NCBI GenBank assembly: GCA_965205865.1
Contig: CBDBHR010000029.1
Span: 704,001 to 768,000 of the forward strand
Reading direction: 5' to 3'
Source: a bacterium
Lineage (GTDB): Bacteria > SAR324 > NAC60-12
Length of the DNA stretch: 64,000 nt
In this document: positions 1 to 64,000 of the stretch, one piece after another
Layout: each line of letters begins with the position of its first letter
Numbering within the stretch: the stretch's first letter is position 1
The notes under the pieces: generated by a model
What the model was told of the DNA's origin: nothing
What the model saw: the letters and a program-made list of their open reading frames with translations, nothing else
Database searches by the model: none
Made by a program: the position numbers and the translations under genes

Positions 1-55
1 GTTGACCGACAAATCTCACACAATTCTCTTAAATTTAGAACTCAATTCTCGTTAT

Positions 56-147
56 TGTCATTCCTGGCTTGCCCAGGAATCCACCGGGCTGGCGTTCCAG
101 GGGGCTTACCGACTTTTCCTAGATCCCGGATCAAGTCCGGGATGACA
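56..147. repeat. Palindromic REP-like element (TGTCATTCC...GGGATGACA)
   Basis: Inverted termini, internal hairpin ATCCCGGATCAAGTCCGGGAT; intergenic; same GTCAT..ATGAC style as the MITE cores near 43.4 and 48.3 kb. Confidence 0.7.
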
Positions 148-246
148 CAAAAAGGGTTAATTACTTCGTAACACCTGTACTAGTAGGCTGAGGATTGAAG
201 TTTAGACTGATGCCCTAACAGTCTTCAGTCTTCAGTCTAACCCCCT

Positions 247-884
247 TTATTGATACCGAACCCTGGGGTCCAAGAAAGCATAAAACAGGTCGATGATGAG
301 ATTGATCCCCAAAACCGCAGTAGCAAAAATCAGGTTTATTGCGGAGACTACCGGATAGTCTCTGCTATCGAGGGCAGCCACAAACATACGGCCTATCCCC
401 GGCAGAACGAATATCTGCTCCAAGATAACGGAGCCCCCGATCAGGAGGGGGAGCTGCATGCCGATCAGGGTCACGACTGGGATGAGGGCATTCTTGATGG
501 CGTGCCGCATGACAACCACCCGCTCCCTGAGACCCTTGGCCTAGGCCGTCCTGATGTAGTCCTGCCGGAGCACCTCCAGCATCATGGTGCGCGTCATCCG
601 CATGGTGGCGGCAGACATGGCTGTCCCCAGAATCACGGCCGGAATGAGGAACATCCCAAGATTCCCCAGCGGGTCTTCCTTGAAGGGAATCAGCTTCACT
701 GATGGCGACCAGCCCCACCAGAGTGCCGGGTAGAGCATGACCATAATTCCCAGCCAGAAGTTCGGCGTTGCCAGGCCAATGACGGCCGCGGTGCGCCCTG
801 CATAGTCGGTGGCTGTATCCTGGCGGATCGCCGAGTAGATGCCGACGGGCAGGGCGATGACGAGCCCAATTACGATTGACAGAA
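247..884 (-). pseudogene. Peptide/nickel ABC transporter permease (OppB/DppB family), 5'-truncated, internal amber stop
   Basis: ORFs 541-744 and 247-519 are in the same frame, separated by TAG at 541-543 (RTA*AKG); EAA-loop region MLEVLRQDYIRTA; C-terminal LDPRVRY; GC-rich coding sequence gives way to AT-rich DNA at ~885. Confidence 0.85.
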
Positions 885-1187
885 GTCAACATTTTTGTTT
901 GGCACTGTTCAATTCCCCGTTGACCGTTTCTAAAATTCCTCTGGTGATGATATGATGTTTTACATGACTTTCGGCTAAATAAATATGAGCGAAATTGAAA
1001 TAAAACCTTAGAAAACAAAAGACCAGCAGAAATTCATAAAAACCTTCATAAATTTGCTTTAATTGCTGGTTTCAGGGGAATGCCATCGCTGCTCACAAAA
1101 ATTGCCTGGGAATGCCACTTTTTCCCAGGCAATCGAGTCCTGTAGATCCCGGCAATATATTAGCCAACACTTTGCTTTTCTGCTTCT

Positions 1188-1341
1188 TTAGGAATGAAAT
1201 TTAAATAAGTTAGAAGTATGGATACGCAAATTTGGGGACAGGTAACAGCAGGAAAACAGTAGAGTTGGGATGCCGCTGTACATGTCCCTCAATTTTGCTC
1301 ACAGCATTGGAAGAATTACAGGTTATTTAAGGTTTGTTCCT
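1188..1341. repeat. ~155-bp dispersed repeat (probable MITE/IS end); inverted copy at 10645-10802
   Basis: Reverse-complement match between the two loci, e.g. GATGCCGCTGTACATGTCCC and AGGTTATTTAAGGTTTGTTCCT. Confidence 0.8.
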
Positions 1342-1631
1342 CAGGACACGATTGTTTGATAATAATTGAATGGCCACACCTCACGCGACTGTGTTATAAT
1401 TGCTTTCGTGATTACCGATGCTTTGGAATACCTGAAATTCAGGCAGAATGCTGGAATCCACAAAATCAGTTTGAATTGCAGGAGTGAGTAAAAATGAAAC
1501 AGCACGGTAATCTTCGAAAAAGAACGACTGTTTTATATAAATTGAATTTCATATCAGTACCATTGATCTTGATAGGAACCTCAGGAAGCTGAAATCGAAC
1601 CAGATCATGGAATAAGCTCCGTATAACATAT

Positions 1632-3014
1632 ATGAAATATAAAAGTACTCGGGGATATGTTCGGAACCTGTCCTTTGAAAATACTGTTCTCATGGGATTG
1701 GCAGACGACGGAGGTCTGCTCCTTCCAGAGGAAATTCCCTTGGTCCAAAAAAATTTCCGAGAATGGAGCGAGTATTCTTTTCAGGAATTGAGCTTGGCAA
1801 TTCTATCCCATTTTATCGGAGAAGAGATTCCTGGCAATGATTTGAAAGACCTCATACATCGAAGTCATGCCTCATTTGGTCATACTGAAATCACCCCAGT
1901 TATTCCGGTGGGAGATATTTTTATCTTGGAACTTTTTCATGGTCCCACTTACGCGTTCAAAGACATCGCGTTGCAATTTATAGGAAATCTGTTTGATTAT
2001 TTTTTACAGAAAAATCAATACCACGTCACGGTATTGGTAGCAACCTCCGGAGATACCGGAAGTGCTGCCATTTATGGTTTGAGAGGTAAAAAAAACGTCC
2101 ATCTTTTTGTCCTGCATCCGAAAGGTCGCGTCAGTCCAATTCAAGAATACCAAATGACGACGATATTGGATGCCAACATCCATAACTTGGCGATCGAAGG
2201 CACCTTTGATGATGCGCAAACCATTGTCAAGGCGCTCTTCACGGATTTGCAATTCAAGAAAAAATACCAACTCGGCGCAGTCAATTCATTCAACTGGGCG
2301 CGGATATTGGCACAAATTGTCTATTATTTTTATGCATATTTCAGGGTGCAGCCTCGATGTGAAGAACCTGTCGACTTTTCAGTGCCAACCGGGAATTTTG
2401 GAGATGTTCTGGCAGGTTATTATGCAAAAATGATGGGACTGCCCATCAATCGGCTGATTGTGGCCACCAATCAGAATGATATTCTGCATCGTTTTTTCTC
2501 AAATGGGGAATACCACCAGCATTCCGTCATCCCCACTTGGAGTCCTTCCATGGATATTCAAATCTCCAGCAATTTTGAACGATACCTTTACTACTTGAGT
2601 GGTCAGCAACCCGATAGGTTGGGGCAATGGATGCAAACATTTCATCAAACCGGAAAACTGGACATAAAAGGCGAATTATTGGAAAAGGCGCAACAAGAAA
2701 TGTGCTCTGTCAGTGTTTCAGAAGAAGAGACCCTGATAACGATTCGAGAGTATTTCAATAAATACCAATATATTCTCGATCCTCATACAGCCGTGGGAGT
2801 CCGATCGATGGAGGTGAGATCCGGAAAACATCCTCAAATATGTTTGGCAACCGCTCATCCTGCCAAGTTTGCGCACGCAGTCCAAGCTGCTATAGGAATA
2901 GAGCCTTCTTTGCCTCCGGCATTGTCTTGTTTGCAAAACCAGGAAACCCGGTGTCACGTCCTCCCCGCCTCCATAGATGCAGTGAAGGAAAAAATTGTCC
3001 GGATAATGCAATAA
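1632..3014 (+). CDS. thrC: Threonine synthase
   Basis: MKYKSTRG start, GLADDGGLLLP, LELFHGPTYAFKD (PLP lysine), ATSGDTGSA, VPTGNFG, LATAHPAKF. Confidence 0.97.
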   Translation: MKYKSTRGYVRNLSFENTVLMGLADDGGLLLPEEIPLVQKNFREWSEYSFQELSLAILSHFIGEEIPGNDLKDLIHRSHASFGHTEITPVIPVGDIFILELFHGPTYAFKDIALQFIGNLFDYFLQKNQYHVTVLVATSGDTGSAAIYGLRGKKNVHLFVLHPKGRVSPIQEYQMTTILDANIHNLAIEGTFDDAQTIVKALFTDLQFKKKYQLGAVNSFNWARILAQIVYYFYAYFRVQPRCEEPVDFSVPTGNFGDVLAGYYAKMMGLPINRLIVATNQNDILHRFFSNGEYHQHSVIPTWSPSMDIQISSNFERYLYYLSGQQPDRLGQWMQTFHQTGKLDIKGELLEKAQQEMCSVSVSEEETLITIREYFNKYQYILDPHTAVGVRSMEVRSGKHPQICLATAHPAKFAHAVQAAIGIEPSLPPALSCLQNQETRCHVLPASIDAVKEKIVRIMQ

Positions 3015-3037
3015 TTGTTTGTCGACCACGTGGTTTT

Positions 3038-4024
3038 ATGCAAGAGAAGAACGAGATTTCATATCATAAATTTGAAAAAAAGAGACCACGGTGGACAAAA
3101 AAATTGCGACGTAATCTGGAATATTATTCGTTGCTCGGAGGGATCGCACTGGGCAATCATCTTTCTTTTGAGGTTTTGCAATTCTTAGGTAGGTGTCTGG
3201 GACGAACTGCCTATTATCTGCTCTGGAAAGACCGTGGAATTGTCGAGCAACAGCTTGCTCTCGTTTTTAAGGACATTCCTGCTTGCCAGCGAAAAAGGTG
3301 GACTTATGATTGTTTTCTCCATTTTGGGCAAATGATGTTCGAAGTACTGGGCATGGATCACTTTACACAATCCACCCAGAGGATCAAAGTGGATGGAGAA
3401 GCATTATTACAAGAAGGACACGAGCGGGGAAAAGGAACCATTGTATTGGGCGCCCATTTAGGGAACTGGGAACTATTGACATCTTTTTTTGAGAGAACCG
3501 GGTATTCGGCCAAAGTGGCAGTGACTCCAATTTATGATAAACGCTTGAATGATTTTTTTGTCAAATTACGCCAAAAAGGAGGCATTACTCTGGTTCCGCG
3601 TGGCGCCCCTCAGACTTCTCGCGCAATTTTGGAATGTTTTAAGCAGAATGAGATTTTTTTTGTGCTCATCGATCAGGATACCGATGTCTCCAGTATGTTT
3701 GTTCCCTTTTTTGATATTCCGGCAAAAACTCCGGTAGTTGCTGCCAGTCTGGCTTTGAAAACAGGAGCATTGGTATTGAGTGCGATGGTGATCCGACAAC
3801 CGTATGGACAATTCGAAGTTCAATTGAAACGTGTCGGAATTTTCGAAAAAAAGAAAGCCAATCGAAGCGATCTCTTTGAAGTCACAATGCGATTCAATCA
3901 GCATCTCGAACAAATCATTCGACGTTATCCTTCGCAGTGGGCATGGTTTCATCGTCGCTGGAATCACAGGCCTACAGAAAAAGATCTGCTGTTTTTTCAG
4001 GAAATGAATTCCTTGAAAAAATAA
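3038..4024 (+). CDS. Lipid A biosynthesis acyltransferase (LpxL/HtrB family)
   Basis: AHLGNWEL, LIDQD, VPFF, QWAWFHRRW motifs; ATG at 3038 preferred over 2840, which overlaps thrC. Confidence 0.9.
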   Translation: MQEKNEISYHKFEKKRPRWTKKLRRNLEYYSLLGGIALGNHLSFEVLQFLGRCLGRTAYYLLWKDRGIVEQQLALVFKDIPACQRKRWTYDCFLHFGQMMFEVLGMDHFTQSTQRIKVDGEALLQEGHERGKGTIVLGAHLGNWELLTSFFERTGYSAKVAVTPIYDKRLNDFFVKLRQKGGITLVPRGAPQTSRAILECFKQNEIFFVLIDQDTDVSSMFVPFFDIPAKTPVVAASLALKTGALVLSAMVIRQPYGQFEVQLKRVGIFEKKKANRSDLFEVTMRFNQHLEQIIRRYPSQWAWFHRRWNHRPTEKDLLFFQEMNSLKK

Positions 4025-4056
4025 TGTACCATCAACAAGGAAAGTGAACGAATCTT

Positions 4057-4824
4057 ATGGATCACAAACGGTTATATGAGATCTTCCAACAGATTCATGA
4101 AAGAACATTGACGCCGGAGAACGCCTTGAAACACGTACAGGCGGCTAGTTACAGTGATTTGGGATTTGCTAAAGTTGATCATGGACGGCAATCGAGAATG
4201 GGTTTTCCTGAAGTGGTTTATGCGGAGCACAAATCCGTGGAGCATCTGGCAAACATTTGTGAAAGCCATCTTGAAATCCATGACCGTTTGCTGGTTACCC
4301 GTCTTTCAGAAGAAAAATTTTTGCAACTGCAGGAAAAAGGGATTCCAGGCCGTTACAATAGTGTGTCCCGCACTTTATCCTTTGTTCCGGAACAAGGCGA
4401 ACAAAAAGGAGATATTCTGATCTTGAGTGCAGGGACTGCTGATTTGCCAGTCGCAGAAGAAGCAAAAGAAACGGCAAGGATAATGGGCAACGCCGTTGAG
4501 TTGATTTCAGACGTGGGTGTTGCCGGACTGCATCGTCTATTGGATCAACTGGAACGACTGCGCCAAGCCAAAGTGATTATTGTGGTTGCAGGAATGGAAG
4601 GAGCATTGGCCAGCGTGGTGGGAGGCCTGGTTCAAATCCCCGTGATTGCCGTACCCACTTCAGTGGGATATGGAATGGGATTGCAAGGCTTTGGGACTTT
4701 GCTTTCGATGCTCAATAGCTGTGCTCCCGGAGTCACGGTTGTCAATATCGACAATGGATTTGGAGCGGCTTTTACAGCCAGTTTGATCAATAATCCCGTT
4801 GCGGATCGTGGTCGAAAGGTGTGA
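4057..4824 (+). CDS. larB: Nickel-pincer cofactor biosynthesis protein LarB (PurE-like)
   Basis: GFPEVVY, SAGTADLPVAEEA, DVGVAGLHRL, VAGMEGAL, VPTSVGYG, VVNIDNGFGAA. Confidence 0.93.
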   Translation: MDHKRLYEIFQQIHERTLTPENALKHVQAASYSDLGFAKVDHGRQSRMGFPEVVYAEHKSVEHLANICESHLEIHDRLLVTRLSEEKFLQLQEKGIPGRYNSVSRTLSFVPEQGEQKGDILILSAGTADLPVAEEAKETARIMGNAVELISDVGVAGLHRLLDQLERLRQAKVIIVVAGMEGALASVVGGLVQIPVIAVPTSVGYGMGLQGFGTLLSMLNSCAPGVTVVNIDNGFGAAFTASLINNPVADRGRKV

Positions 4825-4845
4825 AGAAAGTGGAAAATAGCATCC

Positions 4846-5643
4846 TTGAAAAGGAAAAACAACGTGCCGATCGCATTGAGTAGAAAGCAACGAATTCATT
4901 ACCGACTCGAGGGAAACAAAGGGCCTTATTTGGTGCTATACTCTCCTTTTTTACAGACCCTCCAAGGATGGTATCGTAGCAACTATGTGAAACACTTGCA
5001 GGATAATTGTCGTTTAATTTTGATCGATCCCCTGGGGCAAGGTCGTAGTGATGCTCCCCAGAAATTCGAGCACTACGTCATAGAATCCAGAGCACGGGAT
5101 ATCCTGGATATCATGGAAGAATTGAAAGTCGAAAAAATGCACTTTCTTGGTTTGGGAATAGGAGCGCAAGTAGGTTTTTTCATGGCAGCTCACTTCCCGA
5201 AACGGGTCCGTTCATTGATTGTTGCAGGTGCGCACCCATATCCCGTTACAACAGAATTGCAGAAAATCCAGGAATGGATTCAACAATTGCGCACTGATGG
5301 CATTGTAGCGCTCCTCAATTCACTGAAATCCCGGCAATCTTTTTCTACCGAGTGGGAATTGGAAGTGTCGCAAGGAATAGCGGGAGCGTATGCAATGTCT
5401 TTGGAGGCAATCTGTCAATGGGATGGCATCGAAGGTCTTTTAGAATCCGTTTCCATTCCGACACTGCTGATTACGGAGACGGGAGAGGAAAAATTTCTGG
5501 CAATACGTGAAGCAGGCCGTATCATGCCTCGTGCACGGTATCTGATTCTGCCCCAATTGAAATATGAAGATGGGCTCTTAGATGCAGCTACAATCGCGCC
5601 TCATCTGATCGAGTTTATTCGAAAACAACACCGTCCTGAATAG
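4846..5643 (+). CDS. Alpha/beta hydrolase fold protein
   Basis: LIDPLGQGRSD motif; nucleophile elbow reads GLGIG with no serine, so possibly non-catalytic. Confidence 0.8.
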   Translation: MKRKNNVPIALSRKQRIHYRLEGNKGPYLVLYSPFLQTLQGWYRSNYVKHLQDNCRLILIDPLGQGRSDAPQKFEHYVIESRARDILDIMEELKVEKMHFLGLGIGAQVGFFMAAHFPKRVRSLIVAGAHPYPVTTELQKIQEWIQQLRTDGIVALLNSLKSRQSFSTEWELEVSQGIAGAYAMSLEAICQWDGIEGLLESVSIPTLLITETGEEKFLAIREAGRIMPRARYLILPQLKYEDGLLDAATIAPHLIEFIRKQHRPE

Positions 5644-5794
5644 ACCTGGGAATATTGCAAAAAAGTAGTAATCCCTCATCACCTCTCTCTTGAAACTGAG
5701 CAATATCAACGAGGTTTCCATGAGCTGAAGAAGATCTTCTGTTTTTGCGCATGAATATGCCTGGTAAACAAATACGGATTTCAGCCGATGCCGA

Positions 5795-6592
5795 TTGAGA
5801 ACGGATTATCCGGACCGAGTGAATGTGATGTTCATTGGAATAATCGTTGCGATCCTTCTTGGAAGTGCCATAAGCATAATTTTGGTAAGAGGCATCTACC
5901 GTATGCCTTATGATCAAAAGCTGTGGTCCCCCCCTCTCCAATGCCCTTTCTGCCACAAGAATTTCATTTGGTATGTTCATATTCCAGTGCTGGGATTCTG
6001 GCTTTGCAAGCGTCGTTGTTCTAATTGTCATCAACCTATGTCATCGCAACCCTTCTGGATTGAACTCTTCACCATATTGGGTACCACCACACTCTTTTTG
6101 TCTCAGCGCGCCCCAAGCATCTTGGCCATCGATCTGGTGTTTTTATACTTGTTGATTGCAATTGCATTCATTGATTGGAACGTCATGATCATCGAACCGC
6201 GAGTCATCATTCTTGGAATCGTCCTCCGTTTGGTTTGGCTTGCCTGGTTTGAACGCCACATGTTTTTGTACTTCCTAGGTAGTATGTGCATTGCCGCGGG
6301 TGCGTTTTATTTCATTGGTTTTGTTTATGAAACCCTGCGACGTCAGCAAGGATTGGGGGACGGAGATGCTGCCGTGATCGCAGCAATCGCTCTATGGGTT
6401 GGATGGGAAGCTCTCAGTGTCACGGTTTTGATTGCCGCTTTGAGTGGATTGATGGTAGGAGGAACTTCGTTAATATTGAAAAAACGACCATTGGCGACCA
6501 GCCGAGTACCCTTTGCGCCGTTTTTGTGTCTCAGTGGGGGTCTCGTGTATTTTACCCAAGACTGGATAAATGGGACTCCCTTCCTTTTTTGA
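5795..6592 (+). CDS. pilD: Prepilin peptidase (peptidase A24); start may be 5828
   Basis: CPFC...CSNC zinc motif, IAFID, GLGDGD, VPFAPFL; multiple TM segments. Confidence 0.9.
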   Translation: MRTDYPDRVNVMFIGIIVAILLGSAISIILVRGIYRMPYDQKLWSPPLQCPFCHKNFIWYVHIPVLGFWLCKRRCSNCHQPMSSQPFWIELFTILGTTTLFLSQRAPSILAIDLVFLYLLIAIAFIDWNVMIIEPRVIILGIVLRLVWLAWFERHMFLYFLGSMCIAAGAFYFIGFVYETLRRQQGLGDGDAAVIAAIALWVGWEALSVTVLIAALSGLMVGGTSLILKKRPLATSRVPFAPFLCLSGGLVYFTQDWINGTPFLF

Positions 6593-6601
6593 GGCGTAAT
6601 C

Positions 6602-7882
6602 ATGCTGAATAGAAAATCTGTTTGCTACATTTTCGTTGGCAGGTATGCGATATGGGTTGTGTTCCGAGCACGGGTCGTTCATGCTGAAATCTCTCCTCAA
6701 GCATTGACAGTTAGCCATATCATCAAGAAATGTTCCCGGTGGAAGTGTTCGAAAATCGTCTTATTCTTGGAATTTCCCTGGGTGCTATTAAACGTTCAGG
6801 TGACAATCCCGCTTTCTCGCAAGGATGCCTTTCAATTCAGCCGAAATGTGCTTGGGTTTCATCATAGCACTCCCGACAAATTCTCAAAAATCGGTATTTG
6901 TTTTTTTGAACTAACCGAAAAGAATAGAAAAGGTTTGCTCTCGGCCGCCCTTCCTCCACAAACATTGAAGCTCATTGATGGTTTGAAAAAAAACAAACGC
7001 GTCAAAGTGGAACCCGTCCCTTTGTTGTGTGGCTACTTACCTCAATTGCTGAAAATGGCGTCTGACGTCATTTTTTTCAGGGGAATTCGACAGACAGTTT
7101 TCCTTACCAAAAAGAAGCAATTGCTGGAAAAAATAACGATTCTCCCTGAAGCAAGCGCAAGGGAGGGTGGAACAAAAATTATCGGAGATTTTTTGGATGT
7201 TATTCCTGAGGGGTACAAAACAGTCTATTTGAGTAATCAGGCAGCAGAATCTGAAGACAGAGCCAGCCTTTCCATTCTCACAACCACCCGCCAATGGAAG
7301 GGATTGACAAAAAATAGCAATCCTTCCTTTGAATGGGAAACCCGGGAATTGTCCTGGAAAACCAATTGGAAATGGTTGGCGGCAGCGGGAGGAGTTGGGA
7401 TCATGGGAATTTTATTTTTTTGGTATTTCTCCTTGCAGGAAGCCAACACAAATCTCCAACAACAAATCAGTCGCTCCCTTCAAAAAATCCAAGAAAATCA
7501 AACGAAAATTGGACATTTCAAAGTCTATGCCCAGCAACGTGAACATTTTATCCAGATGAATACAATCTATCAGCATCTCAAAAGTATGTCTGTGGTTGCC
7601 AAGAAAAGTTTAGAACAATTGATTGCCCCCATGGACCGTCGGGTTTGGATTGAGTACTTGAATTATAGCGATCAACAATTGGATTTGAGTTTAATGGCTT
7701 TGGATGCAAATGTAATTCCAGATGTATTGGAGCAGTTGGCAGCGACTCCTGCAACAGAAAAAATACTGCTGAAATCTCAGGAATTAGTGCAAATTGAGCA
7801 GCAGGACGTTGTGAAAATTATTTTGCAAATCGATTTGAAAACAGAAGAAGCAAAACCCATTTTGAGATTTGGTATTGAATAA
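6602..7882 (+). CDS. Type IV pilus assembly protein, PilN-like C-terminal region
   Basis: Single TM followed by coiled coil and a VWIEYL-type domain; lies between pilD and pilO. Confidence 0.55.
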   Translation: MLNRKSVCYIFVGRYAIWVVFRARVVHAEISPQALTVSHIIKKCSRWKCSKIVLFLEFPWVLLNVQVTIPLSRKDAFQFSRNVLGFHHSTPDKFSKIGICFFELTEKNRKGLLSAALPPQTLKLIDGLKKNKRVKVEPVPLLCGYLPQLLKMASDVIFFRGIRQTVFLTKKKQLLEKITILPEASAREGGTKIIGDFLDVIPEGYKTVYLSNQAAESEDRASLSILTTTRQWKGLTKNSNPSFEWETRELSWKTNWKWLAAAGGVGIMGILFFWYFSLQEANTNLQQQISRSLQKIQENQTKIGHFKVYAQQREHFIQMNTIYQHLKSMSVVAKKSLEQLIAPMDRRVWIEYLNYSDQQLDLSLMALDANVIPDVLEQLAATPATEKILLKSQELVQIEQQDVVKIILQIDLKTEEAKPILRFGIE

Positions 7883-8432
7883 CTTGTCGAATAGACAATG
7901 GCTCTTCATCGGTTTGATTGGGATATTATTGATATCGTTGATTTACAATATCAAATTGAGTCCGGAATTGGAGCGGCAACAACGATTGAAACAACGCCAT
8001 CATATAGTTTTGACGAAGCTGCAGGAACTCAATCAATATCAAATCTACCAAAGACAGCTACAGGAGGAAACTGCGGGTATCGAGGAGCAAATCAAACTGA
8101 TCGAGCAAGTATTACCAGAACGCCTGGATCTCGCAAATATCACGGCTTATTTACTACAAGCAATCCAAAAAAGCGAACTGCAGTCAATTCGCCAGGTAAT
8201 GACTCCCGAATTTGACCTGGAACATTATGCGGAGCTGAGCATTCACTTGCAAATGGAGGGGTATTATCGACAACTGCTGGAAATGGTCCGACAATTGGAA
8301 AAATTACCATTTTTGGTTAACATACGGAGATTGGAAATAAAAAACAACACGCTTACCAGTGATGACCCTCGATTGCAAATTCAAATCGATCTCAGTATTT
8401 ACCGGCGTCAGCCCAACATAGAATTGTTTTAG
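7869..8432 (+). CDS. pilO: Type IV pilus assembly protein PilO
   Basis: N-terminal TM, coiled coil, VLP, YAELSIHLQMEGYY..LEKLPFLVNI. Confidence 0.8.
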   Translation: MVLNNLSNRQWLFIGLIGILLISLIYNIKLSPELERQQRLKQRHHIVLTKLQELNQYQIYQRQLQEETAGIEEQIKLIEQVLPERLDLANITAYLLQAIQKSELQSIRQVMTPEFDLEHYAELSIHLQMEGYYRQLLEMVRQLEKLPFLVNIRRLEIKNNTLTSDDPRLQIQIDLSIYRRQPNIELF

Positions 8433-8465
8433 AAAATCTGCTTTTTTTGTTTCGTCCGAGGAAAG

Positions 8466-9314
8466 TTGATGTTGAGATGGTGGAGCATACTGACCGTGCC
8501 CAGTTGTACATTTTTGTTGTTCAGCAATGTGTGGGGGCAGAATGAAACTCAACCAGCCATTGAGTATAATCCCTTTGGGAGCGTGCTGGCATCGTCAAAA
8601 AAACCCGAATCCGAAACTCCATCTCCGCCTACAGCTCCTGCTCAAAGCACAGATACTTCCCGGAGTATACAAACAGAGCAGAAAAAAGAAGAAATAAAGA
8701 CGTCTCTCCCGGAACTCATAATTTCCCGCAATCTTACTAAAAAGAAAAAGGGAATTAATCCTCAAATGCTGTCCGCGTCCGATCTCATTTCTGAGGGAAA
8801 AAATACACTCCTTCTCCCCCAGGAGCCAATTGCTTCAGAGCAGGTAGCGCAAAAAATACTGTCCCAATTTCGCGTCAAGAAATCGATTGCCGGCACTGAA
8901 TGGTTCTCCCGGAACCAGGCAGCTCTCCAGCAAAACATGGTACTCGAATCCCACACCGTCGAGAGGGAGGTGAAAAAGACGGAATCCGTCCAAACCCTGA
9001 CCGGGAAAATGGCCAATGGACCCGATAAAGAGAGAGAAAAATCGTCTCTAGCCACTCCAGCGGGGTCAGTTTCTGAAGAAACTGAAGACCATCTTGCGGA
9101 AGCATCGCAGAAATCAAATGAATATAAACTCGTATTGAATGGCATTGTTGTGGGCACCGAAGGACGATTTGCGGTGATCCGGCATGAAGAAAGATGGCAT
9201 ATTGTTTCAGAGGGAGATCTTATTGTGGGGAAGCGCATAATTAAGATTGGAAAAAAAGAAGTCATACTACAAGACGGGAGTCAGCAAATAAGTCTCAGTT
9301 TCGAAAATCCGTGA
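8466..9314 (+). CDS. Exported protein with PilP/GspC-like C-terminal domain
   Basis: Signal-like N-terminus, low-complexity linker, LVLNGIV..FAVI..VSEGDLI..IIKI; follows pilO. Confidence 0.6.
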   Translation: MMLRWWSILTVPSCTFLLFSNVWGQNETQPAIEYNPFGSVLASSKKPESETPSPPTAPAQSTDTSRSIQTEQKKEEIKTSLPELIISRNLTKKKKGINPQMLSASDLISEGKNTLLLPQEPIASEQVAQKILSQFRVKKSIAGTEWFSRNQAALQQNMVLESHTVEREVKKTESVQTLTGKMANGPDKEREKSSLATPAGSVSEETEDHLAEASQKSNEYKLVLNGIVVGTEGRFAVIRHEERWHIVSEGDLIVGKRIIKIGKKEVILQDGSQQISLSFENP

Positions 9315-9368
9315 GCTGAAAGAATGGAAAGTCAATCAGTTGTACCAAAGGATAAAATTAAATGACGT

Positions 9369-10454
9369 TTGAACAAGTATATACGGCAAGAGTATAAATT
9401 GATGGAACTGCTGGGAACTTTGACTACGCTGGCACGACAACACCTGGGCCCTCTTGTTGAACCTGAAATGTTGAAAGGGGATGGCTCCGACCGTCAAATT
9501 TATCGTTTTCACAAGGGGTCGCAGTCTTGGATTGGAGTGACGAATCCAAATGTTTCCGAGAATCGAGCATTTATTTTTTTGTCCGGGCAACTGGCTCTGA
9601 TTGGCATTCCGGTTCCTCGAATATATGCAGTTGATTGGAAAGAGGATTGTTATTTGCTGGAAGATTTGGGGAATCAGTCGATGGCAGATTTATTGAGACT
9701 GTGGCATGAGGCCGACCCTGCCAATAGCGCCGCTATTCTGGAAGCCTATCAAAAAGTGTTATACTGGTTACCTCGCATCCAGTTTGAAGGGCACCAGGGA
9801 CTGGATTATTCGTTTTGTTGCCGAGAATCAGTTCTGGACCGTTCTGTATTTACATGGGATTTGGAGTACTTCCAACAATTCTTCTGGAAGCAGTATATCC
9901 CGCAATATCCGTCGAGCGACGCCATTTTGAAAGAACTCGGGCATCTTATTGAATATCTGGAGGCAGTGGAACGCCAAGTCTTGGTTGTACGAGATTTTCA
10001 ACCAAGAAATATCATGTGGAAAGAAGAAACCCCTTATTTTATTGATTACCAAATGGCGTGTCGGGGCGCGTTACATTATGATGTCGCTTGCCTCTTGTAT
10101 GCCTCCTCATCCGCACTGGATGAGCAACAGCGCGATACCCTCATCAGTGTCTATCTACAAGAATTGCAACCCTGGCGTCTGTTATCAAAAGCCCAGTTTC
10201 TCCAACATTTCTATCATTTCGCGCTACTCCGGCGTTTGCGTTCTTTAGGAACCTATGGCTATTTGTCTTCCCAGAAAAGTAAATATCACTTTCTGAAAGC
10301 AATTCCTCAAACGATTCGTGAAATCCACGACTTACTACTGCACCAACCCACATTGAATGACTTTTCTCATTTGAAAGCAATGTTTTACGAATGGACACAG
10401 GATTGTAATCTCTCCCAGCCTTCCTTATTCATAAAGAGCTTGTACAAAAAGTAG
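9369..10454 (+). CDS. Aminoglycoside phosphotransferase family protein (AmgK-like sugar kinase)
   Basis: GDGSDRQIYR, LLEDLG, RDFQPRNIM, IDYQ, YDVACLL. Confidence 0.85.
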   Translation: MNKYIRQEYKLMELLGTLTTLARQHLGPLVEPEMLKGDGSDRQIYRFHKGSQSWIGVTNPNVSENRAFIFLSGQLALIGIPVPRIYAVDWKEDCYLLEDLGNQSMADLLRLWHEADPANSAAILEAYQKVLYWLPRIQFEGHQGLDYSFCCRESVLDRSVFTWDLEYFQQFFWKQYIPQYPSSDAILKELGHLIEYLEAVERQVLVVRDFQPRNIMWKEETPYFIDYQMACRGALHYDVACLLYASSSALDEQQRDTLISVYLQELQPWRLLSKAQFLQHFYHFALLRRLRSLGTYGYLSSQKSKYHFLKAIPQTIREIHDLLLHQPTLNDFSHLKAMFYEWTQDCNLSQPSLFIKSLYKK

Positions 10455-10644
10455 GTTTCAGGTTGAAATGCGCTGGCAAAATGATCTCAACCCCTTACCC
10501 CACAATCGTTGCCCTCCGTTCCTGCTCTCTCGCCGCTCAAAAGAAGCTCCTCGGCCCTTGCCTTCCACAATTTTCAAAAAATCAATCGCCTCCCTCCTTG
10601 ATTTATTGGTTTATTTTTTTGCGAATCCTCCATTTTTTTTATTA

Positions 10645-10802
10645 AGGAACAAACCTTAAATAACCTGTAATTATTCCAATGGTGTGAGCAAAATTGGGGG
10701 ACATGTACAGCGGCATCCCAACTCTACTGTTTTATGCCTGCTGTTACGTGTCCCCTAATTTTGCGTATCCATACTTCTAACTTATTTAAATTTCATTCCT
10801 AA
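10645..10802. repeat. Inverted copy of the 1188-1341 repeat
   Basis: Reverse-complement similarity to 1188-1341. Confidence 0.8.
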
Positions 10803-11040
10803 GGGCTTGAGGCAGCGTAGTAATGCTAAAATTATGCCTTGTTGTTTTAGGGAAGGAGAGGGTTCCCGCTCGATCAATTGAACAAAATCTTGGGAGGATT
10901 CCCGCTCGATCGATTGAACAATACCCCGGGAGGATGTGAAAACGATGGATCCTTCCCGGGAATCTTTTTTCAACGTTATTGAACTGAACGGCTTCTGACT
11001 GTCCCCGGATTTGAGCAGATTTATTGATTTTTTGTTTTTT

Positions 11041-11255
11041 TTTGCGAATCCCGCATTTATTTTGCCTTGGGGGGTTGACATTGGGTTGTTGTTGTTGTGC
11101 CAGGATCATGCCTTCGCTAAGTTGTTTTAGTGACAGAGAGGGTTCTCGATCGATTGAACAATATCGTGAGAGGAATTGAAAACGATCGATCCTCCCCGGG
11201 AATCTTTTTCAACGTTATTGAACTAAACGGGTTTTTCAGAGACCTGAATAGTTAC
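11041..11255 (+). repeat. Non-coding segment ending in an IS66-type terminus (CCTGAATAGTTAC); second copy at 43532-43745
   Basis: Near-identical to 43532-43745; partial duplicate at ~10855-10990; its end truncates the adjacent IS1380. Confidence 0.7.
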
Positions 11256-11893
11256 GGAGTACGATTATTTTTGTTATGTTCTCACCGATGCGCTCACTCC
11301 CTGGCAGGCTCACAAAGAGTATGGCCAGAGGGCGGTCGCTGAGACATGGATTGAGGAAGCAAAAAATCAAACTGCGCTGGCTCAGATTAAAACCGACGAT
11401 TTTTGGGCCAACAGTGCCTTGTTCCAATGCGCGATACTCGCTTACAACACGCTGCGCTGGATGGCCCTTTGTAGTGGTAACGCAATACTGCGCCGTTGGG
11501 AACCGGCCACCATGCGCACCTATCTTGTCCGAATGGCAGGAAAATGGACGAGTGGCGCTCGTCAACAAAAACTGAGAGTTCCGGAAAGAACACTTTACAA
11601 TGCTCAATGGGATGCATGGGTCGCTGTTGGAGAGACCTGGATCCTTTGTTTCACTCCAGTGGAAACGTTTTGCTGAGATGTCGATCCCCAAATCCAGGGA
11701 GAAGTACGTCTTGAATCTTGTGCCCGCGAAAGCGGGTATCAGATCATCACAAAATATGACGATCAAATGGAGGGCGGAAAAACCTTTATGAGCAAGGACT
11801 GATGGAAATTCAACTCTCAAATCCTTTTTTTTAAAAAAACCTCTCAAAGAGTGAGGGGAAACTCAATCAAAATATTCAATTGCAGGATTTAAG
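11256..11893 (+). mobile_element. IS1380-family remnant (3' part, frameshifted)
   Basis: Matches 32391-32579 and continues to the transposase C-terminus; right end AATTGCAGGATTTAAG is inverted to CCTAAATCCTGCAATT at 31333. Confidence 0.85.
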
Positions 11894-11932
11894 TCGAATA
11901 TTAACTTGTGCAGTTAGGTATATAGTTCCCGT

Positions 11933-13156
11933 ATGAAGACACAATTGGTTACAACTGTTGAAGAATTGTTCAGTAAAGGCGATCAAGGCTTCTTTATATG
12001 GATATCCAGTGAAGGTAAGGAATGCGAAACTATTTCAAAATTGCATAGTACTCCTCGTTGCGATCAGCTTATTGATATGCAAGACGAACTAAGCGAATTT
12101 ACCGCACTTACCGCACCTGGAATGCTGAAAAGAATTTGTATTGTAGACAATGAAACCGTAGTTTCGAAAAGTAGCGTAAATCGTCCAATATCGGTAGTAC
12201 AAAACGAAGTCATTGCTTTAATTAACGCAGCGAGTGTATTCCAAAGTGTTAGGTTTGAGAGAGCAACTGACGACTTTAATATACAGACTGTTCCAATTTT
12301 GGCGGTTATAAAAGCAAATGGAGTAGTTTATACACTCATGCGCTACAGTCCATTCCCAACTTTAGATGAAATTTTAGTATGCAATCCTAATCGACTATTG
12401 CAAAAAACCTACTTAGAAAAACTTAAAAAACTATTTCACCTCCTATATTCCAAGGGTTTTTACTGGCGTGACCTCGCGCCAAGAAACATATTAGTCGACG
12501 AAACAAATTTAACCCCCACTTTCATCCTCTTGGATTTCGAAAAATCAGGCCTAGTAAACGATATTGAAATGCCCTTAGAGGTTTTCTGGCGGGGTTCTGT
12601 TATTTCTGAAGAATTAGCGAGTGTATGCTATTTGGATGTTATTTTGGAAGTTTTTAGTGATTGTTATCAACCCAGTTCATGGTGCGCAAAAAACGAGAGT
12701 ATTGAACTTAGCTCATTTATGAGAAGAGAAGTTAGAGATATTCTAGTGAACGATAAAAGTCTTGTGAATCGGCATCATTACAATTCTCTGGATAGAAAAT
12801 TAATAGAGATTCGTGGGCCAATCGAGGACAACTTAGGAAAAGTCTACTTCCCTGGGAAATACAGTTTCATATTTGACCATATTTTAGGCCCAATTATTGA
12901 CAGACAAGTAAATGAATTATTTCTAGCTGCGAAAATCGAAGGCCGATTCCTTGAAGAGGTAAAGTTCTTCGACAGATTACTTTATGACTATGGAGTAAAG
13001 GTAACCGACTTTTTTTCGTCTTCAAACAGGAAAATACCAGAAGTAGATTTAGATAGTATCGAACACGACATACAAGAAAGGTCAAGACAAACAAACTGTC
13101 TAAAAATTATTAGAAACTTCCTGGAAAGACGAGTTATTGTCGAATCTGGTGTATGA
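11933..13156 (+). CDS. Protein kinase-like superfamily protein
   Basis: Catalytic-loop-like YWRDLAPRNILV and LLDFE; AT-rich compared with the housekeeping block. Confidence 0.65.
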   Translation: MKTQLVTTVEELFSKGDQGFFIWISSEGKECETISKLHSTPRCDQLIDMQDELSEFTALTAPGMLKRICIVDNETVVSKSSVNRPISVVQNEVIALINAASVFQSVRFERATDDFNIQTVPILAVIKANGVVYTLMRYSPFPTLDEILVCNPNRLLQKTYLEKLKKLFHLLYSKGFYWRDLAPRNILVDETNLTPTFILLDFEKSGLVNDIEMPLEVFWRGSVISEELASVCYLDVILEVFSDCYQPSSWCAKNESIELSSFMRREVRDILVNDKSLVNRHHYNSLDRKLIEIRGPIEDNLGKVYFPGKYSFIFDHILGPIIDRQVNELFLAAKIEGRFLEEVKFFDRLLYDYGVKVTDFFSSSNRKIPEVDLDSIEHDIQERSRQTNCLKIIRNFLERRVIVESGV

Positions 13157-13335
13157 GGAATTTCAAGCGGCCGCACGGTCTAATTCCTGCGTCTCTACTC
13201 CATCTTTGAATTTCACTCCTGCATAGTAGGAAAATCAAAAAATACACGAGATCATAGCAGCTAGAAATAGGCATGTAAATGGAAATTTAGGGATTCTTTT
13301 TTTATTTTTTGGCAGGTTTCCTGGGTGGATGAAAA

Positions 13336-14107
13336 GGGGTCAGGCCTTTGATTATTTGATTAGCAACGAGTCTAGTTTTTTTGCTCCCTTTTCATTTAAT
13401 CAAAGTCACCGTAAAGAACTGACTTATAGTGGTTTCCAGCCACCTTTCGTCATTCCTCCGGTACAGATCCGGACGTGCGCTGCTAACGTATCCGGCTCCT
13501 GCTTCGAGTCAGACGCTCAAACGTTGCCGTTTGGCGCACCCTGCTTAAACCGCTCTCTGATTTTACCGGCCTCTGAGTTCCGAACACAGGAGGGCAAGCA
13601 GAATTCCTCTCAGCCAAGTCCCTTTGCTCCACAGGCTCCGTTGATTTCCTTTGCAATATTACTCTCTACAAATGATCTCATTGTTCGCCGCTTCATCGCT
13701 ACTACGAACTTGTCCGACTTCCTGAAGACGTAGATATCGGGGTTATTTATTAATTTTCCCGATCCGACTACCAATGGAATGTTGACAGTCATCCTCAGGA
13801 TCTCCCAGGTTCCGGTCAAGAAACTTCCACACATGCACCGGGTCTTTGACTCCGCCAGGCTCAGCCGGGACTCACGCTAAGGCCTTCGGTTGATGTTGCC
13901 TTCCCCACCAGATCACAAGGTCAGCGCCTGAGACTATGATTTCGGAGCTCAATACCGAGCCTGTGTTCTCCCCTGTCAACGCTTAGCGCCTATCCTTGCG
14001 AATAACCACTCATGACTCGGGGACTCGGCGGGTCGTTACTGCCTTACCGAGTAAGAGACTTTCACTCTCTATTTCTTGCCAGCTTTCCTGGCGCACAGCC
14101 TGACCCC
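13336..14107. mobile_element. Non-autonomous 80-bp REPIN-like element with a group II intron in its right arm
   Basis: Left arm GGGGTCAGGCCTTTGATT; removing 13405-14096 restores right arm AATCAAAAGCCTGACCCC. Confidence 0.8.
13405..14096 (-). mobile_element. Group II intron copy A (class E-like), ORF-less, 692 nt
   Basis: 5' GTGCG, domain V GAGCCGGA..GTCCGGATC, 3' ..GGTGAC; equals 28458-30414 minus a 1265-bp deletion. Confidence 0.92.
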
Positions 14108-14401
14108 CTTTTGACCCCCTTTCTGATGCGGGAAGCGCTCCGGCAGGACCTTATCTGCACGGTCTGGACCACGGGACTGCGGGATCGTTTGATTCCCGAT
14201 TGACAACACATGCTAAAATTACTATTAAAGTCAAACACCTTGCTTCGTTTTGTATCTTTTTTTTCCATCTCGATTGCATCCATATCGGCCCTATACCCTA
14301 TTGCGAGGATGACACTGAAGGCGAATCACCTTTTGATTGTCATGATATCCTGTGATAGAAAATGTGGACTCTTTATTTCGAAATAGCGAAAAATTCTTTA
14401 T

Positions 14402-15619
14402 GTGAAAGTGGAAATCATGAAAGCAGAATTTCAAGGAATGGTAAAAGACCCAGGGAAATATCCGCCATTGACAGAAGTGCGTAAGAATTTTCGCCCCAAC
14501 TGGTACAGACCCCGCCTTGATTCTAAAAAATTTCGAGAGCTCAGTCAGCGCAGTGATCTACAAGCCTGTTTTCAGACATTGGGTCATCTGGGTTTGTGGA
14601 TGGTTACCGGGCTGCTCTCATTCTTCTTTTTTAAGCAAGAGCTTTGGATCGGTTTTGGCGTTGCTCTCTTTCTGCATGGCACCGTTGGTACCTTTTTTCA
14701 GGGTGCTGCCGTACACGAGTTAGGGCATGGCACGGTTTTTCGCACTCGCAGGCTCAATGTTTTTTTCAACAAAATCTTCAGCACCCTCGGATGGATCAAC
14801 ATCTATGACTTCAAAATGAGCCATACCTACCACCACCTCTATACCCTGCATCCTGTGGGAGATCGCGAAGTGGTTTTGCCGCTGAATCCAAAAATGAGCT
14901 TCCTCGACTTCATTCAGATCTTCACTTTCAATTTTACCAGCACCTTTGAAGCCTTCGGTCTCGTCCCTCGAGTTGATTATTTCATCCAAACGGCGCTCAA
15001 CCGCATTCCTCAAGGTAAGTCCGTGGGTGCGGGAGAAGAAGAAGGGAATTGGCTGCAGGCGCTATACGAAGGTGAACCGGAAAAGCGCAGCAAAGCGGTT
15101 CATTGGGCTCGAATAGTGCTTGGATTTCATGCCCTTGTCATTCTTTTTTCAGTGACCATCGGGGAGCCCATCCTCATCCTTCTCATTTCGGGGAGTGCAT
15201 TTACGGCAAACTGGCTGAGAAGCTTCGTCGGTGGTGTGATGCACACCGGATTGATGCAAAATGTTCCCGACATCCGCCTGAGCACTCGGAGTAATACCTT
15301 GGATCCCATTTCCGAATTTCTCTATTGGCATATGAACTGGCACATCGAACACCATATGTATCCAGGGGTTCCCTGTTACAATTTGAAAAAATTGCATGAA
15401 GCCACTAAAGAAGACATGCCCCAACCCCGCACTTTGATAGGCGCGTGGCGAGAAGCGCATGAAATTTGGCGGAAGCAACAGGAAGACCCTGCCTATGAGT
15501 TTGAGACCACTTTGCCAGCGACGGCTCATCACGCAGTGACCCGCACCAGCCAAGCAAAAGAGGTAGATGCCTTGGAATCCGAGTGGGTGAGTAAAATTGC
15601 ACCGCAGGGATTTCAGTAA
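14402..15619 (+). CDS. Membrane fatty acid desaturase/hydroxylase family protein
   Basis: Three His boxes HELGH, HTYHH, HIEHH; TM segments. Confidence 0.9.
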   Translation: MKVEIMKAEFQGMVKDPGKYPPLTEVRKNFRPNWYRPRLDSKKFRELSQRSDLQACFQTLGHLGLWMVTGLLSFFFFKQELWIGFGVALFLHGTVGTFFQGAAVHELGHGTVFRTRRLNVFFNKIFSTLGWINIYDFKMSHTYHHLYTLHPVGDREVVLPLNPKMSFLDFIQIFTFNFTSTFEAFGLVPRVDYFIQTALNRIPQGKSVGAGEEEGNWLQALYEGEPEKRSKAVHWARIVLGFHALVILFSVTIGEPILILLISGSAFTANWLRSFVGGVMHTGLMQNVPDIRLSTRSNTLDPISEFLYWHMNWHIEHHMYPGVPCYNLKKLHEATKEDMPQPRTLIGAWREAHEIWRKQQEDPAYEFETTLPATAHHAVTRTSQAKEVDALESEWVSKIAPQGFQ

Positions 15620-15794
15620 GATTTCAAAGTGGATGAAGATGATCAGTGACCCAGACTGAATCAAATTTGTCTTGAATCGCTTCCAACGTATTCACAATTT
15701 GATCGATGAAATTGTGGCTATCATCAACGTTCGGTCCTGCTTAGGGATGGATCACCCAAGCAAATTTCAAACCAGGCATCTTCCAATTACTTTT

Positions 15795-16625
15795 TTATAA
15801 ATTAACAGGATCCGGACAGATTCGAAAGCCTTGATCCAGTCCATTCAGAATCTCCATCTGTGGCGGACTCAGGTTGAAATCAAACACATCCGCATTTTCT
15901 TCAATACGTTGAGGACGAACCGACTTGGGAATCACTGTCTGACCACGTTGCAAGGCCCAGCGGATCATTACCTGGGCAGCTGATTTTTTTGTTTCCTCCG
16001 CAATGCGACGGAGGCCGGGTTCATTGAAACGATGACCCCGGGCCAACGGACAGTAACCGGTGAGGTGAATATTTTCTTGATGACAGAAGGAGACGATGGT
16101 TTGCTGTTGCAGGAAAGGATTGAGTTCGATTTGATTAACGACGGGTCGTACATTTCCCTTCTCCAGCAACTCACTCAAGTGTTTCGGAGCAAAATTGCTG
16201 ACGCCAATCGAACGACTGCGGCCTTCCTGCCGGATGCGTTCCAAGGCGCGCCACGTTTGCAAATTGGATCCCCTTGATGGCCAATGAATCAAGAAAAGAT
16301 CCACTAATTCCAATCTCATCTTCTTCAAGCTGTTGTCGAATGCCCTCAGAGCCGCATCGTAATCGTGTTCTGAATTCGACAGTTTGGACGTGAGAAACAC
16401 CTCTTCTCTCTTGAGACCGGAGGCGCGGAAGGCATCTCCAACGTCTTTCTCATTGCCATACATCTGTGCCGTATCGACATGCCGATATCCAGTCTTAAAT
16501 GCGCACAAAGTGGCCTGGAATGTCTCTCTTCCGGATCGGACATCCCAGACACCAAGTCCCAGCAAGGGCATACGATGACCGTCCTGAAGCGTGATATGGC
16601 TACGGATGTGCAGGGATTGATTCAT
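15795..16625 (-). CDS. Aldo/keto reductase
   Basis: GYRHVDTAQMYGNE, LIHWP, IGVSNF, VIPKS. Confidence 0.95.
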   Translation of the reverse strand: MNQSLHIRSHITLQDGHRMPLLGLGVWDVRSGRETFQATLCAFKTGYRHVDTAQMYGNEKDVGDAFRASGLKREEVFLTSKLSNSEHDYDAALRAFDNSLKKMRLELVDLFLIHWPSRGSNLQTWRALERIRQEGRSRSIGVSNFAPKHLSELLEKGNVRPVVNQIELNPFLQQQTIVSFCHQENIHLTGYCPLARGHRFNEPGLRRIAEETKKSAAQVMIRWALQRGQTVIPKSVRPQRIEENADVFDFNLSPPQMEILNGLDQGFRICPDPVNL

Positions 16626-16812
16626 TTTTGATCTCCACTTTTATTTTGCGCTCTTCTCACACTAGATTTTATAGAAATATAACCGATTTGAAAATTAATC
16701 AATAAGAGATAAACAACATACCGTGTTTTTCTGTTGCAAGCATGATTACTTTTCTAAATTGTTCGTTACTTCAAATTTTTCAGGAGTTCTCCATCGTCTC
16801 GACTATAAACTA

Positions 16813-17631
16813 TCAATGAAACTCAATGCCTCCATCTACGTTTATTGCCTGACCAGTGACGTTTTCAGCAGTGGCCAGGTAAACGGCTAGTTGGCCAATG
16901 TCCTCAGGGGTTTGGGGACGACCCAAGGGGGGCTTCGTTTGGATACGTTGCCAGGCTTGCTCTTTTGACTCGTTACCCTCCCTATATCCTTCAGATAAAT
17001 ATTCAAACATTTGAGTACCGATGATCCCTGGACAAATCGCGTTGACACGAATGCCAGCAGGAGCCAGTTCCTTTGCCAGGGCATTGGTGAAACCCACCAC
17101 AGCGAACTTCGAAGCGCAGTAGTGAGCTTGTTTTGGAACCCCCATTTTCCCTGCAATCGAGGCGATGTTGATAATACATCCTCCGTTTTGGGCTTTCATG
17201 ACGGGAATTGCCGCCTGACACGAGAGGAAGACCCCTTTCGTATTGACAGCAAAGGTGAGATCCCATGCCTCTTCACTCAATGCTTCGACGAGTGAAAGAC
17301 TGATCACTCCCGCATTGCATACGAGGATATGCAGATGACCGAGTTGCCGCATGGTCTCTTCAACCATAAGCTTTGTATCCTCTTTCTTAGTGACATCCGC
17401 ATGCAATGCAATTGCGCGTCGGCCCAGGGCAACAATGTCGCTCACAGTCGTTTGGGCAGCCGTCAAACCCCCAAGTGCTGCAGTACCATATTGTTGTACC
17501 GTACTTGATAGCTTCTCAACATCGGCGAGGGCGATATCAACACCGGCCTCCGCCAGCGCGATTGCGATTCCCCGCCCAATTCCTCGTGCCCCTCCCGTTA
17601 CCAAGGCTACTTTTCCTTCAAGGGATAACAT
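16813..17631 (-). CDS. Short-chain dehydrogenase/reductase
   Basis: TGGARGIG, NAG, YCASK, VNAICPG. Confidence 0.95.
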   Translation of the reverse strand: MLSLEGKVALVTGGARGIGRGIAIALAEAGVDIALADVEKLSSTVQQYGTAALGGLTAAQTTVSDIVALGRRAIALHADVTKKEDTKLMVEETMRQLGHLHILVCNAGVISLSLVEALSEEAWDLTFAVNTKGVFLSCQAAIPVMKAQNGGCIINIASIAGKMGVPKQAHYCASKFAVVGFTNALAKELAPAGIRVNAICPGIIGTQMFEYLSEGYREGNESKEQAWQRIQTKPPLGRPQTPEDIGQLAVYLATAENVTGQAINVDGGIEFH

Positions 17632-18035
17632 ATCTCTTTCCTTTCTGCTCGAAGACCCGAGCCATATAATGTAAATTAAAAAACTCCATTAAATACATCA
17701 TCGAGTAAATTTTTATCAAATTTTTTTAAGATTATGAAGCAATAATAGTGTTAGAATAGGACAATGATCAATATAGTATCTCATAACTGCGCAGATGATC
17801 TCATTTCCCTTGCCGGTGCCTACCTGGAGTTGAATGAGAGTATTTGAAGCAAGAAAAGTCACAGAAATTTTAACTGCCTCGACCTTCACGCGGCCTGGCC
17901 TTCGGCTATCACTCGACTAGTTCGAGTATTGTAAAGCAGAAAACATTTTAGTTCATTTTTCTTCGCGGATTGACAGTTATGTATATTCCGACTTTATTCA
18001 GGGAAACGCGCCCGGAAATTTTGAAACCCTTAAAT

Positions 18036-19083
18036 GGGGTCAGGCTTGAAAGTTTGAAACTTCAAGCAAGTATTTGACGTTTCAGTTCCTCTAATTGATT
18101 TTGGAGACCCTCGGATTCCTTCAATCGTTGTCTCAACCGGTGCACTCCAAAGCTAATCGTAGAATCGTCTCGATTGCAAACTTTTCCGACCTTCCGAATC
18201 GTTGCGGACTTCCAATCGAAAGCTAACATGCCAATCATCGCACGGGCTTCACTCAACTTTCGTGACTGCACGGCACTTCTTAATTCCTTCTCCTGCAGTT
18301 GATAAACTTGAGCCACTTGATGAATGATCCGTTCTAAAAGAGGAGGAGAGCAGGGGATGTTTTCGAGCTTCTTCAAAACCGAGGTCACAAAATGATCTTC
18401 TCCAATGATCTCTGAATGGGCAGAGCCTTTTTGAAAATTGACCGGCGAAGCAATGTTTCTCCCACTCCGGATATAATCCTCATAAAGTTTTCTGGCCTCT
18501 CCCCGTTTTGGGGAAAAGTGAGACAATCCCCAATCCGTATGCAACCATTCCAGCCGCCGCTTTCCCAAGTAAGCCAAATGGCTGCACCATGGGAAATCAA
18601 CCAACTCTTTGGCCACACCCGCTCGAATCGGATTGAGATGAATATAACGAATCAAGGCTAACAAATAGTTTTCTTGATCAACTATCAAGGCTTTATAACG
18701 TCCCTGAAATAAGTGGCCCATGCGTTTTTGCCGTTGATTGATCCAACGCGTGTAGCGAAATGAGATATTTTGCATGATCGGAGCAAGAGGGATCGCTCCC
18801 ACTTCAATGGCTAAATGGACATGATTGCTCATTAAACAAAAAGCGTGAATCCGATGATCAAAGCGTTGGTAACCTTCTTGGAGTAAGTGATAAAATTGTC
18901 GATAGTCGGGGGAACTGAAAAAAATGGGTTGCCCTCCATTGCCACGAAGCATCACATGATAAAGCGCACCAGGATAGTAAAGGCGTAGCTTACGGGCCAT
19001 CTTTAGAAACAAGCGAGAAGGAAAGTAAAATCGATTTAAAGAAAAAAATAACACTACTTTTCCAAACTTTCAAGCCTGACCCC
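18036..19083 (-). mobile_element. HUH/RAYT-type element copy 1 (1048 bp, 21-bp terminal inverted repeats)
   Basis: GGGGTCAGGCTTGAAAGTTTG ... CAAACTTTCAAGCCTGACCCC; five near-identical copies in the window. Confidence 0.92.
18062..19000 (-). CDS. Y1 HUH transposase (RAYT/TnpA-REP-like) with C-terminal DnaA-C-like HTH
   Basis: MARKLRL..YHVMLRGN, HUH motif NHVHL, GHLFQGRY, YIHLNP; C-terminal EARAMI..NRDDSTI. Confidence 0.92.
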   Translation of the reverse strand: MARKLRLYYPGALYHVMLRGNGGQPIFFSSPDYRQFYHLLQEGYQRFDHRIHAFCLMSNHVHLAIEVGAIPLAPIMQNISFRYTRWINQRQKRMGHLFQGRYKALIVDQENYLLALIRYIHLNPIRAGVAKELVDFPWCSHLAYLGKRRLEWLHTDWGLSHFSPKRGEARKLYEDYIRSGRNIASPVNFQKGSAHSEIIGEDHFVTSVLKKLENIPCSPPLLERIIHQVAQVYQLQEKELRSAVQSRKLSEARAMIGMLAFDWKSATIRKVGKVCNRDDSTISFGVHRLRQRLKESEGLQNQLEELKRQILA

Positions 19084-19515
19084 CTTTATAACTGTTATTG
19101 TAATCCTTTCTGAGATCACTGGGGGAGAATGTGGTAAATGCAGATAATCTCCCAGAACAAGCTGTAGGGTATGCTGACCCAGTTCGAGATCAATCTCTAC
19201 TTCTGTCTGTCCCAACCCGAAATGTACAATCTGATTAGTGGCTGGAAGAGATTGATCAAATGATGGCATATCACCTTCAGCCACATCGATGAGAACATGG
19301 TGATGCCCTGTATTGGGAAACTGTATGCCAGCTGGAGCAATTCCCAGCCCCTTCAGTCCAAATCGTATGGTCACTGGTGAGGTGACAACTGCCCCATCCT
19401 CAGGCGACTGGATATAGACCCTTGCATCATCTGGGGCTGGTGACCTCTCCAGTGCTTCGGCAAGTGCAATGGGAACAAAAAGAAGAAGAATCGTGATCCA
19501 TAGTATCGTTCTCAT
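19054..19515 (-). CDS. DUF4399-like exported protein; C-terminus runs into the element terminus
   Basis: Signal peptide, TGHHHVLID, HFGLGQTE, HTLQLVLGD; last residues GVRLESLEK are encoded by the inverted repeat. Confidence 0.85.
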   Translation of the reverse strand: MRTILWITILLLFVPIALAEALERSPAPDDARVYIQSPEDGAVVTSPVTIRFGLKGLGIAPAGIQFPNTGHHHVLIDVAEGDMPSFDQSLPATNQIVHFGLGQTEVEIDLELGQHTLQLVLGDYLHLPHSPPVISERITITVIKGVRLESLEK

Positions 19516-19745
19516 GGTGGTCCTTTCATATTGAATTGAATAACTCAAATATCTCATCACTCATTTTTACCTGGTTTAGATCAGGATTTAGAAAAGGTAA
19601 GCAAACCCCGAGAAAGAAGCAACGCGAAAGTTCGACCGGAGGCAAGAAGGGGGCCCAGGGTGTCATATCCTCAGGCCCCTTTTTTATTAGAGCGACTCAC
19701 AATGGCTATCGAATCATTCCGTTATGATCTTCACGAATGATTGCG

Positions 19746-20231
19746 CTAATCCCTGTCTTCACTACCATGAGACTCTCCGGAGCTTTCAGAGCCTTCAGAA
19801 CCTTCGCCACCTCCATGTCCTGTTTCTGTTCCTGTTTCCGGGTGAGCAGTCCATGTGTCAAAAGTTCCTACAGCAGCAAGTTGCACAGGTATCTTTTGTC
19901 CTGGACGAAGATCAGTTCTGGAAGTTGGTCCTAATTCAATCCCATTTGATTGATGCACTTCAACACGAACGTCATAGAGCGTTGTTGTTAAGGTATTTTC
20001 CACGGTACCTTCAAAGGCATTGATCTGGCTGTTATAAACTATGATCAACCTCATGCCATTGACAACATGGTCATACTTTTGACTCAGAGTATATCTTCCT
20101 GTCTGTTCGGCAGCATCACCTCCTTGACCTTCACCACCCGTTTCTGAAACACGTTCTCCTTGAGCACATGCGTTTAATACCAATAATGATCCTAGTAACG
20201 AGATCATTAGTACTTTAAAAACATTTTTCAT
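19746..20231 (-). CDS. Putative lipoprotein/exported protein
   Basis: Signal peptide with LNAC lipobox-like motif; Gly/Glu/Ser-rich tail. Confidence 0.7.
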   Translation of the reverse strand: MKNVFKVLMISLLGSLLVLNACAQGERVSETGGEGQGGDAAEQTGRYTLSQKYDHVVNGMRLIIVYNSQINAFEGTVENTLTTTLYDVRVEVHQSNGIELGPTSRTDLRPGQKIPVQLAAVGTFDTWTAHPETGTETGHGGGEGSEGSESSGESHGSEDRD

Positions 20232-20548
20232 AATTTCCTCATTTCAATCAGGATTGATAAACAGGACGTCGACCTTCGACATCCACTGAGGCAAGTATAA
20301 GCAATCCAATGTTTTTTGAGGGTCAACGGAGTGTAAAACTTTTGTAAATTAATTCGATCTGCATCCATCATCAATTTTTGACGGAAGCAATTGCGGAGGG
20401 ATCCGGCAACGTTGGGGTAGCCATCCTAGTCAAACTGTTTGAAATTATCTGAAAGCACCAGGCATGGATTCTCTCCACGGCCTGCCGATTCAATTAGAAA
20501 AAGGATTTTCCAAGTATTAAATGGGGTCAGGCTTGAAATTTTGAAACT

Positions 20549-21487
20549 TCAAGCAAGTATTTGACGTTTCAGTTCCTCTAATTGATTTTGGAGACCCTCG
20601 GATTCCTTCAATCGTTGTCTCAACCGGTGCACTCCAAAGCTAATCGTAGAATCGTCTCGATTGCAAACTTTTCCGACCTTCCGAATCGTTGCGGACTTCC
20701 AATCGAAAGCTAACATGCCAATCATCGCACGGGCTTCACTCAACTTTCGTGACTGCCCGGCACTTCTTAATTCCTTCTCCTGCAGTTGATTAACTTGAGC
20801 CACTTGATGAATGATCCGTTCTAAAAGAGGAGGAGAGCAGGGGATGTTTTCGAGCTTCTTCAAAACCGAGGTCACAAAATGATCTTCTCCAATGATCTCT
20901 GAATGGGCAGAGCCTTTTTGAAAATTGACCGGCGAAGCAATGTTTCTCCCACTCCGGATATAATCCTCATAAAGTTTTCTGGCCTCTCCCCGTTTTGGGG
21001 AAAAGTGAGACAATCCCCAATCCGTATGCAACCATTCCAGCCGCCGCTTTCCCAAGTAAGCCAAATGGCTGCACCATGGGAAATCAACCAACTCTTTGGC
21101 CACGCCCGCTCGAATCGGATTGAGATGAATATAACGAATCAAGGCTAACAAATAGTTTTCTTGATCAACTAACAAGGCTTTATAACGTCCCTGAAATAAG
21201 TGGCCCATGCGTTTTTGCCGTTGATTGATCCAACGCGTGTAGCGAAATGAGATATTTTGCATGATCGGAGCAAGAGGGATCGCTCCCACTTCAATGGCTA
21301 AATGGACATGATTGCTCATTAAACAAAAAGCGTGAATCCGATGATCAAAGCGTTGGTAACCTTCTTGGAGTAAGTGATAAAATTGTCGATAGTCGGGGGA
21401 ACTGAAAAAAATGGGTTGCCCTCCATTGCCACGAAGCATCACATGATAAAGCGCACCAGGATAGTAAAGGCGTGGTTTACGGGCCAT
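20549..21487 (-). CDS. Y1 HUH transposase (RAYT-like), copy 2
   Basis: Near-identical to copy 1. Confidence 0.92.
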   Translation of the reverse strand: MARKPRLYYPGALYHVMLRGNGGQPIFFSSPDYRQFYHLLQEGYQRFDHRIHAFCLMSNHVHLAIEVGAIPLAPIMQNISFRYTRWINQRQKRMGHLFQGRYKALLVDQENYLLALIRYIHLNPIRAGVAKELVDFPWCSHLAYLGKRRLEWLHTDWGLSHFSPKRGEARKLYEDYIRSGRNIASPVNFQKGSAHSEIIGEDHFVTSVLKKLENIPCSPPLLERIIHQVAQVNQLQEKELRSAGQSRKLSEARAMIGMLAFDWKSATIRKVGKVCNRDDSTISFGVHRLRQRLKESEGLQNQLEELKRQILA

Positions 21488-21559
21488 CTTTAGAAACAAG
21501 CGAGAAGGAAAGTAAAATCGATTTAAAGAAAAAAATAACACTACTTTTCCAAACTTTCA

Positions 21560-22248
21560 GTCACCGTAAAGAACTGACTTATAGTGGTTTCCAGCCACCT
21601 TTCGTCATTCCTCCGGTACAGATCCGGACGTGCGCTGCTAACGCATCCGGCTCCTGCTTCGAGTCAGACGCTCAAACGTTGCCGTTTGGCGCACCCTGCT
21701 TAAACCGCTCTCTGATTTTACGGCCTCTGAGTTCCGAACACAGGAGGGCAAGCAGAATTCCTCTCAGCCAAGTCCCTTTGCTCCACAGGCTCCGTTGATT
21801 TCCTTTGCATTGTTACTCTCTGCAAATGATCTCATTGTTCGCCGCTTCATCGCTACTACGAACTTGTCCGACTTCCTGAAGACGTAGATATCGGGGTTAT
21901 TTATTAATTTTCCCGATCCGACTACCAATAGAATGTTGACAGTCGTCTTCAGGATCTCCCAGGTTCCGATCAAGAAACTTCCACACATGCACCGGGTCTT
22001 TGACTCCGCCAGGCTGCCGAGACTCACGCTAACGCCTTCGGTTGATATTGCCTTCCCCACCAGACCACAAGGTCAGCGCCTGAAACTATGATTTCGGAGC
22101 TCAATACCGAGCCTATGTTCTCCCCTGTCAACGCTTAGCGCCTATCCTTGCGAATAACCACTCATGACTCGGGGACTCGGCGGGTCGTTACTGCCTTACC
22201 GAGTAAGAGACTTTCACTCTCTATTTCTTGCCAGCTTTCCTGGCGCAC
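21560..22248 (-). mobile_element. Group II intron copy B (class E-like), ORF-less, 689 nt
   Basis: GTGCG...GTGAC termini; same deletion junction (CAAACGTTG|CCGTTTGGCGC) as copy A. Confidence 0.92.
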
Positions 22249-22426
22249 AGCCTGACCCCCTTTTTTCCGCTCCAGCGGCTCAGATTCAGCATACTCACAC
22301 GGCCCCGACAACACATCATCACGGTAGTGATCATAGAAAGCTGCTTGATCAATGAACTTGAGATTATTGGCTGAAGACAACATAAATAGGGGAGCAGTTC
22401 GAACATAAAAATCGTTGATTCAAAGG

Positions 22427-22852
22427 ATGGCAAACATGCAAAAAACCACTAAAAACAAGAAAACGCTTTCAAAGCAACTTAGAGAAGAGGTGACTCAACT
22501 CATTAAAAAATTTAATCATGAAGAAATTAATTCATCACAATGCTATTATGTCCCTCGTTACCGGGGACCATTTGTATACTTAGATCGATTTGCTTACGGG
22601 CAACAAGAACCCGTAGCTCGCATCAAATATACTGGAAATTGGGACGATTGGGAATTTGCGATATTTAAATGGAGCAGCGAAACGTATGATACTGAGGAGT
22701 TCTTCTTTCCAGGGGCTGAATGCCTGGATGGATCTATCAAAGGGGCTTTGAAAGCAGGAATGCGGGCTTATCCTATCACGGACAAGAGCAATCCAGAAGG
22801 TCTCTTTGCTGAACTGGGACAGTTTCTCAATAGCTTATTACCCAAACGATAG
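22427..22852 (+). CDS. Hypothetical protein
   Basis: Protein-like ORF (ARIKYTG..WEFAIFKWSSETY); function not recognised; start uncertain. Confidence 0.7.
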   Translation: MANMQKTTKNKKTLSKQLREEVTQLIKKFNHEEINSSQCYYVPRYRGPFVYLDRFAYGQQEPVARIKYTGNWDDWEFAIFKWSSETYDTEEFFFPGAECLDGSIKGALKAGMRAYPITDKSNPEGLFAELGQFLNSLLPKR

Positions 22853-22885
22853 CGAAGAGAACTACCAAAAGTGGCGAAGGTATTT

Positions 22886-23092
22886 TATTAGAATACGTGT
22901 TGTAATAACATTTTCATCAATATGTTGGATTACCAGGTGAATACAAAAGCCCACACCAGGCTGGTCGAATAATCGGGACACCACCCCATTGATGTGGATG
23001 CTGTCGCAATTGCCCAGTTTACCGACAAGGACGTCTTCCAAGAATATCTGTATATTTGGTGGCAATTAAGCAACGCTTGGATTTAGATTTTG
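22886..23092. repeat. ~205-bp dispersed repeat (probable IS remnant); direct copy at 59148-59355
   Basis: TATTAGAATACGTGTTG...GGATTTAGATTTTG near-identical at both loci. Confidence 0.8.
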
Positions 23093-23313
23093 ATGCGCAG
23101 GAAGTCAATACGGTCTGAAGAATACTCTACTGAAGATGAGGAGAAAAGAAAATGAATATAATAACACCCAGAATCGTTTTGAACGAACTTTGCCAATTAA
23201 AGTTGGCTTGTAAACCCGATGATCGTGAAGCCCCCAATATCATAAACAACGCGCGTCTGCGCGGGGATGGAACGATTGAATCCAAGTTTAGTAATGATCA
23301 GGAGATTGATTCC

Positions 23314-23859
23314 ATGATTCGTCTCACCAAAATTGTTCTTACAATGATTTGCCTTTTATCTTTTGCTCAGCCCTGTAATTCTCAAAGCTTGCAAGTTGTC
23401 GAGTCAACTTTCTGCATCGAGTTGGATGGTCCAGCCTGTATACGTCCTGTTGTTTCGGATTCGACCGAGGTTTCTCTATCAAATCTATATCAAGGCAAGA
23501 TTTATTTTTGGAGCTCGATTCAAACAAATATTAATAGGGATATTATGCATGTCTGGTCTGCTTCTAACCGCACTGATAAGTGGGCTGAACCTGTTCATGT
23601 ATCCTGGTCCGATCACGCCTGGAATTTAACGAACGAAATCATTGGGGTCGCAGAAAATTTTTTAAAGATTATTTACAACAGAGGGGAAACCCAGTTGCAC
23701 AGTGTTCAGGGTATAATTTTGGGTGTGAACAAGTCCCCGCGCTTCCGAACATATAGCAGTATCCAAGCAGCCCCAGGAACCTACAGCGTAGAAGTTCGAA
23801 ATATGAACAACCAAGTTGTGCAGGGTGGAGAGCCAAAAACTTTAACAATCAGTCACTAG
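23314..23859 (+). CDS. Putative exported hypothetical protein
   Basis: SD AGGAG before MIRLTK; signal-peptide-like N-terminus. Confidence 0.65.
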   Translation: MIRLTKIVLTMICLLSFAQPCNSQSLQVVESTFCIELDGPACIRPVVSDSTEVSLSNLYQGKIYFWSSIQTNINRDIMHVWSASNRTDKWAEPVHVSWSDHAWNLTNEIIGVAENFLKIIYNRGETQLHSVQGIILGVNKSPRFRTYSSIQAAPGTYSVEVRNMNNQVVQGGEPKTLTISH

Positions 23860-23948
23860 GTCGAAAACAGATTGGCGGTTGGATAGATGTCGGTGGAGAT
23901 CGCCACGATACTCGATACGAAGTGTTTATTGAAGAAAATTTGGTCCCA

Positions 23949-24022
23949 ATTAGGGATAGGGAGGGGTTTTTCTCCCCTCCCTCCCACACCACCTCGCATA
24001 TGGGTCCGTACCGGGCGATTCC
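23949..24022 (-). other. Degenerate group II intron 3' end (domains V-VI, class C-like)
   Basis: AATCGCCCGGTACGGACCCATATGCGAGGTGGTGTGGGAGG...CCCTCCCTATCCCTAAT resembles the IIC DV/DVI pattern. Confidence 0.6.
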
Positions 24023-24188
24023 CAAAGAGTGTCGGGTCGTAGCCGGACCAGATTTGCAACCACAAATCTGTACGTATATTCGTCCCACAGCGCACCTATT
24101 TTAATCATCTCCACCGGTCGGCTTCATCAATGTAGAGCCTATGGGATAGAGCGTTCTCTTGGGTTCGGGCCTCCACTCTCCAGGAGCT

Positions 24189-25062
24189 GTCGGGTCGGAG
24201 GAGGCGCGTTTCCGCTAGCCTCCGTCCGCCGCCCAAACCGGACATGCAGTTTTCCCGCATCCGGCTTTCACAGAGAAGTCCGTTTGCCGAAGGGACCAAT
24301 CGAAGGAATTAGTGAGATCAGATTTACTAATTTTCATCTTGTAAATCTTGTCCACTAAGGAGTGAACCTTCTTTGCTCCCGTTAGATTGATCCAGTCAGC
24401 CAGTCTCCTCGGGCCATGAGTTCTGGGTCTTTCACTTACCGAACTTTCCACCTCACTGTCCTTACTCATCTGACTTCCTTTCTCATTCCAACCTTCTCTG
24501 CCCATCGCCTTCCCCAGCTCACTCTGCTGCCGATCCCTCGGTCACGTAGCTCTCACTACGCTTCAGGTACTATTCGATGGTCCGACTACTCAACACGCTT
24601 CGGTTCCCATTTCGCTTTCGCTTATAGGGTCCCTTATCCTAGTGCCACCTAAGAACGCCCTGAGTCCTCCTGGGGTCACTCATGATTCTTCCTCACCGTG
24701 TCGTCCGCACACACCTTGGTATTGCAGGGGGGAATCCAACTGCTTTCGCCATCATAGTGCAAGCTCAACCATTCCCTGCTGTTGGCCGACCGGTTCGTCT
24801 CTGGAGTAGCCTCCTTGACTACGACCCGGTGATTCTCCGCAAACCCTTCAGATTCCACCTCACGGTGGACACCCTGTCCTCCGGAAGTTCACTTCGGTGC
24901 ATTTGGCCCTTTCGACCTCCCATTGTGCTTAAAGCGCCCGGGATGGCGCCCTGGTAAACATTCCGGCCAGCGAGGCATTACCCCCGCTTTTGGATATCAG
25001 CCTGGGATCTCAGGCTGAGTGGGACTTGAACCCACCTGAATCATGCGCTGCACAGTGCGCAC
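24189..25062 (-). mobile_element. Second group II intron type (class F-like), RT gene deleted, nested in intron C
   Basis: 5' GTGCG at 25062; DV GAAAGCCGGATGCGGGAAAACTGCATGTCCGGTTT; ends CCTCCGACCCGAC; IEP N-terminal stub KVHSLVDKIY. Confidence 0.8.
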
Positions 25063-25456
25063 TACGAACTTGTCCGAATTCCTGAAGACGTAGATATCGG
25101 GGTTATTTATTAATTTTCCCGATCCGACTACCAATGGAATGCTGACAGTCGTCTTCAGGATCTCCCAGGTTCCGGTCAAGAAACTTCCACACATGCACCG
25201 GATCTTCGACTCCGCCAGGCTCGACCGGGACTCACGCTAACGCCTTCGGTTGATGTTGCCTTCCCCACCAGACTACAAGGTCAGCACCTGAAACTATGAT
25301 TTCGGAGCTCAATACCGAGCCTATGTTCTCCCCTGTCAACGCTTAGCGCCTATCCTTACGGATAACCACCCATGACTCGGGGCCTCGGCGGGTCGTTACT
25401 GCCTTACCGAGTAAGAGACTTTCACTCTCTATTTCTTGCCAGCTTTCCTGGCGCAC
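25063..25456 (-). mobile_element. Group II intron copy C (class E-like), 5' portion only
   Basis: Matches the 5' ~394 nt of copies A/B/D; 5' exon GGGGTCAGGCT at 25457-25467. Confidence 0.88.
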
Positions 25457-25850
25457 AGCCTGACCCCCTTTTTGCAATAATCATCTAAAAAATCCGATTC
25501 TTGAAAAGAATCGCTCAATTTAGGTTATAATATCTCAAATTTCTATTTTATTATGGAACATCTACGATCTCCAGAGCATCTGGAAAACAAGAATTCAATT
25601 CCTCATGAAGTTTTTTACGAGCAACTTTTATGCAATCAAGAGATTCTAAAATGTCTTCAGGTTCTAATAAAACATCTGACGAACCTTGAGTCGAATGTCG
25701 GGCGTCTAAATTTTCCGGTTGATAATGAATTCAAAAGAAATACGGACTACATTGCTCTCAGGTTCCTTTGAAATGCTGTAAAATTTCAAAATAGTTTTTG
25801 TTTTCATTTCTTATTCGCTAGTGTCTATTTTATTTTTTGGCTTAGCTTCA

Positions 25851-26738
25851 GAACCTGTTTGAAAGTCATTTAATTCTCTTTAACATCAAGCAAATCATAG
25901 CGACATAGATCATGTTTTCAGAGTTTTTTGTTTTTCTTTCATAATCGATGTTGAGTCTTCGATACCATCCAAACCAGGAAAAGGTTCTTTCGACGATCCA
26001 CCTTTTCGGTAGGACCTGAAAGCCCGTTCCTTGGAGGTTTAGAGTGATCTCAAGTTCACATTGAAATCGATTCCATAACCATTGGGCTAATTCCCCTCGA
26101 TAACCTCCGTCGGCCCAAATCATCTGAATCGAAAAGAACCAGCTAAACATCGATTCCAAAAGATCGTAAGCACTTTTGGAATCGGAGGCATTGGCATCAG
26201 TGACTTTAACCATGAGAGGAATTCCCGAGATATCGACAGCTACATGCCTTTTATGCCCTTTGATTCGTTTATTTCCATCAAAACCTCGACTATCAGCCAG
26301 TTCCGTGGTTTTGACGGATTGACTATCAATCATTGCAGCACTGGGTTCGGGAGCTCTGCCCATTTCTATTCGGGTTTGCCGATGGAGAAACTGGTGAATC
26401 AGGAACCAAGTGTAGTTCTTGCGCCATTTATTGTAGTGGTAATAAACACTTTGCCAAGGAGGAAAATCTTTGGGAAGCATTCTCCATTGACAACCCGTGG
26501 TCACTACATACAAAATGGCGTTTATGATAACTCGTAGTTCCCATTTACGAAGGTGGGCTCCACGAGTTGAAAGTTCGGGAAGGTACTCTTGAAGTCTTTC
26601 CCATTGTTTATCACTGACATCACTGTTATAACCTGAACGTTCCATGTTCACTCCTTGTTATTAAGGTTTCATTTTTCTCAAAATGAATGTGACATGGAAC
26701 ACTTCCAATAGGAAGCTCAACTTATTTCAAACAGGTTC
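25851..26738 (-). mobile_element. IS5-family element (IS1031-like)
   Basis: TIR GAACCTGTTTGAAA, 3-bp TCA duplication; interrupts the 3' end of ORF 26717-27208. Confidence 0.88.
25866..26651 (-). CDS. IS5-family DDE transposase
   Basis: TGCQWRMLPKDFPPWQSVY, IDSQSVKT, WADGGY, RWIVERTFSW. Confidence 0.95.
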   Translation of the reverse strand: MNMERSGYNSDVSDKQWERLQEYLPELSTRGAHLRKWELRVIINAILYVVTTGCQWRMLPKDFPPWQSVYYHYNKWRKNYTWFLIHQFLHRQTRIEMGRAPEPSAAMIDSQSVKTTELADSRGFDGNKRIKGHKRHVAVDISGIPLMVKVTDANASDSKSAYDLLESMFSWFFSIQMIWADGGYRGELAQWLWNRFQCELEITLNLQGTGFQVLPKRWIVERTFSWFGWYRRLNIDYERKTKNSENMIYVAMICLMLKRIK

Positions 26739-27208
26739 TCAAGTTCTATAGGCTTTTTGCAATAAGGAATTTCTGTGATTCTGCAATTATCGGGGCAATA
26801 ATTCTCATCGTCATTTATATCATCATCACCCCAATTCAATTTGCAATCTGCCGGACAATAATATTTTCCCTTGTAATACCCTCCACTTGTGGGCATGCAA
26901 TATTCTGCCGTCAAATATGATTCCAAGTATTTTTGTAAATCTAAATATGCTTCTTTGTTTAATTCCATTATATTTGAATAATTCTCTAATTCTAATTTAT
27001 ATAATTTTTCCTCATATACCTCTAATTGAGTGGTTTCAAAATTTTTCAAATCTTCCTCGGCATTTGGCCCATATGCTGAAATCATCGCTGAAACAGTCAG
27101 CTTTATAATTTCAGAAATTAAGAATTTTTCTATTTCCTGAGATAAAGCAACAGGACTCGTTGCCAAAATAATTCCTCCAGACAAACAAATTATTATCCAT
27201 TTTTTCAT
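26717..27208 (-). CDS. Exported Cys-containing hypothetical protein, C-terminus altered by IS5
   Basis: Signal peptide; removing the IS restores ...PIELEAKPKNKIDTSE* ending near 25812. Confidence 0.7.
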   Translation of the reverse strand: MKKWIIICLSGGIILATSPVALSQEIEKFLISEIIKLTVSAMISAYGPNAEEDLKNFETTQLEVYEEKLYKLELENYSNIMELNKEAYLDLQKYLESYLTAEYCMPTSGGYYKGKYYCPADCKLNWGDDDINDDENYCPDNCRITEIPYCKKPIELENLFEIS

Positions 27209-27446
27209 TTAATTTCCCTTTCAATTTGATTCCTATTTTTTCGGTATCATACCGGCAATTTTATCCAAATTCTTGTTTATTTCTTGCAATTCCCGATATT
27301 TGGCAATCTCAATTGCCATTGGGAACGCGGTTATGATAATTAACATAATCTGTATATTTAGTTCTCAAATGCACAGAAATTTCGTGAACCATTTTTACTG
27401 CGAATTCATTATCTTTATTTAGGGTCAGGCTTGAAAGTTTGAAACT

Positions 27447-28385
27447 TCAAGCAAGTATTTGACGTTTCAGTTCCTCTAATTGATTTTGGAGACCCTCGGA
27501 TTCCTTCAATCGTTGTCTCAACCGGTGCACTCCAAAGCTAATCGTAGAATCGTCTCGATTGCAAACTTTTCCGACCTCCCGAATCGTTGCGGACTTCCAA
27601 TCGAAAGCTAACATGCCAATCATCGCACGGGCTTCACTCAACTTTCGTGACTGCACGGCACTTCTTAATTCCTTCTCCTCCAGTTGATAAACTTGAGCCA
27701 CTTGATGAATGATCCGTTCTAAAAGAGGAGGAGAACAAGGGATGTTTTCGAGCTTCTTCAAAACCGAGGTCACAAAATGATCTTCTCCAATGATCTCTGA
27801 ATGGGCAGAGCCTTTTTGAAAATTGACCGGCGAAGCAATGTTTCTCCCACTCCGGATATAATCCTCATAAAGTTTTCTGGCCTCTCCCCGTTTTGGGGAA
27901 AAGTGAGACAATCCCCAATCCGTATGCAACCATTCCAGCCGCCGCTTTCCCAAGTAAGCCAAATGGCTGCACCATGGGAAATCAACCAACTCTTTGGCCA
28001 CACCCGCTCGAATCGGATTGAGATGAATATAACGAATCAAGGCTAACAAATAGTTTTCTTGATCAACTAACAAGGCTTTATAACGTCCCTGAAATAAGTG
28101 GCCCATGCGTTTTTGCCGTTGATTGATCCAACGCGTGTAGCGAAATGAGATATTTTGCATGATCGGAGCAAGAGGGATCGCTCCCACTTCAATGGCTAAA
28201 TGGACATGATTGCTCATTAAACAAAAAGCGTTAATCCGATGATCAAAGCGTTGGTAACCTTCTTGGAGTAAGTGATAAAATTGTCGATAGTCGGGGGAAC
28301 TGAAAAAAATGGGTTGCCCTCCATTGCCACGAAGCATCACATGATAAAGCGCACCAGGATAGTAAAGGCGTGGTTTACGGGCCAT
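27447..28385 (-). CDS. Y1 HUH transposase (RAYT-like), copy 3
   Basis: Near-identical to copy 1. Confidence 0.92.
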   Translation of the reverse strand: MARKPRLYYPGALYHVMLRGNGGQPIFFSSPDYRQFYHLLQEGYQRFDHRINAFCLMSNHVHLAIEVGAIPLAPIMQNISFRYTRWINQRQKRMGHLFQGRYKALLVDQENYLLALIRYIHLNPIRAGVAKELVDFPWCSHLAYLGKRRLEWLHTDWGLSHFSPKRGEARKLYEDYIRSGRNIASPVNFQKGSAHSEIIGEDHFVTSVLKKLENIPCSPPLLERIIHQVAQVYQLEEKELRSAVQSRKLSEARAMIGMLAFDWKSATIREVGKVCNRDDSTISFGVHRLRQRLKESEGLQNQLEELKRQILA

Positions 28386-28457
28386 CTTTAGAAACAAGCG
28401 AGAAGGAAAGTAAAATCGATTTAAAGAAAAAAATAACACTACTTTTCCAAACTTTCA

Positions 28458-30414
28458 GTCACCGTAAAGAACTGACTTATAGTGGTTTCCAGCCACCTTT
28501 CGTCATTCCTCCGGTACAAATCCGGACGTGCGCTGCTAACGCATCCGGCTCCTGCTTCGAGTCAGACGCTCAAACGTTGATTCGGATACGGGTGGGTTGT
28601 CCTTACAGAAGGAATGTGTAGTTTGACCAGTACTTTGAAGCGTTCCCAGTTCATCCTCTTTGCTTTGTGACTCCTCCGTCTTAGTGATTTGAACCACGTC
28701 CGATGGATTTCCCTGCGAAAAGCATTCAAGGAACTCCGGTTGCCGGGGACTCCATAGTAGTTGTACAGACCGTTTAAAACAGACCTGAGCCATTTTCCTT
28801 GTTCATGCGCATTTTCATGACGTTTGCGTTTCGCTTCAAGTTTGATCTCTTTGAGCTTCTTTCGCAACCTTTTGGAAATGGTGAGACGGGTGAGCTTGAA
28901 TTTTCCATCCTTTATCCGAGTGTCACAGACATGAGTGAATCCTGAAAAGTCGAAACTTTCCGGTTTTCCCAGACCTTGTTTTTCCCGGTTATCGGCGGCA
29001 AATCGCCCGAACTCGATGAGGCGTGTTTTCTCTTCATGTAAAGTCAGTCCAAATTGAGAGAGGCGTTCTCTTAGTTGGCGATTAAATTTCTGGCCATCTT
29101 CAGAATATTGAAAACCCACGACAAAATCATCCGCATAGCGAATGATGTAAACTTCCCCCCGAGCTTCCCGCCTTCTCCATTGATTAACCCATAGATCTAA
29201 AACATAGTGCAGGTAGATATTTGAATAGATTGGAGACACTACCGAACCTTGTGGTGTTCCGACCACCGTTTCAGACCACTTCCCCTCTTCGATGACTCCG
29301 GCGCGCAACGTTTTCTCTGCTAAACGCAGAATCCTTTTGTCGGAGATTCGATGCTCGATAAATTTCAGCATCCAATCATGCTGAATTGTGTCGAAAAATC
29401 CTTGAATATCCGCATCTAAGATGTAGCTCACTTTCCGTTGGGTAATGGCCACATACAAAGCGTCTAAGGCTTGATGTTGGCTTCGTCCGGGTCGGAACCC
29501 GTAACTAAACCCAAGGAAATCCTCCTCATAGATCGATTCCAACGTCCAAACAAGGGCTTGTTGTACGATCTTGTCTTCAAGTGCGGCTATTCCGATTGGC
29601 CTTTGACGGCCATCCGGTTTAGGAACCCACACTCGCAGAGAAGGGTGAGGACGATAACGTTCTTGGTGGATCCTCCCGTGCAGATCGTTAATCCGCTCCA
29701 GGAGATTTATGCCATACTCATTCCAGGTCTCCTCGTCCACTCCCGCCGCTGAGTTGCGATTGAGATCAAAGTAAGCTCTCCGCAGTAAGTCAGGGTTGAT
29801 GTGATGAAAGAGATTGTTGAATTGAAGATGGGGGTTCCTCTTCGCCCTTTGGCGCACCCTGCTTAAACCGCTCTCTGATTTTACCGGCCTCTGAGTTCCG
29901 AACACAGGAGGGCAAGCAGAATTCCTCTCAGCCAAGTCCCTTTGCTCCACAGGCTCCGTTGATTTCCTTTGCATTGTTACTCTCTGCAAATGATCTCATT
30001 GTTCGCCGCTTCATCGCTACTACGAACTTGTCCGACTTCCTGAAGACGTAGATATCGGGGTTATTTATTAATTTTCCCGATCCGACTACCAATAGAATGT
30101 TGACAGTCGTCTTCAGGATCTCCCAGGTTCCGATCAAGAAACTTCCACACATGCACCGGGTCTTTGACTCCACCAGGCTCAGCCGAGACTCACGCTAACG
30201 CCTTCGGTTGATATTGCCTTCCCCACCAGACCACAAGGTCAGCGCCTGAAACTATGATTTCGGAGCTCAATACCGAGCCTATGTTCTCCCCTGTCAACGC
30301 TTAGCGCCTATCCTTGCGAATAACCACTCATGACTCGGGGACTCGGCGGGTCGTTACTGCCTTACCGAGTAAGAGACTTTCACTCTCTATTTCTTGCCAG
30401 CTTTCCTGGCGCAC
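28458..30414 (-). mobile_element. Group II intron copy D, full length (class E-like)
   Basis: GTGCG start, DV/DVI, AC end, intact IEP. Confidence 0.95.
28562..29989 (-). CDS. ltrA: Group II intron reverse transcriptase/maturase, no endonuclease domain
   Basis: PKPDGRQRPIGI, FSYGFRPGRS, GTPQG, RYADDF; X/thumb domain ending HPYPNQRL; no HNH domain. Confidence 0.95.
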   Translation of the reverse strand: MQRVTMQRKSTEPVEQRDLAERNSACPPVFGTQRPVKSESGLSRVRQRAKRNPHLQFNNLFHHINPDLLRRAYFDLNRNSAAGVDEETWNEYGINLLERINDLHGRIHQERYRPHPSLRVWVPKPDGRQRPIGIAALEDKIVQQALVWTLESIYEEDFLGFSYGFRPGRSQHQALDALYVAITQRKVSYILDADIQGFFDTIQHDWMLKFIEHRISDKRILRLAEKTLRAGVIEEGKWSETVVGTPQGSVVSPIYSNIYLHYVLDLWVNQWRRREARGEVYIIRYADDFVVGFQYSEDGQKFNRQLRERLSQFGLTLHEEKTRLIEFGRFAADNREKQGLGKPESFDFSGFTHVCDTRIKDGKFKLTRLTISKRLRKKLKEIKLEAKRKRHENAHEQGKWLRSVLNGLYNYYGVPGNRSSLNAFRREIHRTWFKSLRRRSHKAKRMNWERFKVLVKLHIPSVRTTHPYPNQRLSV

Positions 30415-30527
30415 AGCCTGACCCCCTTTATTTTCTTGCCGAAGGATAGAATTTGTAGGATGCTATAGTGGCAGTATTGAAATAAAAGAAGAAAAAGCGG
30501 CTGTTGGTCTTTGCTGGAGGGAAGATG

Positions 30528-30968
30528 TTATTTCTGTTTATTTAATCGAGATGAAACAAGAAAGGCAATTATTATACCTACGATTCCTCCACTTCCAAGT
30601 AGTCCTCCCGATATCTCTGCGCCGTTAATCGCGGCATACACTCCACCTAAAATTGCAAATGTCCCAAGAACAGCAGCAAATATCTGGGCTCTTTTTATCA
30701 AATTCAACTGTTTATCAGCAAGCTGAATATTAGCAGTCAGTGCCAGCTGTTCTTGTTGTTGCCTATGTTCCTGTTCGTTTTCAAAATGCTTAAAAATAAT
30801 GTCTGCGGCGTCTGGAAATATCTGTTTATATTTTTCTAAAACTTCGGGATCGGGAAGTTGAGAAAGTCGAATTTCTTGTTGAACAGAAAGAGTTTGACGT
30901 ATAGGAGGCTTTGGGGAATTTGGTTTACCAGGTAAATTGCGCCTTGTACCTTTCTTATTCGCTGCCAT
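30528..30968 (-). CDS. DUF2335-like membrane protein
   Basis: LPDPEVLEKY..FPDAADII..EQEHR followed by two TM helices. Confidence 0.75.
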   Translation of the reverse strand: MAANKKGTRRNLPGKPNSPKPPIRQTLSVQQEIRLSQLPDPEVLEKYKQIFPDAADIIFKHFENEQEHRQQQEQLALTANIQLADKQLNLIKRAQIFAAVLGTFAILGGVYAAINGAEISGGLLGSGGIVGIIIAFLVSSRLNKQK

Positions 30969-31167
30969 TTTCATGTTCTTTTTCAAATTTTTGGAATGCA
31001 GCCCACAGATCTTGTCTCACCATAACCCAATCGTGCTGAAAACCGTCATTCTGTTCCTGAATAGAAACATCACCGTCTATCTTTATGGGAGAAATTGCAG
31101 AATTCAATGGGTCTATACAAATAATTGAACCAACTCCAGATAATACGTTTTTGATCATTGCTTTCAT
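30955..31167 (-). CDS. Small hypothetical protein coupled to the DUF2335-like gene
   Basis: SD GGAGG; overlaps the downstream start; DWxxVxxDL motif. Confidence 0.65.
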   Translation of the reverse strand: MKAMIKNVLSGVGSIICIDPLNSAISPIKIDGDVSIQEQNDGFQHDWVMVRQDLWAAFQKFEKEHENGSE

Positions 31168-31332
31168 TACGCCTCCCGATTTAACTCTTCCACACTATTC
31201 TGATTTTAAACGAATGTTTATTAACAATTCAAATGTTAAGTAATCTTTTATTTTTTCAAAGCTTAAATTGCAAATTATTTATAAGCTTAAGGATATTTCA
31301 ACTTTGAACTGGTGAAAAAAATCAAACTATCA

Positions 31333-32579
31333 CCTAAATCCTGCAATTAGATGACAATCAAACATGGAAATGGTAATATACTCAAATAGTTAACAGCAGA
31401 ATCAACATTTTAAGAGATCACCATTTCCATGAAAAACAAAGGTAGCGCAAGATCGGCAAGAACGACAGCAAAAAACATCCATATCAGCCAGGGAGGCAGA
31501 GACCTGACCGCGCAAGCAGGCTTGATTCCGGTTGTCAAATTTTTTCACAAAGAAGGGATTGTTTCAAAGACAGAGCAGACCGTAGATCATCGGCGTGGCG
31601 CCACGGGTCTTTATGACGCGGTGGACATGGTCATTTTGTCGGTGGTCGGCATTGTTGGTGGCGCCCGTTCGATTCGTTCGATTGTGACAGTTTGGAACGA
31701 CCGTGTTTTGAGTCGTGTGGCCGGTTGGCTGAGGATTCCGGATGAAACCACATTCGGCCGGATACTGCGTACTTTCACACAGAAAAACATCAATGAGATG
31801 GAGAGCTTGAACCATCGGATTCGAGCCGGTATCTGGCGTAAGGCGCTTCGAAGTGGGACAAGCATCGTTGGGGTGTTACACTGTCTTGTGATTGACGTGG
31901 ACTCCACTGTGAAAACGGCCTACGGCAAGCAGCAAGGAGTGTCTGTCGGATATAATCCCCACAAACGCGGTGCAGCTTCGTATCATCCTCTGCTGGCATT
32001 TTGCGCAGAGACAAAGGAGATTCTTCAGGGTTGGCTTCGTGATGGGAGTGCCTATACCAGCAATGGAGTCGTTGAATTCATGCGGCAACTTCTCGCTCAC
32101 CTTCCAAATCGGACTCGCACTCTGTTTCGTGGAGACAGTGGTTTTTTTGTGGGGGATTTGCTGGATTTCCTCGAAGAACGAGGCCATGGCTATCTGATCA
32201 AGGTCAAACTCAAGGGGCTTGTCTCGTTGTTGGAAACCCAAAAATGGCAAAAAGTGAAGGGGCAGCCCGCTTGGGAAGGGTGTGAGTTTTCCCACCAATG
32301 TGAAACTTGGAGGAGGTCAAGAAAATTCATGGCCGTACGCAGGGAGAAAGAGGAGGAACTCAAAGGGATGGCCACCCTCTTTGAGATGAAGGAGTACGAT
32401 TATTTTTGTTATGTTCTCACTGACGCGCTCACTCCCTGGCAGGCTCACAAAGAGTATGGCCAAAGGGCGGTCGCTGAGACATGGATTGAGGAAGCAAAAA
32501 ATCAAACTGCGCTGGCTCAGATTAAAACCGACGATTTTTGGGCCAACAGTGCCTTGTTCCAATGCGCGATACTCGCTTA
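31333..32579 (+). mobile_element. IS1380-family element, 3'-truncated by RAYT element copy 4 (transposase 31429-32598)
   Basis: LTAQAGL, IDVDST, YHPLLAF, RGDSGF; identity with the 11256 copy stops at CTCGCTTA. Confidence 0.9.
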
Positions 32580-32584
32580 TAAAT

Positions 32585-33632
32585 GGGGTCAGGCTTGAAA
32601 GTTTGAAACTTCAAGCAAGTATTTGACGTTTCAGTTCCTCTAATTGATTTTGGAGACCCTCGGATTCCTTCAATCGTTGTCTCAACCGGTGCACTCCAAA
32701 GCTAATCGTAGAATCGTCTCGATTGCAAACTTTTCCGACCTCCCGAATCGTTGCGGACTTCCAATCGAAAGCTAACATGCCAATCATCGCACGGGCTTCA
32801 CTCAACTTTCGTGACTGCACGGCACTTCTTAATTCCTTCTCCTGCAGTTGATAAACTTGAGCCACTTGATGAATGATCCGTTCTAAAAGAGGAGGAGAGC
32901 AGGGGATGTTTTCGAGCTTCTTCAAAACCGAGGTCACAAAATGATCTTCTCCAATGATCTCTGAATGGGCAGAGCCTTTTTGAAAATTGACCGGCGAAGC
33001 AATGTTTCTCCCACTCCGGATATAATCCTCATAAAGTTTTCTGGCCTCTCCCCGTTTTGGAGAAAAGTGAGACAATCCCCAATCCGTATGCAACCATTCC
33101 AGCCGCCGCTTTCCCAAGTAAGCCAAATGGCTGCACCATGGGAAATCAACCAACTCTTTGGCCACACCCGCTCGAATCGGATTGAGATGAATATAACGAA
33201 TCAAGGCTAACAAATAGTTTTCTTGATCAACTAACAAGGCTTTATAACGTCCCTGAAATAAGTGGCCCATGCGTTTTTGCCGTTGATTGATCCAACGCGT
33301 GTAGCGAAATGAGATATTTTGCATGATCGGAGCAAGAGGGATCGCTCCCACTTCAATGGCTAAATGGACATGATTGCTCATTAAACAAAAAGCGTGAATC
33401 CGATGATCAAAGCGTTGGTAACCTTCTTGGAGTAAGTGATAAAATTGTCGATAGTCGGGGGAACTGAAAAAAATGGGTTGCCCTCCATTGCCACGAAGCA
33501 TCACATGATAAAGCGCACCAGGATAGTAAAGGCGTGGCTTACGGGCCATCTTTAGAAACAAGCGAGAAGGAAAGTAAAATCGATTTAAAGAAAAAAATAA
33601 CACTACTTTTCCAAACTTTCAAGCCTGACCCC
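32585..33632 (-). mobile_element. HUH/RAYT-type element copy 4 (1048 bp)
   Basis: Both inverted repeats intact. Confidence 0.92.
32611..33549 (-). CDS. Y1 HUH transposase (RAYT-like), copy 4
   Basis: Near-identical to copy 1. Confidence 0.92.
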   Translation of the reverse strand: MARKPRLYYPGALYHVMLRGNGGQPIFFSSPDYRQFYHLLQEGYQRFDHRIHAFCLMSNHVHLAIEVGAIPLAPIMQNISFRYTRWINQRQKRMGHLFQGRYKALLVDQENYLLALIRYIHLNPIRAGVAKELVDFPWCSHLAYLGKRRLEWLHTDWGLSHFSPKRGEARKLYEDYIRSGRNIASPVNFQKGSAHSEIIGEDHFVTSVLKKLENIPCSPPLLERIIHQVAQVYQLQEKELRSAVQSRKLSEARAMIGMLAFDWKSATIREVGKVCNRDDSTISFGVHRLRQRLKESEGLQNQLEELKRQILA

Positions 33633-33748
33633 CTTTCTATGGAATGGGGAGGTAGTATACCGCGCATTTTTTGTGTTAAAACGGACTTGCCAGAACATAG
33701 GGGCGTTCGGAATCATGGCGCTGTGGCCAAATGAGAGGGCCTGGTTTT

Positions 33749-33958
33749 TTAAAAATATTTAAGGTGAGGAAACGGCTTGACGATTTCGCGAACTTTCTCT
33801 GAAAACAGGATCAATCTTTTGGTCGCGCAACTGGGACAGATCATTCTTTTTTTGCAGGAAAACGCCACAAAAAAGTCGGTTCCACATTCACACCTCACAC
33901 GAGCTACTCCGTTATCAGGAATACAACAGTCCATATATCGTCTCTCCCATATCTGCAA
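33749..33958 (-). pseudogene. IS91-type transposase zinc-binding domain fragment
   Basis: ARVRCEC..VAFSCKKRMICPSC. Confidence 0.75.
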
Positions 33959-34227
33959 GTCTTAAGGGAAATGGAACTAGTCGCTAGAAGGGTAGGGGAA
34001 TTTCCTCCGTCTCTGAATCTAAATTAAACGTATGATTTGCCGTAAGGTCTTGAAAGTCAGGCCATTGGCTCCCGAAGTCGTAAAGGTCAGGGCAGGAGCA
34101 TACAACTGTGAGCACGCTCCCATCAACGTGTCGCTTGAGACGGGTAAGCGCCGTGTAAAGCAACGCGCGATCCCGTGCTCTTTCGATGCTCTCAACATAT
34201 AAGACCACGTGCCTTGCTTCCCAACCA

Positions 34228-35041
34228 ATTACGCCACCCACAAACATCTTAAGGTGAAAGAATGGCTCAAAAAACACCCGCGATTTGCATTTCATTCCTA
34301 CTTCCTCCTCATGGCTGAACATGGTGGAACGCTTTTTTGGCAAGCTGGCAGGACACGCATTTATGGAGCGGATAAAATCGAGGAGATTGTGAAGAAAACC
34401 ATTGAAGAGAAGCCTGAGGACCGTACCCATTGGAGCACGCGATCGATGGCCAAGGCAGTTGGCGTAGGCAAGACAACCGTCGGTAAAGTATGGAAAGCCC
34501 ATCGAGCCTCATCTGGAAAAAACATTTAAGTTGTCGCATGATAAGCATTTCACTGCGAAACTGAAAGATGTCATCGGTTTGTACATGAATCCTCCTGAGA
34601 AAGCGCTGGTCTTGAGCGTCGATGAGAAATCACAAATCCAGGCACTCGATCGCACCCAGCCAGGTCTGCCACTGAAACCAGGGCGCAATGGCACCAGAAC
34701 TCATGATTATATCCGTCTGGCACCTGCTGTCTGTTTACTGCTACGCAGACAGGGAAAGTGCTCGCTCGCTGTGAAAAACGGCACCGACACCAAGAGTATC
34801 TGCGCTTCCTGCGTCTTATTGACAAGACTACCTCGAAGCAACTGCAGGTACACTTGATCCCTGCCACCCACAAACATCTTAAGGTGAAAGAATGGCTCAA
34901 AAAACACCCGCGATTTCACCCGCATTTCATTCCTACTTCCTCCTCATGGCTGAACATGGTGGAACGCTTTTTTGGCAAGATCACTGCAGAACGGATTCGA
35001 CGAGGCGCCTTCAAAAGCGTGCTCGAGTTGACCGAAGCCAT
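34228..35041 (+). mobile_element. IS630-family transposase remnant, frameshifted and partly duplicated
   Basis: [35 protein letters not shown]; 34231-34344 duplicates 34862-34979. Confidence 0.85.
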
Positions 35042-35435
35042 CCTGTGGAGAGTGGTTGCTTTCACTCTAGCGTCACCCTGGAAGAAGGCTAGCTTTTGGC
35101 GCCGCTGCTCCTCGCCTTGATGGTCGAATGTATTGAGAACGCGGACAGATTTTCTCTTATAGTCCTCCACCAGTTCACGCCCCACCCCACTGCCAGATAG
35201 AAAAGTAATATCTGGTATAGCAGTATCGACGCGCAAACGTACCATTTGCCGGCGTACTTCATCAACACACGCTTCTGTGGCATTTGATGGATGCACTTGC
35301 ACCCAGCGCAACTCCGTTGGGTATAGGTCTAGCTCTGCTTGCTCTATCGGAGGGATGTCAGTTTCTTCATCTGCCAGGTATTGGGCGGCAAATTTTTGTA
35401 CGAATCGAATGATTTTTGGTGGCAAGCGATAGCTA

Positions 35436-37278
35436 GACCCTAGCCGAAAAGGGTTTCGAAAATAGTAAATGTAACCAATTTGATTCTATTTGATTCTCTA
35501 TTTGATTCAATATGACGAGAAAACGATTTTTTTGTTTTTTATTCGCCCACAGCACAGTTTTTATAGGGAAAAAATCTTTTTTGGACATACTTTCCTCGCC
35601 CCTGCTCATATTTCACACTCCCCCATTGAATATTCAGGCCGCTTGTTTGAGTTGTCTTTTTTTCAACTCAATCATTTTGCAAAAATTATAGGTTAATGCT
35701 TTTTCCAGCAACTCTGCCCGAACGTTTTCAATCCCTCTGCGCATAACTTGTCCGAAATGGAAACGATGCTTAAGATGAAACATCAACGACTCTGCAGCAG
35801 ATCTTCCATTTCGTGATTCCAAATAGATTTCACTTTCCCATTCTTCAATCGGGGTCATCTTTTTTCCCTTTGCCCCACTAATACTAAAAACCTTAACGCC
35901 TTTGCCCATCCACTTTTCTCTGATCGCCTGATTGGCATATCCATCATCAAGGCTCACTTCAGAGGGAATGCTGATGGTGCATCGCAAATGTTCAACAAGG
36001 GCAGGGTCGAGTTGCCCTGAATCAGCAGCATTGCCCTCCGGAGTAATTAACACGGAAATAAAACCATTTCCGCTCCTTCCTAATTGAGGCTTATATCCGA
36101 TAAGCGCTTCTCGATCTCCCTTTTGAATATAAGCCGAGCTCTGATCGGAAAGACTCAATACTTTCTCAGTAGAAGGAACCTTCTTTTCTTCAAAAACTCT
36201 TTGATGACAGTAGATGATTACCCGTTGCAAATTAGAAATATCTTCATTCATCATTTCAATGAGGCGAATCAAACGCGTTTTCCGAGAAGGGGGGAGAAGA
36301 GCTTTTTGGGCACGGATATCCACCTTTGCCATTTCTTTTAAAAATTTCCCATGAGCGCTTTGAGCTTTCTTCAATAGGGTTTTGTAATGTTTTTTTCGCT
36401 TCGTTTTACTGTCCTTTTTACCTGTCTCAAAAGCCATCATCTTAGAGAGCTTATTCATCTCCTTGATGAGGAAATCAAAATTTCTTTCACTGATCTCAGC
36501 GATTCCAAATGTATCAAGGGAACGCCCTCGATGGTAGCTTCGCTCCACGAGACGAGTCAATATCGACGAATCAGTAGGCCAAGCTGTATTTCCTTTTACA
36601 GAGGTGCTATCCAGTTTTAAAATATCAAAATCGTCCAACTCTTCATCGAGAACCATTCGAATTTGAGCATCGAAAATAAACTGTCTGCTCTCGTTGCTGA
36701 CAGCATTGACATTATCAAGGATTGTACTCGCTCCCGGCATTTTCAATCCACGGTTGAGCAGAAGCAGATGCAGTGTGATTGACTCTGAAAGAAATATTTG
36801 GGCCGTTTGGGATTTGATACTTCCTAAATATCCCCGAATCATCATAAAAAGGTAGACTAAAAAAGCCGACATCCGAGGACACCCTATTTCCAGCCTCAGT
36901 TCTTCCGGCTTCAATTCCTCATCTTCTACGGGAAGATGAGGAAGCCATGGATTCCGGGCTTCCTGCCATCGTTTATCCTCTAAACGCTCTTTCTTTTTAT
37001 TTCTTGCGTATTTCTCCAAATCCTGTTCAATTTTGTCCAATATCTCCGGCTCTCGCTCAGACAATTGATCAAGTTCTGATAAGAAATTTTCAAATTCTGT
37101 ATCAGGAGCGCTTAAAATAAGATGTTTTTCTGCTCGAATGAATGGTTTCATTTTGGGTGCCATAATTCTTAATATTGAAGTTATTCACAGTTATTTCAAT
37201 GAATTATGGCACTTTTTAACCTCAAGTTTAAAGATATAATTCTAAAAAATACCTTAAAATACCTTTTCGGCTAGGATC
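35436..37278 (-). mobile_element. DDE insertion sequence (IS5/IS1182/ISNCY-like)
   Basis: TIR GA(C/T)CCTAGCCGAAAAGG, flanked by TAGCTA on both sides. Confidence 0.88.
35634..37163 (-). CDS. DDE transposase
   Basis: LDSTSV, SLDDGY, RSAAESLMFHLK; enclosed by TIRs. Confidence 0.85.
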   Translation of the reverse strand: MAPKMKPFIRAEKHLILSAPDTEFENFLSELDQLSEREPEILDKIEQDLEKYARNKKKERLEDKRWQEARNPWLPHLPVEDEELKPEELRLEIGCPRMSAFLVYLFMMIRGYLGSIKSQTAQIFLSESITLHLLLLNRGLKMPGASTILDNVNAVSNESRQFIFDAQIRMVLDEELDDFDILKLDSTSVKGNTAWPTDSSILTRLVERSYHRGRSLDTFGIAEISERNFDFLIKEMNKLSKMMAFETGKKDSKTKRKKHYKTLLKKAQSAHGKFLKEMAKVDIRAQKALLPPSRKTRLIRLIEMMNEDISNLQRVIIYCHQRVFEEKKVPSTEKVLSLSDQSSAYIQKGDREALIGYKPQLGRSGNGFISVLITPEGNAADSGQLDPALVEHLRCTISIPSEVSLDDGYANQAIREKWMGKGVKVFSISGAKGKKMTPIEEWESEIYLESRNGRSAAESLMFHLKHRFHFGQVMRRGIENVRAELLEKALTYNFCKMIELKKRQLKQAA

Positions 37279-38591
37279 TAGCTAGTGCTCAGTTGAGCCC
37301 ACGGACCGCCTTGAAACCCGGCGCCAACCATCGCCTGTTCAGTCCAAGCACCGGCCGTCCCATAGATATTCTGCGTCTTGTCCGCAACAAGGAGCATCTC
37401 CCCGCCGTCCTTCCCTGCTTTGCGGAGAGTCTGCCACCAGTTAAGTCTGAAATCCTGGCCCTCATCTACCAGAATAGCGTCGTAAAAAAGCGGTGTGGTC
37501 CCACTATCCTGACTTTGGCCGTTGTATATCCGCTGCACGAGCTGCGCCATACGGTTCTCCAACACAGCATTTGTCGATAGCTCCCTGTCCTCCGATGAAT
37601 CCCCCCAGAGTTCCTTGTAAGCTTGCTCATGTCCCGTAGCCAAGCAAACTCGCTTACACCAAGAATGAAAGTTGAGAAAAGTAATCCGTCTTCTGACAAC
37701 TCGCTGCCTTCCCACGTGTCTGGCAGCTAGATCGCGTAAGTAGTTCAATAGGGTGATGTTGAATGAGCATACAAGAACCTCTTTGCCTTCAGTGGCAAGC
37801 TCAGCCGAACGTGCTGCGAGAACCAAACTCTTGCCCGATCCAGCAGGCCCCTTGAGGCGCCGGTAACCTGATGATGTTCGAGTCGTTGCAAGCCGACGCT
37901 GTTGATTGTTCATTTCAAGCGGTTCTCGTTGTTCTCGGCTGAAGGCCGGCTCTTTCAGCCAACCCCGAAGGTCATTCGCAGTATCCTCACACATGGATTT
38001 CGATGAAGTGCGCCACCACTCTGGGAACAGATGGGCAATGTTGCCCGACTGGACGTCGTCTGAACCGGATAACGGGTAATATTGCGGATATTTGGCTATT
38101 CCATCGTCTCTATCCCGAAACGGAGCAAATAGCTTCTGCACTTGTGCTCGGGGAGACCGAGTGAAAATGATGCCTGCGGTAATCACTGCCAGTCCAGAAT
38201 TGTCCTTCAGCCTGGGACAGTACAAGCCAAACAGCTCATCCTTATAGAGCCGTATCTTGTTAACCGGATTATCACACTGTCGGCTGAATGAGTTGCCAGA
38301 CTTTTGACGTGCCATCAGCCGCGGTTCTCCAGTCCCGCTGTAGTCCACGTAGTAGTCGAGAGCAGTCAGATCCCAATCTTTGACCTCAAACACAGCGATG
38401 CCAGCATTAGGGTTGAGGAGGACAAAATCGGGCCGTAGACCATTCAGGTGCGGTTGGATGTACATCTCCCACTCATTGGGCAACTTATCGTCGAACAACT
38501 CGGCAACCGTACACTCTCCGGTAGTGAGCGTTGTCAGTAATCTATCCCACTGTTCTCTTGGCGGGTCAATGAGTCGAGACATACCGTTCTA

Positions 38592-40460
38592 TCAGGGTGT
38601 TATGAGGGTGTCTCCAGAGCCTGAGACCCGGCTGTCTTCCTGCACCAGTTCGTACTTCTTAGGGGCCTCATCGGGATCCTCGATATCGTCCGAGGCGATC
38701 TGTTTGCCCATCACTGTCTGAATCCTGTCGAGGAGCACCAACTGCCGACTGTTGAAGTACTCAACGAAATCGTCTGACCGGAGGTGAGCAGGATCGATAA
38801 AGTGCGACTTAAGGTAGCCGTCCAGAACGTCTCGAGGAACACTATACTTGCCCGACTCGATACGCACGAGATACTCACTAGGAGAATCTCCTCCGATGAT
38901 GCGGTTGGTTCGCGCCGTAAGCGGTGTTTTGTTTATGATCGAGTCGCAGCATCCGGGCTTAATGCCATGATCGTGGCACCACTTCTGTGGAAAGACATGA
39001 TGAATGTCAATGCTCTCGTCAAAGTAGCTCTGTATGGACGACTTTTCGCCAGTCAACCAATCTTTTGCGCCTTCGCGCAGTAGAAGCGCATATACGCCCT
39101 TGTATGCGGCACTGTTTCGCGTGCGCAGTGTCCGCAACCGGGCGGGAGTGAATTCCGCATCATAGATGGTACCCGGATCCGGCCCGCCACCCCGTATCCA
39201 GCTCAGGACTTCAGGGAGGTCGTGGGAAAACCGCGTCTCGATTGAGCCTCCGTAGAGCTCTCCCAGCACGCCGCACCAGTACCATCGTGCGAGCTTTTCT
39301 TTCGCAGGGAACGACTCCCAATCCTGATCAAGAACCGTGAGGATCGCTGCCAGTGGTATCAGTTGACTGCCGTACGGTAGGAATCTCGCGTCATACAAGT
39401 GCTGAGAATGGAGGAATCTCGCCGCTCTCTCAAAGCCCTGCATCAACGGGTCAGCCCACCACTGGTACTCGTCCAGTCCTAGCCGCAGCATATCCGAGCG
39501 CTTGCATCCTATGCCGGGAGCCCGGTCCTCGTCCGTTCCATTGTGAAGGGCGACATTTCGGCGCTCCAGGGTAGCAAGTAAAGTCACAGCCTGAAGAAAA
39601 TCCGTATTGGAGACACCCGAGAGGATCGACCGGCAGTGGATTTTACACTCCCGCCTCTCCCAATCCGGCCTTAGTTGAAAGTTGTCCGCAGCGAAAGTCG
39701 CTGTCAGAAGCTCAAACACTGTCAGCGTCACGCCACCGGTATTTACTTTCTCGAAGACTTGGCAGACCGCCTCCTTTGGCGTGTCCTTGTCAAGCTCAAT
39801 GACCGGCACCTGGTATTGCTCGAATCGCTTGACGATTTTGCCATTGAAATCAATCCAAAATTTGATCTTTTCCTTATCGAAGTCCCAGAATTCTTGGAAA
39901 CCCACCATCCAGTCGTCCGTATCGAACACCTTGGAAAAGGGAAACATCATTGCCTCGTACTCTCGCTCTGGGGTCGAGTAGTCTTTAACTACATCCCGTC
40001 CGAACCTCTTGATCTGCCACTCCTCAGGCAGGGAAATTACCGCTTCTTCCCGATCACCATTAGCGTTCAGCGCCATCTGCATGTCTATGTAGTACCACCG
40101 TTTGATCTTTCTCCCACGTTGGTCACGGGTGCGTACCGGTCGGTCAAGACGCAGGGACTGGAAGAGCGATGTGAGTCGCTGTTGCCCGTCGAGGATGAGC
40201 CGTTCTGCCTTCTGCTCTCCCGGCGCTGGCGCACCCTCTAAGGGGCGTTGCTTGAAGCGAATGGTCTCACCTCCCGCTCTGAGCATCATCACAGCGCCGA
40301 TCGGGTAGCTCAGGGAAATACTCGCGAGCAAGCTTCGGACGTGATCGTCATCCCAGACCCACCCCCGCTGGAATTCAGGCAATTGCGTCCTCCCGTCCGC
40401 TGCCTCGCCGAGCATCCCGTCAAGTGATTCCTTCTCAATGCCAAATGTCTTTATGTTCAT
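38592..40460 (-). CDS. DUF262 domain protein with C-terminal His-Me finger (GmrSD-like)
   Basis: LPEFQRGWVW, ILDGQQRLT, FEKVNTGG, DIHHVFP..N..N. Confidence 0.9.
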   Translation of the reverse strand: MNIKTFGIEKESLDGMLGEAADGRTQLPEFQRGWVWDDDHVRSLLASISLSYPIGAVMMLRAGGETIRFKQRPLEGAPAPGEQKAERLILDGQQRLTSLFQSLRLDRPVRTRDQRGRKIKRWYYIDMQMALNANGDREEAVISLPEEWQIKRFGRDVVKDYSTPEREYEAMMFPFSKVFDTDDWMVGFQEFWDFDKEKIKFWIDFNGKIVKRFEQYQVPVIELDKDTPKEAVCQVFEKVNTGGVTLTVFELLTATFAADNFQLRPDWERRECKIHCRSILSGVSNTDFLQAVTLLATLERRNVALHNGTDEDRAPGIGCKRSDMLRLGLDEYQWWADPLMQGFERAARFLHSQHLYDARFLPYGSQLIPLAAILTVLDQDWESFPAKEKLARWYWCGVLGELYGGSIETRFSHDLPEVLSWIRGGGPDPGTIYDAEFTPARLRTLRTRNSAAYKGVYALLLREGAKDWLTGEKSSIQSYFDESIDIHHVFPQKWCHDHGIKPGCCDSIINKTPLTARTNRIIGGDSPSEYLVRIESGKYSVPRDVLDGYLKSHFIDPAHLRSDDFVEYFNSRQLVLLDRIQTVMGKQIASDDIEDPDEAPKKYELVQEDSRVSGSGDTLITP

Positions 40461-40953
40461 TACACCTCCTCAACGATTCCGACTATTGTTACCTAGTGAT
40501 TTTCTGAGGCCCTCTATGAAGAGGAACCGGGAAGCATATCCCGCAAAAGGCTGAAATGGCTCTCGGCCATATAGGGACAGGAATGCCCTCATTACATTGA
40601 CGTCTATGGGGAACGCGTCCAAGCACCTCAAGTCGAACAAGGCCACGCAATGTTGTAGTAGTTACTATGTAAACCAGACAGTCTCCGAGGGTTGTGATAA
40701 AAATGAAGTTTTACATATTACAAACAACCTCTTTTAGAGGAGACTGTCATGAAAAAGGATAACATTGAATCATTATCAGGTCAACCCCTTTTTGTTGGCA
40801 TTGGCGTGCATAAGAAGATTTTTCACGTAACCTTTCGGAGCTTTGATTGCGAGATGACCACTCCTTCAATTGCTTCTCAAATATTTGAACACGCCATAGC
40901 CCCCTTTGCCGCTTGATTCGTCTCTGACGTACTGAATGGGGATTATCTGAAAT

Positions 40954-42001
40954 GGGGTCAGGCTTGAAAGTTTGAAACTTCAAGCAAGTATTTGACGTTT
41001 CAGTTCCTCTAATTGATTTTGGAGACCCTCGGATTCCTTCAATCGTTGTCTCAACCGGTGCACTCCAAAGCTAATCGTAGAATCGTCTCGATTGCAAACT
41101 TTTCCGACTTCCCGAATCGTTGCGGACTTCCAATCGAAAGCTAACATGCCAATCATCGCACGGGCTTCACTCAACTTTCGTGACTGCCCGGCACTTCTTA
41201 ATTCCTTCTCCTGCAGTTGATAAACTTGAGCCACTTGATGAATGATCCGTTCTAAAAGAGGAGGAGAGCAGGGGATGTTTTCGAGCTTCTTCAAAACCGA
41301 GGTCACAAAATGATCTTCTCCAATGATCTCTGAATGGGCAGAGCCTTTTTGAAAATTGACCGGCGAAGCAATGTTTCTCCCACTCCGGATATAATCCTCA
41401 TAAAGTTTTCTGGCCTCTCCCCGTTTTGGGGAAAAGTGAGACAATCCCCAATCCGTATGCAACCATTCCAGCCGCCGCTTTCCCAAGTAAGCCAAATGGC
41501 TGCACCATGGGAAATCAACCAACTCTTTGGCCACACCCGCTCGAATCGGATTGAGATGAATATAACGAATCAAGGCTAACAAATAGTTTTCTTGATCAAC
41601 TAACAAGGCTTTATAACGTCCCTGAAATAAGTGGCCCATGCGTTTTTGCCGTTGATTGATCCAACGCGTGTAGCGAAATGAGATATTTTGCATGATCGGA
41701 GCAAGAGGGATCGCTCCCACTTCAATGGCTAAATGGACATGATTGCTCATTAAACAAAAAGCGTTAATCCGATGATCAAAGCGTTGGTAACCTTCTTGGA
41801 GTAAGTGATAAAATTGTCGATAGTCGGGGGAACTGAAAAAAATGGGTTGCCCTCCATTGCCACGAAGCATCACATGATAAAGCGCACCAGGATAGTAAAG
41901 GCGTAGCTTACGGGCCATCTTTAGAAACAAGCGAGAAGGAAAGTAAAATCGATTTAAAGAAAAAAATAACACTACTTTTCCAAACTTTCAAGCCTGACCC
42001 C
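40954..42001 (-). mobile_element. HUH/RAYT-type element copy 5 (1048 bp)
   Basis: Both inverted repeats intact. Confidence 0.92.
40980..41918 (-). CDS. Y1 HUH transposase (RAYT-like), copy 5
   Basis: Near-identical to copy 1. Confidence 0.92.
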   Translation of the reverse strand: MARKLRLYYPGALYHVMLRGNGGQPIFFSSPDYRQFYHLLQEGYQRFDHRINAFCLMSNHVHLAIEVGAIPLAPIMQNISFRYTRWINQRQKRMGHLFQGRYKALLVDQENYLLALIRYIHLNPIRAGVAKELVDFPWCSHLAYLGKRRLEWLHTDWGLSHFSPKRGEARKLYEDYIRSGRNIASPVNFQKGSAHSEIIGEDHFVTSVLKKLENIPCSPPLLERIIHQVAQVYQLQEKELRSAGQSRKLSEARAMIGMLAFDWKSATIREVGKVCNRDDSTISFGVHRLRQRLKESEGLQNQLEELKRQILA

Positions 42002-42002
42002 C

Positions 42003-43531
42003 TATGAAAATAAGCGTATTGAAGCTCTCGAAACAGAAAATAAGCAACTTCGGGATCAGTTGGCTCTCAACAGCCAAAACTCAAGTAAACCTCCTTCCAC
42101 CGATCAAAGTCGAAAGAACAAAAGCTTACGTAAAAGCAGGGGTCGCTCTCGCGGAGGTCAACCCGGTCATAGAGGCCATCATTTGGCTTTCAGTGAATCA
42201 CCGGATCAGGTGGAGTCCCATTCTCCCAGCACCTGTGAAACCTGTGGAGAAGATTTATTCCAGGTGGTGGTTGAGGCCAGGCATAAACGCCAAGTGTTTG
42301 ATCTTTCCCCGCTCCAATTAGAGGTCACCGAGCACCAGGTGGAACAAAAAATTTGTCCCTGCTGCCGGCATCTGAATCACTCGAGCTTTCCAGCAGGGAT
42401 AGAGGCACCCACTCAATATGGTCCCCGGATCAAAGGCTTAGCGGTTTATCTCAATCAATATCAGTTTCTGCCCTTTGATCGATGCCAGCAATTCTTTGAG
42501 GATCTGTTCGGCCAGCCGCTCAATGCGGCCACGATTTATGCCAGCCTCCAGCAAGCCGCCCATAGGCTTTATCCCTTCCAACAACAAGTGGCTGAAGCTC
42601 TGATTCAAGCGGAGGTGGTTCATTTTGATGAAACCTCTCTGTTTGAAAACAAACAACGTCGCTGGCTTCATTCAGCCTCTACCGAAGAGCTGACCTTTTA
42701 TTTTATCCACGACAAACGGGGTCAAGCCGGAATGGATGCCGCCGGTATCCTGCCTCAGTTTGAAAAGACAGCCATTCATGATCACTGGGAGAGCTACCAG
42801 CATTATGAGTGTGATCATGGCTTTTGCAATGCGCATCATTTACGTGAACTCACTCGGGCCTATCAACAAGAAAAGGCCTTGTGGGCTCAGGAGATGAGCG
42901 ACTTACTGGTAGAGATCAAAAAGCAAGTAGACCAAGCCAAGTTCAAAGAACAATCTGCTTTGAATCCAGTCCAACTAGATCACTTCCGGCAACGCTATCG
43001 TGATATCACCCAAGAAGCCCTTGAGCTCTATCCTCCCCCTCCTCAAACAAAGAAACGAGGACGCCCCAAACAGAGCAAAGCCAAAAATTTACTCGATCGC
43101 TTGATCCTCTATGAAAAGGAAACCTTGTTATTCATGGATGACTTCCGGGTTCCTTTTGACAACAACCAAGCCGAGCGAGATGTGCGCATGGTTAAACTGA
43201 AACAAAAAATCTCCGGCGGCTTTCGAACGGCTGAAGGATCTCAGGCTTTTTGTATCATCCGGGGAGCCATTTCCACTACCAGAAAACAGGGAAAATCCAT
43301 CCTCGATTTGCTCACTCAGGCTTTGCATCCTCTGGCAACTCCTTTATAATTAAGGTCCCCATAAAGGACCTAAATATACTGTGAACATATGATTTCTTCA
43401 TTTTTTTGTCATCCTGAGGGAACCGAAGGATCTTCTTGATTCCCATGAGATTCTTGCTTAGGCAGCCCCTTTAGCTCGGAATGACAGGAATTTTGAAAAG
43501 TGAAATTTAAACCCGTTCAGAGTATAGTTAC
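42003..43531 (+). mobile_element. IS66-family (ISBst12-type) element, left end lost; transposase ORF 42060-43349
   Basis: NSSKPPSTD, GGQPGH, HFDET, CNAHHLREL, FDNNQAERDVR; right end CCTAAATA[MITE]GTTAC. Confidence 0.9.
43377..43524. mobile_element. 148-bp MITE with TA duplication and internal palindrome
   Basis: TACTGTGAAC...GTTCAGAGTA; removal restores CCTAAATAGTTAC; inverted copy at 48211-48357. Confidence 0.85.
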
Positions 43532-44520
43532 TTTTTTTTTTGAATCCCGCATTTATTTTGCCTTGGGGGGTTGACATTGGGTTGTTGTGCTAGGATCATG
43601 CCATTATTGAGTTGTTTTGGTGACAGAGAAGGTTCCCGATTGATTGAACAATATCGTGAGAGGAATTGAAAACGATTGATCTTCCCCGGGAATCTTTTTT
43701 AATGATATTTAACTAAACGGGTTTTTCAGAGACCTAAATAGTTACGCTCAAATTACAACAATTTCTCGGAAAAATCCACCGCAACAGCAAGAGGACTGAT
43801 GCCTGAAACCGATCAACGTGATGAAGAACAACTGAAAGAGATCCTTGATCAATCCTCGATGAGGAACCGCACGTTGTTTATCGCCTTTCTTTTCCTTCTG
43901 ATCTATATCATGTTTGTCGTGTGGAGCACCACGGACCGGCAATTATTTATTCCTGACAGCACAATCAATCTACCCCTGGTGAATATCTCCTCCTCCCTGT
44001 TCGGCTTCTATTTGATGATCCCCATTATTCTGTGGGCCGTGCATTTCAATTTATTGTTCAATCTCAAGCGTCATCAAATAAAGCTGACCCGTTGGCTCGA
44101 ATACAGTTCTGAGAAGGATGAGATACGGCTTTTGCCCTTTCTTTTCAATTATACCCACATACTTGGCAGCAGTCCGGATTCCCGGTTACTGCGGTTTATC
44201 CTATCGATCCTGATCTATGTGTTGCCTCCAGGGATCTTACTTTGGATTCAAATTCGCTTTTCAGCATATCAAAGCATAGAGATGAGCGGGTTTCATTTTG
44301 TGGTGTTCTGTTTGGATATTGTGATTTTGACTCTTTATTGGGATCAAATTTTTCCTCAAAATCAAAAGAATGAGAATGTAGTCGACCAAATCAGAATACA
44401 GTGGACAAACGATTTCATGAGTTTTCTGATCATTTTGATTGTTTGCGGAAGCGCCTTTAATTTCTGGGGTACCTGTACAATCATTTTTTCTCCACAGTCT
44501 CTGGAGGCATTTTATAAAAA

Positions 44521-46272
44521 CCTAAGTTGAGCGATTCGTAATAAAAAAAGCTCCCAACCTTGGGAAAAATGTGTTATATTTCAGTGGTTAAAATAAAAAA
44601 ATTCACAAAATCTAACACAACCCAACAGGTAGAGAGCTTTATGGGAAAAAATATAACAGTTCAGGATAAAAAGAAACAGATAATTGATGCCATTCAGCCA
44701 ACCGATGAACACTTGACAAGTCGTGCCGGATTGGCCTTGTTTGCCCAGTATCTGCAAAGCATTCGGCTGATGCCGATCATCGAAAGGTTGTTTGGTTCGA
44801 TGCGTAAAAATAAAAAAGGAATTGCTGTCTCTGATTTTTTTGTGCAGATCCTCTGTTTTTTCATGGACGGCAGCAGCCGTCATCTCAGTTGGTTCGATCA
44901 CCTCAAAAGGGGCGAGGGTTATGCCGCCTTGCTGTCATGCAGTGAGCAAGACCTTGCCTCCTCGCATGCCGTGAAAAGATTTTTTGGAAAGTTCTCTTTT
45001 GTACGAGTCTACCTGTTTCGTCATCTGCTGCAGATACTGTTTATCTGGAGACTGAAGAAGACTTGTCCAACGGTGATTGTGTTGGGTCTGGATTCGATGG
45101 TACTTGATAATGATGATGCCCTGAAACGCCATGGTGTCCAGCCGACTTACAAGATGGTCAAAGGATTTCATCCCCTGCAGATGAATTGGGGTCGTTATAT
45201 GGTTGACGCAGTTTTTCGCGGAGGTAGCAAACATTCGAATCACGGGAAAACTGTTCAGAATATGCTGGTTCATATCGTGAAAAGGATTCGCCGCCAATAC
45301 CGAGATGATGTACCAATCATGGTGCGCATGGACACCGGTTTTTTTGACGAAAAAATCTTTGAAACCTGTGAACGACTGAACATCGGTTAGCTGAAGCGGA
45401 GGAAAGTCCTATGCCAATGTGAGGAATGCTGCGGAAGAAGCCACTGACTGGCAGACCTTCACTTCATCGGGCAAGAAGGAGATCTGGCAGTACACCGAGT
45501 TTAAGAGCCAGCAGGGGACATGGAAGAAGGCTCGTCGCACGATCTACAGCCGCTTGATTGAACACGATAGCCAACTCTCTTTGCCGGGTTTGGATCATGA
45601 TGGCGTGATCATTACGAACCTTGGTATGGGAGAGGCCATTGATGGCCAACTCAGCCAAGCCGCTGAAGAAAAGCGCATCGATGCTCATAGCATCCTTGGC
45701 TCGTACCACGGACGGGGAAAGGATGAACTGGCCAACCGGGCGCTGAAAAACTTTGGTCATCAACAACTTCCCTTCAAGGACTTCATTTCCAATACCGCAT
45801 GGTACTATCTGATGCTGCTTGGCAATAACCTCTTCGAATCCTTCAAAGAAGATGTCAGCAAGCCAGTGATTGCGGTAACGATGTATGCTGATACCTTCCG
45901 GCGCCAGTTTCTTGATACGGCAGGCAAACTGCTTCGTCATGCCGGAAAACTGATCTTGAAAATACCAAAAAAGACCTTTGAGCGCTTGCAATTGGACCAA
46001 CTATTTGCCACCTGCCAGCACGCATTGGCGCCAATCTGATCAACGGGTTTCGCTTCAATTAAAAAACAAAAACATTAAAGTTTAAGGGGATAAGTGCGTC
46101 CAAAACATGAGAAATGAAGACCTTCCACATCTGAAAACAGCATTTTGATGCTCATTCTCACTCAAACATCCATGGATTTGATGATCAAAATCTGATTTCA
46201 GAATGATTGCCTTTCTCAGGCAAAAAAATCATCTTGAAAATCTGATCCTTTTTTAGAATCGCTCAATTTGGG
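44521..46272 (+). mobile_element. IS1380-family element (second type), transposase inactivated
   Basis: TIR CCTAAGTTGAGCGATTC / GAATCGCTCAATTTGGG, AAAAA duplication; LTSRAGL, RMDTGF; stop and frameshift at ~45390; an orphan right end also lies at ~25508-25524. Confidence 0.9.
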
Positions 46273-46610
46273 AAAAATTTACCGATTCTTCCAGCAAAGG
46301 TGGTAGAGACTATTTTGAAACCCCACCTTGAATTGCAGGAGGAAGAATTCGTCAAAAAACTACCTAAGAATTGGAGCAATTGCGAGGGAGATATCGACTC
46401 CGTAAAAGGGTACTATCTTCAAAAGAGATCCTTGAATTATGCTAATTTTACCGTTACTGATTTAGCTCAAGTAAACTTCAGAGATTCCAGTTTACAAGGG
46501 GCAATATTTGAGAGAGCTTGCTTACGAAAGGCCAATTTAGCGTTTACAGAATTGCAAGGGGCCAATTTATGGTCGGCGAGATTGCAAGAAGTTCACTTAG
46601 CGAAAGCACA

Positions 46611-46920
46611 AATGCAAGGGGCCGACTTAATGCACGCAGACTTGCAAGGAGCTTACTTATCGGAGGCACAATTGCAAGGGGCCGACTTAATGCACGCAGA
46701 CTTGCAAGGAGCCGACTTATCGAAGGCACAATTGCAAGGGGCCGACTTAATGCACGCAGACTTGCAAGGAGCTTACTTATCGGAGGCACAATTGCAAGGG
46801 GCCGACTTAATGCACGCAGACTTGCAAGGAACCGACTTATCGAAGGCACAATTGCAAGGGGCTTACTTATTGGAGGCCCAGTTTCAAGGAGCTTACTTAT
46901 CGGAGGCACAATTGCAAGGA
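46611..46920 (+). repeat. Coding tandem repeats (30/60-nt period)
   Basis: GCCGACTTAATGCACGCAGACTTGCAAGGA four times at 60-nt spacing. Confidence 0.9.
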
Positions 46921-47229
46921 GCCATTCTAATCAATGTCTACTTAAAAGGGACTGAATTCGAAGATGTTGAAGGGCTCGATAAACTCGTAGTTAAAAACAT
47001 TGATTGGGAAACTGGTGTCGATGAAGAAGCTCTAAGAGAGCTTTATGATGGCGAAGCTTACCAAGATAGAATCTCAGATGCTATTGAGAGAATAAATAGT
47101 GGAAAACCATATCCTCTTGCATGCAATTCCGAAGGTGCCCTCGAAGTTCGGAAAGAATTGGTATTCAGTGGAGATCAATTTATTACTGAGGGTATCTTGA
47201 GACAAGAGTTTGAACGAGATGCATTGAAA

Positions 47230-48559
47230 GATAGTCTCCCTCTCAAGTGTTGGGAGGGGCAATAACGGTTAAAAGTTATTTGACAGTCCAGATATGATTT
47301 GTTAAGCCAGCAGCCATTGCGAGTGTGCGAGGTTGCCATCGCCGTCTTGGATCGTCGAGCACTTTGAGTCGTAAGGTTTTCAGAGAACGCCCCAGGTTAT
47401 AATAGAGGTCTTCCCAAGCAGCGGAAGCCTGGTACATGCGCAGGTCTTTGGAGAAAGCGAGTGTTTTTCTGGCTAAGCGGCTATTAAAATGCCGCATCGT
47501 CAGATGAGTTCGTTCCACATAGGAGGTGCTTTTTCCTAACGTTTGTAAAACAACTTTCTCCTCCCCAAAGACCACTTTAAATCGAGTTCCAATCACCTGT
47601 CCATTTTCACGCTGTTTGATCACTTGCAAATATTGCCAACCCGCTTGCGGTTGTTTGAGCGTGGGAGGACGCCCGATGCCTGCATATTCGGGCACTTTAC
47701 CATAAACGGCCACCATGGCTTCATCAATTCCACCCCATCCGTCAGAAACGGTGGGCGGTGGCGCATCCGGATGGCCTCGTCGTTGAAGCCTTTCAAAGAC
47801 TTCGACGCTGGCATGGGTTTCGGTTTTGCCAATCCCACGAGCCACGCGCAAGCGGGTATCGATCTCAATCATCGTCGATCGCCAGAAGGTTCCGCTTTTT
47901 TCGGTCTCCTGATAATTTTTTTTTCGCCTTTATTCTTGACATAGGACCAGAGGCCATCGAGCTGGCCTCGTTGAATTGAATACTCTTTTAACAAAACCTC
48001 TTCAATCGACTCGGTATGCTCACCGGCAGCTTGAATCCAATCTTGGATGGTATCTACTTTATACCCTTTGCTGCGGGAGAGACTACTAATCCGGTCGCCT
48101 TCGGCCACTTGGGCTAGCGTGTCGATGATGGCTTCTCTGGCGGTGCGACGACGATAGAAGATCGTTCCCTTGGTTTCGGTAAAGGTTTTTCCGCAACTGG
48201 TGCATTGATATACTCTAAACGGGTTTAAATTTCACTTTTCAAAAGAACTGTCATTCCGAGCTAAGGGGGCTGCCTAAGCAAGAATCTCATGGGAATCAAG
48301 AAGATCCTTTGGTTCCCTCAGGATGACAAAAAATGAAGAAATCATCCGTTCACAGTATATCTCTGGCAACCGGCTTTGGTTTTACCAAATTTCGTGATAT
48401 TGGTGCTCTCCTGATCTTTCTGCAGTTTGCCATAATCAGCACACTGCTCGTTAGGACAAAAATCTCCGGGGTTCGCGAATGCTGGCATCTCTTTTCTCCT
48501 CAATAGGTTGAAGAGAAAGAATAAATCATTATCTCTCAACACTCAAGAGGGAGACTATC
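47230..48559 (-). mobile_element. IS1-family-like element (InsA/InsB-like ORFs), InsA interrupted by a MITE
   Basis: TIR GATAGTCTCCCTCTyrAGTGTTG; Zn finger CPNEQC..CTSC; A-run at the ORF overlap (~47915-47923); SDGW, TSYVERTHLTMR. Confidence 0.85.
48211..48357. mobile_element. 147-bp MITE with TA duplication
   Basis: Removal restores InsA GCQRYQCTSC; inverted copy of 43377-43524. Confidence 0.85.
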
Positions 48560-48560
48560 T

Positions 48561-48800
48561 ACTCCTGAAATACGAGGAAAGTGTGATATTGAAAAATCAC
48601 GTGCGAAACAAGTCAGAGACTTCGTCATTGATTTACATTCACAAGCAACAAAGATCGATTTAAAAGACTGCGAACATGGTAAATATTTTCGCTTGGTCTG
48701 TGATGTTTTTCTTGATGGAGAAAATTTATCTGAAATTCTAATCGAACGAGGTTATGCCAGAAAGTATGATGGTGGCAAACGAGAATCCTGGTGTAACTGA
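48561..48800 (+). pseudogene. Thermonuclease (SNase) family C-terminal fragment
   Basis: Manual translation TPEIRGKC..GKYFRLVCDVFLDG..ARKYDGGKRESWCN*; N-terminus replaced by the IS end. Confidence 0.75.
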
Positions 48801-48913
48801 ATAATGACTTGCCATGCGCTGATGATTAATGGGTACGTCGCATTCCCATCCTCCAATTGGCGCATGGCTACTCTAGCGAGAAATCTTGAATGGAAAAAAC
48901 GAACGAATCATTT

Positions 48914-48938
48914 TTTGCAAACTTGCAAGCCTGACCCC
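48914..48938 (-). repeat. Orphan divergent RAYT-element terminus
   Basis: Reverse complement reads GGGGTCAGGCTTGCAAGTTTGCAAA. Confidence 0.8.
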
Positions 48939-50018
48939 ATTTCTGCTGAACATTGTCACTCGGTCCAGGGATGAGTTGGTCATTTCCATCGATGGGCAGT
49001 GGGGTGAAGGGAAAACGACCTTCGTCAAGATGTGGCGGGGATTGTTGGGCGAGCACAATATTCCCAGCATTTACATTGATGCCTTCGCCAACAACTATTC
49101 CGATGACGCGTTCATTGTGATAGCCAGTGCAATCACGGAGTTTGTCGAAAAAAACATCAGCAAAGACAATTGCGAGAAAGTTGCCGAGTTGAAGGAAAAA
49201 ACCAAGCGCGTTGGCATCCAGTTGCTCTCCTGGTCAGCGAGAGTGGGTATCAAGGCCGTAACGCTGGGAATCATCAAGGATACCGACTTAAAGGCACTCG
49301 GTGCCATGAAAGACGAGATTGCGAAAGACGTATCCGGATGGGTCGGGGAACTTATCGAGGAACGTCTCGATGCCCATTCAATAGAGATGGATCTCTTTGA
49401 ATCTTTTCGAGATCTCCTCTCTTCCATTCCTGCAAAACTGGAGGGCTCGGAAGGCAATCCTCTTGTGGTCATCCTGGATGAGTTGGACCGTTGCAAGCCA
49501 ACGTTCGCAGTCGATGCCGTCGAAAAAATCAAGCATTTGTTTTCGGTACAAAACGTCGTCTTCGTGCTTGTGATGAATAGAGTACAGTTGGAGCAGTCCG
49601 TCAAGATTGTCTATGGCCAGGAATTGGATGCCCTTACCTATTTGCAGAAATTCATCAACCTCAAGACAAGAATACCAAAAAGATTGAGTGGCCAGTATTT
49701 AAGTGATGCAAGCAAATACATTTAAAATCAGTTGGGATAATCTCGCATTCGCTTGGGCTAATCGATTTCTTGCTTCATTGTATTCATCTAACATTTCCCG
49801 AGTCTCTCTAGTCATTTCAATGCTCATCCCCCCTTTGTTCTTATCTCTAATTTTTTGCTAATGGTAACCATTTTTTTCGTAAGTGTCAAGCTTTTTCTGC
49901 AAAAAAGTATCCGTAAAATTCAATTTGAAAAAACAGTTGACTTTTGCGTCCAATGGTATAATTTAAGTACTATAAACAACTCAATCAATCTGATAATCCC
50001 ACAAAAAGAAAAAATAAT

Positions 50019-50582
50019 ATGACCAATTCCAATCAACCACGATGTCTTTTTATAACATTTACAGCCGGAATAAATGGAGGAACCGTACATAATTTGATTC
50101 AACAATTACAACAGTTCGACTTAAAAAGAACACCTGAAATTTATTTAGCCATTTCAACAGAAGGAGGCAATATCATATACGGAATGTTACTTTATAATTT
50201 CCTACGTACCTTTGCCGACAAATTAGTCACTCACAATATAGGTAATGTAGATTCTATAGGGAACGCCATATTTCTAGCCGCAAATAAAGAAAAAAGATTT
50301 GCTTATTCCCATGCAAAATTCATGTTTCATGGCGTTACAATCCCGTGGCAAGGAAATATGTCCGAAGCCGATTTAAACTATTCTTTACAAACAGTCAAAA
50401 CCCAACAAGATCGAATCACAAATATTATCACTCAATCTACTACTATCACCAAAAATGAAGCCGATGAATTATTCAAATATCAACAATATAAAACCGCACA
50501 AGAAGCTTTAAAAAAAGGGATTATATATGATATCAAAGAAGCCATCCCCCTTCATGATGATCAACTGGTATTGATAACATAA
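50019..50582 (+). CDS. ClpP-like serine protease
   Basis: ISTEGG, GNVDSIG (putative Ser), FMFHG (His), AQEALKKGII. Confidence 0.85.
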   Translation: MTNSNQPRCLFITFTAGINGGTVHNLIQQLQQFDLKRTPEIYLAISTEGGNIIYGMLLYNFLRTFADKLVTHNIGNVDSIGNAIFLAANKEKRFAYSHAKFMFHGVTIPWQGNMSEADLNYSLQTVKTQQDRITNIITQSTTITKNEADELFKYQQYKTAQEALKKGIIYDIKEAIPLHDDQLVLIT

Positions 50583-50734
50583 CCTGCATCCGGGTTGCCA
50601 CCAATTCCCATCGACATATCCGGGTTGCCACCAATTCCCATCGACATATCCGGGTTGCCACCAATAGACTCCGGTTGATGCTTACCCCAAATAATTTCTG
50701 GTTGATTTATATTACCTGAATTTACTACACCCAT
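50561..50734 (-). CDS. 57-aa peptide with three IGGNPD repeats (below the ORF-track cutoff)
   Basis: Manual translation MGVVNSGNINQPEIIWGKHQPESIGGNPDMSMGIGGNPDMSMGIGGNPDAGYVINTS; SD AAGGAG; 30-bp tandem repeat at 50588-50665. Confidence 0.55.
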   Translation of the reverse strand: MGVVNSGNINQPEIIWGKHQPESIGGNPDMSMGIGGNPDMSMGIGGNPDAGYVINTS

Positions 50735-51346
50735 CTTCTGCTCCTTCTCTTACTGGTTACTATTCTATATAATTCCCTTTAAAAACTCATTTTAATGCAT
50801 GAGTTCGAGATCCAAGGCAATATAAATTCAATTTCCAAGAACATTGGGCTTCTAGCGGTCCATTTGAATCTGAGTTTACGTCAGTTGGAAAAAATATTCG
50901 CGACTTTGGCAGTGTTCTACGTTTCTGTTCCAGAAAACCACTTACAGCAATACTCTGGGGCCGAGTCGATCATTGTCTTTCTGGCAGTCATTAAGGTCGT
51001 CGACCCTCTCTTGTTTGAAAAATGCCTAACAAGTCACGTATCATATGAAGAAGTAAGTGAACGGTTTCGATTCACTTCTCCTAAGTCCAATTGGGAACAG
51101 CGGCAGGAAATTGATATTCTAATAGACTTTGTCAATTACGCTTTTTTGTCGGAACAGCAGTTTAATGCTCTCCCACAAAATCATGAACTGAGGGTATTTG
51201 GCGAACCTTTTAGACACCTTCCAACCCTCTGCCAGTGGCTAGGCTATTTTGTTATCGAGTGAGAAATAAGCATAACCAAACTTATTGACCGTGACGCGGT
51301 AAACTAAGTACGTCAGAAAAGGCGTTAAATTTGCAAACCAACCCCT

Positions 51347-53476
51347 ATGCCAAGCCCATTAAATCAGCACGGAGAAATGATGACACAATCGGATATTATC
51401 CAAACGATACTAAAAGACAGTAACTATCATCTTTCGCTGTTTGAAGGTGAAATTGAATCTTTACGTGACAAAGTTTTTTTCAAAACCATCAGAGGCAAAG
51501 AAACCCCATGCGTAACCTGTATCGTTCGGAATAAGGATATCCAGTTAAAGCCGGAAGAAATCGTGCGCCAGCTTTATGCGGAACGACTTATCAGAAATTA
51601 TCGCTATCCCAAAAAACGTTTGGCTTTTGAATATCCTGTCAATTTCGGCAGGGAAAAGAAAAGCGCCGATATCGTTATCTTGGACAAAGACCGTCCCGAT
51701 ACTTCGTACATAATTGTTGAGCTGAAAAAGCCGAAGCTCAGAGACGGGAAAAATCAACTTCGTTCCTATTGTAACGCCACCGGAGCCCCTATCGGGGTGT
51801 GGACGAATGGTGAGCAAATTTCCTATTACCATCGCAAAGACCCGAACTATTTTGAAGATGTCACCGATATTCCAAATGCAGAACAAAGTCTCCAGGATAT
51901 TCTGAGCGAACGATTTACCCTGAGAGACCTGATAATCAAGGACAAGATCGCGAATGAACGGAAATCCTTGAAAGACATTATTCTGGAGATGGAGGATGAA
52001 GTGTTGGCAAATGCCGGGGTTGACGTATTTGAAGAGGTTTTCAAGCTCATATTCACCAAACTCTATGACGAGTATCAGAGCCAGCAGGACAAAGGGATTC
52101 TCAACTACCTTCTGCAGCAGGTCATCAAAACCGCCGTCCATGAACCAACGTCCGAATATACCAATGCCCCCAGCTATCTTGGCGGCCAGGATTATGAAGC
52201 GCTCAAGGAAGCGGTCAGGGGGGTTAACGACGAAGGGTTTCGAGTTATGGAGTTCAGAAATACTGGTCAAACCGACACTGAACTGAAAAATAAAATTCAG
52301 GACCTGTTCAACCGGGCTAAAGATAAATGGGAAGGAGTGTTCCCGGAAAGTTCAACCTTTGAGCTATCCGACAGCCATCTTTCCGTCTGCGTTTCCAGCT
52401 TGCAAGACGTCAAGCTGTTCAACTCGAATCTGCTGGTGGTGGACGAAGCCTTTGAATACCTGGTCAATAAGTCCGCCAAAGGCGAAAAAGGGCAGTATTT
52501 CACGCCTCGTCATGTAATCGATATGTGCGTGCAAATGCTCAATCCCAAACGGGACGAGTATATGATCGACACCGCATCCGGCAGTTGCGGTTTTCCGGTA
52601 CATACCATTTTCAAGCTCAGCGGACGCCTTTTCACCAATGAAGAAATTTCCGAAGAAGACAAACAGCACGTGCTCAAGGTGTTCGGCATCGACTTCGACG
52701 AAAAAACGGTACGAGTGGCCAGAACCCTGAATCTGATTGCCGGGGACGGGGAAACCAACGTGTTGCACCTGAACACGCTTGATTTCAATCGCTGGAGCGA
52801 CAAAACGGAAAGAGACAGAAAATGGATCAACACCTACGGCAGGGGCTTTGAACGCCTGGAAAAGCTCAGACGTGACAAAGAAGAAAACAAGCAGTTCAAA
52901 TTCGATGTTCTGATGGCGAATCCACCATTTGCCGGAGACATCAAGGAAAGTCGCATCCTGCATCAGTACGAACTCGGTTTTAAAAACGGCAAGGCGCAAA
53001 ACAAGGTGGGACGGGATATTTTGTTCATCGAAAGAAACCTGGATTTTCTCAAGCCCGGAGGGCGCATGGCCATCGTCTTGCCGCAAGGTCGTTTCAACAA
53101 CACTTCGGATCAATACATCCGTGAATTTATCGCGGAGCGCGCCCGACTTCTCGCCGTGGTGGGATTACACGGCAACACCTTCAAACCACATACCGGTACC
53201 AAAACCAGTGTCTTGTTCGTGCAAAAATGGGATGAGGAGCTTTGTCCGAAAGTTGAGGATTATCCCGTCTTTTTTGCCGTGAGCGAAAAAGGTGGTAAGG
53301 ACAATTCAGGCGATTATGTCTATCTCAAAAATGAGAATGGACAGGACAAGCTGGATAAAAACGGTCACCTGATCGTTGACCACGACTTGCATAACCACGA
53401 CGGCGAACTGCCCGACGGTATCGCCGAAGCCTTTATCGATTGGGCAAAGAATGAACAATTGAGCTTTTGGAGATAG
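51347..53476 (+). CDS. Fused restriction endonuclease/N6-adenine methyltransferase (HsdR_N + N6-MTase)
   Basis: PEEIVRQ..ADIVI..ELK, GQYFTPRHV, DTASGSCGF, NPPF. Confidence 0.92.
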   Translation: MPSPLNQHGEMMTQSDIIQTILKDSNYHLSLFEGEIESLRDKVFFKTIRGKETPCVTCIVRNKDIQLKPEEIVRQLYAERLIRNYRYPKKRLAFEYPVNFGREKKSADIVILDKDRPDTSYIIVELKKPKLRDGKNQLRSYCNATGAPIGVWTNGEQISYYHRKDPNYFEDVTDIPNAEQSLQDILSERFTLRDLIIKDKIANERKSLKDIILEMEDEVLANAGVDVFEEVFKLIFTKLYDEYQSQQDKGILNYLLQQVIKTAVHEPTSEYTNAPSYLGGQDYEALKEAVRGVNDEGFRVMEFRNTGQTDTELKNKIQDLFNRAKDKWEGVFPESSTFELSDSHLSVCVSSLQDVKLFNSNLLVVDEAFEYLVNKSAKGEKGQYFTPRHVIDMCVQMLNPKRDEYMIDTASGSCGFPVHTIFKLSGRLFTNEEISEEDKQHVLKVFGIDFDEKTVRVARTLNLIAGDGETNVLHLNTLDFNRWSDKTERDRKWINTYGRGFERLEKLRRDKEENKQFKFDVLMANPPFAGDIKESRILHQYELGFKNGKAQNKVGRDILFIERNLDFLKPGGRMAIVLPQGRFNNTSDQYIREFIAERARLLAVVGLHGNTFKPHTGTKTSVLFVQKWDEELCPKVEDYPVFFAVSEKGGKDNSGDYVYLKNENGQDKLDKNGHLIVDHDLHNHDGELPDGIAEAFIDWAKNEQLSFWR

Positions 53477-53478
53477 AG

Positions 53479-53685
53479 ATGGCTAATCTGAGTACAAACG
53501 AAAAACAAGTGTTAGAAAATCTTTTTCAAATGGGAGGTGGTTATGTTCTCAATTTTTCAAATAGGACGATGTGGGAATTTTTCAAAAATGAACAAGTTGA
53601 TCAGAATTTTATCCCAGATGAACATACTGCGAGAATATGTTGGCAAGTATTAATGGCAGCGATTAGTCAATTGTCCAGCAGATAG
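53479..53685 (+). pseudogene. Short remnant resembling an abortive-infection-type N-terminal domain
   Basis: LFQMGGGYVLNFSNRT..EFF motif; appears internally deleted. Confidence 0.5.
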
Positions 53686-53689
53686 AAAT

Positions 53690-55325
53690 ATGCAGTATTC
53701 AATTGTAAATTACTCAAAACTCTCAGAACATCCGGAATTTAGAATTGATGCGGAGTGTTACAAGCCTTATCACCTTGAAGTAGAGCAGTCCATCGTAAAG
53801 AAAGGATTCGGGTTTATTCAAGACCACGCCACATCAGTGATAAATTTTGGCGCCTACTCTCTTTGTAATTAGTGCTTGGCAGAAAAATACTCAAATTGCT
53901 GATATTAAATGACATTTCTTCAATTTCATTGGATGAAGATTTGTTTGATACAGTGTTCAATTGGCCAAAATCAGCAAAAAATAGGATTTTTGATGAGTTT
54001 CCCCAAAATCTTCGTTTCATGAAAATAGGTTAATACCATTAAATATCATGTAGTTACCTAATTTTCTGCCAAGCACTAATTACATAGAATTTTTGGATTC
54101 CGGCAAACCATTTCTTGTAACAAAAGACATTAAGAATAATGTAATCGAGATTGACAATCTGCATTATATTTCTGACGATGTGCATTCATTACTGTACAAA
54201 TCGCACTGTGTTAAAGGTCAGGTCTTATTAACAATGGCTGGCGCATATTTGGGGCAAGCCGCAGTATTCAACGAAGATTTTGAATGTAGCTCCAATCAAG
54301 CAATCGCTAAAATACTACTTCACCCCAATTCGATTAATCCCTATTATTTGTCAACCTTCCTGAACTGCAGGCATGGACAATCCCAAATTGAGCGTTTTAG
54401 AACCGGCACGGGGCAACCAAACCTAAATCTCGGTTTGATCAAGCTCATAAGAATTACAGAAGCCAGTGACCAATTCCAGCAAAGAATTGATCGGGAAGTA
54501 AATGCCGCTTTAGACCTAAGACAAAAAAGCTCAAGTAATTACAACCAAGCTCAAACTATTCTCCTCTCCGAACTCGGGTTAGCCGACTGGCAACCCCGGC
54601 ATAGTCTTTGGTTTATCAAAAACTATTCCGACACCGAACAGGCCGAGCGCATTGACGCGGACTACTTTCAGCCGAAATATGAAGAAATCGTCAACGCCAT
54701 TAAAGGCTATTCTGGTGGTTGGAATGTACTGGGGAATCTGGTTACAATAAAAAAATGCGTAGAAGTCGGAAGTCAGGAATATCTTGATGGAGGCATTCCG
54801 TTTGTGCGAGTCAGTAATCTGAGCCCATTTGAAATCACCAAAGAGAAATACATCTCTGAAGAGCTATATACCGAAATCAAGAAACATCAACCAAGTAGAG
54901 GAGAAATACTTCTTAGCAAAGATGCAACCCCTGGAATTGCCTGTTTTTTGAATGAAAATCCAGAAAAAATGATACCGTCAGGCGGCATTCTCAGACTCAA
55001 AAACAAAACGGGTAAAATCAACAACGAATATTTAACCCTGGTGCTCAACTCGATACTGTCAAAAGAGCAAGTCAACCGTGATGTAGGTGGTTCAGTTATT
55101 CTGCATTGGCGACCCAATCAGGTAAAAGACTTGGTCGTTCCCATTCTACATGAAGAACCCCAAACCGAAATCCAGCAGAAAGTTATTGAATCCTTTAAGT
55201 TACGAAAGCAATCCAAACACCTGCTGGAATGCGCCAAACGAGCAGTGGAAATGGCAATAGAGCAAGATGAAAGCAAGGCTATGGAGTGGTTGGAAAATTC
55301 AATAAACGAACTGACGAAATGTTAG
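53690..55325 (+). pseudogene. hsdS: RM specificity (S) subunit interrupted by a MITE
   Basis: RIDAECY/RIDADYF duplicated structure; removing 53870-54080 gives in-frame AYSLCN|YIEFLDSG. Confidence 0.88.
53872..54076. mobile_element. ~205-bp MITE
   Basis: Perfect TIR GTGCTTGGCAGAAAA flanked by TAATTA; related partial inverted copy at 59350-59486. Confidence 0.88.
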
Positions 55326-55720
55326 TCGCTTTCAGACTCACTAATCTTCCTATAATTCTTCATAAGCGCCTTGCTAACCGGAGCATGACTCGGTATCTTT
55401 GACCGTCATGCGAACAGATGATTTTATTTTAAAAAAACGGGGTATTCCATCAATGGTACCGCCCATGCGCAGCAGACGCAATTGTGGGACACAAGAGGTT
55501 ATGGATTGGCCTGAAGCCCGAATTGATTCCACATCCTTGGACTGGTTATAATATGGATTGCAATCAATGCAATGGATCGACAAACACGAAAATTTTCTAG
55601 AGTCGCTGGTACGCTCGGTGAATGTAAAATTCCCTACTTGGCAAGAGTTGACCAACCGCCAGCATCGCCAACTTGTTAAACATGATATCGAGGCAGGGAT
55701 AAAGTGTGATGCATACAAAG

Positions 55721-57199
55721 CTGGACTTTAGACATATTTTGAGAATTATACTGCTTCCAGTAGCTGATAAATCAAGCACTTTATGTCGTCTTGAGAAAAT
55801 AACTTTTGTTCGGGTGATTTTTGCGAGTTGAAATATTTACAACCCCAGGTTTTTCGTCGTATAACAGCCATGAGGTCAGAAAAGGTAATTTCTGATTTTT
55901 TATACCATGAACTGCTTTTTGGCATCAGTTCCCCGTCACGATAAAATTGAAGAGCGGCACAGCAAATCAGTGAAAATAAGCCAAACAAAAGCGGAGTGGT
56001 TCGAGCGATGGCCAAGTCAGACCACTGCCTTTGGGTTTCCACTCCTAAATGGGCCCGTAGCTCTTCGAAAGTGACCTCTACATTCCAGCGCAGCATGTAT
56101 CGTTTGAGCAGATCAAGTGCGTCGATTTCAACATTGTTAGTAAAAAAAGCTTGAGGATTTTTCTTTCCATCAATTCGGACAAGGACCCATTTCACGGCGA
56201 TGGACAACTGCTTGGTTTTGTGCATCAAGGCCACCCCTGAAAGATAAGATATGGATTTTTCATCGTCCTGATACCAAGGGAGGAGCGCTGTTTGCCAAGC
56301 TTGGCATTCATCCTTGGCTAAAATTTTCAAAGCAGTCAGCAGGGCTCCCTTTTTTGCTTTGGGTCCTCTTTTACCTTGGATCGGCTCTGGTGGAAAGTCG
56401 TACAATCTGGCATCAATGCGCAAACGACAGATCATGGTAATATGGAGACGACAACATTCTTTTAAGAGATCGAAACAGGCAAAACCACCATCGGCCAAGA
56501 AAATGAGACGACGAGTGGGTTGCCAGCGGCGGAGTTGCTTAAGCGCTTGAATGCTCCAATCAATAGAAGTCTTATGTCTTTTGCCCCTATCCTCATTGGC
56601 TTTCTTTGAGGGTTGGAGAATCGTCCGGAATGGTAAGGCCCATTGCCGGGAACTCCAGGGAACCGGAACAATCAGCATCAAACAAAGCCATTCTAACCCC
56701 AGACAGGTGACTACCTGTTTGCCTTTTGATCGAAGCGCGTCACGATACCAGCCCTTGGCTTTGATTTTTTTGCCTTGGCGACGTTCTAAGGTTTCGTCAG
56801 CACCAATCACAAGGGCGGCATTAGCTGGCACAAACAAAACAATGAGCAGTCCTAATAAAATTCTGGCGGCGGCTAATCCGGACTAACGAGCCCGACGAAG
56901 GACATTGTGATAATTACAAAAATCAGGGATATTTCCCAGACCAACGGCTCTCAAACAAGAAGCAACCGTGCGACGTCCCTGGCAAAGAATCGCTCCCGTG
57001 ACCAGGGTTTGAGCCCATCCCCAAACCGATGGAGAAAAAAGCTGTCTACTCTTTGTGAATGATTATAAAAAGATTATAAATTCATTGGGAAGAGACAACA
57101 TGGCAAACTCCTGTATGCATGGTTGTTTTGGAAACTCCACCATACAGAATGTTTGTCTGAATCTCTTCCTGAAAATTTACTCAAATGTCCAAAGTCCAG
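55721..57199 (-). mobile_element. IS701-like DDE element with stops in the transposase 5' region (main ORF 55746-56837)
   Basis: TIR CTGGACTTT(A/G)GACAT; DETLERR, LADGGF, RWNVEVTFEELRAHLGVETQRQWS. Confidence 0.85.
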
Positions 57200-57298
57200 G
57201 TATGGAGGGACAGGTTTTTTTGCATCAATTGAGGAATCTTAATACAATATGCAACCTCAACCCTTTTTTTCAACGACACTGCATAATGGATTCCGCGG

Positions 57299-58177
57299 AT
57301 GCTGCTCAAGAATTTCTGTGATCAAGCTGGTCAGATTTGGGTATGCGATAAAAACACTGGAAAGATCGTTCCAAGAAATCCGAAAACTGTGTTCTCAGTG
57401 AGACACCTTTACACGAGTTACGATATTGGTCCAGTGCCAAAGAGCGAAAAATACGAAAAATTTCGCAGCGTGATCAAGCGCGACAGCAAATACGAAAACA
57501 CCCTCAATAGGATTGAAAGCAAGGCTGCACCTGTTGTCCAACGGCTCATTGAGCAAGCCCGGTGCGACAGATTCCCCCAACTTACGCCAGAAGACCGCGA
57601 CGCTGTGAAACGGTTCATCCTGGCTTTAGGGCGGCGGACTCCCGAATCTCAAAAGCGCGTGTCGTCCGGTAAGAATATCGATGATATTTTCTACGAAGCG
57701 GCTAAGGATATCGCCAGAAAGGACAACTACAAGGGTCTGCCCGACAGAGAATTGATTTATCAAGACCCTCGTATTTCAACATTGAAGGATCTCACCGGAT
57801 CAAATGTCAATGCAAGATTTGCTGCTGGCGATCATCCCCGCGAGCAAAGTAATGCAGAGCGATTCTGCCGTGAGACGGGTTTGATGGTTGCGGTAATTCG
57901 TATTCCGAAGAGAAGTTTTGTCATTGGAAGCCACGGCGTAACCATCGTTCAATTCCCAAATAAGGTTGCGCCAGAAAGCTGGATTCCTATCGCCTACGAT
58001 GTTGCGGTGGTTCCCACATCCTTTCCTGACAGGGAATTCTTGTTTCCACTCGGCGGTGATAAGGATCAACTCATCAAGAGAGTCAACATGGCCTCCTTCC
58101 AACAAAGTCGGCGGGTGGCAGGGTGTTCCGAAGACCTTCTGAAATCACTGAGTAAAACTGATCCGGTGACCTTTTGA
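57299..58177 (+). CDS. DUF4238-like protein (N-terminus possibly damaged)
   Basis: In-frame upstream WIPR before MLLKNF, preceded by a TAA; RHLY, ENTLNRIES, RRTP. Confidence 0.65.
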   Translation: MLLKNFCDQAGQIWVCDKNTGKIVPRNPKTVFSVRHLYTSYDIGPVPKSEKYEKFRSVIKRDSKYENTLNRIESKAAPVVQRLIEQARCDRFPQLTPEDRDAVKRFILALGRRTPESQKRVSSGKNIDDIFYEAAKDIARKDNYKGLPDRELIYQDPRISTLKDLTGSNVNARFAAGDHPREQSNAERFCRETGLMVAVIRIPKRSFVIGSHGVTIVQFPNKVAPESWIPIAYDVAVVPTSFPDREFLFPLGGDKDQLIKRVNMASFQQSRRVAGCSEDLLKSLSKTDPVTF

Positions 58178-58307
58178 TCATTTGCAATTTCTTTATTTAT
58201 AACATTCCCTCTTCAAAAACGATTGCGATCAAAAATGGGTTCCGAGCCTTCAACCCGATACCCTTACCCTCAAGTATTGTTTTCTTCAATACCAGTTATT
58301 CGGGTTG

Positions 58308-58769
58308 TTAAATTTCTATGGTCAATTCCCCGCCATATGGGCTGACAATGGACTCCTTTGAAGAATGAGTCCTATATTGAAAATTTGTTCTCCACAAAAA
58401 ATCCATGCCTATGAGCATATCAAAATTTTGACTCATGCCTGGTAATCCTAAGACGTATTGCCAAGATATATGTTTCCTTGGGATACAGAAGATTATCGAA
58501 TACAAGTAGCACTCAATTTCATGGCTCCCTGTGTGGACATTCTGCCACCCCATAGGGCGTAGTCCCAGTTTCTTGGCTAAAACCTCAGTAATTGCAGTTT
58601 TTATAGAACCAGTGTCGATAATGGTTTTAGCTGGTAATGACAAGATATTGTCCGGGGGGAGCTTGTGAATATAAGAAGCCATTGTCTTAAAAGTTATTCC
58701 CCTGGGATTGATAACTGTGACTTCTGTAATAAATTGACCGTTTTTTAGGGGGACTTTAAGACAGGACAT
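58308..58769 (-). CDS. Retropepsin-like (clan AA) aspartyl protease
   Basis: IIDTGS, MLIGMDFL. Confidence 0.8.
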   Translation of the reverse strand: MSCLKVPLKNGQFITEVTVINPRGITFKTMASYIHKLPPDNILSLPAKTIIDTGSIKTAITEVLAKKLGLRPMGWQNVHTGSHEIECYLYSIIFCIPRKHISWQYVLGLPGMSQNFDMLIGMDFLWRTNFQYRTHSSKESIVSPYGGELTIEI

Positions 58770-59016
58770 ATTCCATTATTCCCAATCTTACGGGTTCATT
58801 GGTGATTTCTTGAATAGAAAACATGTCATCCGGATATTCCTCCTGCCCAAAGAAGAAGGCATCCTTGGCATCAGGGAAAAACTGAATAATTTTTTGATGC
58901 CGTAGTAGTGCAAACTCACCTTTGTGTTCTTTTATAAATTCGGGTAATTGCGTTTTGAAAAAATCATAATTTTGATCAACTTCTTTTTGAATTCTCTCTT
59001 TGTCGGACTTGTTCAT
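58756..59016 (-). CDS. Small DUF5678-like protein upstream of the protease
   Basis: FF..LPE....GEFALL....II..F....A...G pattern; overlaps the protease start. Confidence 0.65.
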   Translation of the reverse strand: MNKSDKERIQKEVDQNYDFFKTQLPEFIKEHKGEFALLRHQKIIQFFPDAKDAFFFGQEEYPDDMFSIQEITNEPVRLGIMEYVLS

Positions 59017-59147
59017 ATCGCATCCTTAGATTTATCCATACTTTCAAAGTTTTTCGTGTCAGGATTAAAAAAATACTGAGTTAAGAATCACCGTATGCTT
59101 TCAAATATCACAATTCCAGTCCTTATGTTTGATTATATCAAAAGATG

Positions 59148-59486
59148 TATTAGAATACGTGTTGTAATAACATTTTCATCAATACGTTGGATTATCAGGT
59201 GAATACAAAAAGCCCACACCAGGCTGGTCGAATAATCGGGACAACACCCCATTGATGTGGATGCTGTCGCAATTGCCCGTTTTACCGACAAGGACGTCTT
59301 CCAAGAATATCTGTATATTTGGTGGCAATTAAGCAACGCTCGGATTTAGATTTTGGGGAAACTCATCAAAAATCCCATTTTTTGCTGATTTTGGCCATCT
59401 GAACACTGCATCAAACCAATCTTCATCCTGTGAAATTGAAGAATTATCATTTAATATCAGCAATTTGAGTATTTTTCAGCAGACAC
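59148..59486. repeat. Composite of the 22886-23092 repeat and part of the 53872 MITE family
   Basis: 59148-59355 is a direct copy of 22886-23092; 59350-59486 shows inverted similarity to 53872-54010. Confidence 0.75.
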
Positions 59487-59492
59487 TAGTTA

Positions 59493-62018
59493 CTATTTTT
59501 CATCGCCCCAAACCCGCCCAATGGTGGCCTGAATCTTCGTCTCGAATTGCTCCACCAAGTCCCGGCAGTTAGCGACGAGGGCTTGCTCCGCTTCGATCTC
59601 GGTGACGAGGGTTTGCTGGGTAGCCAGGGGTGGAAGAGGAATTTTGTGATTTTCTATCACGGATCTCGGAACCCGTTGCAGTCCACCTGTTCCAGTCATT
59701 TGCGGCTTGGCCCACACACGGAAAATTGGTGTTGCTGTGTACAGGTATATCCATTGAGAAATTACTGATTTAGTTGGTCTCAAAACATAAAACTCACTGG
59801 AACCGAACCCGACCCCGCTATTCAAATTCTTCGCTATACCAGCCTTGCCGTTTTCAAAGCACGGCGTTACCTTTGCGATAAGGACGTCATTGTCCTTGAA
59901 GTAAGTATAACTTGAACTGACATCTTGCAGATATTTGTAATCTCTGGCTTCAAAGTACATATCATTTTCGCCTATATCGGACATCGGTACGAATGAAACG
60001 ATTGTTGCTCCATTCAATGCGGTCAACTCAGATTTTCGAGGATTCACAATACAGGCTTCCCCCAACGTCACCATGGGCCAGTCGGGGTCGATGGGGACGT
60101 GGGGGCGGTAGTTGTCGACGACCGCTCTCGCGCCGTCGATGACTTTCTGGTAGCCTTCGATTTCTGCGACAATCTCCCGCTGCGCCTGAAGCGTCGGCAG
60201 GGGGATTTGAAACTCATTTAGAGATTTTATATTGATTCCGGCCTGCCCGATCCACTTGTTCGCTCGCTCAAGAAACTCTCCTTTGTGCCAAGCACTGTGA
60301 AGAATATATGCAAGGAAAGCTGATTCACAACGCTCATTCACAACACGAATTCTAGTCATGTGATTCGAGTATCCACCATTGATATGCTCTACGATGAGAC
60401 AAGTCTTACCAACCAACTCCTTACTATTCGTGTTATTGAAGAGAACATCTCCAGGCAATAGTGAGTAGTCTTCTTTACCGACAAAATCTTCCTTAGTAAT
60501 GCGCTTCAAGCCTTTCCATGTAAATTTACCGTTCTCAGTTATATTCATTGGGCGTATATGAGGAAATCCCTCAGTTCCCATACTCCTTTTTCCGCAAGCA
60601 AAGCCTGCCTTGATATCTTTGGCTATCTTCCTTAATTCAACTGTCGGCCATATTGTTTTTGTACGAATCCTACTCTCCCGATACCGTTCCCCGCTCAGAT
60701 TATAATCACCATTTACGGCAATCTTCTCCTTCTCCACGACCAGCCCCAGCGCGGGTTGGAAGTCATTCAGGGATTCACCCATGGCCAGACGGCGCAGGTA
60801 GGCGGTGATTTCCTGGCGCGCTTGTGGCAAGTCATTCTCCGCAAGCGGTCGGCGTTGAGCGCCCAGGTCGAAGCCGTCGTTTTCGACTTTGAAGAAGCCG
60901 ACGTGGTTCGTCCTTTTCGCCAGCGACCGGTCCAGAATGAGGATGGAGGTCTTGACGCCGGAGTAAGGCTGGAAGACGCCTGCCGGTAATGAGACCACGG
61001 CGACGAGATATTCCTCGAGCAGCATGCGGCGCAGTTGTTTGTAGGCGCTCTGGCTTTGAAAGATGATGCCTTCGGGGACGATGATACCGGCGCGACCGGA
61101 AGTCGTCAGGTGCTCGGCCATGTAGTCCACGAAGAGCACTTCGCTGCGTTTGGATTTCACCGAAAAGCGGTTGTGGGGGCGGATACCTCCCTTGGGAGAC
61201 ATAAAAGGCGGATTGGCCAGGATCACGTCGGCGTATTCGTGCCAGCGCTCCTCGCTGGTGAGGGTGTCGTATTCGAAGATGTGCGGGTCGACAAAGTCGT
61301 GCAGGTACATGTTGACCAGCGAAAGACGTACCATGTCGGGCGAGATGTCGTAGCCTTTGACGTTGGCTGCCAGTCTTGCTTTTTCGTCGGGCGTGAGCTT
61401 ACTGTTTCCATGGTCATCGGTGTTGTTGGCAAGAACGTGCTTGTAGGAGGAGATGAGGAATCCGGCGGTGCCGCAAGCCGGGTCGAGCAACGTTTCGTCC
61501 TTCTTGGGATCGATGACGGCGACGATGAAGTCGATGATATGGCGTGGGGTGCGGAACTGACCCGCGTCGCCCTGGGAACCGAGGACGGAGAGCAGGTACT
61601 CGAAAGCGTCTCCCAGACGTTCCGAGTGATCGTAGCTGAACTCGTCGATGATTTCGAGGAAGGCCCTCAGCGTCTGCGGGTCACGATAGGGCAAGTAGGC
61701 GTTCTTGAAGACGTCGCGGAAGAGCGGGGGGATACCCGGATTCTGCGGCATCCCGTCAATGGCCTCGGCATAGAGATTGAGGATTTCGTGACCACCCAGC
61801 CCGTGGTGGATCAGCCTGGCCCAGCCGTAGCGGGCGAAGTCGCCGGCAAAGAACTTGCGCTTACCGCCCCACTCCTCACTCTGGGCGTCGATGTCATCCA
61901 TGAATTTATAGATGAGGGCGATAGTGATCTGCTCGACCTGGCTCTTGGGATCGGGAACTTTGCCCACCAGGATGTCGCGGGCAGTGTCGATGCGGCGTTT
62001 GGTGTCGGTGTCCAGCAT
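59493..62018 (-). CDS. Type I RM methyltransferase-specificity (HsdM-HsdS) fusion
   Basis: GQFRTPRHI, DPACGTAGF, NPPF, two TRDs ending IPLPTL..Q and IPLPPL..Q. Confidence 0.92.
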   Translation of the reverse strand: MLDTDTKRRIDTARDILVGKVPDPKSQVEQITIALIYKFMDDIDAQSEEWGGKRKFFAGDFARYGWARLIHHGLGGHEILNLYAEAIDGMPQNPGIPPLFRDVFKNAYLPYRDPQTLRAFLEIIDEFSYDHSERLGDAFEYLLSVLGSQGDAGQFRTPRHIIDFIVAVIDPKKDETLLDPACGTAGFLISSYKHVLANNTDDHGNSKLTPDEKARLAANVKGYDISPDMVRLSLVNMYLHDFVDPHIFEYDTLTSEERWHEYADVILANPPFMSPKGGIRPHNRFSVKSKRSEVLFVDYMAEHLTTSGRAGIIVPEGIIFQSQSAYKQLRRMLLEEYLVAVVSLPAGVFQPYSGVKTSILILDRSLAKRTNHVGFFKVENDGFDLGAQRRPLAENDLPQARQEITAYLRRLAMGESLNDFQPALGLVVEKEKIAVNGDYNLSGERYRESRIRTKTIWPTVELRKIAKDIKAGFACGKRSMGTEGFPHIRPMNITENGKFTWKGLKRITKEDFVGKEDYSLLPGDVLFNNTNSKELVGKTCLIVEHINGGYSNHMTRIRVVNERCESAFLAYILHSAWHKGEFLERANKWIGQAGINIKSLNEFQIPLPTLQAQREIVAEIEGYQKVIDGARAVVDNYRPHVPIDPDWPMVTLGEACIVNPRKSELTALNGATIVSFVPMSDIGENDMYFEARDYKYLQDVSSSYTYFKDNDVLIAKVTPCFENGKAGIAKNLNSGVGFGSSEFYVLRPTKSVISQWIYLYTATPIFRVWAKPQMTGTGGLQRVPRSVIENHKIPLPPLATQQTLVTEIEAEQALVANCRDLVEQFETKIQATIGRVWGDEK

Positions 62019-62237
62019 AATGCTTTTTTTTCTTCTTCAACAAAACAAGAAAGTGACCGCGTAACTTCCATCGCGGCGCAAAGCGCAATATACCGCTGTC
62101 GCAATGATGTGGCAATCCACTTTATCGCGTCCGGCGCAAAAAAGACGCATACTCCCGAATCTCCCGCATAATCCTCTGTACAGAGGAAAGGGGATGTACT
62201 AATCTGGTCGTATTCTTTCTCTCAAAAGGACACCGGT

Positions 62238-64000
62238 ATGAAACGGCTGCTCGATCGACTCGATCTGTATTTCGAGAAAACCCCGGACCGCATCAGACAA
62301 CATCGCCTCCTGGTGGTGACGCTCCTTCTGCTTGCCGTCGTTCTACCGGCTCTCAGCATTCCCCGCATTTCCATCGATATGACCCTGGAGTCCTACCTGA
62401 AAAAAGATGATCCGATCAAGGTCGTTTATGACCGGTTCCGGGAAACCTTCAGCAGTGATGAGGTCGTCTATATTGTTTATGAAGCCAAGAACGGGGATGT
62501 TTTATCCGCAAGTTCCTTGAATGCCTTGTATGCCTTGCACCAGGAATTGGAAGAAAGCAGCGGCGGTTTTACAGAGGAAGAAAGCTCGCCCCTCGATCAT
62601 TTAACAGACGTCAGCAGCCTGATCAACGTCAGTTACCTGGAAGTGCAGGGGGACACCCTGTATTCCCGGGACTTTGTCGGCTCCGATCTTCCAAAAACGG
62701 CAATGCAACGGGAGCAACTACGAAGGCAGGCATTGGCGCACCCGGACTATCCCCAATTCTATATTTCGCAAGATTCCCGCTTTGGAGGGATTCTGATTCG
62801 AACAGACTTCGGCGTTATTCCCCTGGAAGACGAGGAAGAATTCGAGACCATCGAGTCCGACGTCCTCAGTGCTGAAAATGAAGGTTTCCCGGAGGATCCC
62901 ACGGAATTCAAGGCAACCTCCATGGAGGAATATGCGGACTTCAACCGGGCCATCGAGCAAATCCTGCAAAAACCGCAATACCAGGAGGCATTCCATTTCT
63001 ATGCGGTGGGCAACCCGCCATTGATGGGATTCGTAAACGACGTTATCTTGAAAGAGCTCAACTGGGTTTTTCTTGGCACGATCTCCCTGATCATGCTCAC
63101 TCTTTGGTTTTTATTCCGTTCATTCAGCGCAGTGGTTTGGCCTTTGCTGGTTGTCGTTTTGTCGGTTGTGATGACATGCGGGTTGATCGGCTGGCTTGGA
63201 CTGACCATGACGCTGATGATCAACGTATTGATATTACTTTTGATCGTGGTGGGCATTGCGGACGTGATTCACATTCTATCGGGTTATCTTTTTTTCCGTC
63301 GACAAGGTCTCGAGCATGCGGCAGCCTTGCGTGCCGTTTACAGGAAATCCGGATTGGCCTGTCTGCTGACCAGCGTGACGACCTCGATGGGCTTGCTCTC
63401 GCTGGTCTTCGTGCCGATCGTGCCCATCCGGGATTTTGGCTTATCGGCGGCAATTGGTGTCATGCTGGCCTTTTTCCTCACCATCTTCATGCTGCCATTG
63501 ATGCTGGACCTTTGGTCTCCCGTTTCTCGAAAACGCGCGGCGAAAATGGCCCGTGAAGCAGGCAGGCAACCACTCGTGCAGAAATTTCTCGATCAATTGG
63601 AAACACTGGCACTGAAATCCCCCTGGACCGTCGTACTGATTTTCTTGACAATTGCAGTGGTGAGTTTATATGGTCTCACGCAAGTGAAGATCGAGACCAA
63701 TCTCGTTTCGATCTTCAAGGAAGGTTTGCCCATTCGGCAAGCATATCAAGTGGTGGATCGCTATATGGGCGGGGCCAACAATATGGAAATCTACATCGAT
63801 CTGGAGCAAGCGGATGCCCTCAGGGATCCGCAAGTGCTGAAAGCCATGGAACACGTCCAACACACCCTGGAAACCGAACATAGTCCTCCGGTAGTGCAAA
63901 CCGCGTCTCTGGTCGACGTGGTGAAAAGCACGTTCAAGGCATTGAATGAAGATCGAGAGGAAATGTTCGTCATTCCCGAAAATGAAGGAATGCTGCAACA
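62238..64000 (+). CDS. MMPL/RND-family exporter, runs off the window end
   Basis: ATG after AAAGGA; manual reading gives TM clusters with LFRSFSAVVWP, VGIADVIH, LTSVTT; no stop seen before the window end. Confidence 0.85.
   Translation, partial: MKRLLDRLDLYFEKTPDRIRQHRLLVVTLLLLAVVLPALSIPRISIDMTLESYLKKDDPIKVVYDRFRETFSSDEVVYIVYEAKNGDVLSASSLNALYALHQELEESSGGFTEEESSPLDHLTDVSSLINVSYLEVQGDTLYSRDFVGSDLPKTAMQREQLRRQALAHPDYPQFYISQDSRFGGILIRTDFGVIPLEDEEEFETIESDVLSAENEGFPEDPTEFKATSMEEYADFNRAIEQILQKPQYQEAFHFYAVGNPPLMGFVNDVILKELNWVFLGTISLIMLTLWFLFRSFSAVVWPLLVVVLSVVMTCGLIGWLGLTMTLMINVLILLLIVVGIADVIHILSGYLFFRRQGLEHAAALRAVYRKSGLACLLTSVTTSMGLLSLVFVPIVPIRDFGLSAAIGVMLAFFLTIFMLPLMLDLWSPVSRKRAAKMAREAGRQPLVQKFLDQLETLALKSPWTVVLIFLTIAVVSLYGLTQVKIETNLVSIFKEGLPIRQAYQVVDRYMGGANNMEIYIDLEQADALRDPQVLKAMEHVQHTLETEHSPPVVQTASLVDVVKSTFKALNEDREEMFVIPENEGMLQ

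Follow-up and report, generated by a model that had tools for sequence, protein, structure and literature searches.

Group II introns and their host elements in the window

The window, i.e., the whole stretch of 64,000 nucleotides that was analysed, carries four group II introns, all on the minus strand, that match the Rfam D1-D4 model RF02005 at 13840-14062 (copy A), 21994-22214 (copy B), 25200-25422 (copy C), and 30158-30380 (copy D), with 155.8-165.2 bits (gathering score 49). As the first-pass annotation had described, each starts directly behind the word GGGGTCAGGCT, of which the window holds 14 matches with at most one mismatch (0.66 expected). Intron D (28458..30414, minus strand) is full-length, with 1957 nt reading 5′ GUGCG...GGUGAC 3′ (RF02005, 164 bits; ends placed by comparison with empty elements and by sequence), and its 5′ exon (30415..30425, minus strand) is the outer 11-mer GGGGTCAGGCT of a transposon end, which holds IBS1. 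Introns A (13405..14096, 692 nt) and B (21560..22248, 689 nt), both on the minus strand, are ORF-less and represent an identical internal deletion form, in which intron nt 1-571 are joined to 1836-1957. Copy C (25057..25467, minus strand) consists of the 5′ exon GGGGTCAGGCT (25457-25467) and outer intron nt 1-400 only (RF02005, 165.2 bits); this outer part is 95.7% identical to D over 415 nt and its 3′ part is missing. Nested at outer nt ~400, in domain IV, is a different, ORF-less group II intron (24186..25056, minus strand), to which the D5/D6 match at 24189-24269 (RF00029, 43.5 bits) belongs, and which also occurs, at G000 C28:326218 and C30:653968, nested in outer introns that are complete.

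Introns B and D occupy, as previously noted, the end that lies upstream of a 330-aa Y1_Tnp reading frame, in the same orientation as this frame, and removing either one does restore a 1048-bp element exactly (20523-22259 minus B and 27421-30425 minus D; Y1 ORFs at 20549-21541 and 27447-28439, respectively, the latter with Y1_Tnp at 51.9 and Bac_DnaA_C at 33.2 bits). The intron-less sequences are colinear, at 99%, with three empty copies, i.e., the reference copy at 18036-19083 (1048 bp, ORF 18062-19054) and those at 32585-33632 and 40954-42001; all five elements are on the minus strand. Intron A, in contrast to B and D, is not inserted in a repeat of the 1048-bp element: it splits an 80-bp gene-less inverted-repeat element (13336..14107, composed of 13336-13404 and 14097-14107), and a strict pattern search recovered eight intact 80-bp copies at other places. 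The outer word also occurs at an unoccupied end of another family (48928..48938, minus strand, GGGGTCAGGCT|TGCAAGTTTGC).

The transposase ORFs of the window score 51.9-53.6 bits for Y1_Tnp (cut-off 23) and 32.6-33.2 bits for Bac_DnaA_C (cut-off 31.5) in Pfam, their HUH motif is visible as HVH, and the match to NF047646 REP_Tyr_transpos (70.8 bits) is under its cut-off of 80. The terminal inverted repeat is ~21 bp long (GGGGTCAGGCTTGAAAGTTTG) and contains GGGGWSAS; neither a target duplication in the element flanks nor REP hairpins were found. Judged by these features, the host elements are TIRtrons, i.e., Y1/HUH TIRYT transposase genes whose product carries a DnaA-C-like HTH domain, together with gene-less miniatures. 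TIRtron ends are described as having the consensus GGGG[AT][CG]A[CG], or GGGGWSAS (PMC3733652, PMC6006769), and the 11-mer GGGGTCAGGCY includes this motif. The published TIRtrons/TIRYT, TnpA-Y1 subclass 2.1.2 (Di Nocera et al. 2013, PMC3733652; Quentin et al. 2018, PMC6006769), share with those seen here a RAYT-like Y1 gene (its C-terminus being of the Bac_DnaA_C-like kind), the inverted GGGG[AT][CG]A[CG] ends, and derived repeat families; class 2 genes are low-copy in the published account, whereas here a stretch of 24 kb contains five copies with 99% identity. The main texts of these two papers do not contain the term "group II intron", and "intron" appears in them zero times and twice, respectively (at least once regarding intron homing).

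Exon recognition by EBS1

Covariation places EBS1 at 30226..30232 (minus strand; GGUCUGG, intron nt 183-189), where it pairs with the 5′ exon UCAGGCY. A scan of related introns recovered 5-mers complementary to the exon at nt 183-188 in 16/22 and 17/21 cases, covering 10-13 exon words; elsewhere in the intron, at most 5/22 were complementary. The relatives provide, e.g., the EBS1/exon pairs UGUCUG/CAGGCA, UGGGUG/CACCCA, CGCCUG/CAGGCG, and AGAGCG/CGCUCU, a genome of the same genus has the EBS1 AGCCUG, and one of the same family has UGGCUG/CAGCCA, while two subtypes (GGUCUGG and AGUCUGG) coexist within this genome, each in several repeat families. The loop AGCGUGA at 30190-30196, proposed as EBS1 in the first-pass annotation, does exist, but is not EBS1, as it shows no covariation with the exon (3/22 introns). 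The loop at 30190..30200 (minus strand) is more likely alpha′, with CGUUA at 30196-30200 (nt 215-219) facing UAACG at nt 59-63; at least 4/5 pairs form between these columns in 9/15 distinct sequence pairs. A search for EBS2 found no second intron column complementary to exon positions -7 to -16 (best 5/22), and thus a pairing of 6-7 bp plus the +1 position cannot alone explain the specificity of insertion.

The intron-encoded protein and the class of the ribozyme

Intron D encodes, in domain IV, a reverse transcriptase/maturase (28562..29974, minus strand; RVT_1, 126 bits) of 470 aa from the ATG at 29974, or 475 aa from a TTG at 29989. The ATG is the likely start, as the second codon of the TTG frame is a stop in two other full copies; all four full copies in the genome are otherwise open. 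The protein matches TIGR04416 with 340 bits (cut-off 300) over residues 68-439 of 475, and only 36 residues extend beyond this match, i.e., it is without an endonuclease domain. The initial description of an endonuclease-less group II intron having the terminal repeat of HUH/Y1 elements as its homing site is supported. Among solved structures, the best match is the IIC reverse transcriptase of Eubacterium rectale (150.9 bits, vs. 133.8 bits for a IIB reverse transcriptase).

The group II ends are evident in intron D (GUGCG...GGUGAC) and its domain V can be made out from the letters, although the D5/D6 region (28458-28553) scores 28.8 bits with RF00029, under the gathering score of 40, owing to a long domain VI. 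Classes IIE and IIF are described as having ribozymes of 450-700 nt without the ORF and proteins without an endonuclease domain (PMC3753933, PMC3552965), and intron D agrees with both traits, since its 1957 nt minus the 1428-nt ORF leave a ribozyme of 529 nt. An alpha′ tipping its own hairpin (DId3) is another IIE/IIF trait (PMC3753933). Domain V (GCGUUAGCAGCGC) can be read with the loop UAGCA or with a U-A pair that closes a loop of 3 nt (cmscan aligns three loop bases vs. four in the consensus), the IIE/IIF trait being a 5-nt loop in place of a tetraloop. The EBS2-IBS2 pairing of classes E and F was not found here; EBS2 is reported to be dispensable for splicing (PMC3753933). We consider the intron RNA to be IIE/IIF-like, an assignment set by RNA traits only; among solved structures, the protein is closest to a IIC enzyme.

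That protein match, the missing endonuclease domain, the failure to find EBS2, and the many targets that are palindromic 80-bp elements would all be compatible with a IIC-like intron, one that finds its site by a DNA hairpin in the manner of class C introns at terminators and attC sites, with the inverted repeats providing the stem-loop. However, insertion takes place in the 5′ arm, 11 nt from the hairpin base, and not behind a stem-loop, the ends of 1-kb elements are used too even though their partner is 1 kb away, EBS1 spans 6-7 nt and co-varies with the exon, and both the separate hairpin and the loop of domain V may be of the IIE/IIF kind (PMC3753933), so that we regard hairpin recognition as very improbable. 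Class C introns at terminators and attC (PMC4424553, PMC1702495) do resemble the introns described here in being endonuclease-less and in using repeated palindromic non-coding motifs as abundant safe sites, but according to these accounts they insert behind the stem-loop with an IBS1 of 3-4 nt, and not inside a repeat arm with a co-varying IBS1 of 6-7 nt.

Spread and target site in the genome

The genome contains 50 intron loci, 41 with 5′ ends and 36 with 3′ ends. The 5′ exons are identical to GGGGTCAGGCY in 23/41 cases, with up to one mismatch in 31/41 and up to two in 37/41 (a hand count, in which one is a head-to-tail tandem), and the +1 base is T at 30/36 3′ ends. The intron was initially thought to be dedicated to the 1048-bp element; this is not so, as it uses the outer 11-mer of many TIRtron families and miniatures genome-wide. 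At least 12 repeat families, as defined by their 3′ exons, are occupied, and only the outer 11-mer is common to them. The insertion point is constant, 11 nt inside the repeat end, with boundaries that are exact splice sites. Most of the occupied sites are gene-less repeats, without a transposase gene, and introns are found at either end of the 80-bp element. Occupancy is 23/138 for GGGGT+CAGGCY sites vs. 4/4219 for CAGGCY elsewhere (1009 of these with T at +1). Since CAGGCY|T words at random places hardly ever carry an intron, some recognition beyond IBS1 seems to be required. A single mismatch in the GGGGT part leaves occupancy undiminished (8/38 vs. 24/127 for exact repeat ends), and mismatches in IBS1 reduce it only weakly (1/17).

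Such a distribution could in principle also arise if one or a few old insertions had been spread as DNA, by Y1 mobilisation or by duplication of the inverted-repeat elements that carry them. Six copies, each with the same 80-bp element family and orientation, could be so explained, and three copies in a genome of the same genus share one 5′ flank and are therefore attributed to segmental duplication. Against this stand the presence of the 693-nt form at either end of the 80-bp element and in inner-repeat families, at least 12 in number, that are unrelated to each other, EBS1 subtypes that differ within one family, one copy with a nested intron, boundaries that are always exact splice sites, and an EBS1 that co-varies with the exon across genomes. 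Duplication of a single ancestral insertion, the alternative already raised in the first-pass annotation, likewise does not account for differing 5′ flanks, at least 12 families of 3′ exons, and two EBS1 subtypes that each occur in several families; only one pair (C28:358767 and C29:409363) shares a 5′ flank and is likely a duplication. On these sequence grounds the insertions are independent and not copies of one ancestral event, and we find it highly unlikely that the introns are mere passengers. Most copies in the genome are the 693-nt ORF-less derivative, which is probably mobilised in trans by the four full copies with an intact reverse transcriptase. Proliferating introns that are closely related to one another, with ORF-less derivatives mobilised in trans and with twintrons, are reportedly also present in Thermosynechococcus elongatus (TeI3/TeI4), where EBS changes are said to have given access to varied sites, whereas here one transposon-end motif is kept.

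Orientation of the introns and relatives in other genomes

The downstream ends, described as free by the first-pass annotation, are indeed so in the window (0/5 occupied), but not throughout the genome, where one miniature (G000 C30:270824) is occupied at a downstream-type end. Among elements with a Y1 gene, introns are found at 6/12 recognised upstream ends vs. 0/12 downstream ends, even though, in the family of the window, positions -11 to +10 do not differ between the two ends. This asymmetry is what would be expected if the intron were a hyperparasite that splits the GGGGWSAS tip from the subterminal repeats and thereby disables or regulates the transposon end, making use of single-stranded DNA exposed by the Y1 transposase or at the same lagging-strand template. 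Such a reading would explain the preference for the transposase-proximal end, and agrees with an insertion always 11 nt inside the end and with relatives (L001, L009, L015, L032, and G001 of the same genus) that are upstream of and co-oriented with Y1-type genes. Yet most occupied sites are gene-less repeats, a miniature is occupied at a downstream-type end, and the orientation bias may just reflect one strand used by both elements.

Endonuclease-less introns are expected to show a replication-strand bias. No such bias is demonstrable in this genome (28/45 copies agree by GC skew and 24/45 by ORF orientation; 7/11 on the dnaA contig fit the replication direction), and in the genome of the same genus only two copies fit, with the three same-flank duplicates counted as one, and four are against. 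In two complete gammaproteobacterial chromosomes, 7/7 copies point along fork movement, provided that the terminus is opposite dnaA. The gammaproteobacterial copies argue for the hyperparasite reading and the lack of a demonstrable bias in this genome argues against it; overall, we consider it distinctly unlikely.

The targeting habit itself is conserved in other phyla. Words of the GGGGW type precede 11/27 related introns with a readable 5′ exon, and relatives at such ends, with matching changes in EBS1, are found in Gammaproteobacteria, a Planctomycetaceae MAG, two deltaproteobacterial MAGs, and two sister genomes. A downstream inverted partner of the exon word is present in L006, L014, and L015, and the intron of L028 sits in a miniature; Y1-type genes lie just downstream of the introns in L009 and L015, and remnants of them in L001 and L032. 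In a rough FastTree phylogeny, whose supports were not inspected, 7/8 GGGGW-type or Y1-adjacent introns fall in one clade, together with L002, the exon of which is unreadable.

Proposed mechanism and comparison with known systems

Based on the above, it is likely that we are dealing with a family of endonuclease-less group II introns that retrohomes to the terminal repeat tips of TIRtrons and their miniatures by EBS1 pairing. EBS1 (GGUCUGG, nt 183-189) pairs with the last 6-7 exon bases UCAGGCY, and the insertion lies between the 11-mer GGGGTCAGGCY and the T that opens the family-specific subterminal repeats. The intron would then reverse-splice into DNA and, as its protein is without an endonuclease domain, cDNA synthesis may be primed by nascent strands at replication forks. 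Recognition beyond IBS1 could involve the GGGGW stretch, read by the protein, or the repeat context. A search of RNA-library contigs recovered the intron itself and no exon-exon joint.

The pairing of a group II intron with the inverted repeats of an insertion sequence, a combination not known to the first-pass annotation, has been published for RmInt2 of Sinorhizobium meliloti GR4 (PMC4615759). RmInt2 is likewise endonuclease-less, its natural copies are all in the inverted repeats of ISRm17, and, as here, each element offers one potential site on either strand and specificity is relaxed (PMC4615759). According to the same account, RmInt2 is a class D intron with a defined EBS2, in contrast to the IIE/IIF-like RNA with no detected EBS2 described here, and its target ISRm17 is a single IS family of a single species, whereas the tip motif of many Y1/HUH TIRtron families and miniatures is targeted here. 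Also unlike RmInt2, this habit recurs across phyla with EBS1 covariation, and most copies are ORF-less. IStrons (PMC4227781) similarly bring together a self-splicing intron and a Y1-transposase element of the IS200/IS605 type; as described, they are a single chimeric unit with a group I intron, mobile through DNA transposition and removed as a whole by splicing, as opposed to the independent retrohoming of an intron into a transposon end that we propose here.

From the published account of RmInt2, its insertion in ISRm17 inverted repeats is the closest precedent, and TIRtron tips are a new target for a known habit. As a tentative and rather doubtful extension, we speculate that an IIE/IIF-like clade may have specialised across phyla on the GGGGWSAS tip, with EBS1 retuned in each host, and that these introns could be true hyperparasites, which would use lagging-strand single-stranded DNA, settle at the transposase-proximal end, and gate or disable transposition.

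Intron copies and their host elements

Four minus-strand copies of one group II intron (A to D), whose anatomy was fixed by self-comparison and by reading of the sequence, are present in the window. Copy D (28458-30414) is full length, with 1957 nt running from GUGCG to GGUGAC, and provides the intron numbering used here; A (13405-14096) and B (21560-22248) share an internal deletion form in which nt 1-571 are joined to 1836-1957, and C retains intron nt 1-400 only, at 95.7% identity. The first-pass annotation had placed all four directly behind one 11-mer, and this holds: GGGGTCAGGCT occurs 14 times in the window with up to one mismatch (0.66 expected), and the Rfam model RF02005 (group II intron D1-D4) matches four segments, each of them on the minus strand, at 155.8-165.2 bits. 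Its reading that removal of B or D restores a 1048-bp transposase element was likewise confirmed (1048 bp are left, with a 99% alignment to three empty copies), as was the vacancy of the downstream ends, none of the five in the window being occupied.

The one D5/D6 match of Rfam in the window (24189-24269) belongs to a different, ORF-less group II intron of ~870 nt (24186-25056, minus strand), nested at nt ~400, in domain IV of the outer intron, the outer 3' part being missing from the window copy. The same inner intron is found at C28:326218-327823 and C30:653968-655382 of the source genome (C-numbers are its contigs), and directly beyond the window copy lies a 238-bp repeat (~23950-24188), further copies of which (94% identity) are on four or more other contigs. 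A second, unrelated intron-like insert of ~905 nt, also ORF-less, sits at outer nt ~404 at four loci (C28:263292, C29:628220, C30:788630 and C30:1206297).

The 330-aa ORF of the host element matches Y1_Tnp (51.9-53.6 bits) and Bac_DnaA_C (32.6-33.2 bits); the element terminates in inverted repeats of ~21 bp, and its flanks show no target duplication. Judged by sequence, the hosts correspond in architecture to the TIRtron/TIRYT elements described by Di Nocera et al. 2013, in which the terminal inverted repeats have GGGGWSAS in common (PMC3733652), a consensus with which GGGGTCAG agrees; Quentin et al. 2018 assign TIRtron/TIRYT to TnpA-Y1 subclass 2.1, with a Bac_DnaA_C-like domain in subgroup 2.1.2 (PMC6006769). 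Five 99% identical copies lie in one orientation within 24 kb (window 18036-42001) and, since genes of TnpA-Y1 class 2 are said to be low in copy number and to have diverged paralogues (PMC6006769), this TIRtron family looks recently active. Just inside the 11-mer (window 19062-19072 and other ends), every family carries a pair of 8-nt direct repeats of its own, e.g., TGAAAGTT/TGGAAAAG, TGCAAGTT/TGCAAAAA, TCGTTATT/TCGTTAAT and TTTGATTA/TTTGATTA, which are candidate binding sites of the DnaA-C-like HTH domain. An IS4-type DDE transposase ORF (31429-32598, plus strand; DDE_Tnp_1_4, 146 bits) overlaps the TIRtron copy at 32585 by 14 nt at its left end, so that this copy may have inserted into the IS.

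Intron protein and ribozyme class

The intron ORF matches RVT_1 (126 bits) and the group II RT/maturase model TIGR04416 (340 bits, cut-off 300), and as only 36 residues follow the latter match, the protein has no endonuclease domain. Translation likely starts at ATG 29974 (470 aa), because the upstream TTG frame has a stop at codon 2 in two other full-length copies; the ORF is otherwise open in all four full copies. Without the ORF the ribozyme measures 529 nt, the tip of domain V is GCGUUAGCAGCGC, and beyond the EBS1 hairpin lies another, separate one. These features fit the IIE/IIF intron traits listed in PMC3753933 and make the intron a candidate member of that group. Among proteins of solved structure, the closest relative is a IIC intron RT (150.9 bits), a IIB RT scoring 133.8 bits.

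Genome-wide distribution of the intron

In the source genome the window is C29:704001-768000, and a BLAST search of that genome with intron D gave 92 segments that merged into 50 loci: four full-length introns, 16 copies of a ~693-nt ORF-less form, three twintrons, six other forms having both ends, 12 5' fragments, seven 3' fragments and two internal pieces. At C26:239010-240179, two introns stand head to tail, with the GUGCG of the second starting right after the GGUGAC 3' end of the first. Among 41 intron 5' ends (hand counts), 23 lie behind an exact GGGGTCAGGCY, 31 behind this word with up to one mismatch and 37 with up to two, and the first base after the intron (+1) is T at 30 of 36 3' ends, C at five and G at one. 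Only C28:358767 and C29:409363 have a 5' flank in common, all others being unique. The 3' exons form at least 12 families, among them the window's own TGAAAGTTTGG, TGCAAGTTTGC, TGCATAYTKGTATT, TCGTTA.., TGYGACTTTGGG and TTTGATTA..., the last belonging to an 80-bp element that is used in either orientation. The 1048-bp element itself has five copies, all in the window, beside diverged paralogues of 72-78% identity; more Y1 paralogues were found by tblastn (33-70% identity), each flanked by ends starting with the same 11-mer. Given at least 12 3' exon families and only five copies of the 1048-bp element, the intron is not dedicated to that element, as had first been supposed, and its target is the outer 11-mer common to many repeat families.

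Recognition of the target site

Intron D was aligned with 23 related introns retrieved through their proteins, and every 5-column intron window was scanned for complementarity to exon words. The columns of D nt 183-188 pair with exon positions -6 to -1 in 16/22 and 17/21 sequences, across 10-13 different exon words, and at any other intron columns complementarity reaches at most 5/22. This covariation locates EBS1 (the intron bases pairing with IBS1 in the 5' exon) at GGUCUGG, window 30226-30232, nt 183-189; its 5' G pairs with either pyrimidine, U or C, at -1, hence the Y in GGGGTCAGGCY. The loop at 30190-30196, initially put forward as EBS1, is ruled out by the same analysis, being complementary to the exon in 3/22 related introns only. 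The loop 30190-30200 may represent alpha', as its CGUUA pairs with UAACG at four or more of five positions in 9/15 distinct relatives. A search for EBS2, in which ~360 nt from the intron start were compared with exon positions -5 to -16, returned EBS1 only and no second pairing. An AGUCUGG variant of EBS1 occurs in 10 copies of the source genome, seven of them at T sites; EBS1 reads AGCCUG in a same-genus genome and UGGCUG, with exons ..AAGGACAGCCA, in a same-family genome.

Site counts in the source genome argue that EBS1 pairing alone is insufficient for site choice, because CAGGCY sites are occupied in 23/138 cases behind GGGGT and in only 4/4219 outside a GGGGT-like context (+1 is T in 1009 of these); with four of the five GGGGT bases matching, occupancy is 8/110. 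Repeat ends with a single mismatch at -11 to -7 show no drop (8/38 occupied vs 24/127) and those with a mismatch at -6 to -1 are occupied in 1/17, numbers too small for a statistical test. An 11-member repeat family with a perfect UCAGGCC but G at +1 has no occupied member. We infer that extra specificity comes from the protein or the repeat context and that T at +1 matters. Other multi-copy repeats starting with near-variants of the motif are never occupied (~11 sites, e.g., C3:88713 and C29:361324), as in GGGTTCAGGCC|GCTTTTTTGTAGGG, GGGGTCAAGCC|GGAATGGATGC, GGGGTCGGGCT|GCGACCAGC and GGGGCCAGGCC|CAAGGGAGC.

End preference, strand and transcripts

In elements with a recognisable Y1 gene, the intron occupies 6/12 upstream and 0/12 downstream ends; of the ~368-bp miniatures, C30:799285 carries it at an upstream-type end and C30:270824 at a downstream-type end, so the sequences point to an upstream-end bias that is real, not absolute. 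GC skew in the source genome is weak, and intron strand accords with local skew at 28/45 loci (p 0.14), with long-ORF orientation at 24/45 and with replication in 7/11 on the dnaA contig; in the same-genus genome, replication strand fits two copies (three same-flank duplicates counted once) and is against four. In these two genomes the counts do not tie the end bias to replication. In two complete gammaproteobacterial chromosomes, all seven related copies point in the direction of fork movement, assuming a terminus opposite dnaA. The RNA evidence consists of contigs from four runs with two RNA libraries, and depth is not rankable. The sole recurrent joint in the RNA-library contigs is the ORF deletion (28578 to 29844), also found in DNA runs; no joint skipping the whole intron was seen in contigs of the two RNA libraries, where spliced exons would resemble empty elements.

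Related introns in other genomes

The 5' exon is readable for 27 related introns and ends in a GGGGW-type word in 11 of them (e.g., GGGACAGGCA, GGACACCCA, GGGGGACAGGCG and GGGGACGCUCU); at three loci (L006, L014 and L015) the exon word recurs in inverted form 40-930 nt past the intron. Y1-type genes start 70-200 nt downstream of the intron at L015 (HUH motif HYH) and L009, the L009 protein being linked to Y1 only via BLASTP to the window's protein (2e-7) and a below-cut-off NCBIfam match (NF047646, 37.3 bits), with no Pfam family at E 0.01. Y1 gene remnants occur at L001 and L032, and the same-genus genome has an ORF-less intron upstream of a homologous Y1 gene. L028 and L001 carry the closest relatives of the intron protein, in introns that are 5'-truncated and hence without a 5' exon; the host of the L028 intron is a miniature belonging to the same family as the window's element. 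In a rough tree of 24 proteins made with FastTree (supports not inspected), seven of eight GGGGW-type or Y1-adjacent introns share one clade with L002, an intron lacking a readable exon, and the Planctomycetaceae intron L006 falls outside. Nine non-GGGGW introns (L012, L013, L016-L021 and L023) have other common exon words, e.g., UUCAC at ~12-16 nt upstream; their EBS1 pairings are perfect over 6-7 bp, and they may have a second conserved target. Downstream of a related intron in an Endozoicomonas locus (L003:3234-4364) is an open ORF matching Pfam Toxin_15 (52.5 bits), the ShET2 enterotoxin N-terminal region.

Homing to transposon tips

It is thus well supported that this intron family homes to the conserved tip of Y1 TIRtrons and their miniatures, with EBS1 at nt 183-189. 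A direct precedent is in print, RmInt2 being reported from the inverted repeats of ISRm17 at two sites per element (PMC4615759), and TIRtron-tip homing is a new variation on that habit. For RAYT, TIRYT or REPIN ends, we found no description of group II introns in the main texts of the open-access literature; the only hit is a Pseudomonas putida intron with a 2/9 association with REPs (PMC1525189).

A 2015 review names three target specificities of bacterial group II introns, i.e., homing sites, terminators and attC sites (PMC4424553), to which the present intron adds a further class of target, a tip conserved among single-strand (HUH/Y1) transposons and their miniature repeats. The same review states that ORF-less introns are rare in bacteria (PMC4424553), whereas this genome has more ORF-less than autonomous introns. 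EBS1/IBS1 offers a natural covariation series spanning phyla, and an RF02005 match directly behind a GGGGWSAS-type word can serve as an annotation rule for a TIRtron end. If insertion affects TIRtron ends, the introns would also give a handle on end recognition by these transposases.

Follow-up and report, generated by a model that had tools for sequence, protein, structure and literature searches.

Five direct, same-strand copies (c1-c5) of one transposon-like unit were found within a 24-kb stretch of this genome, 97-100% identical over a 300-nt reference. By its motifs, domains and fold, each unit is a TIRtron (TIRYT), which corresponds to subclass 2.1 of the TnpA-Y1 transposases and to group 1 of the RAYTs. 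We consider it likely that these are insertion-sequence-like TIRYT elements of ~1.05 kb, which would hop as single strands with their ends paired, as proposed below. Coordinates are collected in Table 1 and refer to the window, i.e. the whole stretch of 64,000 nucleotides that was analyzed.

The reading frame is intact in all five copies, with a likely CDS of 312 aa starting from ATG, and the copies align with one another along their whole length, differing pairwise by 4-8 nt in 939. Only these five copies reach an identity of at least 99%, and all of them lie within positions 722036-746001 of contig C29; the next-best match in the genome is 77% identical. Copies c1, c4 and c5 have a perfect 21-bp terminal inverted repeat, GGGGTCAGGCTTGAAAGTTTG, which in c2 and c3 is complete yet split by introns, and the first bases of c3 are AGGG, not GGGG. 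Direct target duplications were not seen at any of the five copies. An earlier sequence-only reading of this DNA, which described five co-oriented and near-identical copies with intact genes, 21-bp inverted termini and no target duplications, is confirmed on these points, and mapping across the genome shows that the near-identical copies are confined to the 24 kb. Its statement that each unit measures exactly 1048 bp holds for the three contiguous units (c1, c4 and c5 of the five) and fails for c2 and c3, which have this length only once their introns are subtracted.

Table 1. Positions of the TIRtron copies, their introns and neighboring features in the window
Feature	Position	Strand	Details
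Mini-element of a sister inverted-repeat family	13336..14107		Has the same ORF-less intron; outside 18036..42001
TIRtron copy c1	18036..19083	-	CDS 18062-19000; 1048 bp, counted from outer G/C to outer G/C of the 21-bp repeats
Example of the 21-bp terminal inverted repeat, GGGGTCAGGCTTGAAAGTTTG	18036..18056	+	Gene-downstream end of c1; partner at 19063-19083
TIRtron copy c2	20523..22259	-	CDS 20549-21487; ORF-less group II intron splits the gene-upstream inverted repeat
ORF-less group II intron, 689 nt	21560..22248	-	Inside the c2 inverted repeat, sense same as the transposase gene; RF02005, 155.8 bits at 21994-22214
Third group II intron copy of the interval	24185..25467	-	5' end adjoins a solo AGCCTGACCCC repeat remnant (25457-25467)
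TIRtron copy c3	27421..30425	-	CDS 27447-28385; full-length group II intron splits the gene-upstream inverted repeat
Group II intron, 1957 nt	28458..30414	-	Inside the c3 inverted repeat; reverse-transcriptase ORF 28562-29989 (RVT_1, 2e-36); RF02005, 164 bits
DDE_Tnp_1_4 insertion sequence	31417..32584	+	Truncated where it meets c4; at least 33 full-length matches of this flank elsewhere
TIRtron copy c4	32585..33632	-	1048 bp; CDS 32611-33549; low-coordinate end adjoins the truncated DDE_Tnp_1_4 insertion sequence
NERD/UvrD-type helicase gene	33984..38582	-	Broken by insertions 34227-35042 and 35430-37278
GmrSD_N (DUF262) gene	38592..40460	-	Unique in the genome
TIRtron copy c5	40954..42001	-	1048 bp; CDS 40980-41918; high-coordinate end 4 nt from the truncated IS66-family element
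IS66-family element	42006..43526	+	5' side truncated next to c5

Pfam models Y1_Tnp (3e-14) and Bac_DnaA_C (8.5e-8) were identified in the 312-aa protein, and residues N59-H60-x-H62, F98-Q99 and Y119-I-H-L-N-P124 are invariant in an alignment of 33 sequences. The resulting motifs NHVH, FQ and YIHLNP are the signatures given for subclass 2.1 in Table 1 of PMC6006769. A PDB sequence search with the protein gave no match at E <= 0.01, and its NCBIfam REP_Tyr_transpos score of 70.8 bits is under the cut-off of 80. In the AlphaFold model (mean pLDDT 83.8, linker 184-217 disordered) the N-terminal domain has its best fold match in E. coli TnpAREP (4ER8, E 6.7e-7, TM 0.75 on target), above IS608 and ISDra2, and the C-terminal domain matches complexes of DnaA domain IV with DNA (3PVP and 1J1V; TM 0.86-0.87, rmsd 1.4-1.5 A). 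As modeled, the protein is a single-tyrosine HUH nuclease of the RAYT clade followed by a disordered linker and a DnaA-domain-IV-like helix-turn-helix (HTH).

The architecture was considered novel in the sequence-only reading, which does not hold: TIRtrons and their TIR-associated tyrosine transposases (TIRYT) were named by Di Nocera, De Gregorio and Rocco in 2013 (BMC Genomics 14:522; PMC3733652) and were placed in TnpA-Y1 subclass 2.1 (2.1.2) by Quentin, Siguier, Chandler and Fichant in 2018 (PMC6006769), a subclass that is the same as group 1 of the RAYTs in Bertels, Gallie and Rainey 2017 (PMC5581495). The last of these papers flags group 1 as the most IS-like of the RAYT groups, with the highest share of near-identical duplicates (6.3%). 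About 15% of the sequenced strains are reported to have TIRYTs, and the class as a whole is described as low-copy and as lacking evidence of mobility (PMC6006769). Our elements have in common with subclass 2.1.2 and RAYT group 1 the motifs NHVH, W[EQ]/FQ and Y[IV]HLNP, the C-terminal Bac_DnaA_C-like HTH and the absence of REP hairpins beside the gene. In contrast, the five copies found here are less than 1% apart, compared with a mean of 1.9 copies at 49% identity in subclass 2.1.2, figures which are typical rather than strictly defining (PMC6006769).

As in the TIRtrons of PMC3733652, a RAYT-like HUH/Y1 gene lies here between terminal inverted repeats and not REPs, the repeats also occur as repeated families in the form of singles, dimers and groups, and several distinct TIRYT genes, each with its own repeats, are present in one genome. 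The start of the repeat, GGGGTCAG, fits the motif GGGGWSAS with which the majority of TIRtron repeats begin (PMC3733652, PMC6006769). Three features of this genome are not met in the accessible parts of PMC3733652, namely five near-identical intact copies packed in 24 kb, the 10-copy internal-deletion miniature of a sister family and a group II intron family homing into the repeat core.

The IS200/IS605 elements IS608 and ISDra2 resemble the elements studied here in their single-tyrosine HUH fold, small size and lack of target duplication. However, the tyrosine motif here is of the class 2 form Y---NP (YIHLNP) and not the class 1 form Y---Q, an additional DNA-binding domain is present, tnpB is absent, and true terminal inverted repeats take the place of two similar subterminal hairpins. 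The earlier description of the element as a Y1 HUH element of the RAYT class, with terminal inverted repeats at its borders and not the subterminal hairpins of the IS200 type, is upheld. With the RAYT/REPIN systems (E. coli TnpAREP and Pseudomonas groups 2 and 3) the elements have in common their best fold match, 4ER8, and the sister families contain REPIN-like hairpin mini-elements. They differ from these systems in the REP_Tyr_transpos score below 80, in being multi-copy with the gene inside the mobile unit, and in the lack of GTAG-tagged REPs beside the gene, the flanks being inverted repeats instead.

The outer part of the repeats, GGGGTCAGGC, is common to at least five families in the genome, while the inner part is family-specific and, in every one of five families, contains a tandem motif of 8 nt. 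This exact 10-mer has 145 genomic occurrences, compared with about 9 expected by chance, and the bases flanking these 145 ends are biased toward A at -4 (91 ends), -3 (108) and -2 (108), with any base at -1. Inverted repeats with a related core flank four of the five relatives' loci examined, i.e. those of G001 and G004 and of families B and C of this genome. At the c4 and c5 flanks, homology to intact paralogs of the neighboring insertion sequences breaks off 4-5 nt outside GGGG. In practical terms, repeats starting with GGGGTCAGGC are to be annotated as transposon ends in this lineage.

We propose that the HUH domain would read and cut the outer GGGGTCAGGC along with the A-rich RAAAN immediately beyond it, and that the cognate C-terminal HTH would bind the inner family-specific repeat with its 8-nt tandem motif. 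On single-stranded DNA at the replication fork, the two ends may pair into one stem, providing both a duplex for the HTH to bind and single-stranded feet for the nuclease to cut. The element could then leave and re-enter nearby on the same strand without target duplication, which would give rise to co-oriented local clusters. Recombination between direct copies and insertions of other elements would afterwards have scrambled the flanks, and the upstream ends of c2 and c3 are split by group II introns homing into the conserved repeat core. Pairing of the two ends into one stem, which had been suggested from sequence alone, is made plausible by the 52-91-bp mini-elements of sister families, which fold as single long hairpins; all 17 of the mini-elements of up to 100 bp fold as one long stem. 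Taken alone, the gene-upstream end shows no hairpin (z +1.6), and the hairpin at the downstream end is no better than those of shuffles.

Recognition of the ends as double-stranded DNA would account equally well for inverted repeats and a duplex-binding HTH. The same element could use a different chemistry, in which the HTH binds both ends as duplex and the HUH domain nicks one strand per end, in a replicative, rolling-circle or copy-out process with no stem between the ends. The superposition of the C-terminal domain model on DnaA domain IV bound to duplex DNA speaks for this chemistry, as do the lack of self-complementarity of the repeats, the upstream end without a hairpin and the tandem motif in the inner repeat of each of the five families; the one-sided truncation of the neighbors of c4 and c5 is a type of damage expected from replicative or one-ended events. 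However, single-stranded hairpins are the substrates of the known Y1 HUH transposases and of E. coli TnpAREP, the short derivatives are nearly pure hairpins, and c1-c5 are free of visible target duplication. On balance, we find the duplex chemistry rather unlikely and prefer single-strand hopping with paired ends.

The gene-upstream repeats of c2 and c3 are interrupted after ...CAAACTTTCA, and the remaining 11 nt are found on the other side of the introns at 22249-22259 and 30415-30425. Group II intron models were the only matches in an Rfam scan of positions 15000-46000 at the gathering threshold. At E <= 0.01, Rfam searches of 10 repeat-bearing loci gave only spurious miRNA-type hairpin matches and one CRISPR-repeat-like match; Acido-Lenti-1 was not matched at these loci. 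The association of introns with the conserved end motif extends beyond these copies, with 38 of 41 intron 5' junctions adjoining it with at most one mismatch. The introns in the upstream ends probably immobilize both c2 and c3. RmInt1, an endonuclease-less group II intron with its natural home inside the insertion sequence ISRm2011-2, is a similar case as far as the published summaries go, yet the home here is the conserved outer core of inverted repeats common to several TIRtron families. Among the listed titles and abstracts naming both subjects, there was no account of group II introns in RAYT or TIRYT ends.

Miniature derivatives were detected in a sister family, family B. All 10 of the miniature elements examined (367-369 bp) consist of positions 1-183 and 848-1033 of the element at C4:25432-26464 with identical breakpoints, and are 86-96% identical to this element and 89-99% identical among themselves. 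These copies of a single internal deletion sit at dispersed sites on 4 contigs, and their amplification to 10 copies indicates that a transposase acts in trans on repeat-bounded DNA. Close relatives, searched for in one genome per species, were found at two loci, both in the sister MAG. The same-genus genome G001, a sister species, has one full copy (92% nt identity; dN/dS of c1 versus G001 is 0.39) as well as dozens of miniature derivatives in co-oriented clusters. Among 72,556 plasmid records, 29 had a match and every one was below 60% identity, indicating that the element is not plasmid-borne.

Another possibility is that no transposition is involved and that the copies stem from a domesticated RAYT-like gene, multiplied as an unstable, insertion-sequence-rich region underwent segmental duplication and recombination. 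The confinement of all five copies to one 24-kb stretch would agree with this, and SNPs are common to c1-c5 in mutually incompatible patterns, which show gene conversion or recombination among the copies and also blur their history; in addition, the class is usually low-copy (PMC6006769). Yet in each of c1-c5 the homology to the other copies breaks off only a few bases from the inverted repeats, the flanks differ around each of them with nothing in common except the introns, and the dispersal of one deletion derivative of the sister family over 10 sites on 4 contigs also argues against it. This explanation therefore appears very unlikely to us.

Much of the DNA around the copies is itself repeated elsewhere in the genome, i.e. 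14,902 of the 23,966 bases (62%) of the interval and 52% of the bases outside the five elements. Pfam analysis of the intervening ORFs identified DUF4399, one DUF2335, NERD/UvrD and GmrSD_N (DUF262), in line with the sequence-only reading, and additionally four DDE/IS66 transposases and a reverse transcriptase that were absent from its list. Most of the DNA named as unrelated cargo is other mobile DNA. The neighbors of c4 and c5 are truncated insertion sequences with their other halves missing from the far side of the copies, which shows that these junctions are not simple insertions.

The same reading had also proposed an integron-like, island-building system, in which the elements capture segments or stitch them into an ordered array. 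The co-orientation of the copies and their alternation with non-homologous segments could suggest such a system, and synteny with the sister species G001 ends at the left junction of c1, the right flank being located elsewhere. A cassette array of this kind is ruled against by the absence of an integrase among the 27 ORFs scanned in Pfam and by the repeated mobile DNA that makes up half of the sequence between the elements. The segments are heterogeneous in size and strand, with no att-like site or regular cassette structure, and the only sizeable unique segment is a defense-like pair of GmrSD and helicase genes, of which the helicase is being destroyed by two other insertion sequences. With 62% of the interval being repeated mobile DNA and the helicase "cargo" broken, we find the integron-like proposal unsupported and extremely improbable. 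The 24-kb "array" is an insertion-sequence sink and not an organized gene-capture device.

Joined flanks of 44 repeat-bounded elements were compared with the genome for empty sites among paralogs, and none was found; the two junction-spanning matches both overlapped copies of the same locus, leaving 0 true empty-site matches. In G001, no empty site was found for TIRtrons or miniature elements, and at the two miniature-element loci checked there the orthologous site was occupied or the second flank was missing. Contigs of four public runs contained no empty site, and none of c1-c4 was skipped in any contig. Both insertions in the helicase gene (34227-35042 and 35430-37278), which are other insertion sequences, are missing from contigs of other public runs. 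Parts of the c2 region are uncovered in some public runs, an observation from contigs only that carries no weight. An assembly artefact, i.e. a single repeat placed five times, is hardly credible, despite the difficulty of 1-kb repeats for short-read assemblers and the breaks of the short-read public-run contigs at element borders. The copies are told apart by their SNPs (4-8 nt pairwise) and by their unique flanks, and two of them contain different introns. As a weaker point, contigs of independent runs cross the borders of c1 and c2 from unique flank and reach 17-26 nt into the element, below the 31-nt bridging rule. The orientation of the elements relative to GC skew, which is weak, is mixed, with the sense strand on the G-rich strand at 19 loci and on the C-rich strand at 13. 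The five-copy cluster and the amplification of the family-B miniature support IS-like mobility and local hopping. The claim of a self-mobile, locally hopping element stands to the extent that the element looks self-mobile and clusters locally; a transposition event was not seen directly.

More tentatively, this genome and its sister species may contain an active system of three tiers, in which autonomous TIRtrons hop locally in single-stranded form via end pairing, give rise to non-autonomous offspring from 367 bp down to 52-91 bp, and serve an intron family that homes to the GGGGTCAGGC core. The locus and the genome combine near-identical intact copies, a 10-copy miniature, hairpin mini-elements and co-resident families whose repeats agree in the outer part and are private to each family in the inner one. 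Such a combination makes them a convenient natural system for testing transposition in the RAYT clade and the origin of REPIN-like repeats. If the three-tier reading is true, a class 2 (RAYT-clade) Y1 transposase could for the first time be shown to be mobile in a natural case, and the system would represent a living intermediate form, between elements of the IS200 type on one side and domesticated RAYT/REPIN systems on the other.

The five co-oriented copies reported by the sequence-only reading are real: a repeat search returned five direct copies (c1 to c5) with 97-100% identity over a 300-nt reference and start-to-start distances of 2487, 6898, 5164 and 8369 bp. All five have an open reading frame; pairwise differences are 4-8 nt and 2-5 residues, and SNPs are shared mosaically among the aligned copies. 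The ATG giving 312 aa is the likely start codon of the transposase gene, since this is the length of most relatives. In the full alignment, homology starts at GGGGTCAGG in all five copies (AGGG in c3) and closes at CCTGACCCC, 1048 bp on, in c1, c4 and c5. Copies c2 and c3 diverge 11 nt short of the end, past ...CAAACTTTCA, and continue with another sequence common to both; a motif scan located their absent end piece AGCCTGACCCC at 22249-22259 and 30415-30425. A length of exactly 1048 bp, claimed for each unit, therefore holds as it stands for c1, c4 and c5, and for c2 and c3 once the introns splitting them are removed. Direct target duplications, whose absence had also been claimed, were found beside none of the five copies by alignment or motif scan. 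In the 4.74-Mb assembly, copies at least 99% identical to this element are confined to these five, all within C29:722036-746001 (C29 being the contig that holds the window); the next relative in the genome is 77% identical and lies on contig C4.

The transposase carries the Pfam domains Y1_Tnp and Bac_DnaA_C, and scores 70.8 bits with the NCBIfam REP-associated tyrosine transposase model, below the cut-off of 80. In a 33-sequence alignment the invariant positions are NH-H (59-62), FQ (98-99) and YIHLNP (119-124). In the AlphaFold model (mean pLDDT 83.8), a disordered linker (184-217) connects two domains. The best structural match of the first is E. coli TnpAREP with a REP hairpin (4ER8), above the IS608 and ISDra2 transposases, and the second superposes at 1.4-1.5 A on DnaA domain IV-DNA complexes. 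The protein family is large (4234 proteins at E <= 0.001, from 5833 candidates), and its members, where named at all, are called "transposase" or "REP element-mobilizing transposase RayT". Many metagenomic relatives lie on contigs of about 1.0-1.3 kb, roughly the element length. Such contigs are what an assembler produces from multi-copy repeats, which hints that multi-copy elements of this type are common in environmental genomes.

These properties identify the element as a TIRtron, a type that is not new, with a published description from 2013 and a classification from 2017-2018. Di Nocera et al. (2013) gave this name to RAYT-like genes that have terminal inverted repeats, not REPs, on either side, and called the enzymes TIRYT; as described there, many of the repeats have GGGGWSAS in common and form repeated families of singles, dimers and groups (PMC3733652). 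Quentin et al. (2018) assigned 20 of 26 of those TIRYTs to subclass 2.1, whose group 2.1.2 has a Bac_DnaA_C-like tail; their Table 1 gives the signature NHVH / FQ / Y[IV]HLNP, without REPs, with on average 1.9 copies per genome and an inter-copy identity of 49% (PMC6006769). The same subclass takes in 291 of the 292 sequences of RAYT group 1 of Bertels et al. (2017) (PMC6006769). In that group, near-identical duplicates are reported to make up 6.3% and plasmid copies 1.2%; it and group 6 are the RAYT groups most like insertion sequences (PMC5581495). Each TIRtron/subclass 2.1 feature tested was found here, namely a repeat opening with GGGGTCAG, the three motifs, the DnaA-like tail and a gene-upstream end with no hairpin of its own; the element departs only in copy number and inter-copy identity.

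The exact 10-mer GGGGTCAGGC occurs 145 times in the genome and heads at least five repeat families, A to E, with different inner parts, each of which can be read as a motif recurring every 8 nt. Family B comprises one full element (1033 bp, 318-aa frame) and ten miniatures of 367-369 bp, spread over four contigs and 86-96% identical to it. All ten consist of full-element positions 1-183 and 848-1033 with identical breakpoints; such multiplication of one deletion derivative, to ten sites, classically marks a miniature element that is mobilised in trans. Elements of 52-91 bp, scarcely more than two inverted ends, occur in families C, D and E; each of the 17 folded gives a single long stem, much like REPINs, and usually 3-4 flanking bases are paired as well. 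About 45 nt from a family D hairpin, a sequence at C30:920951-920987 scores 43.1 bits on Rfam CRISPR-DR9, just below the gathering score of 45, and may belong to the margin of a CRISPR array.

The genome of a sister species in the same genus (G001) contains one full family A copy (92% nucleotide identity, dN/dS against c1 of 0.39) and dozens of family A-type miniature derivatives in clusters, co-oriented inside each cluster. Inverted repeats with a related core also lie on both sides of a relative with 43% identity, from a different genus of the bacterial family. Synteny with G001 (C1:249188) covers the genes for aldo-keto reductase and short-chain dehydrogenase and breaks off at c1's left junction (18031/18036); past 44 kb, matches of the window are dispersed across the G001 chromosome. 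An orthologous miniature-element cluster is present in both species (C29:71-96 kb here, C1:1098-1122 kb in G001). For the element at C29:78335 in this genome, the left flank is 93% identical to G001 as far as a repeat end in that genome; the occupant is of family B type here and of family A type in G001.

Outside the 145 exact ends, position -5 is G or A, A occurs 91 times at -4 and 108 times each at -3 and -2, and any base is found at -1. At c4 and c5, homology of the neighbouring multi-copy insertion sequence to intact paralogs breaks off 4-5 nt before GGGG, and at c1 a weak G001 match likewise breaks off 4 nt before it. Given this A-rich flank and these breaks, the true termini probably include RAAAN, for a unit length of about 1056 bp. 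A remnant of an element end containing GGGTCAG accompanies thirteen complete ends, on their outer side and no more than 30 nt away (3-4 nt in eight cases); it may be a footprint left by nested insertion or by excision. Own-genome paralogs, G001 and public-run contigs yielded no clean empty site.

The introns of c2 and c3 both interrupt the gene-upstream inverted repeat and run in the same sense as the transposase gene. Across the genome, 38 of 41 intron 5' junctions abut (G)GGGTCAGGC followed by T or C, with at most one mismatch, and the 3' exons run on into the inner repeat of family A, B, C, D or E. As these junctions show, the group II intron family homes into the core that is conserved among TIRtron ends. 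Its copies are mostly ORF-less and about 689 nt long, a few having a reverse transcriptase (5-8 further genome copies of that part against 34-40 of the ribozyme parts). The intron cuts the terminal repeat into 11 + 10 nt and probably disables the gene-upstream end of c2 and c3. Introns resident in insertion sequences are known, for example RmInt1 in ISRm2011-2; the habit is the same, and TIRtron ends are a new instance.

Features of the window and of other parts of the same genome (positions without a contig refer to the window)
Feature	Position	Strand	Remark
Element copy c1	18036-19083	minus
Element copy c2	20523-22259	minus
Element copy c3	27421-30425	minus
Element copy c4	32585-33632	minus
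Element copy c5	40954-42001	minus
Intron of c2	21560-22248		689 nt, ORF-less
Intron of c3	28458-30414		1957 nt, reverse-transcriptase ORF (Pfam RVT_1)
Rfam group II intron domains	21994-22214, 30158-30380, 25200-25422	minus
Other copies of the intron family	24185-25456, 13400-14096
IS4/5-type DDE gene	25866-26651
DDE_Tnp_1_4 element			truncated at c4; at least 33 full-length flank matches elsewhere in genome
816-bp repeat	34227-35042
1849-bp DDE element	35430-37278
IS66-family element			truncated at c5
NERD/UvrD-type helicase gene	33984-38582	minus	adjoins GmrSD (DUF262) gene; split by the 816-bp repeat and the 1849-bp element
Family A inner repeat			TTGAAAGTTTGAAA; window element
Family B inner repeat			TTGCAAGTTTGCAA
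Family B full element	C4:25432-26464
Family C inner repeat			CTTTGATTA, then AATGAAA or TTTGATT
Family D inner repeat			TTGCATACTTGTAT
Family E inner repeat			TTCGGTATTTCG
REPIN-like mini-elements, examples	C27:50737-50816, C29:81771-81850, C30:921034-921090, C29:7795-7869
GGGTCAG remnants, examples	C23:126009, C30:451355, C16:11498, window 14097-14125

Between 18036 and 42001, 62% of the DNA has further copies in the genome; when the five elements are left out, the figure is 52%, against 34% for the rest of the window. The alternation with "unrelated cargo" is thus an incomplete description, as the interval also holds introns and DDE and IS66 elements. Contigs of other public runs connect 34226 to 35043 and 35429 to 37279; by crossing both sites they indicate that the helicase, intact in other strains, has been interrupted here by two insertions, and the defence-like pair of helicase and GmrSD is undergoing degradation in this genome. 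Where insertion sequences are truncated at c4 and c5, their lost halves are absent from the far side of those copies, which suggests deletion or recombination between direct copies after insertion, in agreement with the mosaic SNPs. Integron-like island building finds no support, since the interval has no integrase, att sites or regular cassettes.

A RAYT-class element bounded by inverted repeats was a reasonable proposal in view of the Y1_Tnp domain, the TnpAREP-like fold and the inverted ends. It is likewise reasonable that the element is self-mobile and hops locally, given five copies in one stretch, miniatures amplified in trans and co-oriented local clusters in two species. Together with the absent target duplication, the RAYT-type HUH domain, the duplex-binding DnaA-like domain and inverted ends whose outer part is common and whose inner part is private to each family, these features are the basis for a probable mechanism. 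The two ends would pair on single-stranded DNA, the HTH would read the family-specific duplex part, the HUH/Tyr centre would cleave near the conserved GGGGTCAGGC/RAAAN foot, and the element would re-insert close by, in the same strand. Strand relative to GC skew divides the loci 19 to 13, a split that says little about strand bias. The main rival, in which the ends are recognised as ordinary duplex and movement proceeds by nicking and replication, seems to us rather unlikely. This locus offers a good natural example of a TIRtron that is apparently active.

Follow-up and report, generated by a model that had tools for sequence, protein, structure and literature searches.

The window, the whole 64,000-nucleotide stretch analysed here (genome G000), carries a local, single-orientation array of TIRtrons in which the ends are situated 4 nt beyond a terminal GGGG, at breakpoints that do not match each other, and we consider it probable, at roughly two chances in three, that each of these ends is nicked and joined separately by an HUH enzyme. 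The element is a TIRtron: it combines an HUH/Y1 transposase that has a DnaA-like tail with GGGGTCAGG repeats. The transposase, TIRYT, contains Y1_Tnp (PF01797, E 3e-14) and Bac_DnaA_C (PF08299, E 8.5e-8) domains and no DDE domain in Pfam searches, and its residues H78, H80, and Y137 are invariant in 9/9 aligned rows. Its best structural match in Foldseek is 4ER8, the DnaA-like domain matches the DnaA DNA-binding domain (3PVP and 1J1V) with target TM values of 0.84–0.86, and a PDB sequence search yielded the DnaA domain as the sole, weak match. An inverted repeat of the GGGG[AT][CG]A[CG] type, GGGGTCAGGCTTGAAA, terminates copies 1, 4, and 5 on either side, and in copies 2 and 3 the terminal repeat is interrupted by an intron; exact GGGGTCAGGC occurs 145 times in G000, with approximately 7 occurrences expected by chance. 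The 5 copies, approximately 99% identical and in the same orientation, lie within 24 kb, and no further such copies were found in G000. TIRtrons and TIRYT have been described by Di Nocera et al. 2013 (PMC3733652) and correspond to TnpA-Y1 subclass 2.1.2 of Quentin et al. 2018 (PMC6006769) and to RAYT group 1 of Bertels et al. 2017, in which TIRYTs are the largest of the RAYT groups, with 150 species (PMC5581495). A literature search restricted to papers outside subscription, and to the main texts of PMC3733652 and PMC6006769, retrieved no described TIRtron mechanism. The elements, the bases between GGGG core and end (pads), and the associated genes are as follows:

13332..14122, no strand assigned: gene-less mini-element with an ORF-less intron (13405-14096), an 11-nt end stutter (14112-14122; a direct copy of the end's own start) and, as left flank, a cut repeat
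18032..19087, minus: TIRtron copy 1, 1056 bp pad to pad, cores at 18036 (+) and 19083 (−)
18062..19054, minus: TIRYT open frame, 330 aa, Y1_Tnp + Bac_DnaA_C, H78-V-H80 and Y137, likely start ATG at 19000
20519..22263, minus: TIRtron copy 2, right repeat holding an ORF-less group II intron
24186..25471, minus: lone right end with the 5′ part of an intron and a nested second intron, core 25467, pad 25468-25471
27417..30429, minus: TIRtron copy 3, left core with A in place of G, full intron in the right repeat
32580..33636, minus: TIRtron copy 4, left pad of 5 nt
37278..40460, minus: PADLOC matches (NERD+UvrD and GmrSD-like genes), located between TIRtron copies 4 and 5
40950..42005, minus: TIRtron copy 5
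48856..48942, minus: lone end of another repeat subfamily (TTGCAAG), core 48938, pad 48939-48942

The true end is located 4, sometimes 5, bases outside GGGG, as anticipated in an earlier note on this DNA, which had raised the possibility of real ends lying a few bases farther out. The left pads in the window are TAAAT (3 copies), GAAAT (1), and TATTT (1), and the right pads are CTTT (4) and CTAT (1), also in agreement with that note. When the flanks were compared with repeat-free homologues (n = 40), the proportion of matching bases was 0.80–0.93 at positions −12 to −6, 0.62 at −5, and 0.25–0.45 at −4 to −1. At resolved junctions, the position on the element side is constant at −4, and 21/31 lack microhomology, although this set was selected by match up to −5 and is hence biased, the n = 40 profile being the unbiased test. 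Exceptions to the 4-nt offset are the 5-nt pad at 32580 and the altered core of copy 3. On the target side, the base at −5 is G in 101/203 and A in 62/203 cases, a weak preference. The C|T cleavage rule of TnpA-REP was not seen at these targets, where the bias is for a purine followed by G or T on the repeat strand.

The 5 truncations named in the earlier note were all borne out by comparison with intact homologues, with the actual breakpoints lying 3–4 nt outward of the positions it gave, and a sixth, absent from it, was added:

17979..18031, plus: gene start of 17 codons, abutting copy 1 on its left (intact homologue in G001)
19088..19515, minus: DUF4399 gene without stop and final codon (compared with the G001 orthologue)
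22264..22420, minus: N-terminal part of a DDE-type transposase, truncated at the right end of copy 2
31332..32579, plus: IS1380-family copy, cut at 32579
42006..43745, plus: IS66-family copy lacking its left end
48943..49725, plus: KAP NTPase remnant, 29 residues short at the N-terminus

The G001 orthologue of the DUF4399 gene ends in ITVIE*, whereas the match in the window stops at 19088 and the reading frame continues into the TIRtron repeat. The flank starting at 22264 corresponds to the first ~45 codons of a transposase whose homologue in G007 extends ~450 aa further, and the remainder was not found in G000. All 29 other copies of IS1380 (29/29) continue with CAACAC where this one has TAAAT followed by GGGG, and an intact IS66 copy (C26:131308) has ~150 bases more of the gene upstream. 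The KAP remnant begins exactly at the pad; homologues from 45 family genomes were too distant, and the comparison was decided by P0002 (88% identical, 455 aa), which has 29 extra N-terminal residues for which no match was found in G000. The gene cut at 18031, putatively PaiB-like, is intact in G001 (frame 249055-249768) and missing from the rest of G000. Consistent with the claim that left and right flanks never rejoin into one gene, the flanks of copy 1 map to G001 positions 249188 and 633773; for the flanks at 20518, 27416, 30430, 33637, and 40949, no homologue extending to the junction was found. The missing halves did not turn up beside other termini, where the earlier note had proposed to look for them: those of IS1380 and IS66 adjoin no catalogued G000 end (0/2), and 1 doubtful case was found among 31 examined.

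None of the 29 informative paired elements from G000 and a same-genus genome is a clean insertion (29 of 74 pairs were testable, with both flanks on one reference in only 4–5), whereas 10 of the 23 control IS/MITE copies analysed with the same script are (p = 7e-5 for the difference); the other 13/23 controls, in a heavily decayed genome, are not clean. Target duplications of at least 4 nt at pad 4 are absent in 74/74 pairs, and shorter ones, at pads of 0–6, did not exceed chance. Where the flanks map to one locus, 49 bp, 59 bp and, in a third case, ~380–590 bp (the value depends on the paralogue) have been lost; pair 72, with an apparent 7–23-bp gap, was excluded as a low-complexity repeat. 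A deletion at 17841-17978 in G000 is repeat-free. Searches for empty sites in a plasmid collection gave only 2 matches, both distant, and a scan of other genome contigs only 2 loci, both equivalent to the G001 places. In the independent sample of run X8, a joint of 19087 to 19531, 443 bp further out, which removes the DUF4399 gene, was present beside the 19088 form; it is represented by one contig with 30 nt on its short side, and the right end of any copy is a possible source. The lack of clean copies relative to the controls and this outward re-joining support one-ended joining with adjacent deletion, as the earlier note had proposed; its further suggestion of fragment capture has only indirect backing, in that 3 restriction-modification modules adjoin ends in both genomes compared.

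The same ends also produce duplications. A single mini-element is surrounded by a direct duplication of 125 bp in the pattern A-B-element-B-C, which is not expected from clean insertion followed by one later end reaction. This arrangement bears on the strongest alternative, which we nevertheless regard as unlikely, namely that TIRtrons insert cleanly without target duplication, in the manner of IS200/IS605, and that frequent later adjacent deletions erase the empty sites. Adjacent deletions, known for IS150 and IS903, often remove target duplications and grow with time (PMC11708052); the genome is decayed, and the X8 joint resembles such a second step. However, the 0/29 includes recent, 99%-identical copies, the 125-bp duplication requires that the initial event already joined the two ends at separate sites, and single-end reactions are evident from the stutters.

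The stutters, direct copies of an end's own start that precede it, were recognized in 28 of 271 outer flanks (those holding GGGGTC; ~2 expected), 20 of the 28 with an identical 4-base pad (1.9 expected), and 1 inverted copy was seen; these counts are non-independent. Longer inward copies measure 140, 317, and 338 nt. In 11 of the 16 perfect stutters of G000, the copy reaches exactly 4 nt outside GGGG. At metagenome loci with a TIRYT match or an opposite repeat (of which L192 and L193 overlap), 19/34 stutter matches are perfect, and 12 of these 19 have an offset of 7–10 nt; stutters are also present in other families of the phylum. Relative to the replication strand, assigned by a GC skew that is noisy because the genome is rearranged, 11 stutters lead, 7 lag, and 5 fall in flat regions. 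The enzyme might merely bind or nick, with host repair or fork template switching making the junctions and ends entering pre-existing breaks; for IS elements, entry at DNA breaks that leaves no target duplication has been proposed (PMC11708052). The weak target preference would suit this explanation, as would the many stutters that end 6–8 nt into the repeat, where a polymerase might stall, but the fixed −4 position on the element side, without microhomology in 21/31 junctions, together with an offset that is lineage specific (4 here versus 7–10 elsewhere), points to a covalently held end and makes it improbable.

Same-type end pairs less than 30 kb apart are on the same strand in 79/90 cases, compared with 35/71 for pairs more than 100 kb apart (likewise non-independent counts) and 7/14 for IS1380. 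The 99% identity and single orientation of the copies would favour RecA deletions, and recombination between copies may help to build the array, to which it is a probable contributor. That plain homologous recombination among ordinary insertions shuffled the flanks is slightly less probable than an enzyme that only binds or nicks, since it cannot produce the 10–40-nt stutters, the 125-bp duplication, or the 49–59-bp losses around elements of 60–100 bp, the missing halves lie beside no other end (0/2; the 1/31 is doubtful), and not one clean copy is left.

Contigs from several runs cross or end at the window junctions (X5, 18043-19256; X3, 19601-20546; X8, 19058-19560; X6, 20392-20725). In run X8, positions 18031/18032/19087 are also the exact points of a double stutter and of joints to new flanks; the site of one such flank is, in G000, an intact methyltransferase, and the second was not found in G000 (92% complete). 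Zero cover of X8 at 22308-23509 and 30722-31322 was not counted as evidence. Although G000 is a repeat-rich assembly of 30 contigs, assembly mis-joins at the repeat are a very remote explanation, as contigs of X5, X3, X8, and X6 cross or stop at the same junctions, a fixed −4 breakpoint is unexpected for mis-joins, and the single-contig G001 has the same pattern.

Separate joining of each end could proceed as follows. The DnaA-like tail would bind the repeat as double-stranded DNA, and the tyrosine would nick one strand at −4 and keep the 5′ end of the element, so that the freed 3′-OH of the flank could prime synthesis that copies the element. Sealing of the retained 5′ end to an available 3′-OH would follow: one located just inside the element would yield a stutter, one outside it an adjacent deletion, and 2 unrelated 3′-OHs for the 2 ends an insertion accompanied by a deletion or by a long duplication. 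Circular molecules made up of the element and neighbouring DNA might re-enter at an existing copy via TIRYT or host recombination and generate IS26-like arrays; no excised circle was seen. The chemistry is likely of the HUH rolling-circle type, with a nick polarity that is ambiguous from sequence, because a 3′-OH end joined to a 5′-linked target would leave the same scars. If, as is likely, each end is nicked and re-joined alone, TIRtrons likely delete, duplicate, and reshuffle their neighbours. More tentatively, and with somewhat less than even odds, this may represent a new mode of transposition, in which a DnaA-like domain steers an HUH enzyme to double-stranded inverted repeats, the nick falls at a lineage-specific distance, and independently joined ends pass through a replicative intermediate of reverse polarity that leaves no clean site, giving arrays like those of IS26 in which captured genes, among them restriction-modification and further defence modules, are assembled. 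The NERD+UvrD and GmrSD-like genes of the window gave no match in G001 with the queries used.

The repeats are themselves a target, the TIRtron repeat being the homing site of a group II intron that enters after GGGGTCAGGCY:

21560-22248: ORF-less group II intron in the right repeat of copy 2
~24186-25062: second, nested group II intron
25063-25456: intron 5′ part at the lone right end
28458-30414: full group II intron in the right repeat of copy 3, reverse transcriptase at 28562-29989

Rfam gave 4 matches to RF02005, the reverse transcriptase of the full intron has an RVT_1 domain (Pfam), the ends are of the group II form GTGCG...AY, and EBS1 (AGCCTG at intron nt 236) is complementary to the 5′ exon CAGGCT. 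The block at 24.2–25.1 kb was considered as rRNA and rejected, being the nested intron. RmInt2 similarly homes into transposon inverted repeats, those of ISRm17 (PMC4615759); here, the target repeat is common to several HUH-element subfamilies rather than belonging to one DDE IS.

Published TIRtrons share with the present ones the HUH/Y1 enzyme with Bac_DnaA_C tail, the GGGG[AT][CG]A[CG] inverted repeats, and dispersed repeat dimers and clusters with some duplicated copies, whereas end position, target site, junctions, and mechanism were not found in the accessible parts of those accounts. The 4-nt pad, lack of clean insertion, variable loss or duplication, stutters, and same-orientation arrays are additions made here. 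IS200/IS605 elements are without terminal inverted repeats and insert precisely at a fixed short target. They (IS608, ISDra2) move by peel-and-paste with an HUH/Y1 enzyme and no target duplication (PMC3333891). TIRtrons do not fit among them, given the inverted repeats, 0/29 clean insertions, and weak target bias. HUH chemistry, one-ended events, and neighbour capture are characteristic of IS91, ISCR, and Helitrons, which have unlike ori and ter ends and one active strand, the IS91/ISCR transposases belonging to a larger Y2 or Y1 rolling-circle family. TIRtron ends, by contrast, are alike, inverted, and both scarred, and the enzyme matches only Y1_Tnp in Pfam, which sets them apart from these rolling-circle elements (named in PMC3333891). 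The same-orientation copies interspersed with gene segments resemble IS26 arrays, in which segments lie between directly oriented copies and new units enter beside an existing copy (PMC4196232, PMC7885326). TIRtrons fall outside IS6/IS26 and other DDE IS, lacking a DDE domain and, in 74 pairs, any duplication of at least 4 nt. IS26 relies on a DDE enzyme, cuts its target in a coupled manner, and produces an 8-bp duplication, and it is not known to have a pad or end stutter. TnpA-REP (4ER8) has the same fold as TIRYT; the E. coli enzyme recognizes a single-stranded hairpin that has a GTAG foot and cleaves C|T. It works through 5′-phosphotyrosine chemistry, and a nick-prime-rejoin model has been proposed for BIME amplification, tandem copies, and flank capture (PMC3333891); both serve as precedents for the joining scheme outlined above. 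Unlike REPtrons, TIRtrons are flanked by inverted repeats that form no strong hairpin at the right end (−1.5 kcal/mol) and have no GTAG foot, and TIRYT differs from TnpA-REP in carrying a DnaA-like domain and in targets without the C|T rule.

The scars define a cut position, the expected products, and a group of recent copies that are intact, which makes the movement of an inverted-end element by an HUH enzyme directly testable. If the separate joining of ends is correct, TIRtrons would drive deletions, duplications, and the shuffling of genes while escaping annotation, since no target duplication marks them. The stutters would in that case record, in vivo, the nick-prime-rejoin process that has been put forward to explain REP amplification.

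The five ~1.05-kb copies of the element are 99.2–99.5% identical to each other in a self-comparison of the window, all carry the gene on the minus strand, and are the only TIRtron copies with >77% identity in the genome holding the window (G000). The 330-aa product combines Y1_Tnp and Bac_DnaA_C domains, with H78, H80 and Y137 invariant in an alignment of 9 relatives, and its predicted fold (mean pLDDT 76) best matches E. coli TnpA-REP (4ER8) and the DnaA DNA-binding domain. The terminal inverted repeats are GGGGTCAGGCTTGAAA. The element is of the TIRtron/TIRYT design described in PMC3733652 and PMC6006769 (subclass 2.1.2 of the latter). Gene-less derivatives are numerous: 203 ends were catalogued in G000 versus 6 in the reversed genome, and 68 more in the same-genus genome G001, within 1.68 of 4.26 Mb examined, in portions picked partly for repeat content.

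The earlier note held that element termini coincide with gene truncations, and all five named cases proved real, with breakpoints at 19087/8, 22263/4, 32579/80, 42005/6 and 48942/3. There is a sixth at 18031/2: here a gene that is whole in G001 breaks off after 17 codons. The missing remainders are either absent from G000 or adjoin no end. The terminus at 48939 is a lone end of a different repeat subfamily. In copies 2 and 3, a group II intron interrupts the right repeat. The KAP gene next to the lone end is also split at 49726–50783, its C-terminal part lying at 50783–51259, past a Clp-protease-like ORF. At 17841–17978, most of a 291-aa gene and of a 124-aa gene is missing relative to G001, with no repeat at the breaks; the deletion is background decay.

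The suspicion that the real ends extend a few bases further was borne out by 40 ends with a repeat-free homologue of the outer flank (the last 12 bases being ignored in the selection). Counting outward from the GGGG core, identity to these homologues is 0.80–0.93 at −12 to −6, 0.62 at −5 and 0.25–0.45 at −4 to −1; given this fall, a pad of 4 nt, sometimes 5, travels with the end. The pad is A-rich yet variable (consensus 65–86% at −4 to −2 versus 84–100% in the core). Among the 203 G000 ends, 101 have G and 62 have A as the flanking base, a weak target preference.

That no empty site can be rebuilt also held in both genomes: none of the 29 informative paired elements, whose flank sits in a repeat or in an orthologue of known continuation, is a clean insertion. 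Target duplications of ≥4 nt at the pad boundary were found in 0 of 74 paired elements (58 in G000, 16 in G001). When the same script was run on four other IS/MITE families, 10 of their 23 informative copies were clean (Fisher p = 7e-5 versus 0/29). The 13 control copies that were not clean indicate substantial background decay; clean insertion followed by later deletion, a course that PMC11708052 describes, is rather unlikely. Where both flanks fall on one reference, the gap measures +49, +59 or roughly +380 to +590, or there is a 125-bp direct duplication with a single element between the duplicated segments, an arrangement that points to one event in which the two ends were joined at different places. 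A mini-element at L016:16634–16722 (G001 2516634), directly downstream of a polyphosphate kinase gene, shows a 49-bp loss versus G000. The 152-bp mini-element at 43374–43526 and 48209–48360, of which there are 20 full copies showing the usual short target duplications, served as a control.

Some ends are followed outward by a stutter, a direct copy of their own start, as in the window:

14112–14122: stutter

GGGGTC occurs within 41 nt outside 28 of 271 ends (about 2 expected), with the same pad repeated, rare pads included, in 20 of the 28 (1.9 expected); the inverted motif occurs in only 1 outer flank among the 271 ends. Units mostly span 10–12 nt, with a maximum of ~40; the longer inward copies measure 140, 317 and 338 nt, and partial copies lie 3.3 and 4.5 kb away. 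That host repair makes the junctions is very unlikely. Of 16 perfect stutters in G000, 11 have a copy that reaches precisely 4 nt beyond GGGG. A metagenome scan gave at least 152 matches at at least 123 loci; 34 of the matches listed have a TIRYT hit or an opposite repeat, the remaining 118 being mostly unrelated. These 34 include 19 perfect tandems, 12 of them with an offset of 7–10 nt rather than 4, and the offset therefore looks lineage-specific.

Of 90 pairs of same-type ends spaced 0.4–30 kb apart, 79 have both ends on one strand, versus 35 of 71 pairs more than 100 kb apart and, for IS1380, 7 of 14 (pairs not independent). A similar array lies at 1.09–1.12 Mb in G001 and consists partly of repeated element-plus-flank units. 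That recombination alone shuffled the flanks is very unlikely. Defence modules lie between repeat ends:

L098 (G000 C30:260001–280000), L095, L099, L108 and L109: PDC-M11, SfiI-like RM, TIR-domain PDC-S35, XcyI-like RM, type ISP, AbiE and DarTG

Three restriction-modification modules (XcyI-like, type ISP and SfiI-like) lie next to ends in G000 as well as in G001, the neighbours and repeat subfamilies differing between the two; the XcyI-like module has its two breakpoints within about 9 nt of each other. PADLOC hits number 22 among 134 low-copy ORFs near ends at 20 selected G000 loci. In G001, the one genome with a control set, they make up 7 of 80 ORFs near ends and 0 of 48 near other IS elements (p = 0.045, with operons not independent). 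These counts are suggestive of capture or co-location, short of proof of movement. A pentapeptide-repeat gene with tandem 60-bp units lies at 46300–47265.

Misassembly is extremely improbable, since contigs from runs X3, X5, X6 and X8 span the junction at 19088 or at 20518; of these runs, X3 may be the source sample. In X8, from another study, one contig joins the pad end 19087 to 19531 (30 nt on the short side; the donor could be any copy), and the 19088 form is present on a separate contig. The same run also contains a double stutter and two new flanks, one left and one right; the right one is a type I methyltransferase-like site uninterrupted in G000 at C28:168103. The window's own type I methyltransferase-specificity gene (59493–62018) has a 93% paralogue at C28:167106–169465, and X8 carries a C28-like allele with a TIRtron end joined into it. 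The IS at 34226–35043 is polymorphic: one X3 contig lacks it and joins 34226 directly to 35043, with 7 other letters.

The repeats are themselves targets of a group II intron, in which a second is nested:

28458–30414, 21560–22248, 13405–14096 and 25063–25456: group II intron, inserted after GGGGTCAGGCY
24186–25062: second group II intron, ORF-less, nested near nt 400 of the first

The 5′ exons of the first are repeat-like in about 37 of 41 cases in G000, the intron also occurs in G001, and RmInt2 provides a precedent for such residence. The nesting recurs at C28:326613 and C30:654281.

HUH enzymes form a 5′-phosphotyrosine and a free 3′-OH, and a nick-prime-rejoin route has been proposed for BIME amplification (both from PMC3333891). 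A single reaction of this type would account for all the scars: a held 5′ end at −4 would give a stutter when sealed to a 3′-OH inside the element and an adjacent deletion when sealed to one outside, two ends sealed at unrelated sites would give insertion with loss or duplication, and circles re-entering at a resident copy would build arrays like those of IS26 (PMC4196232). We infer these steps, their polarity and what the DnaA-like domain does. In the open-access article texts searched, we found no published account of TIRtron ends, targets or products. The feature in the window is real, and the TIRtron class to which it belongs is already known.
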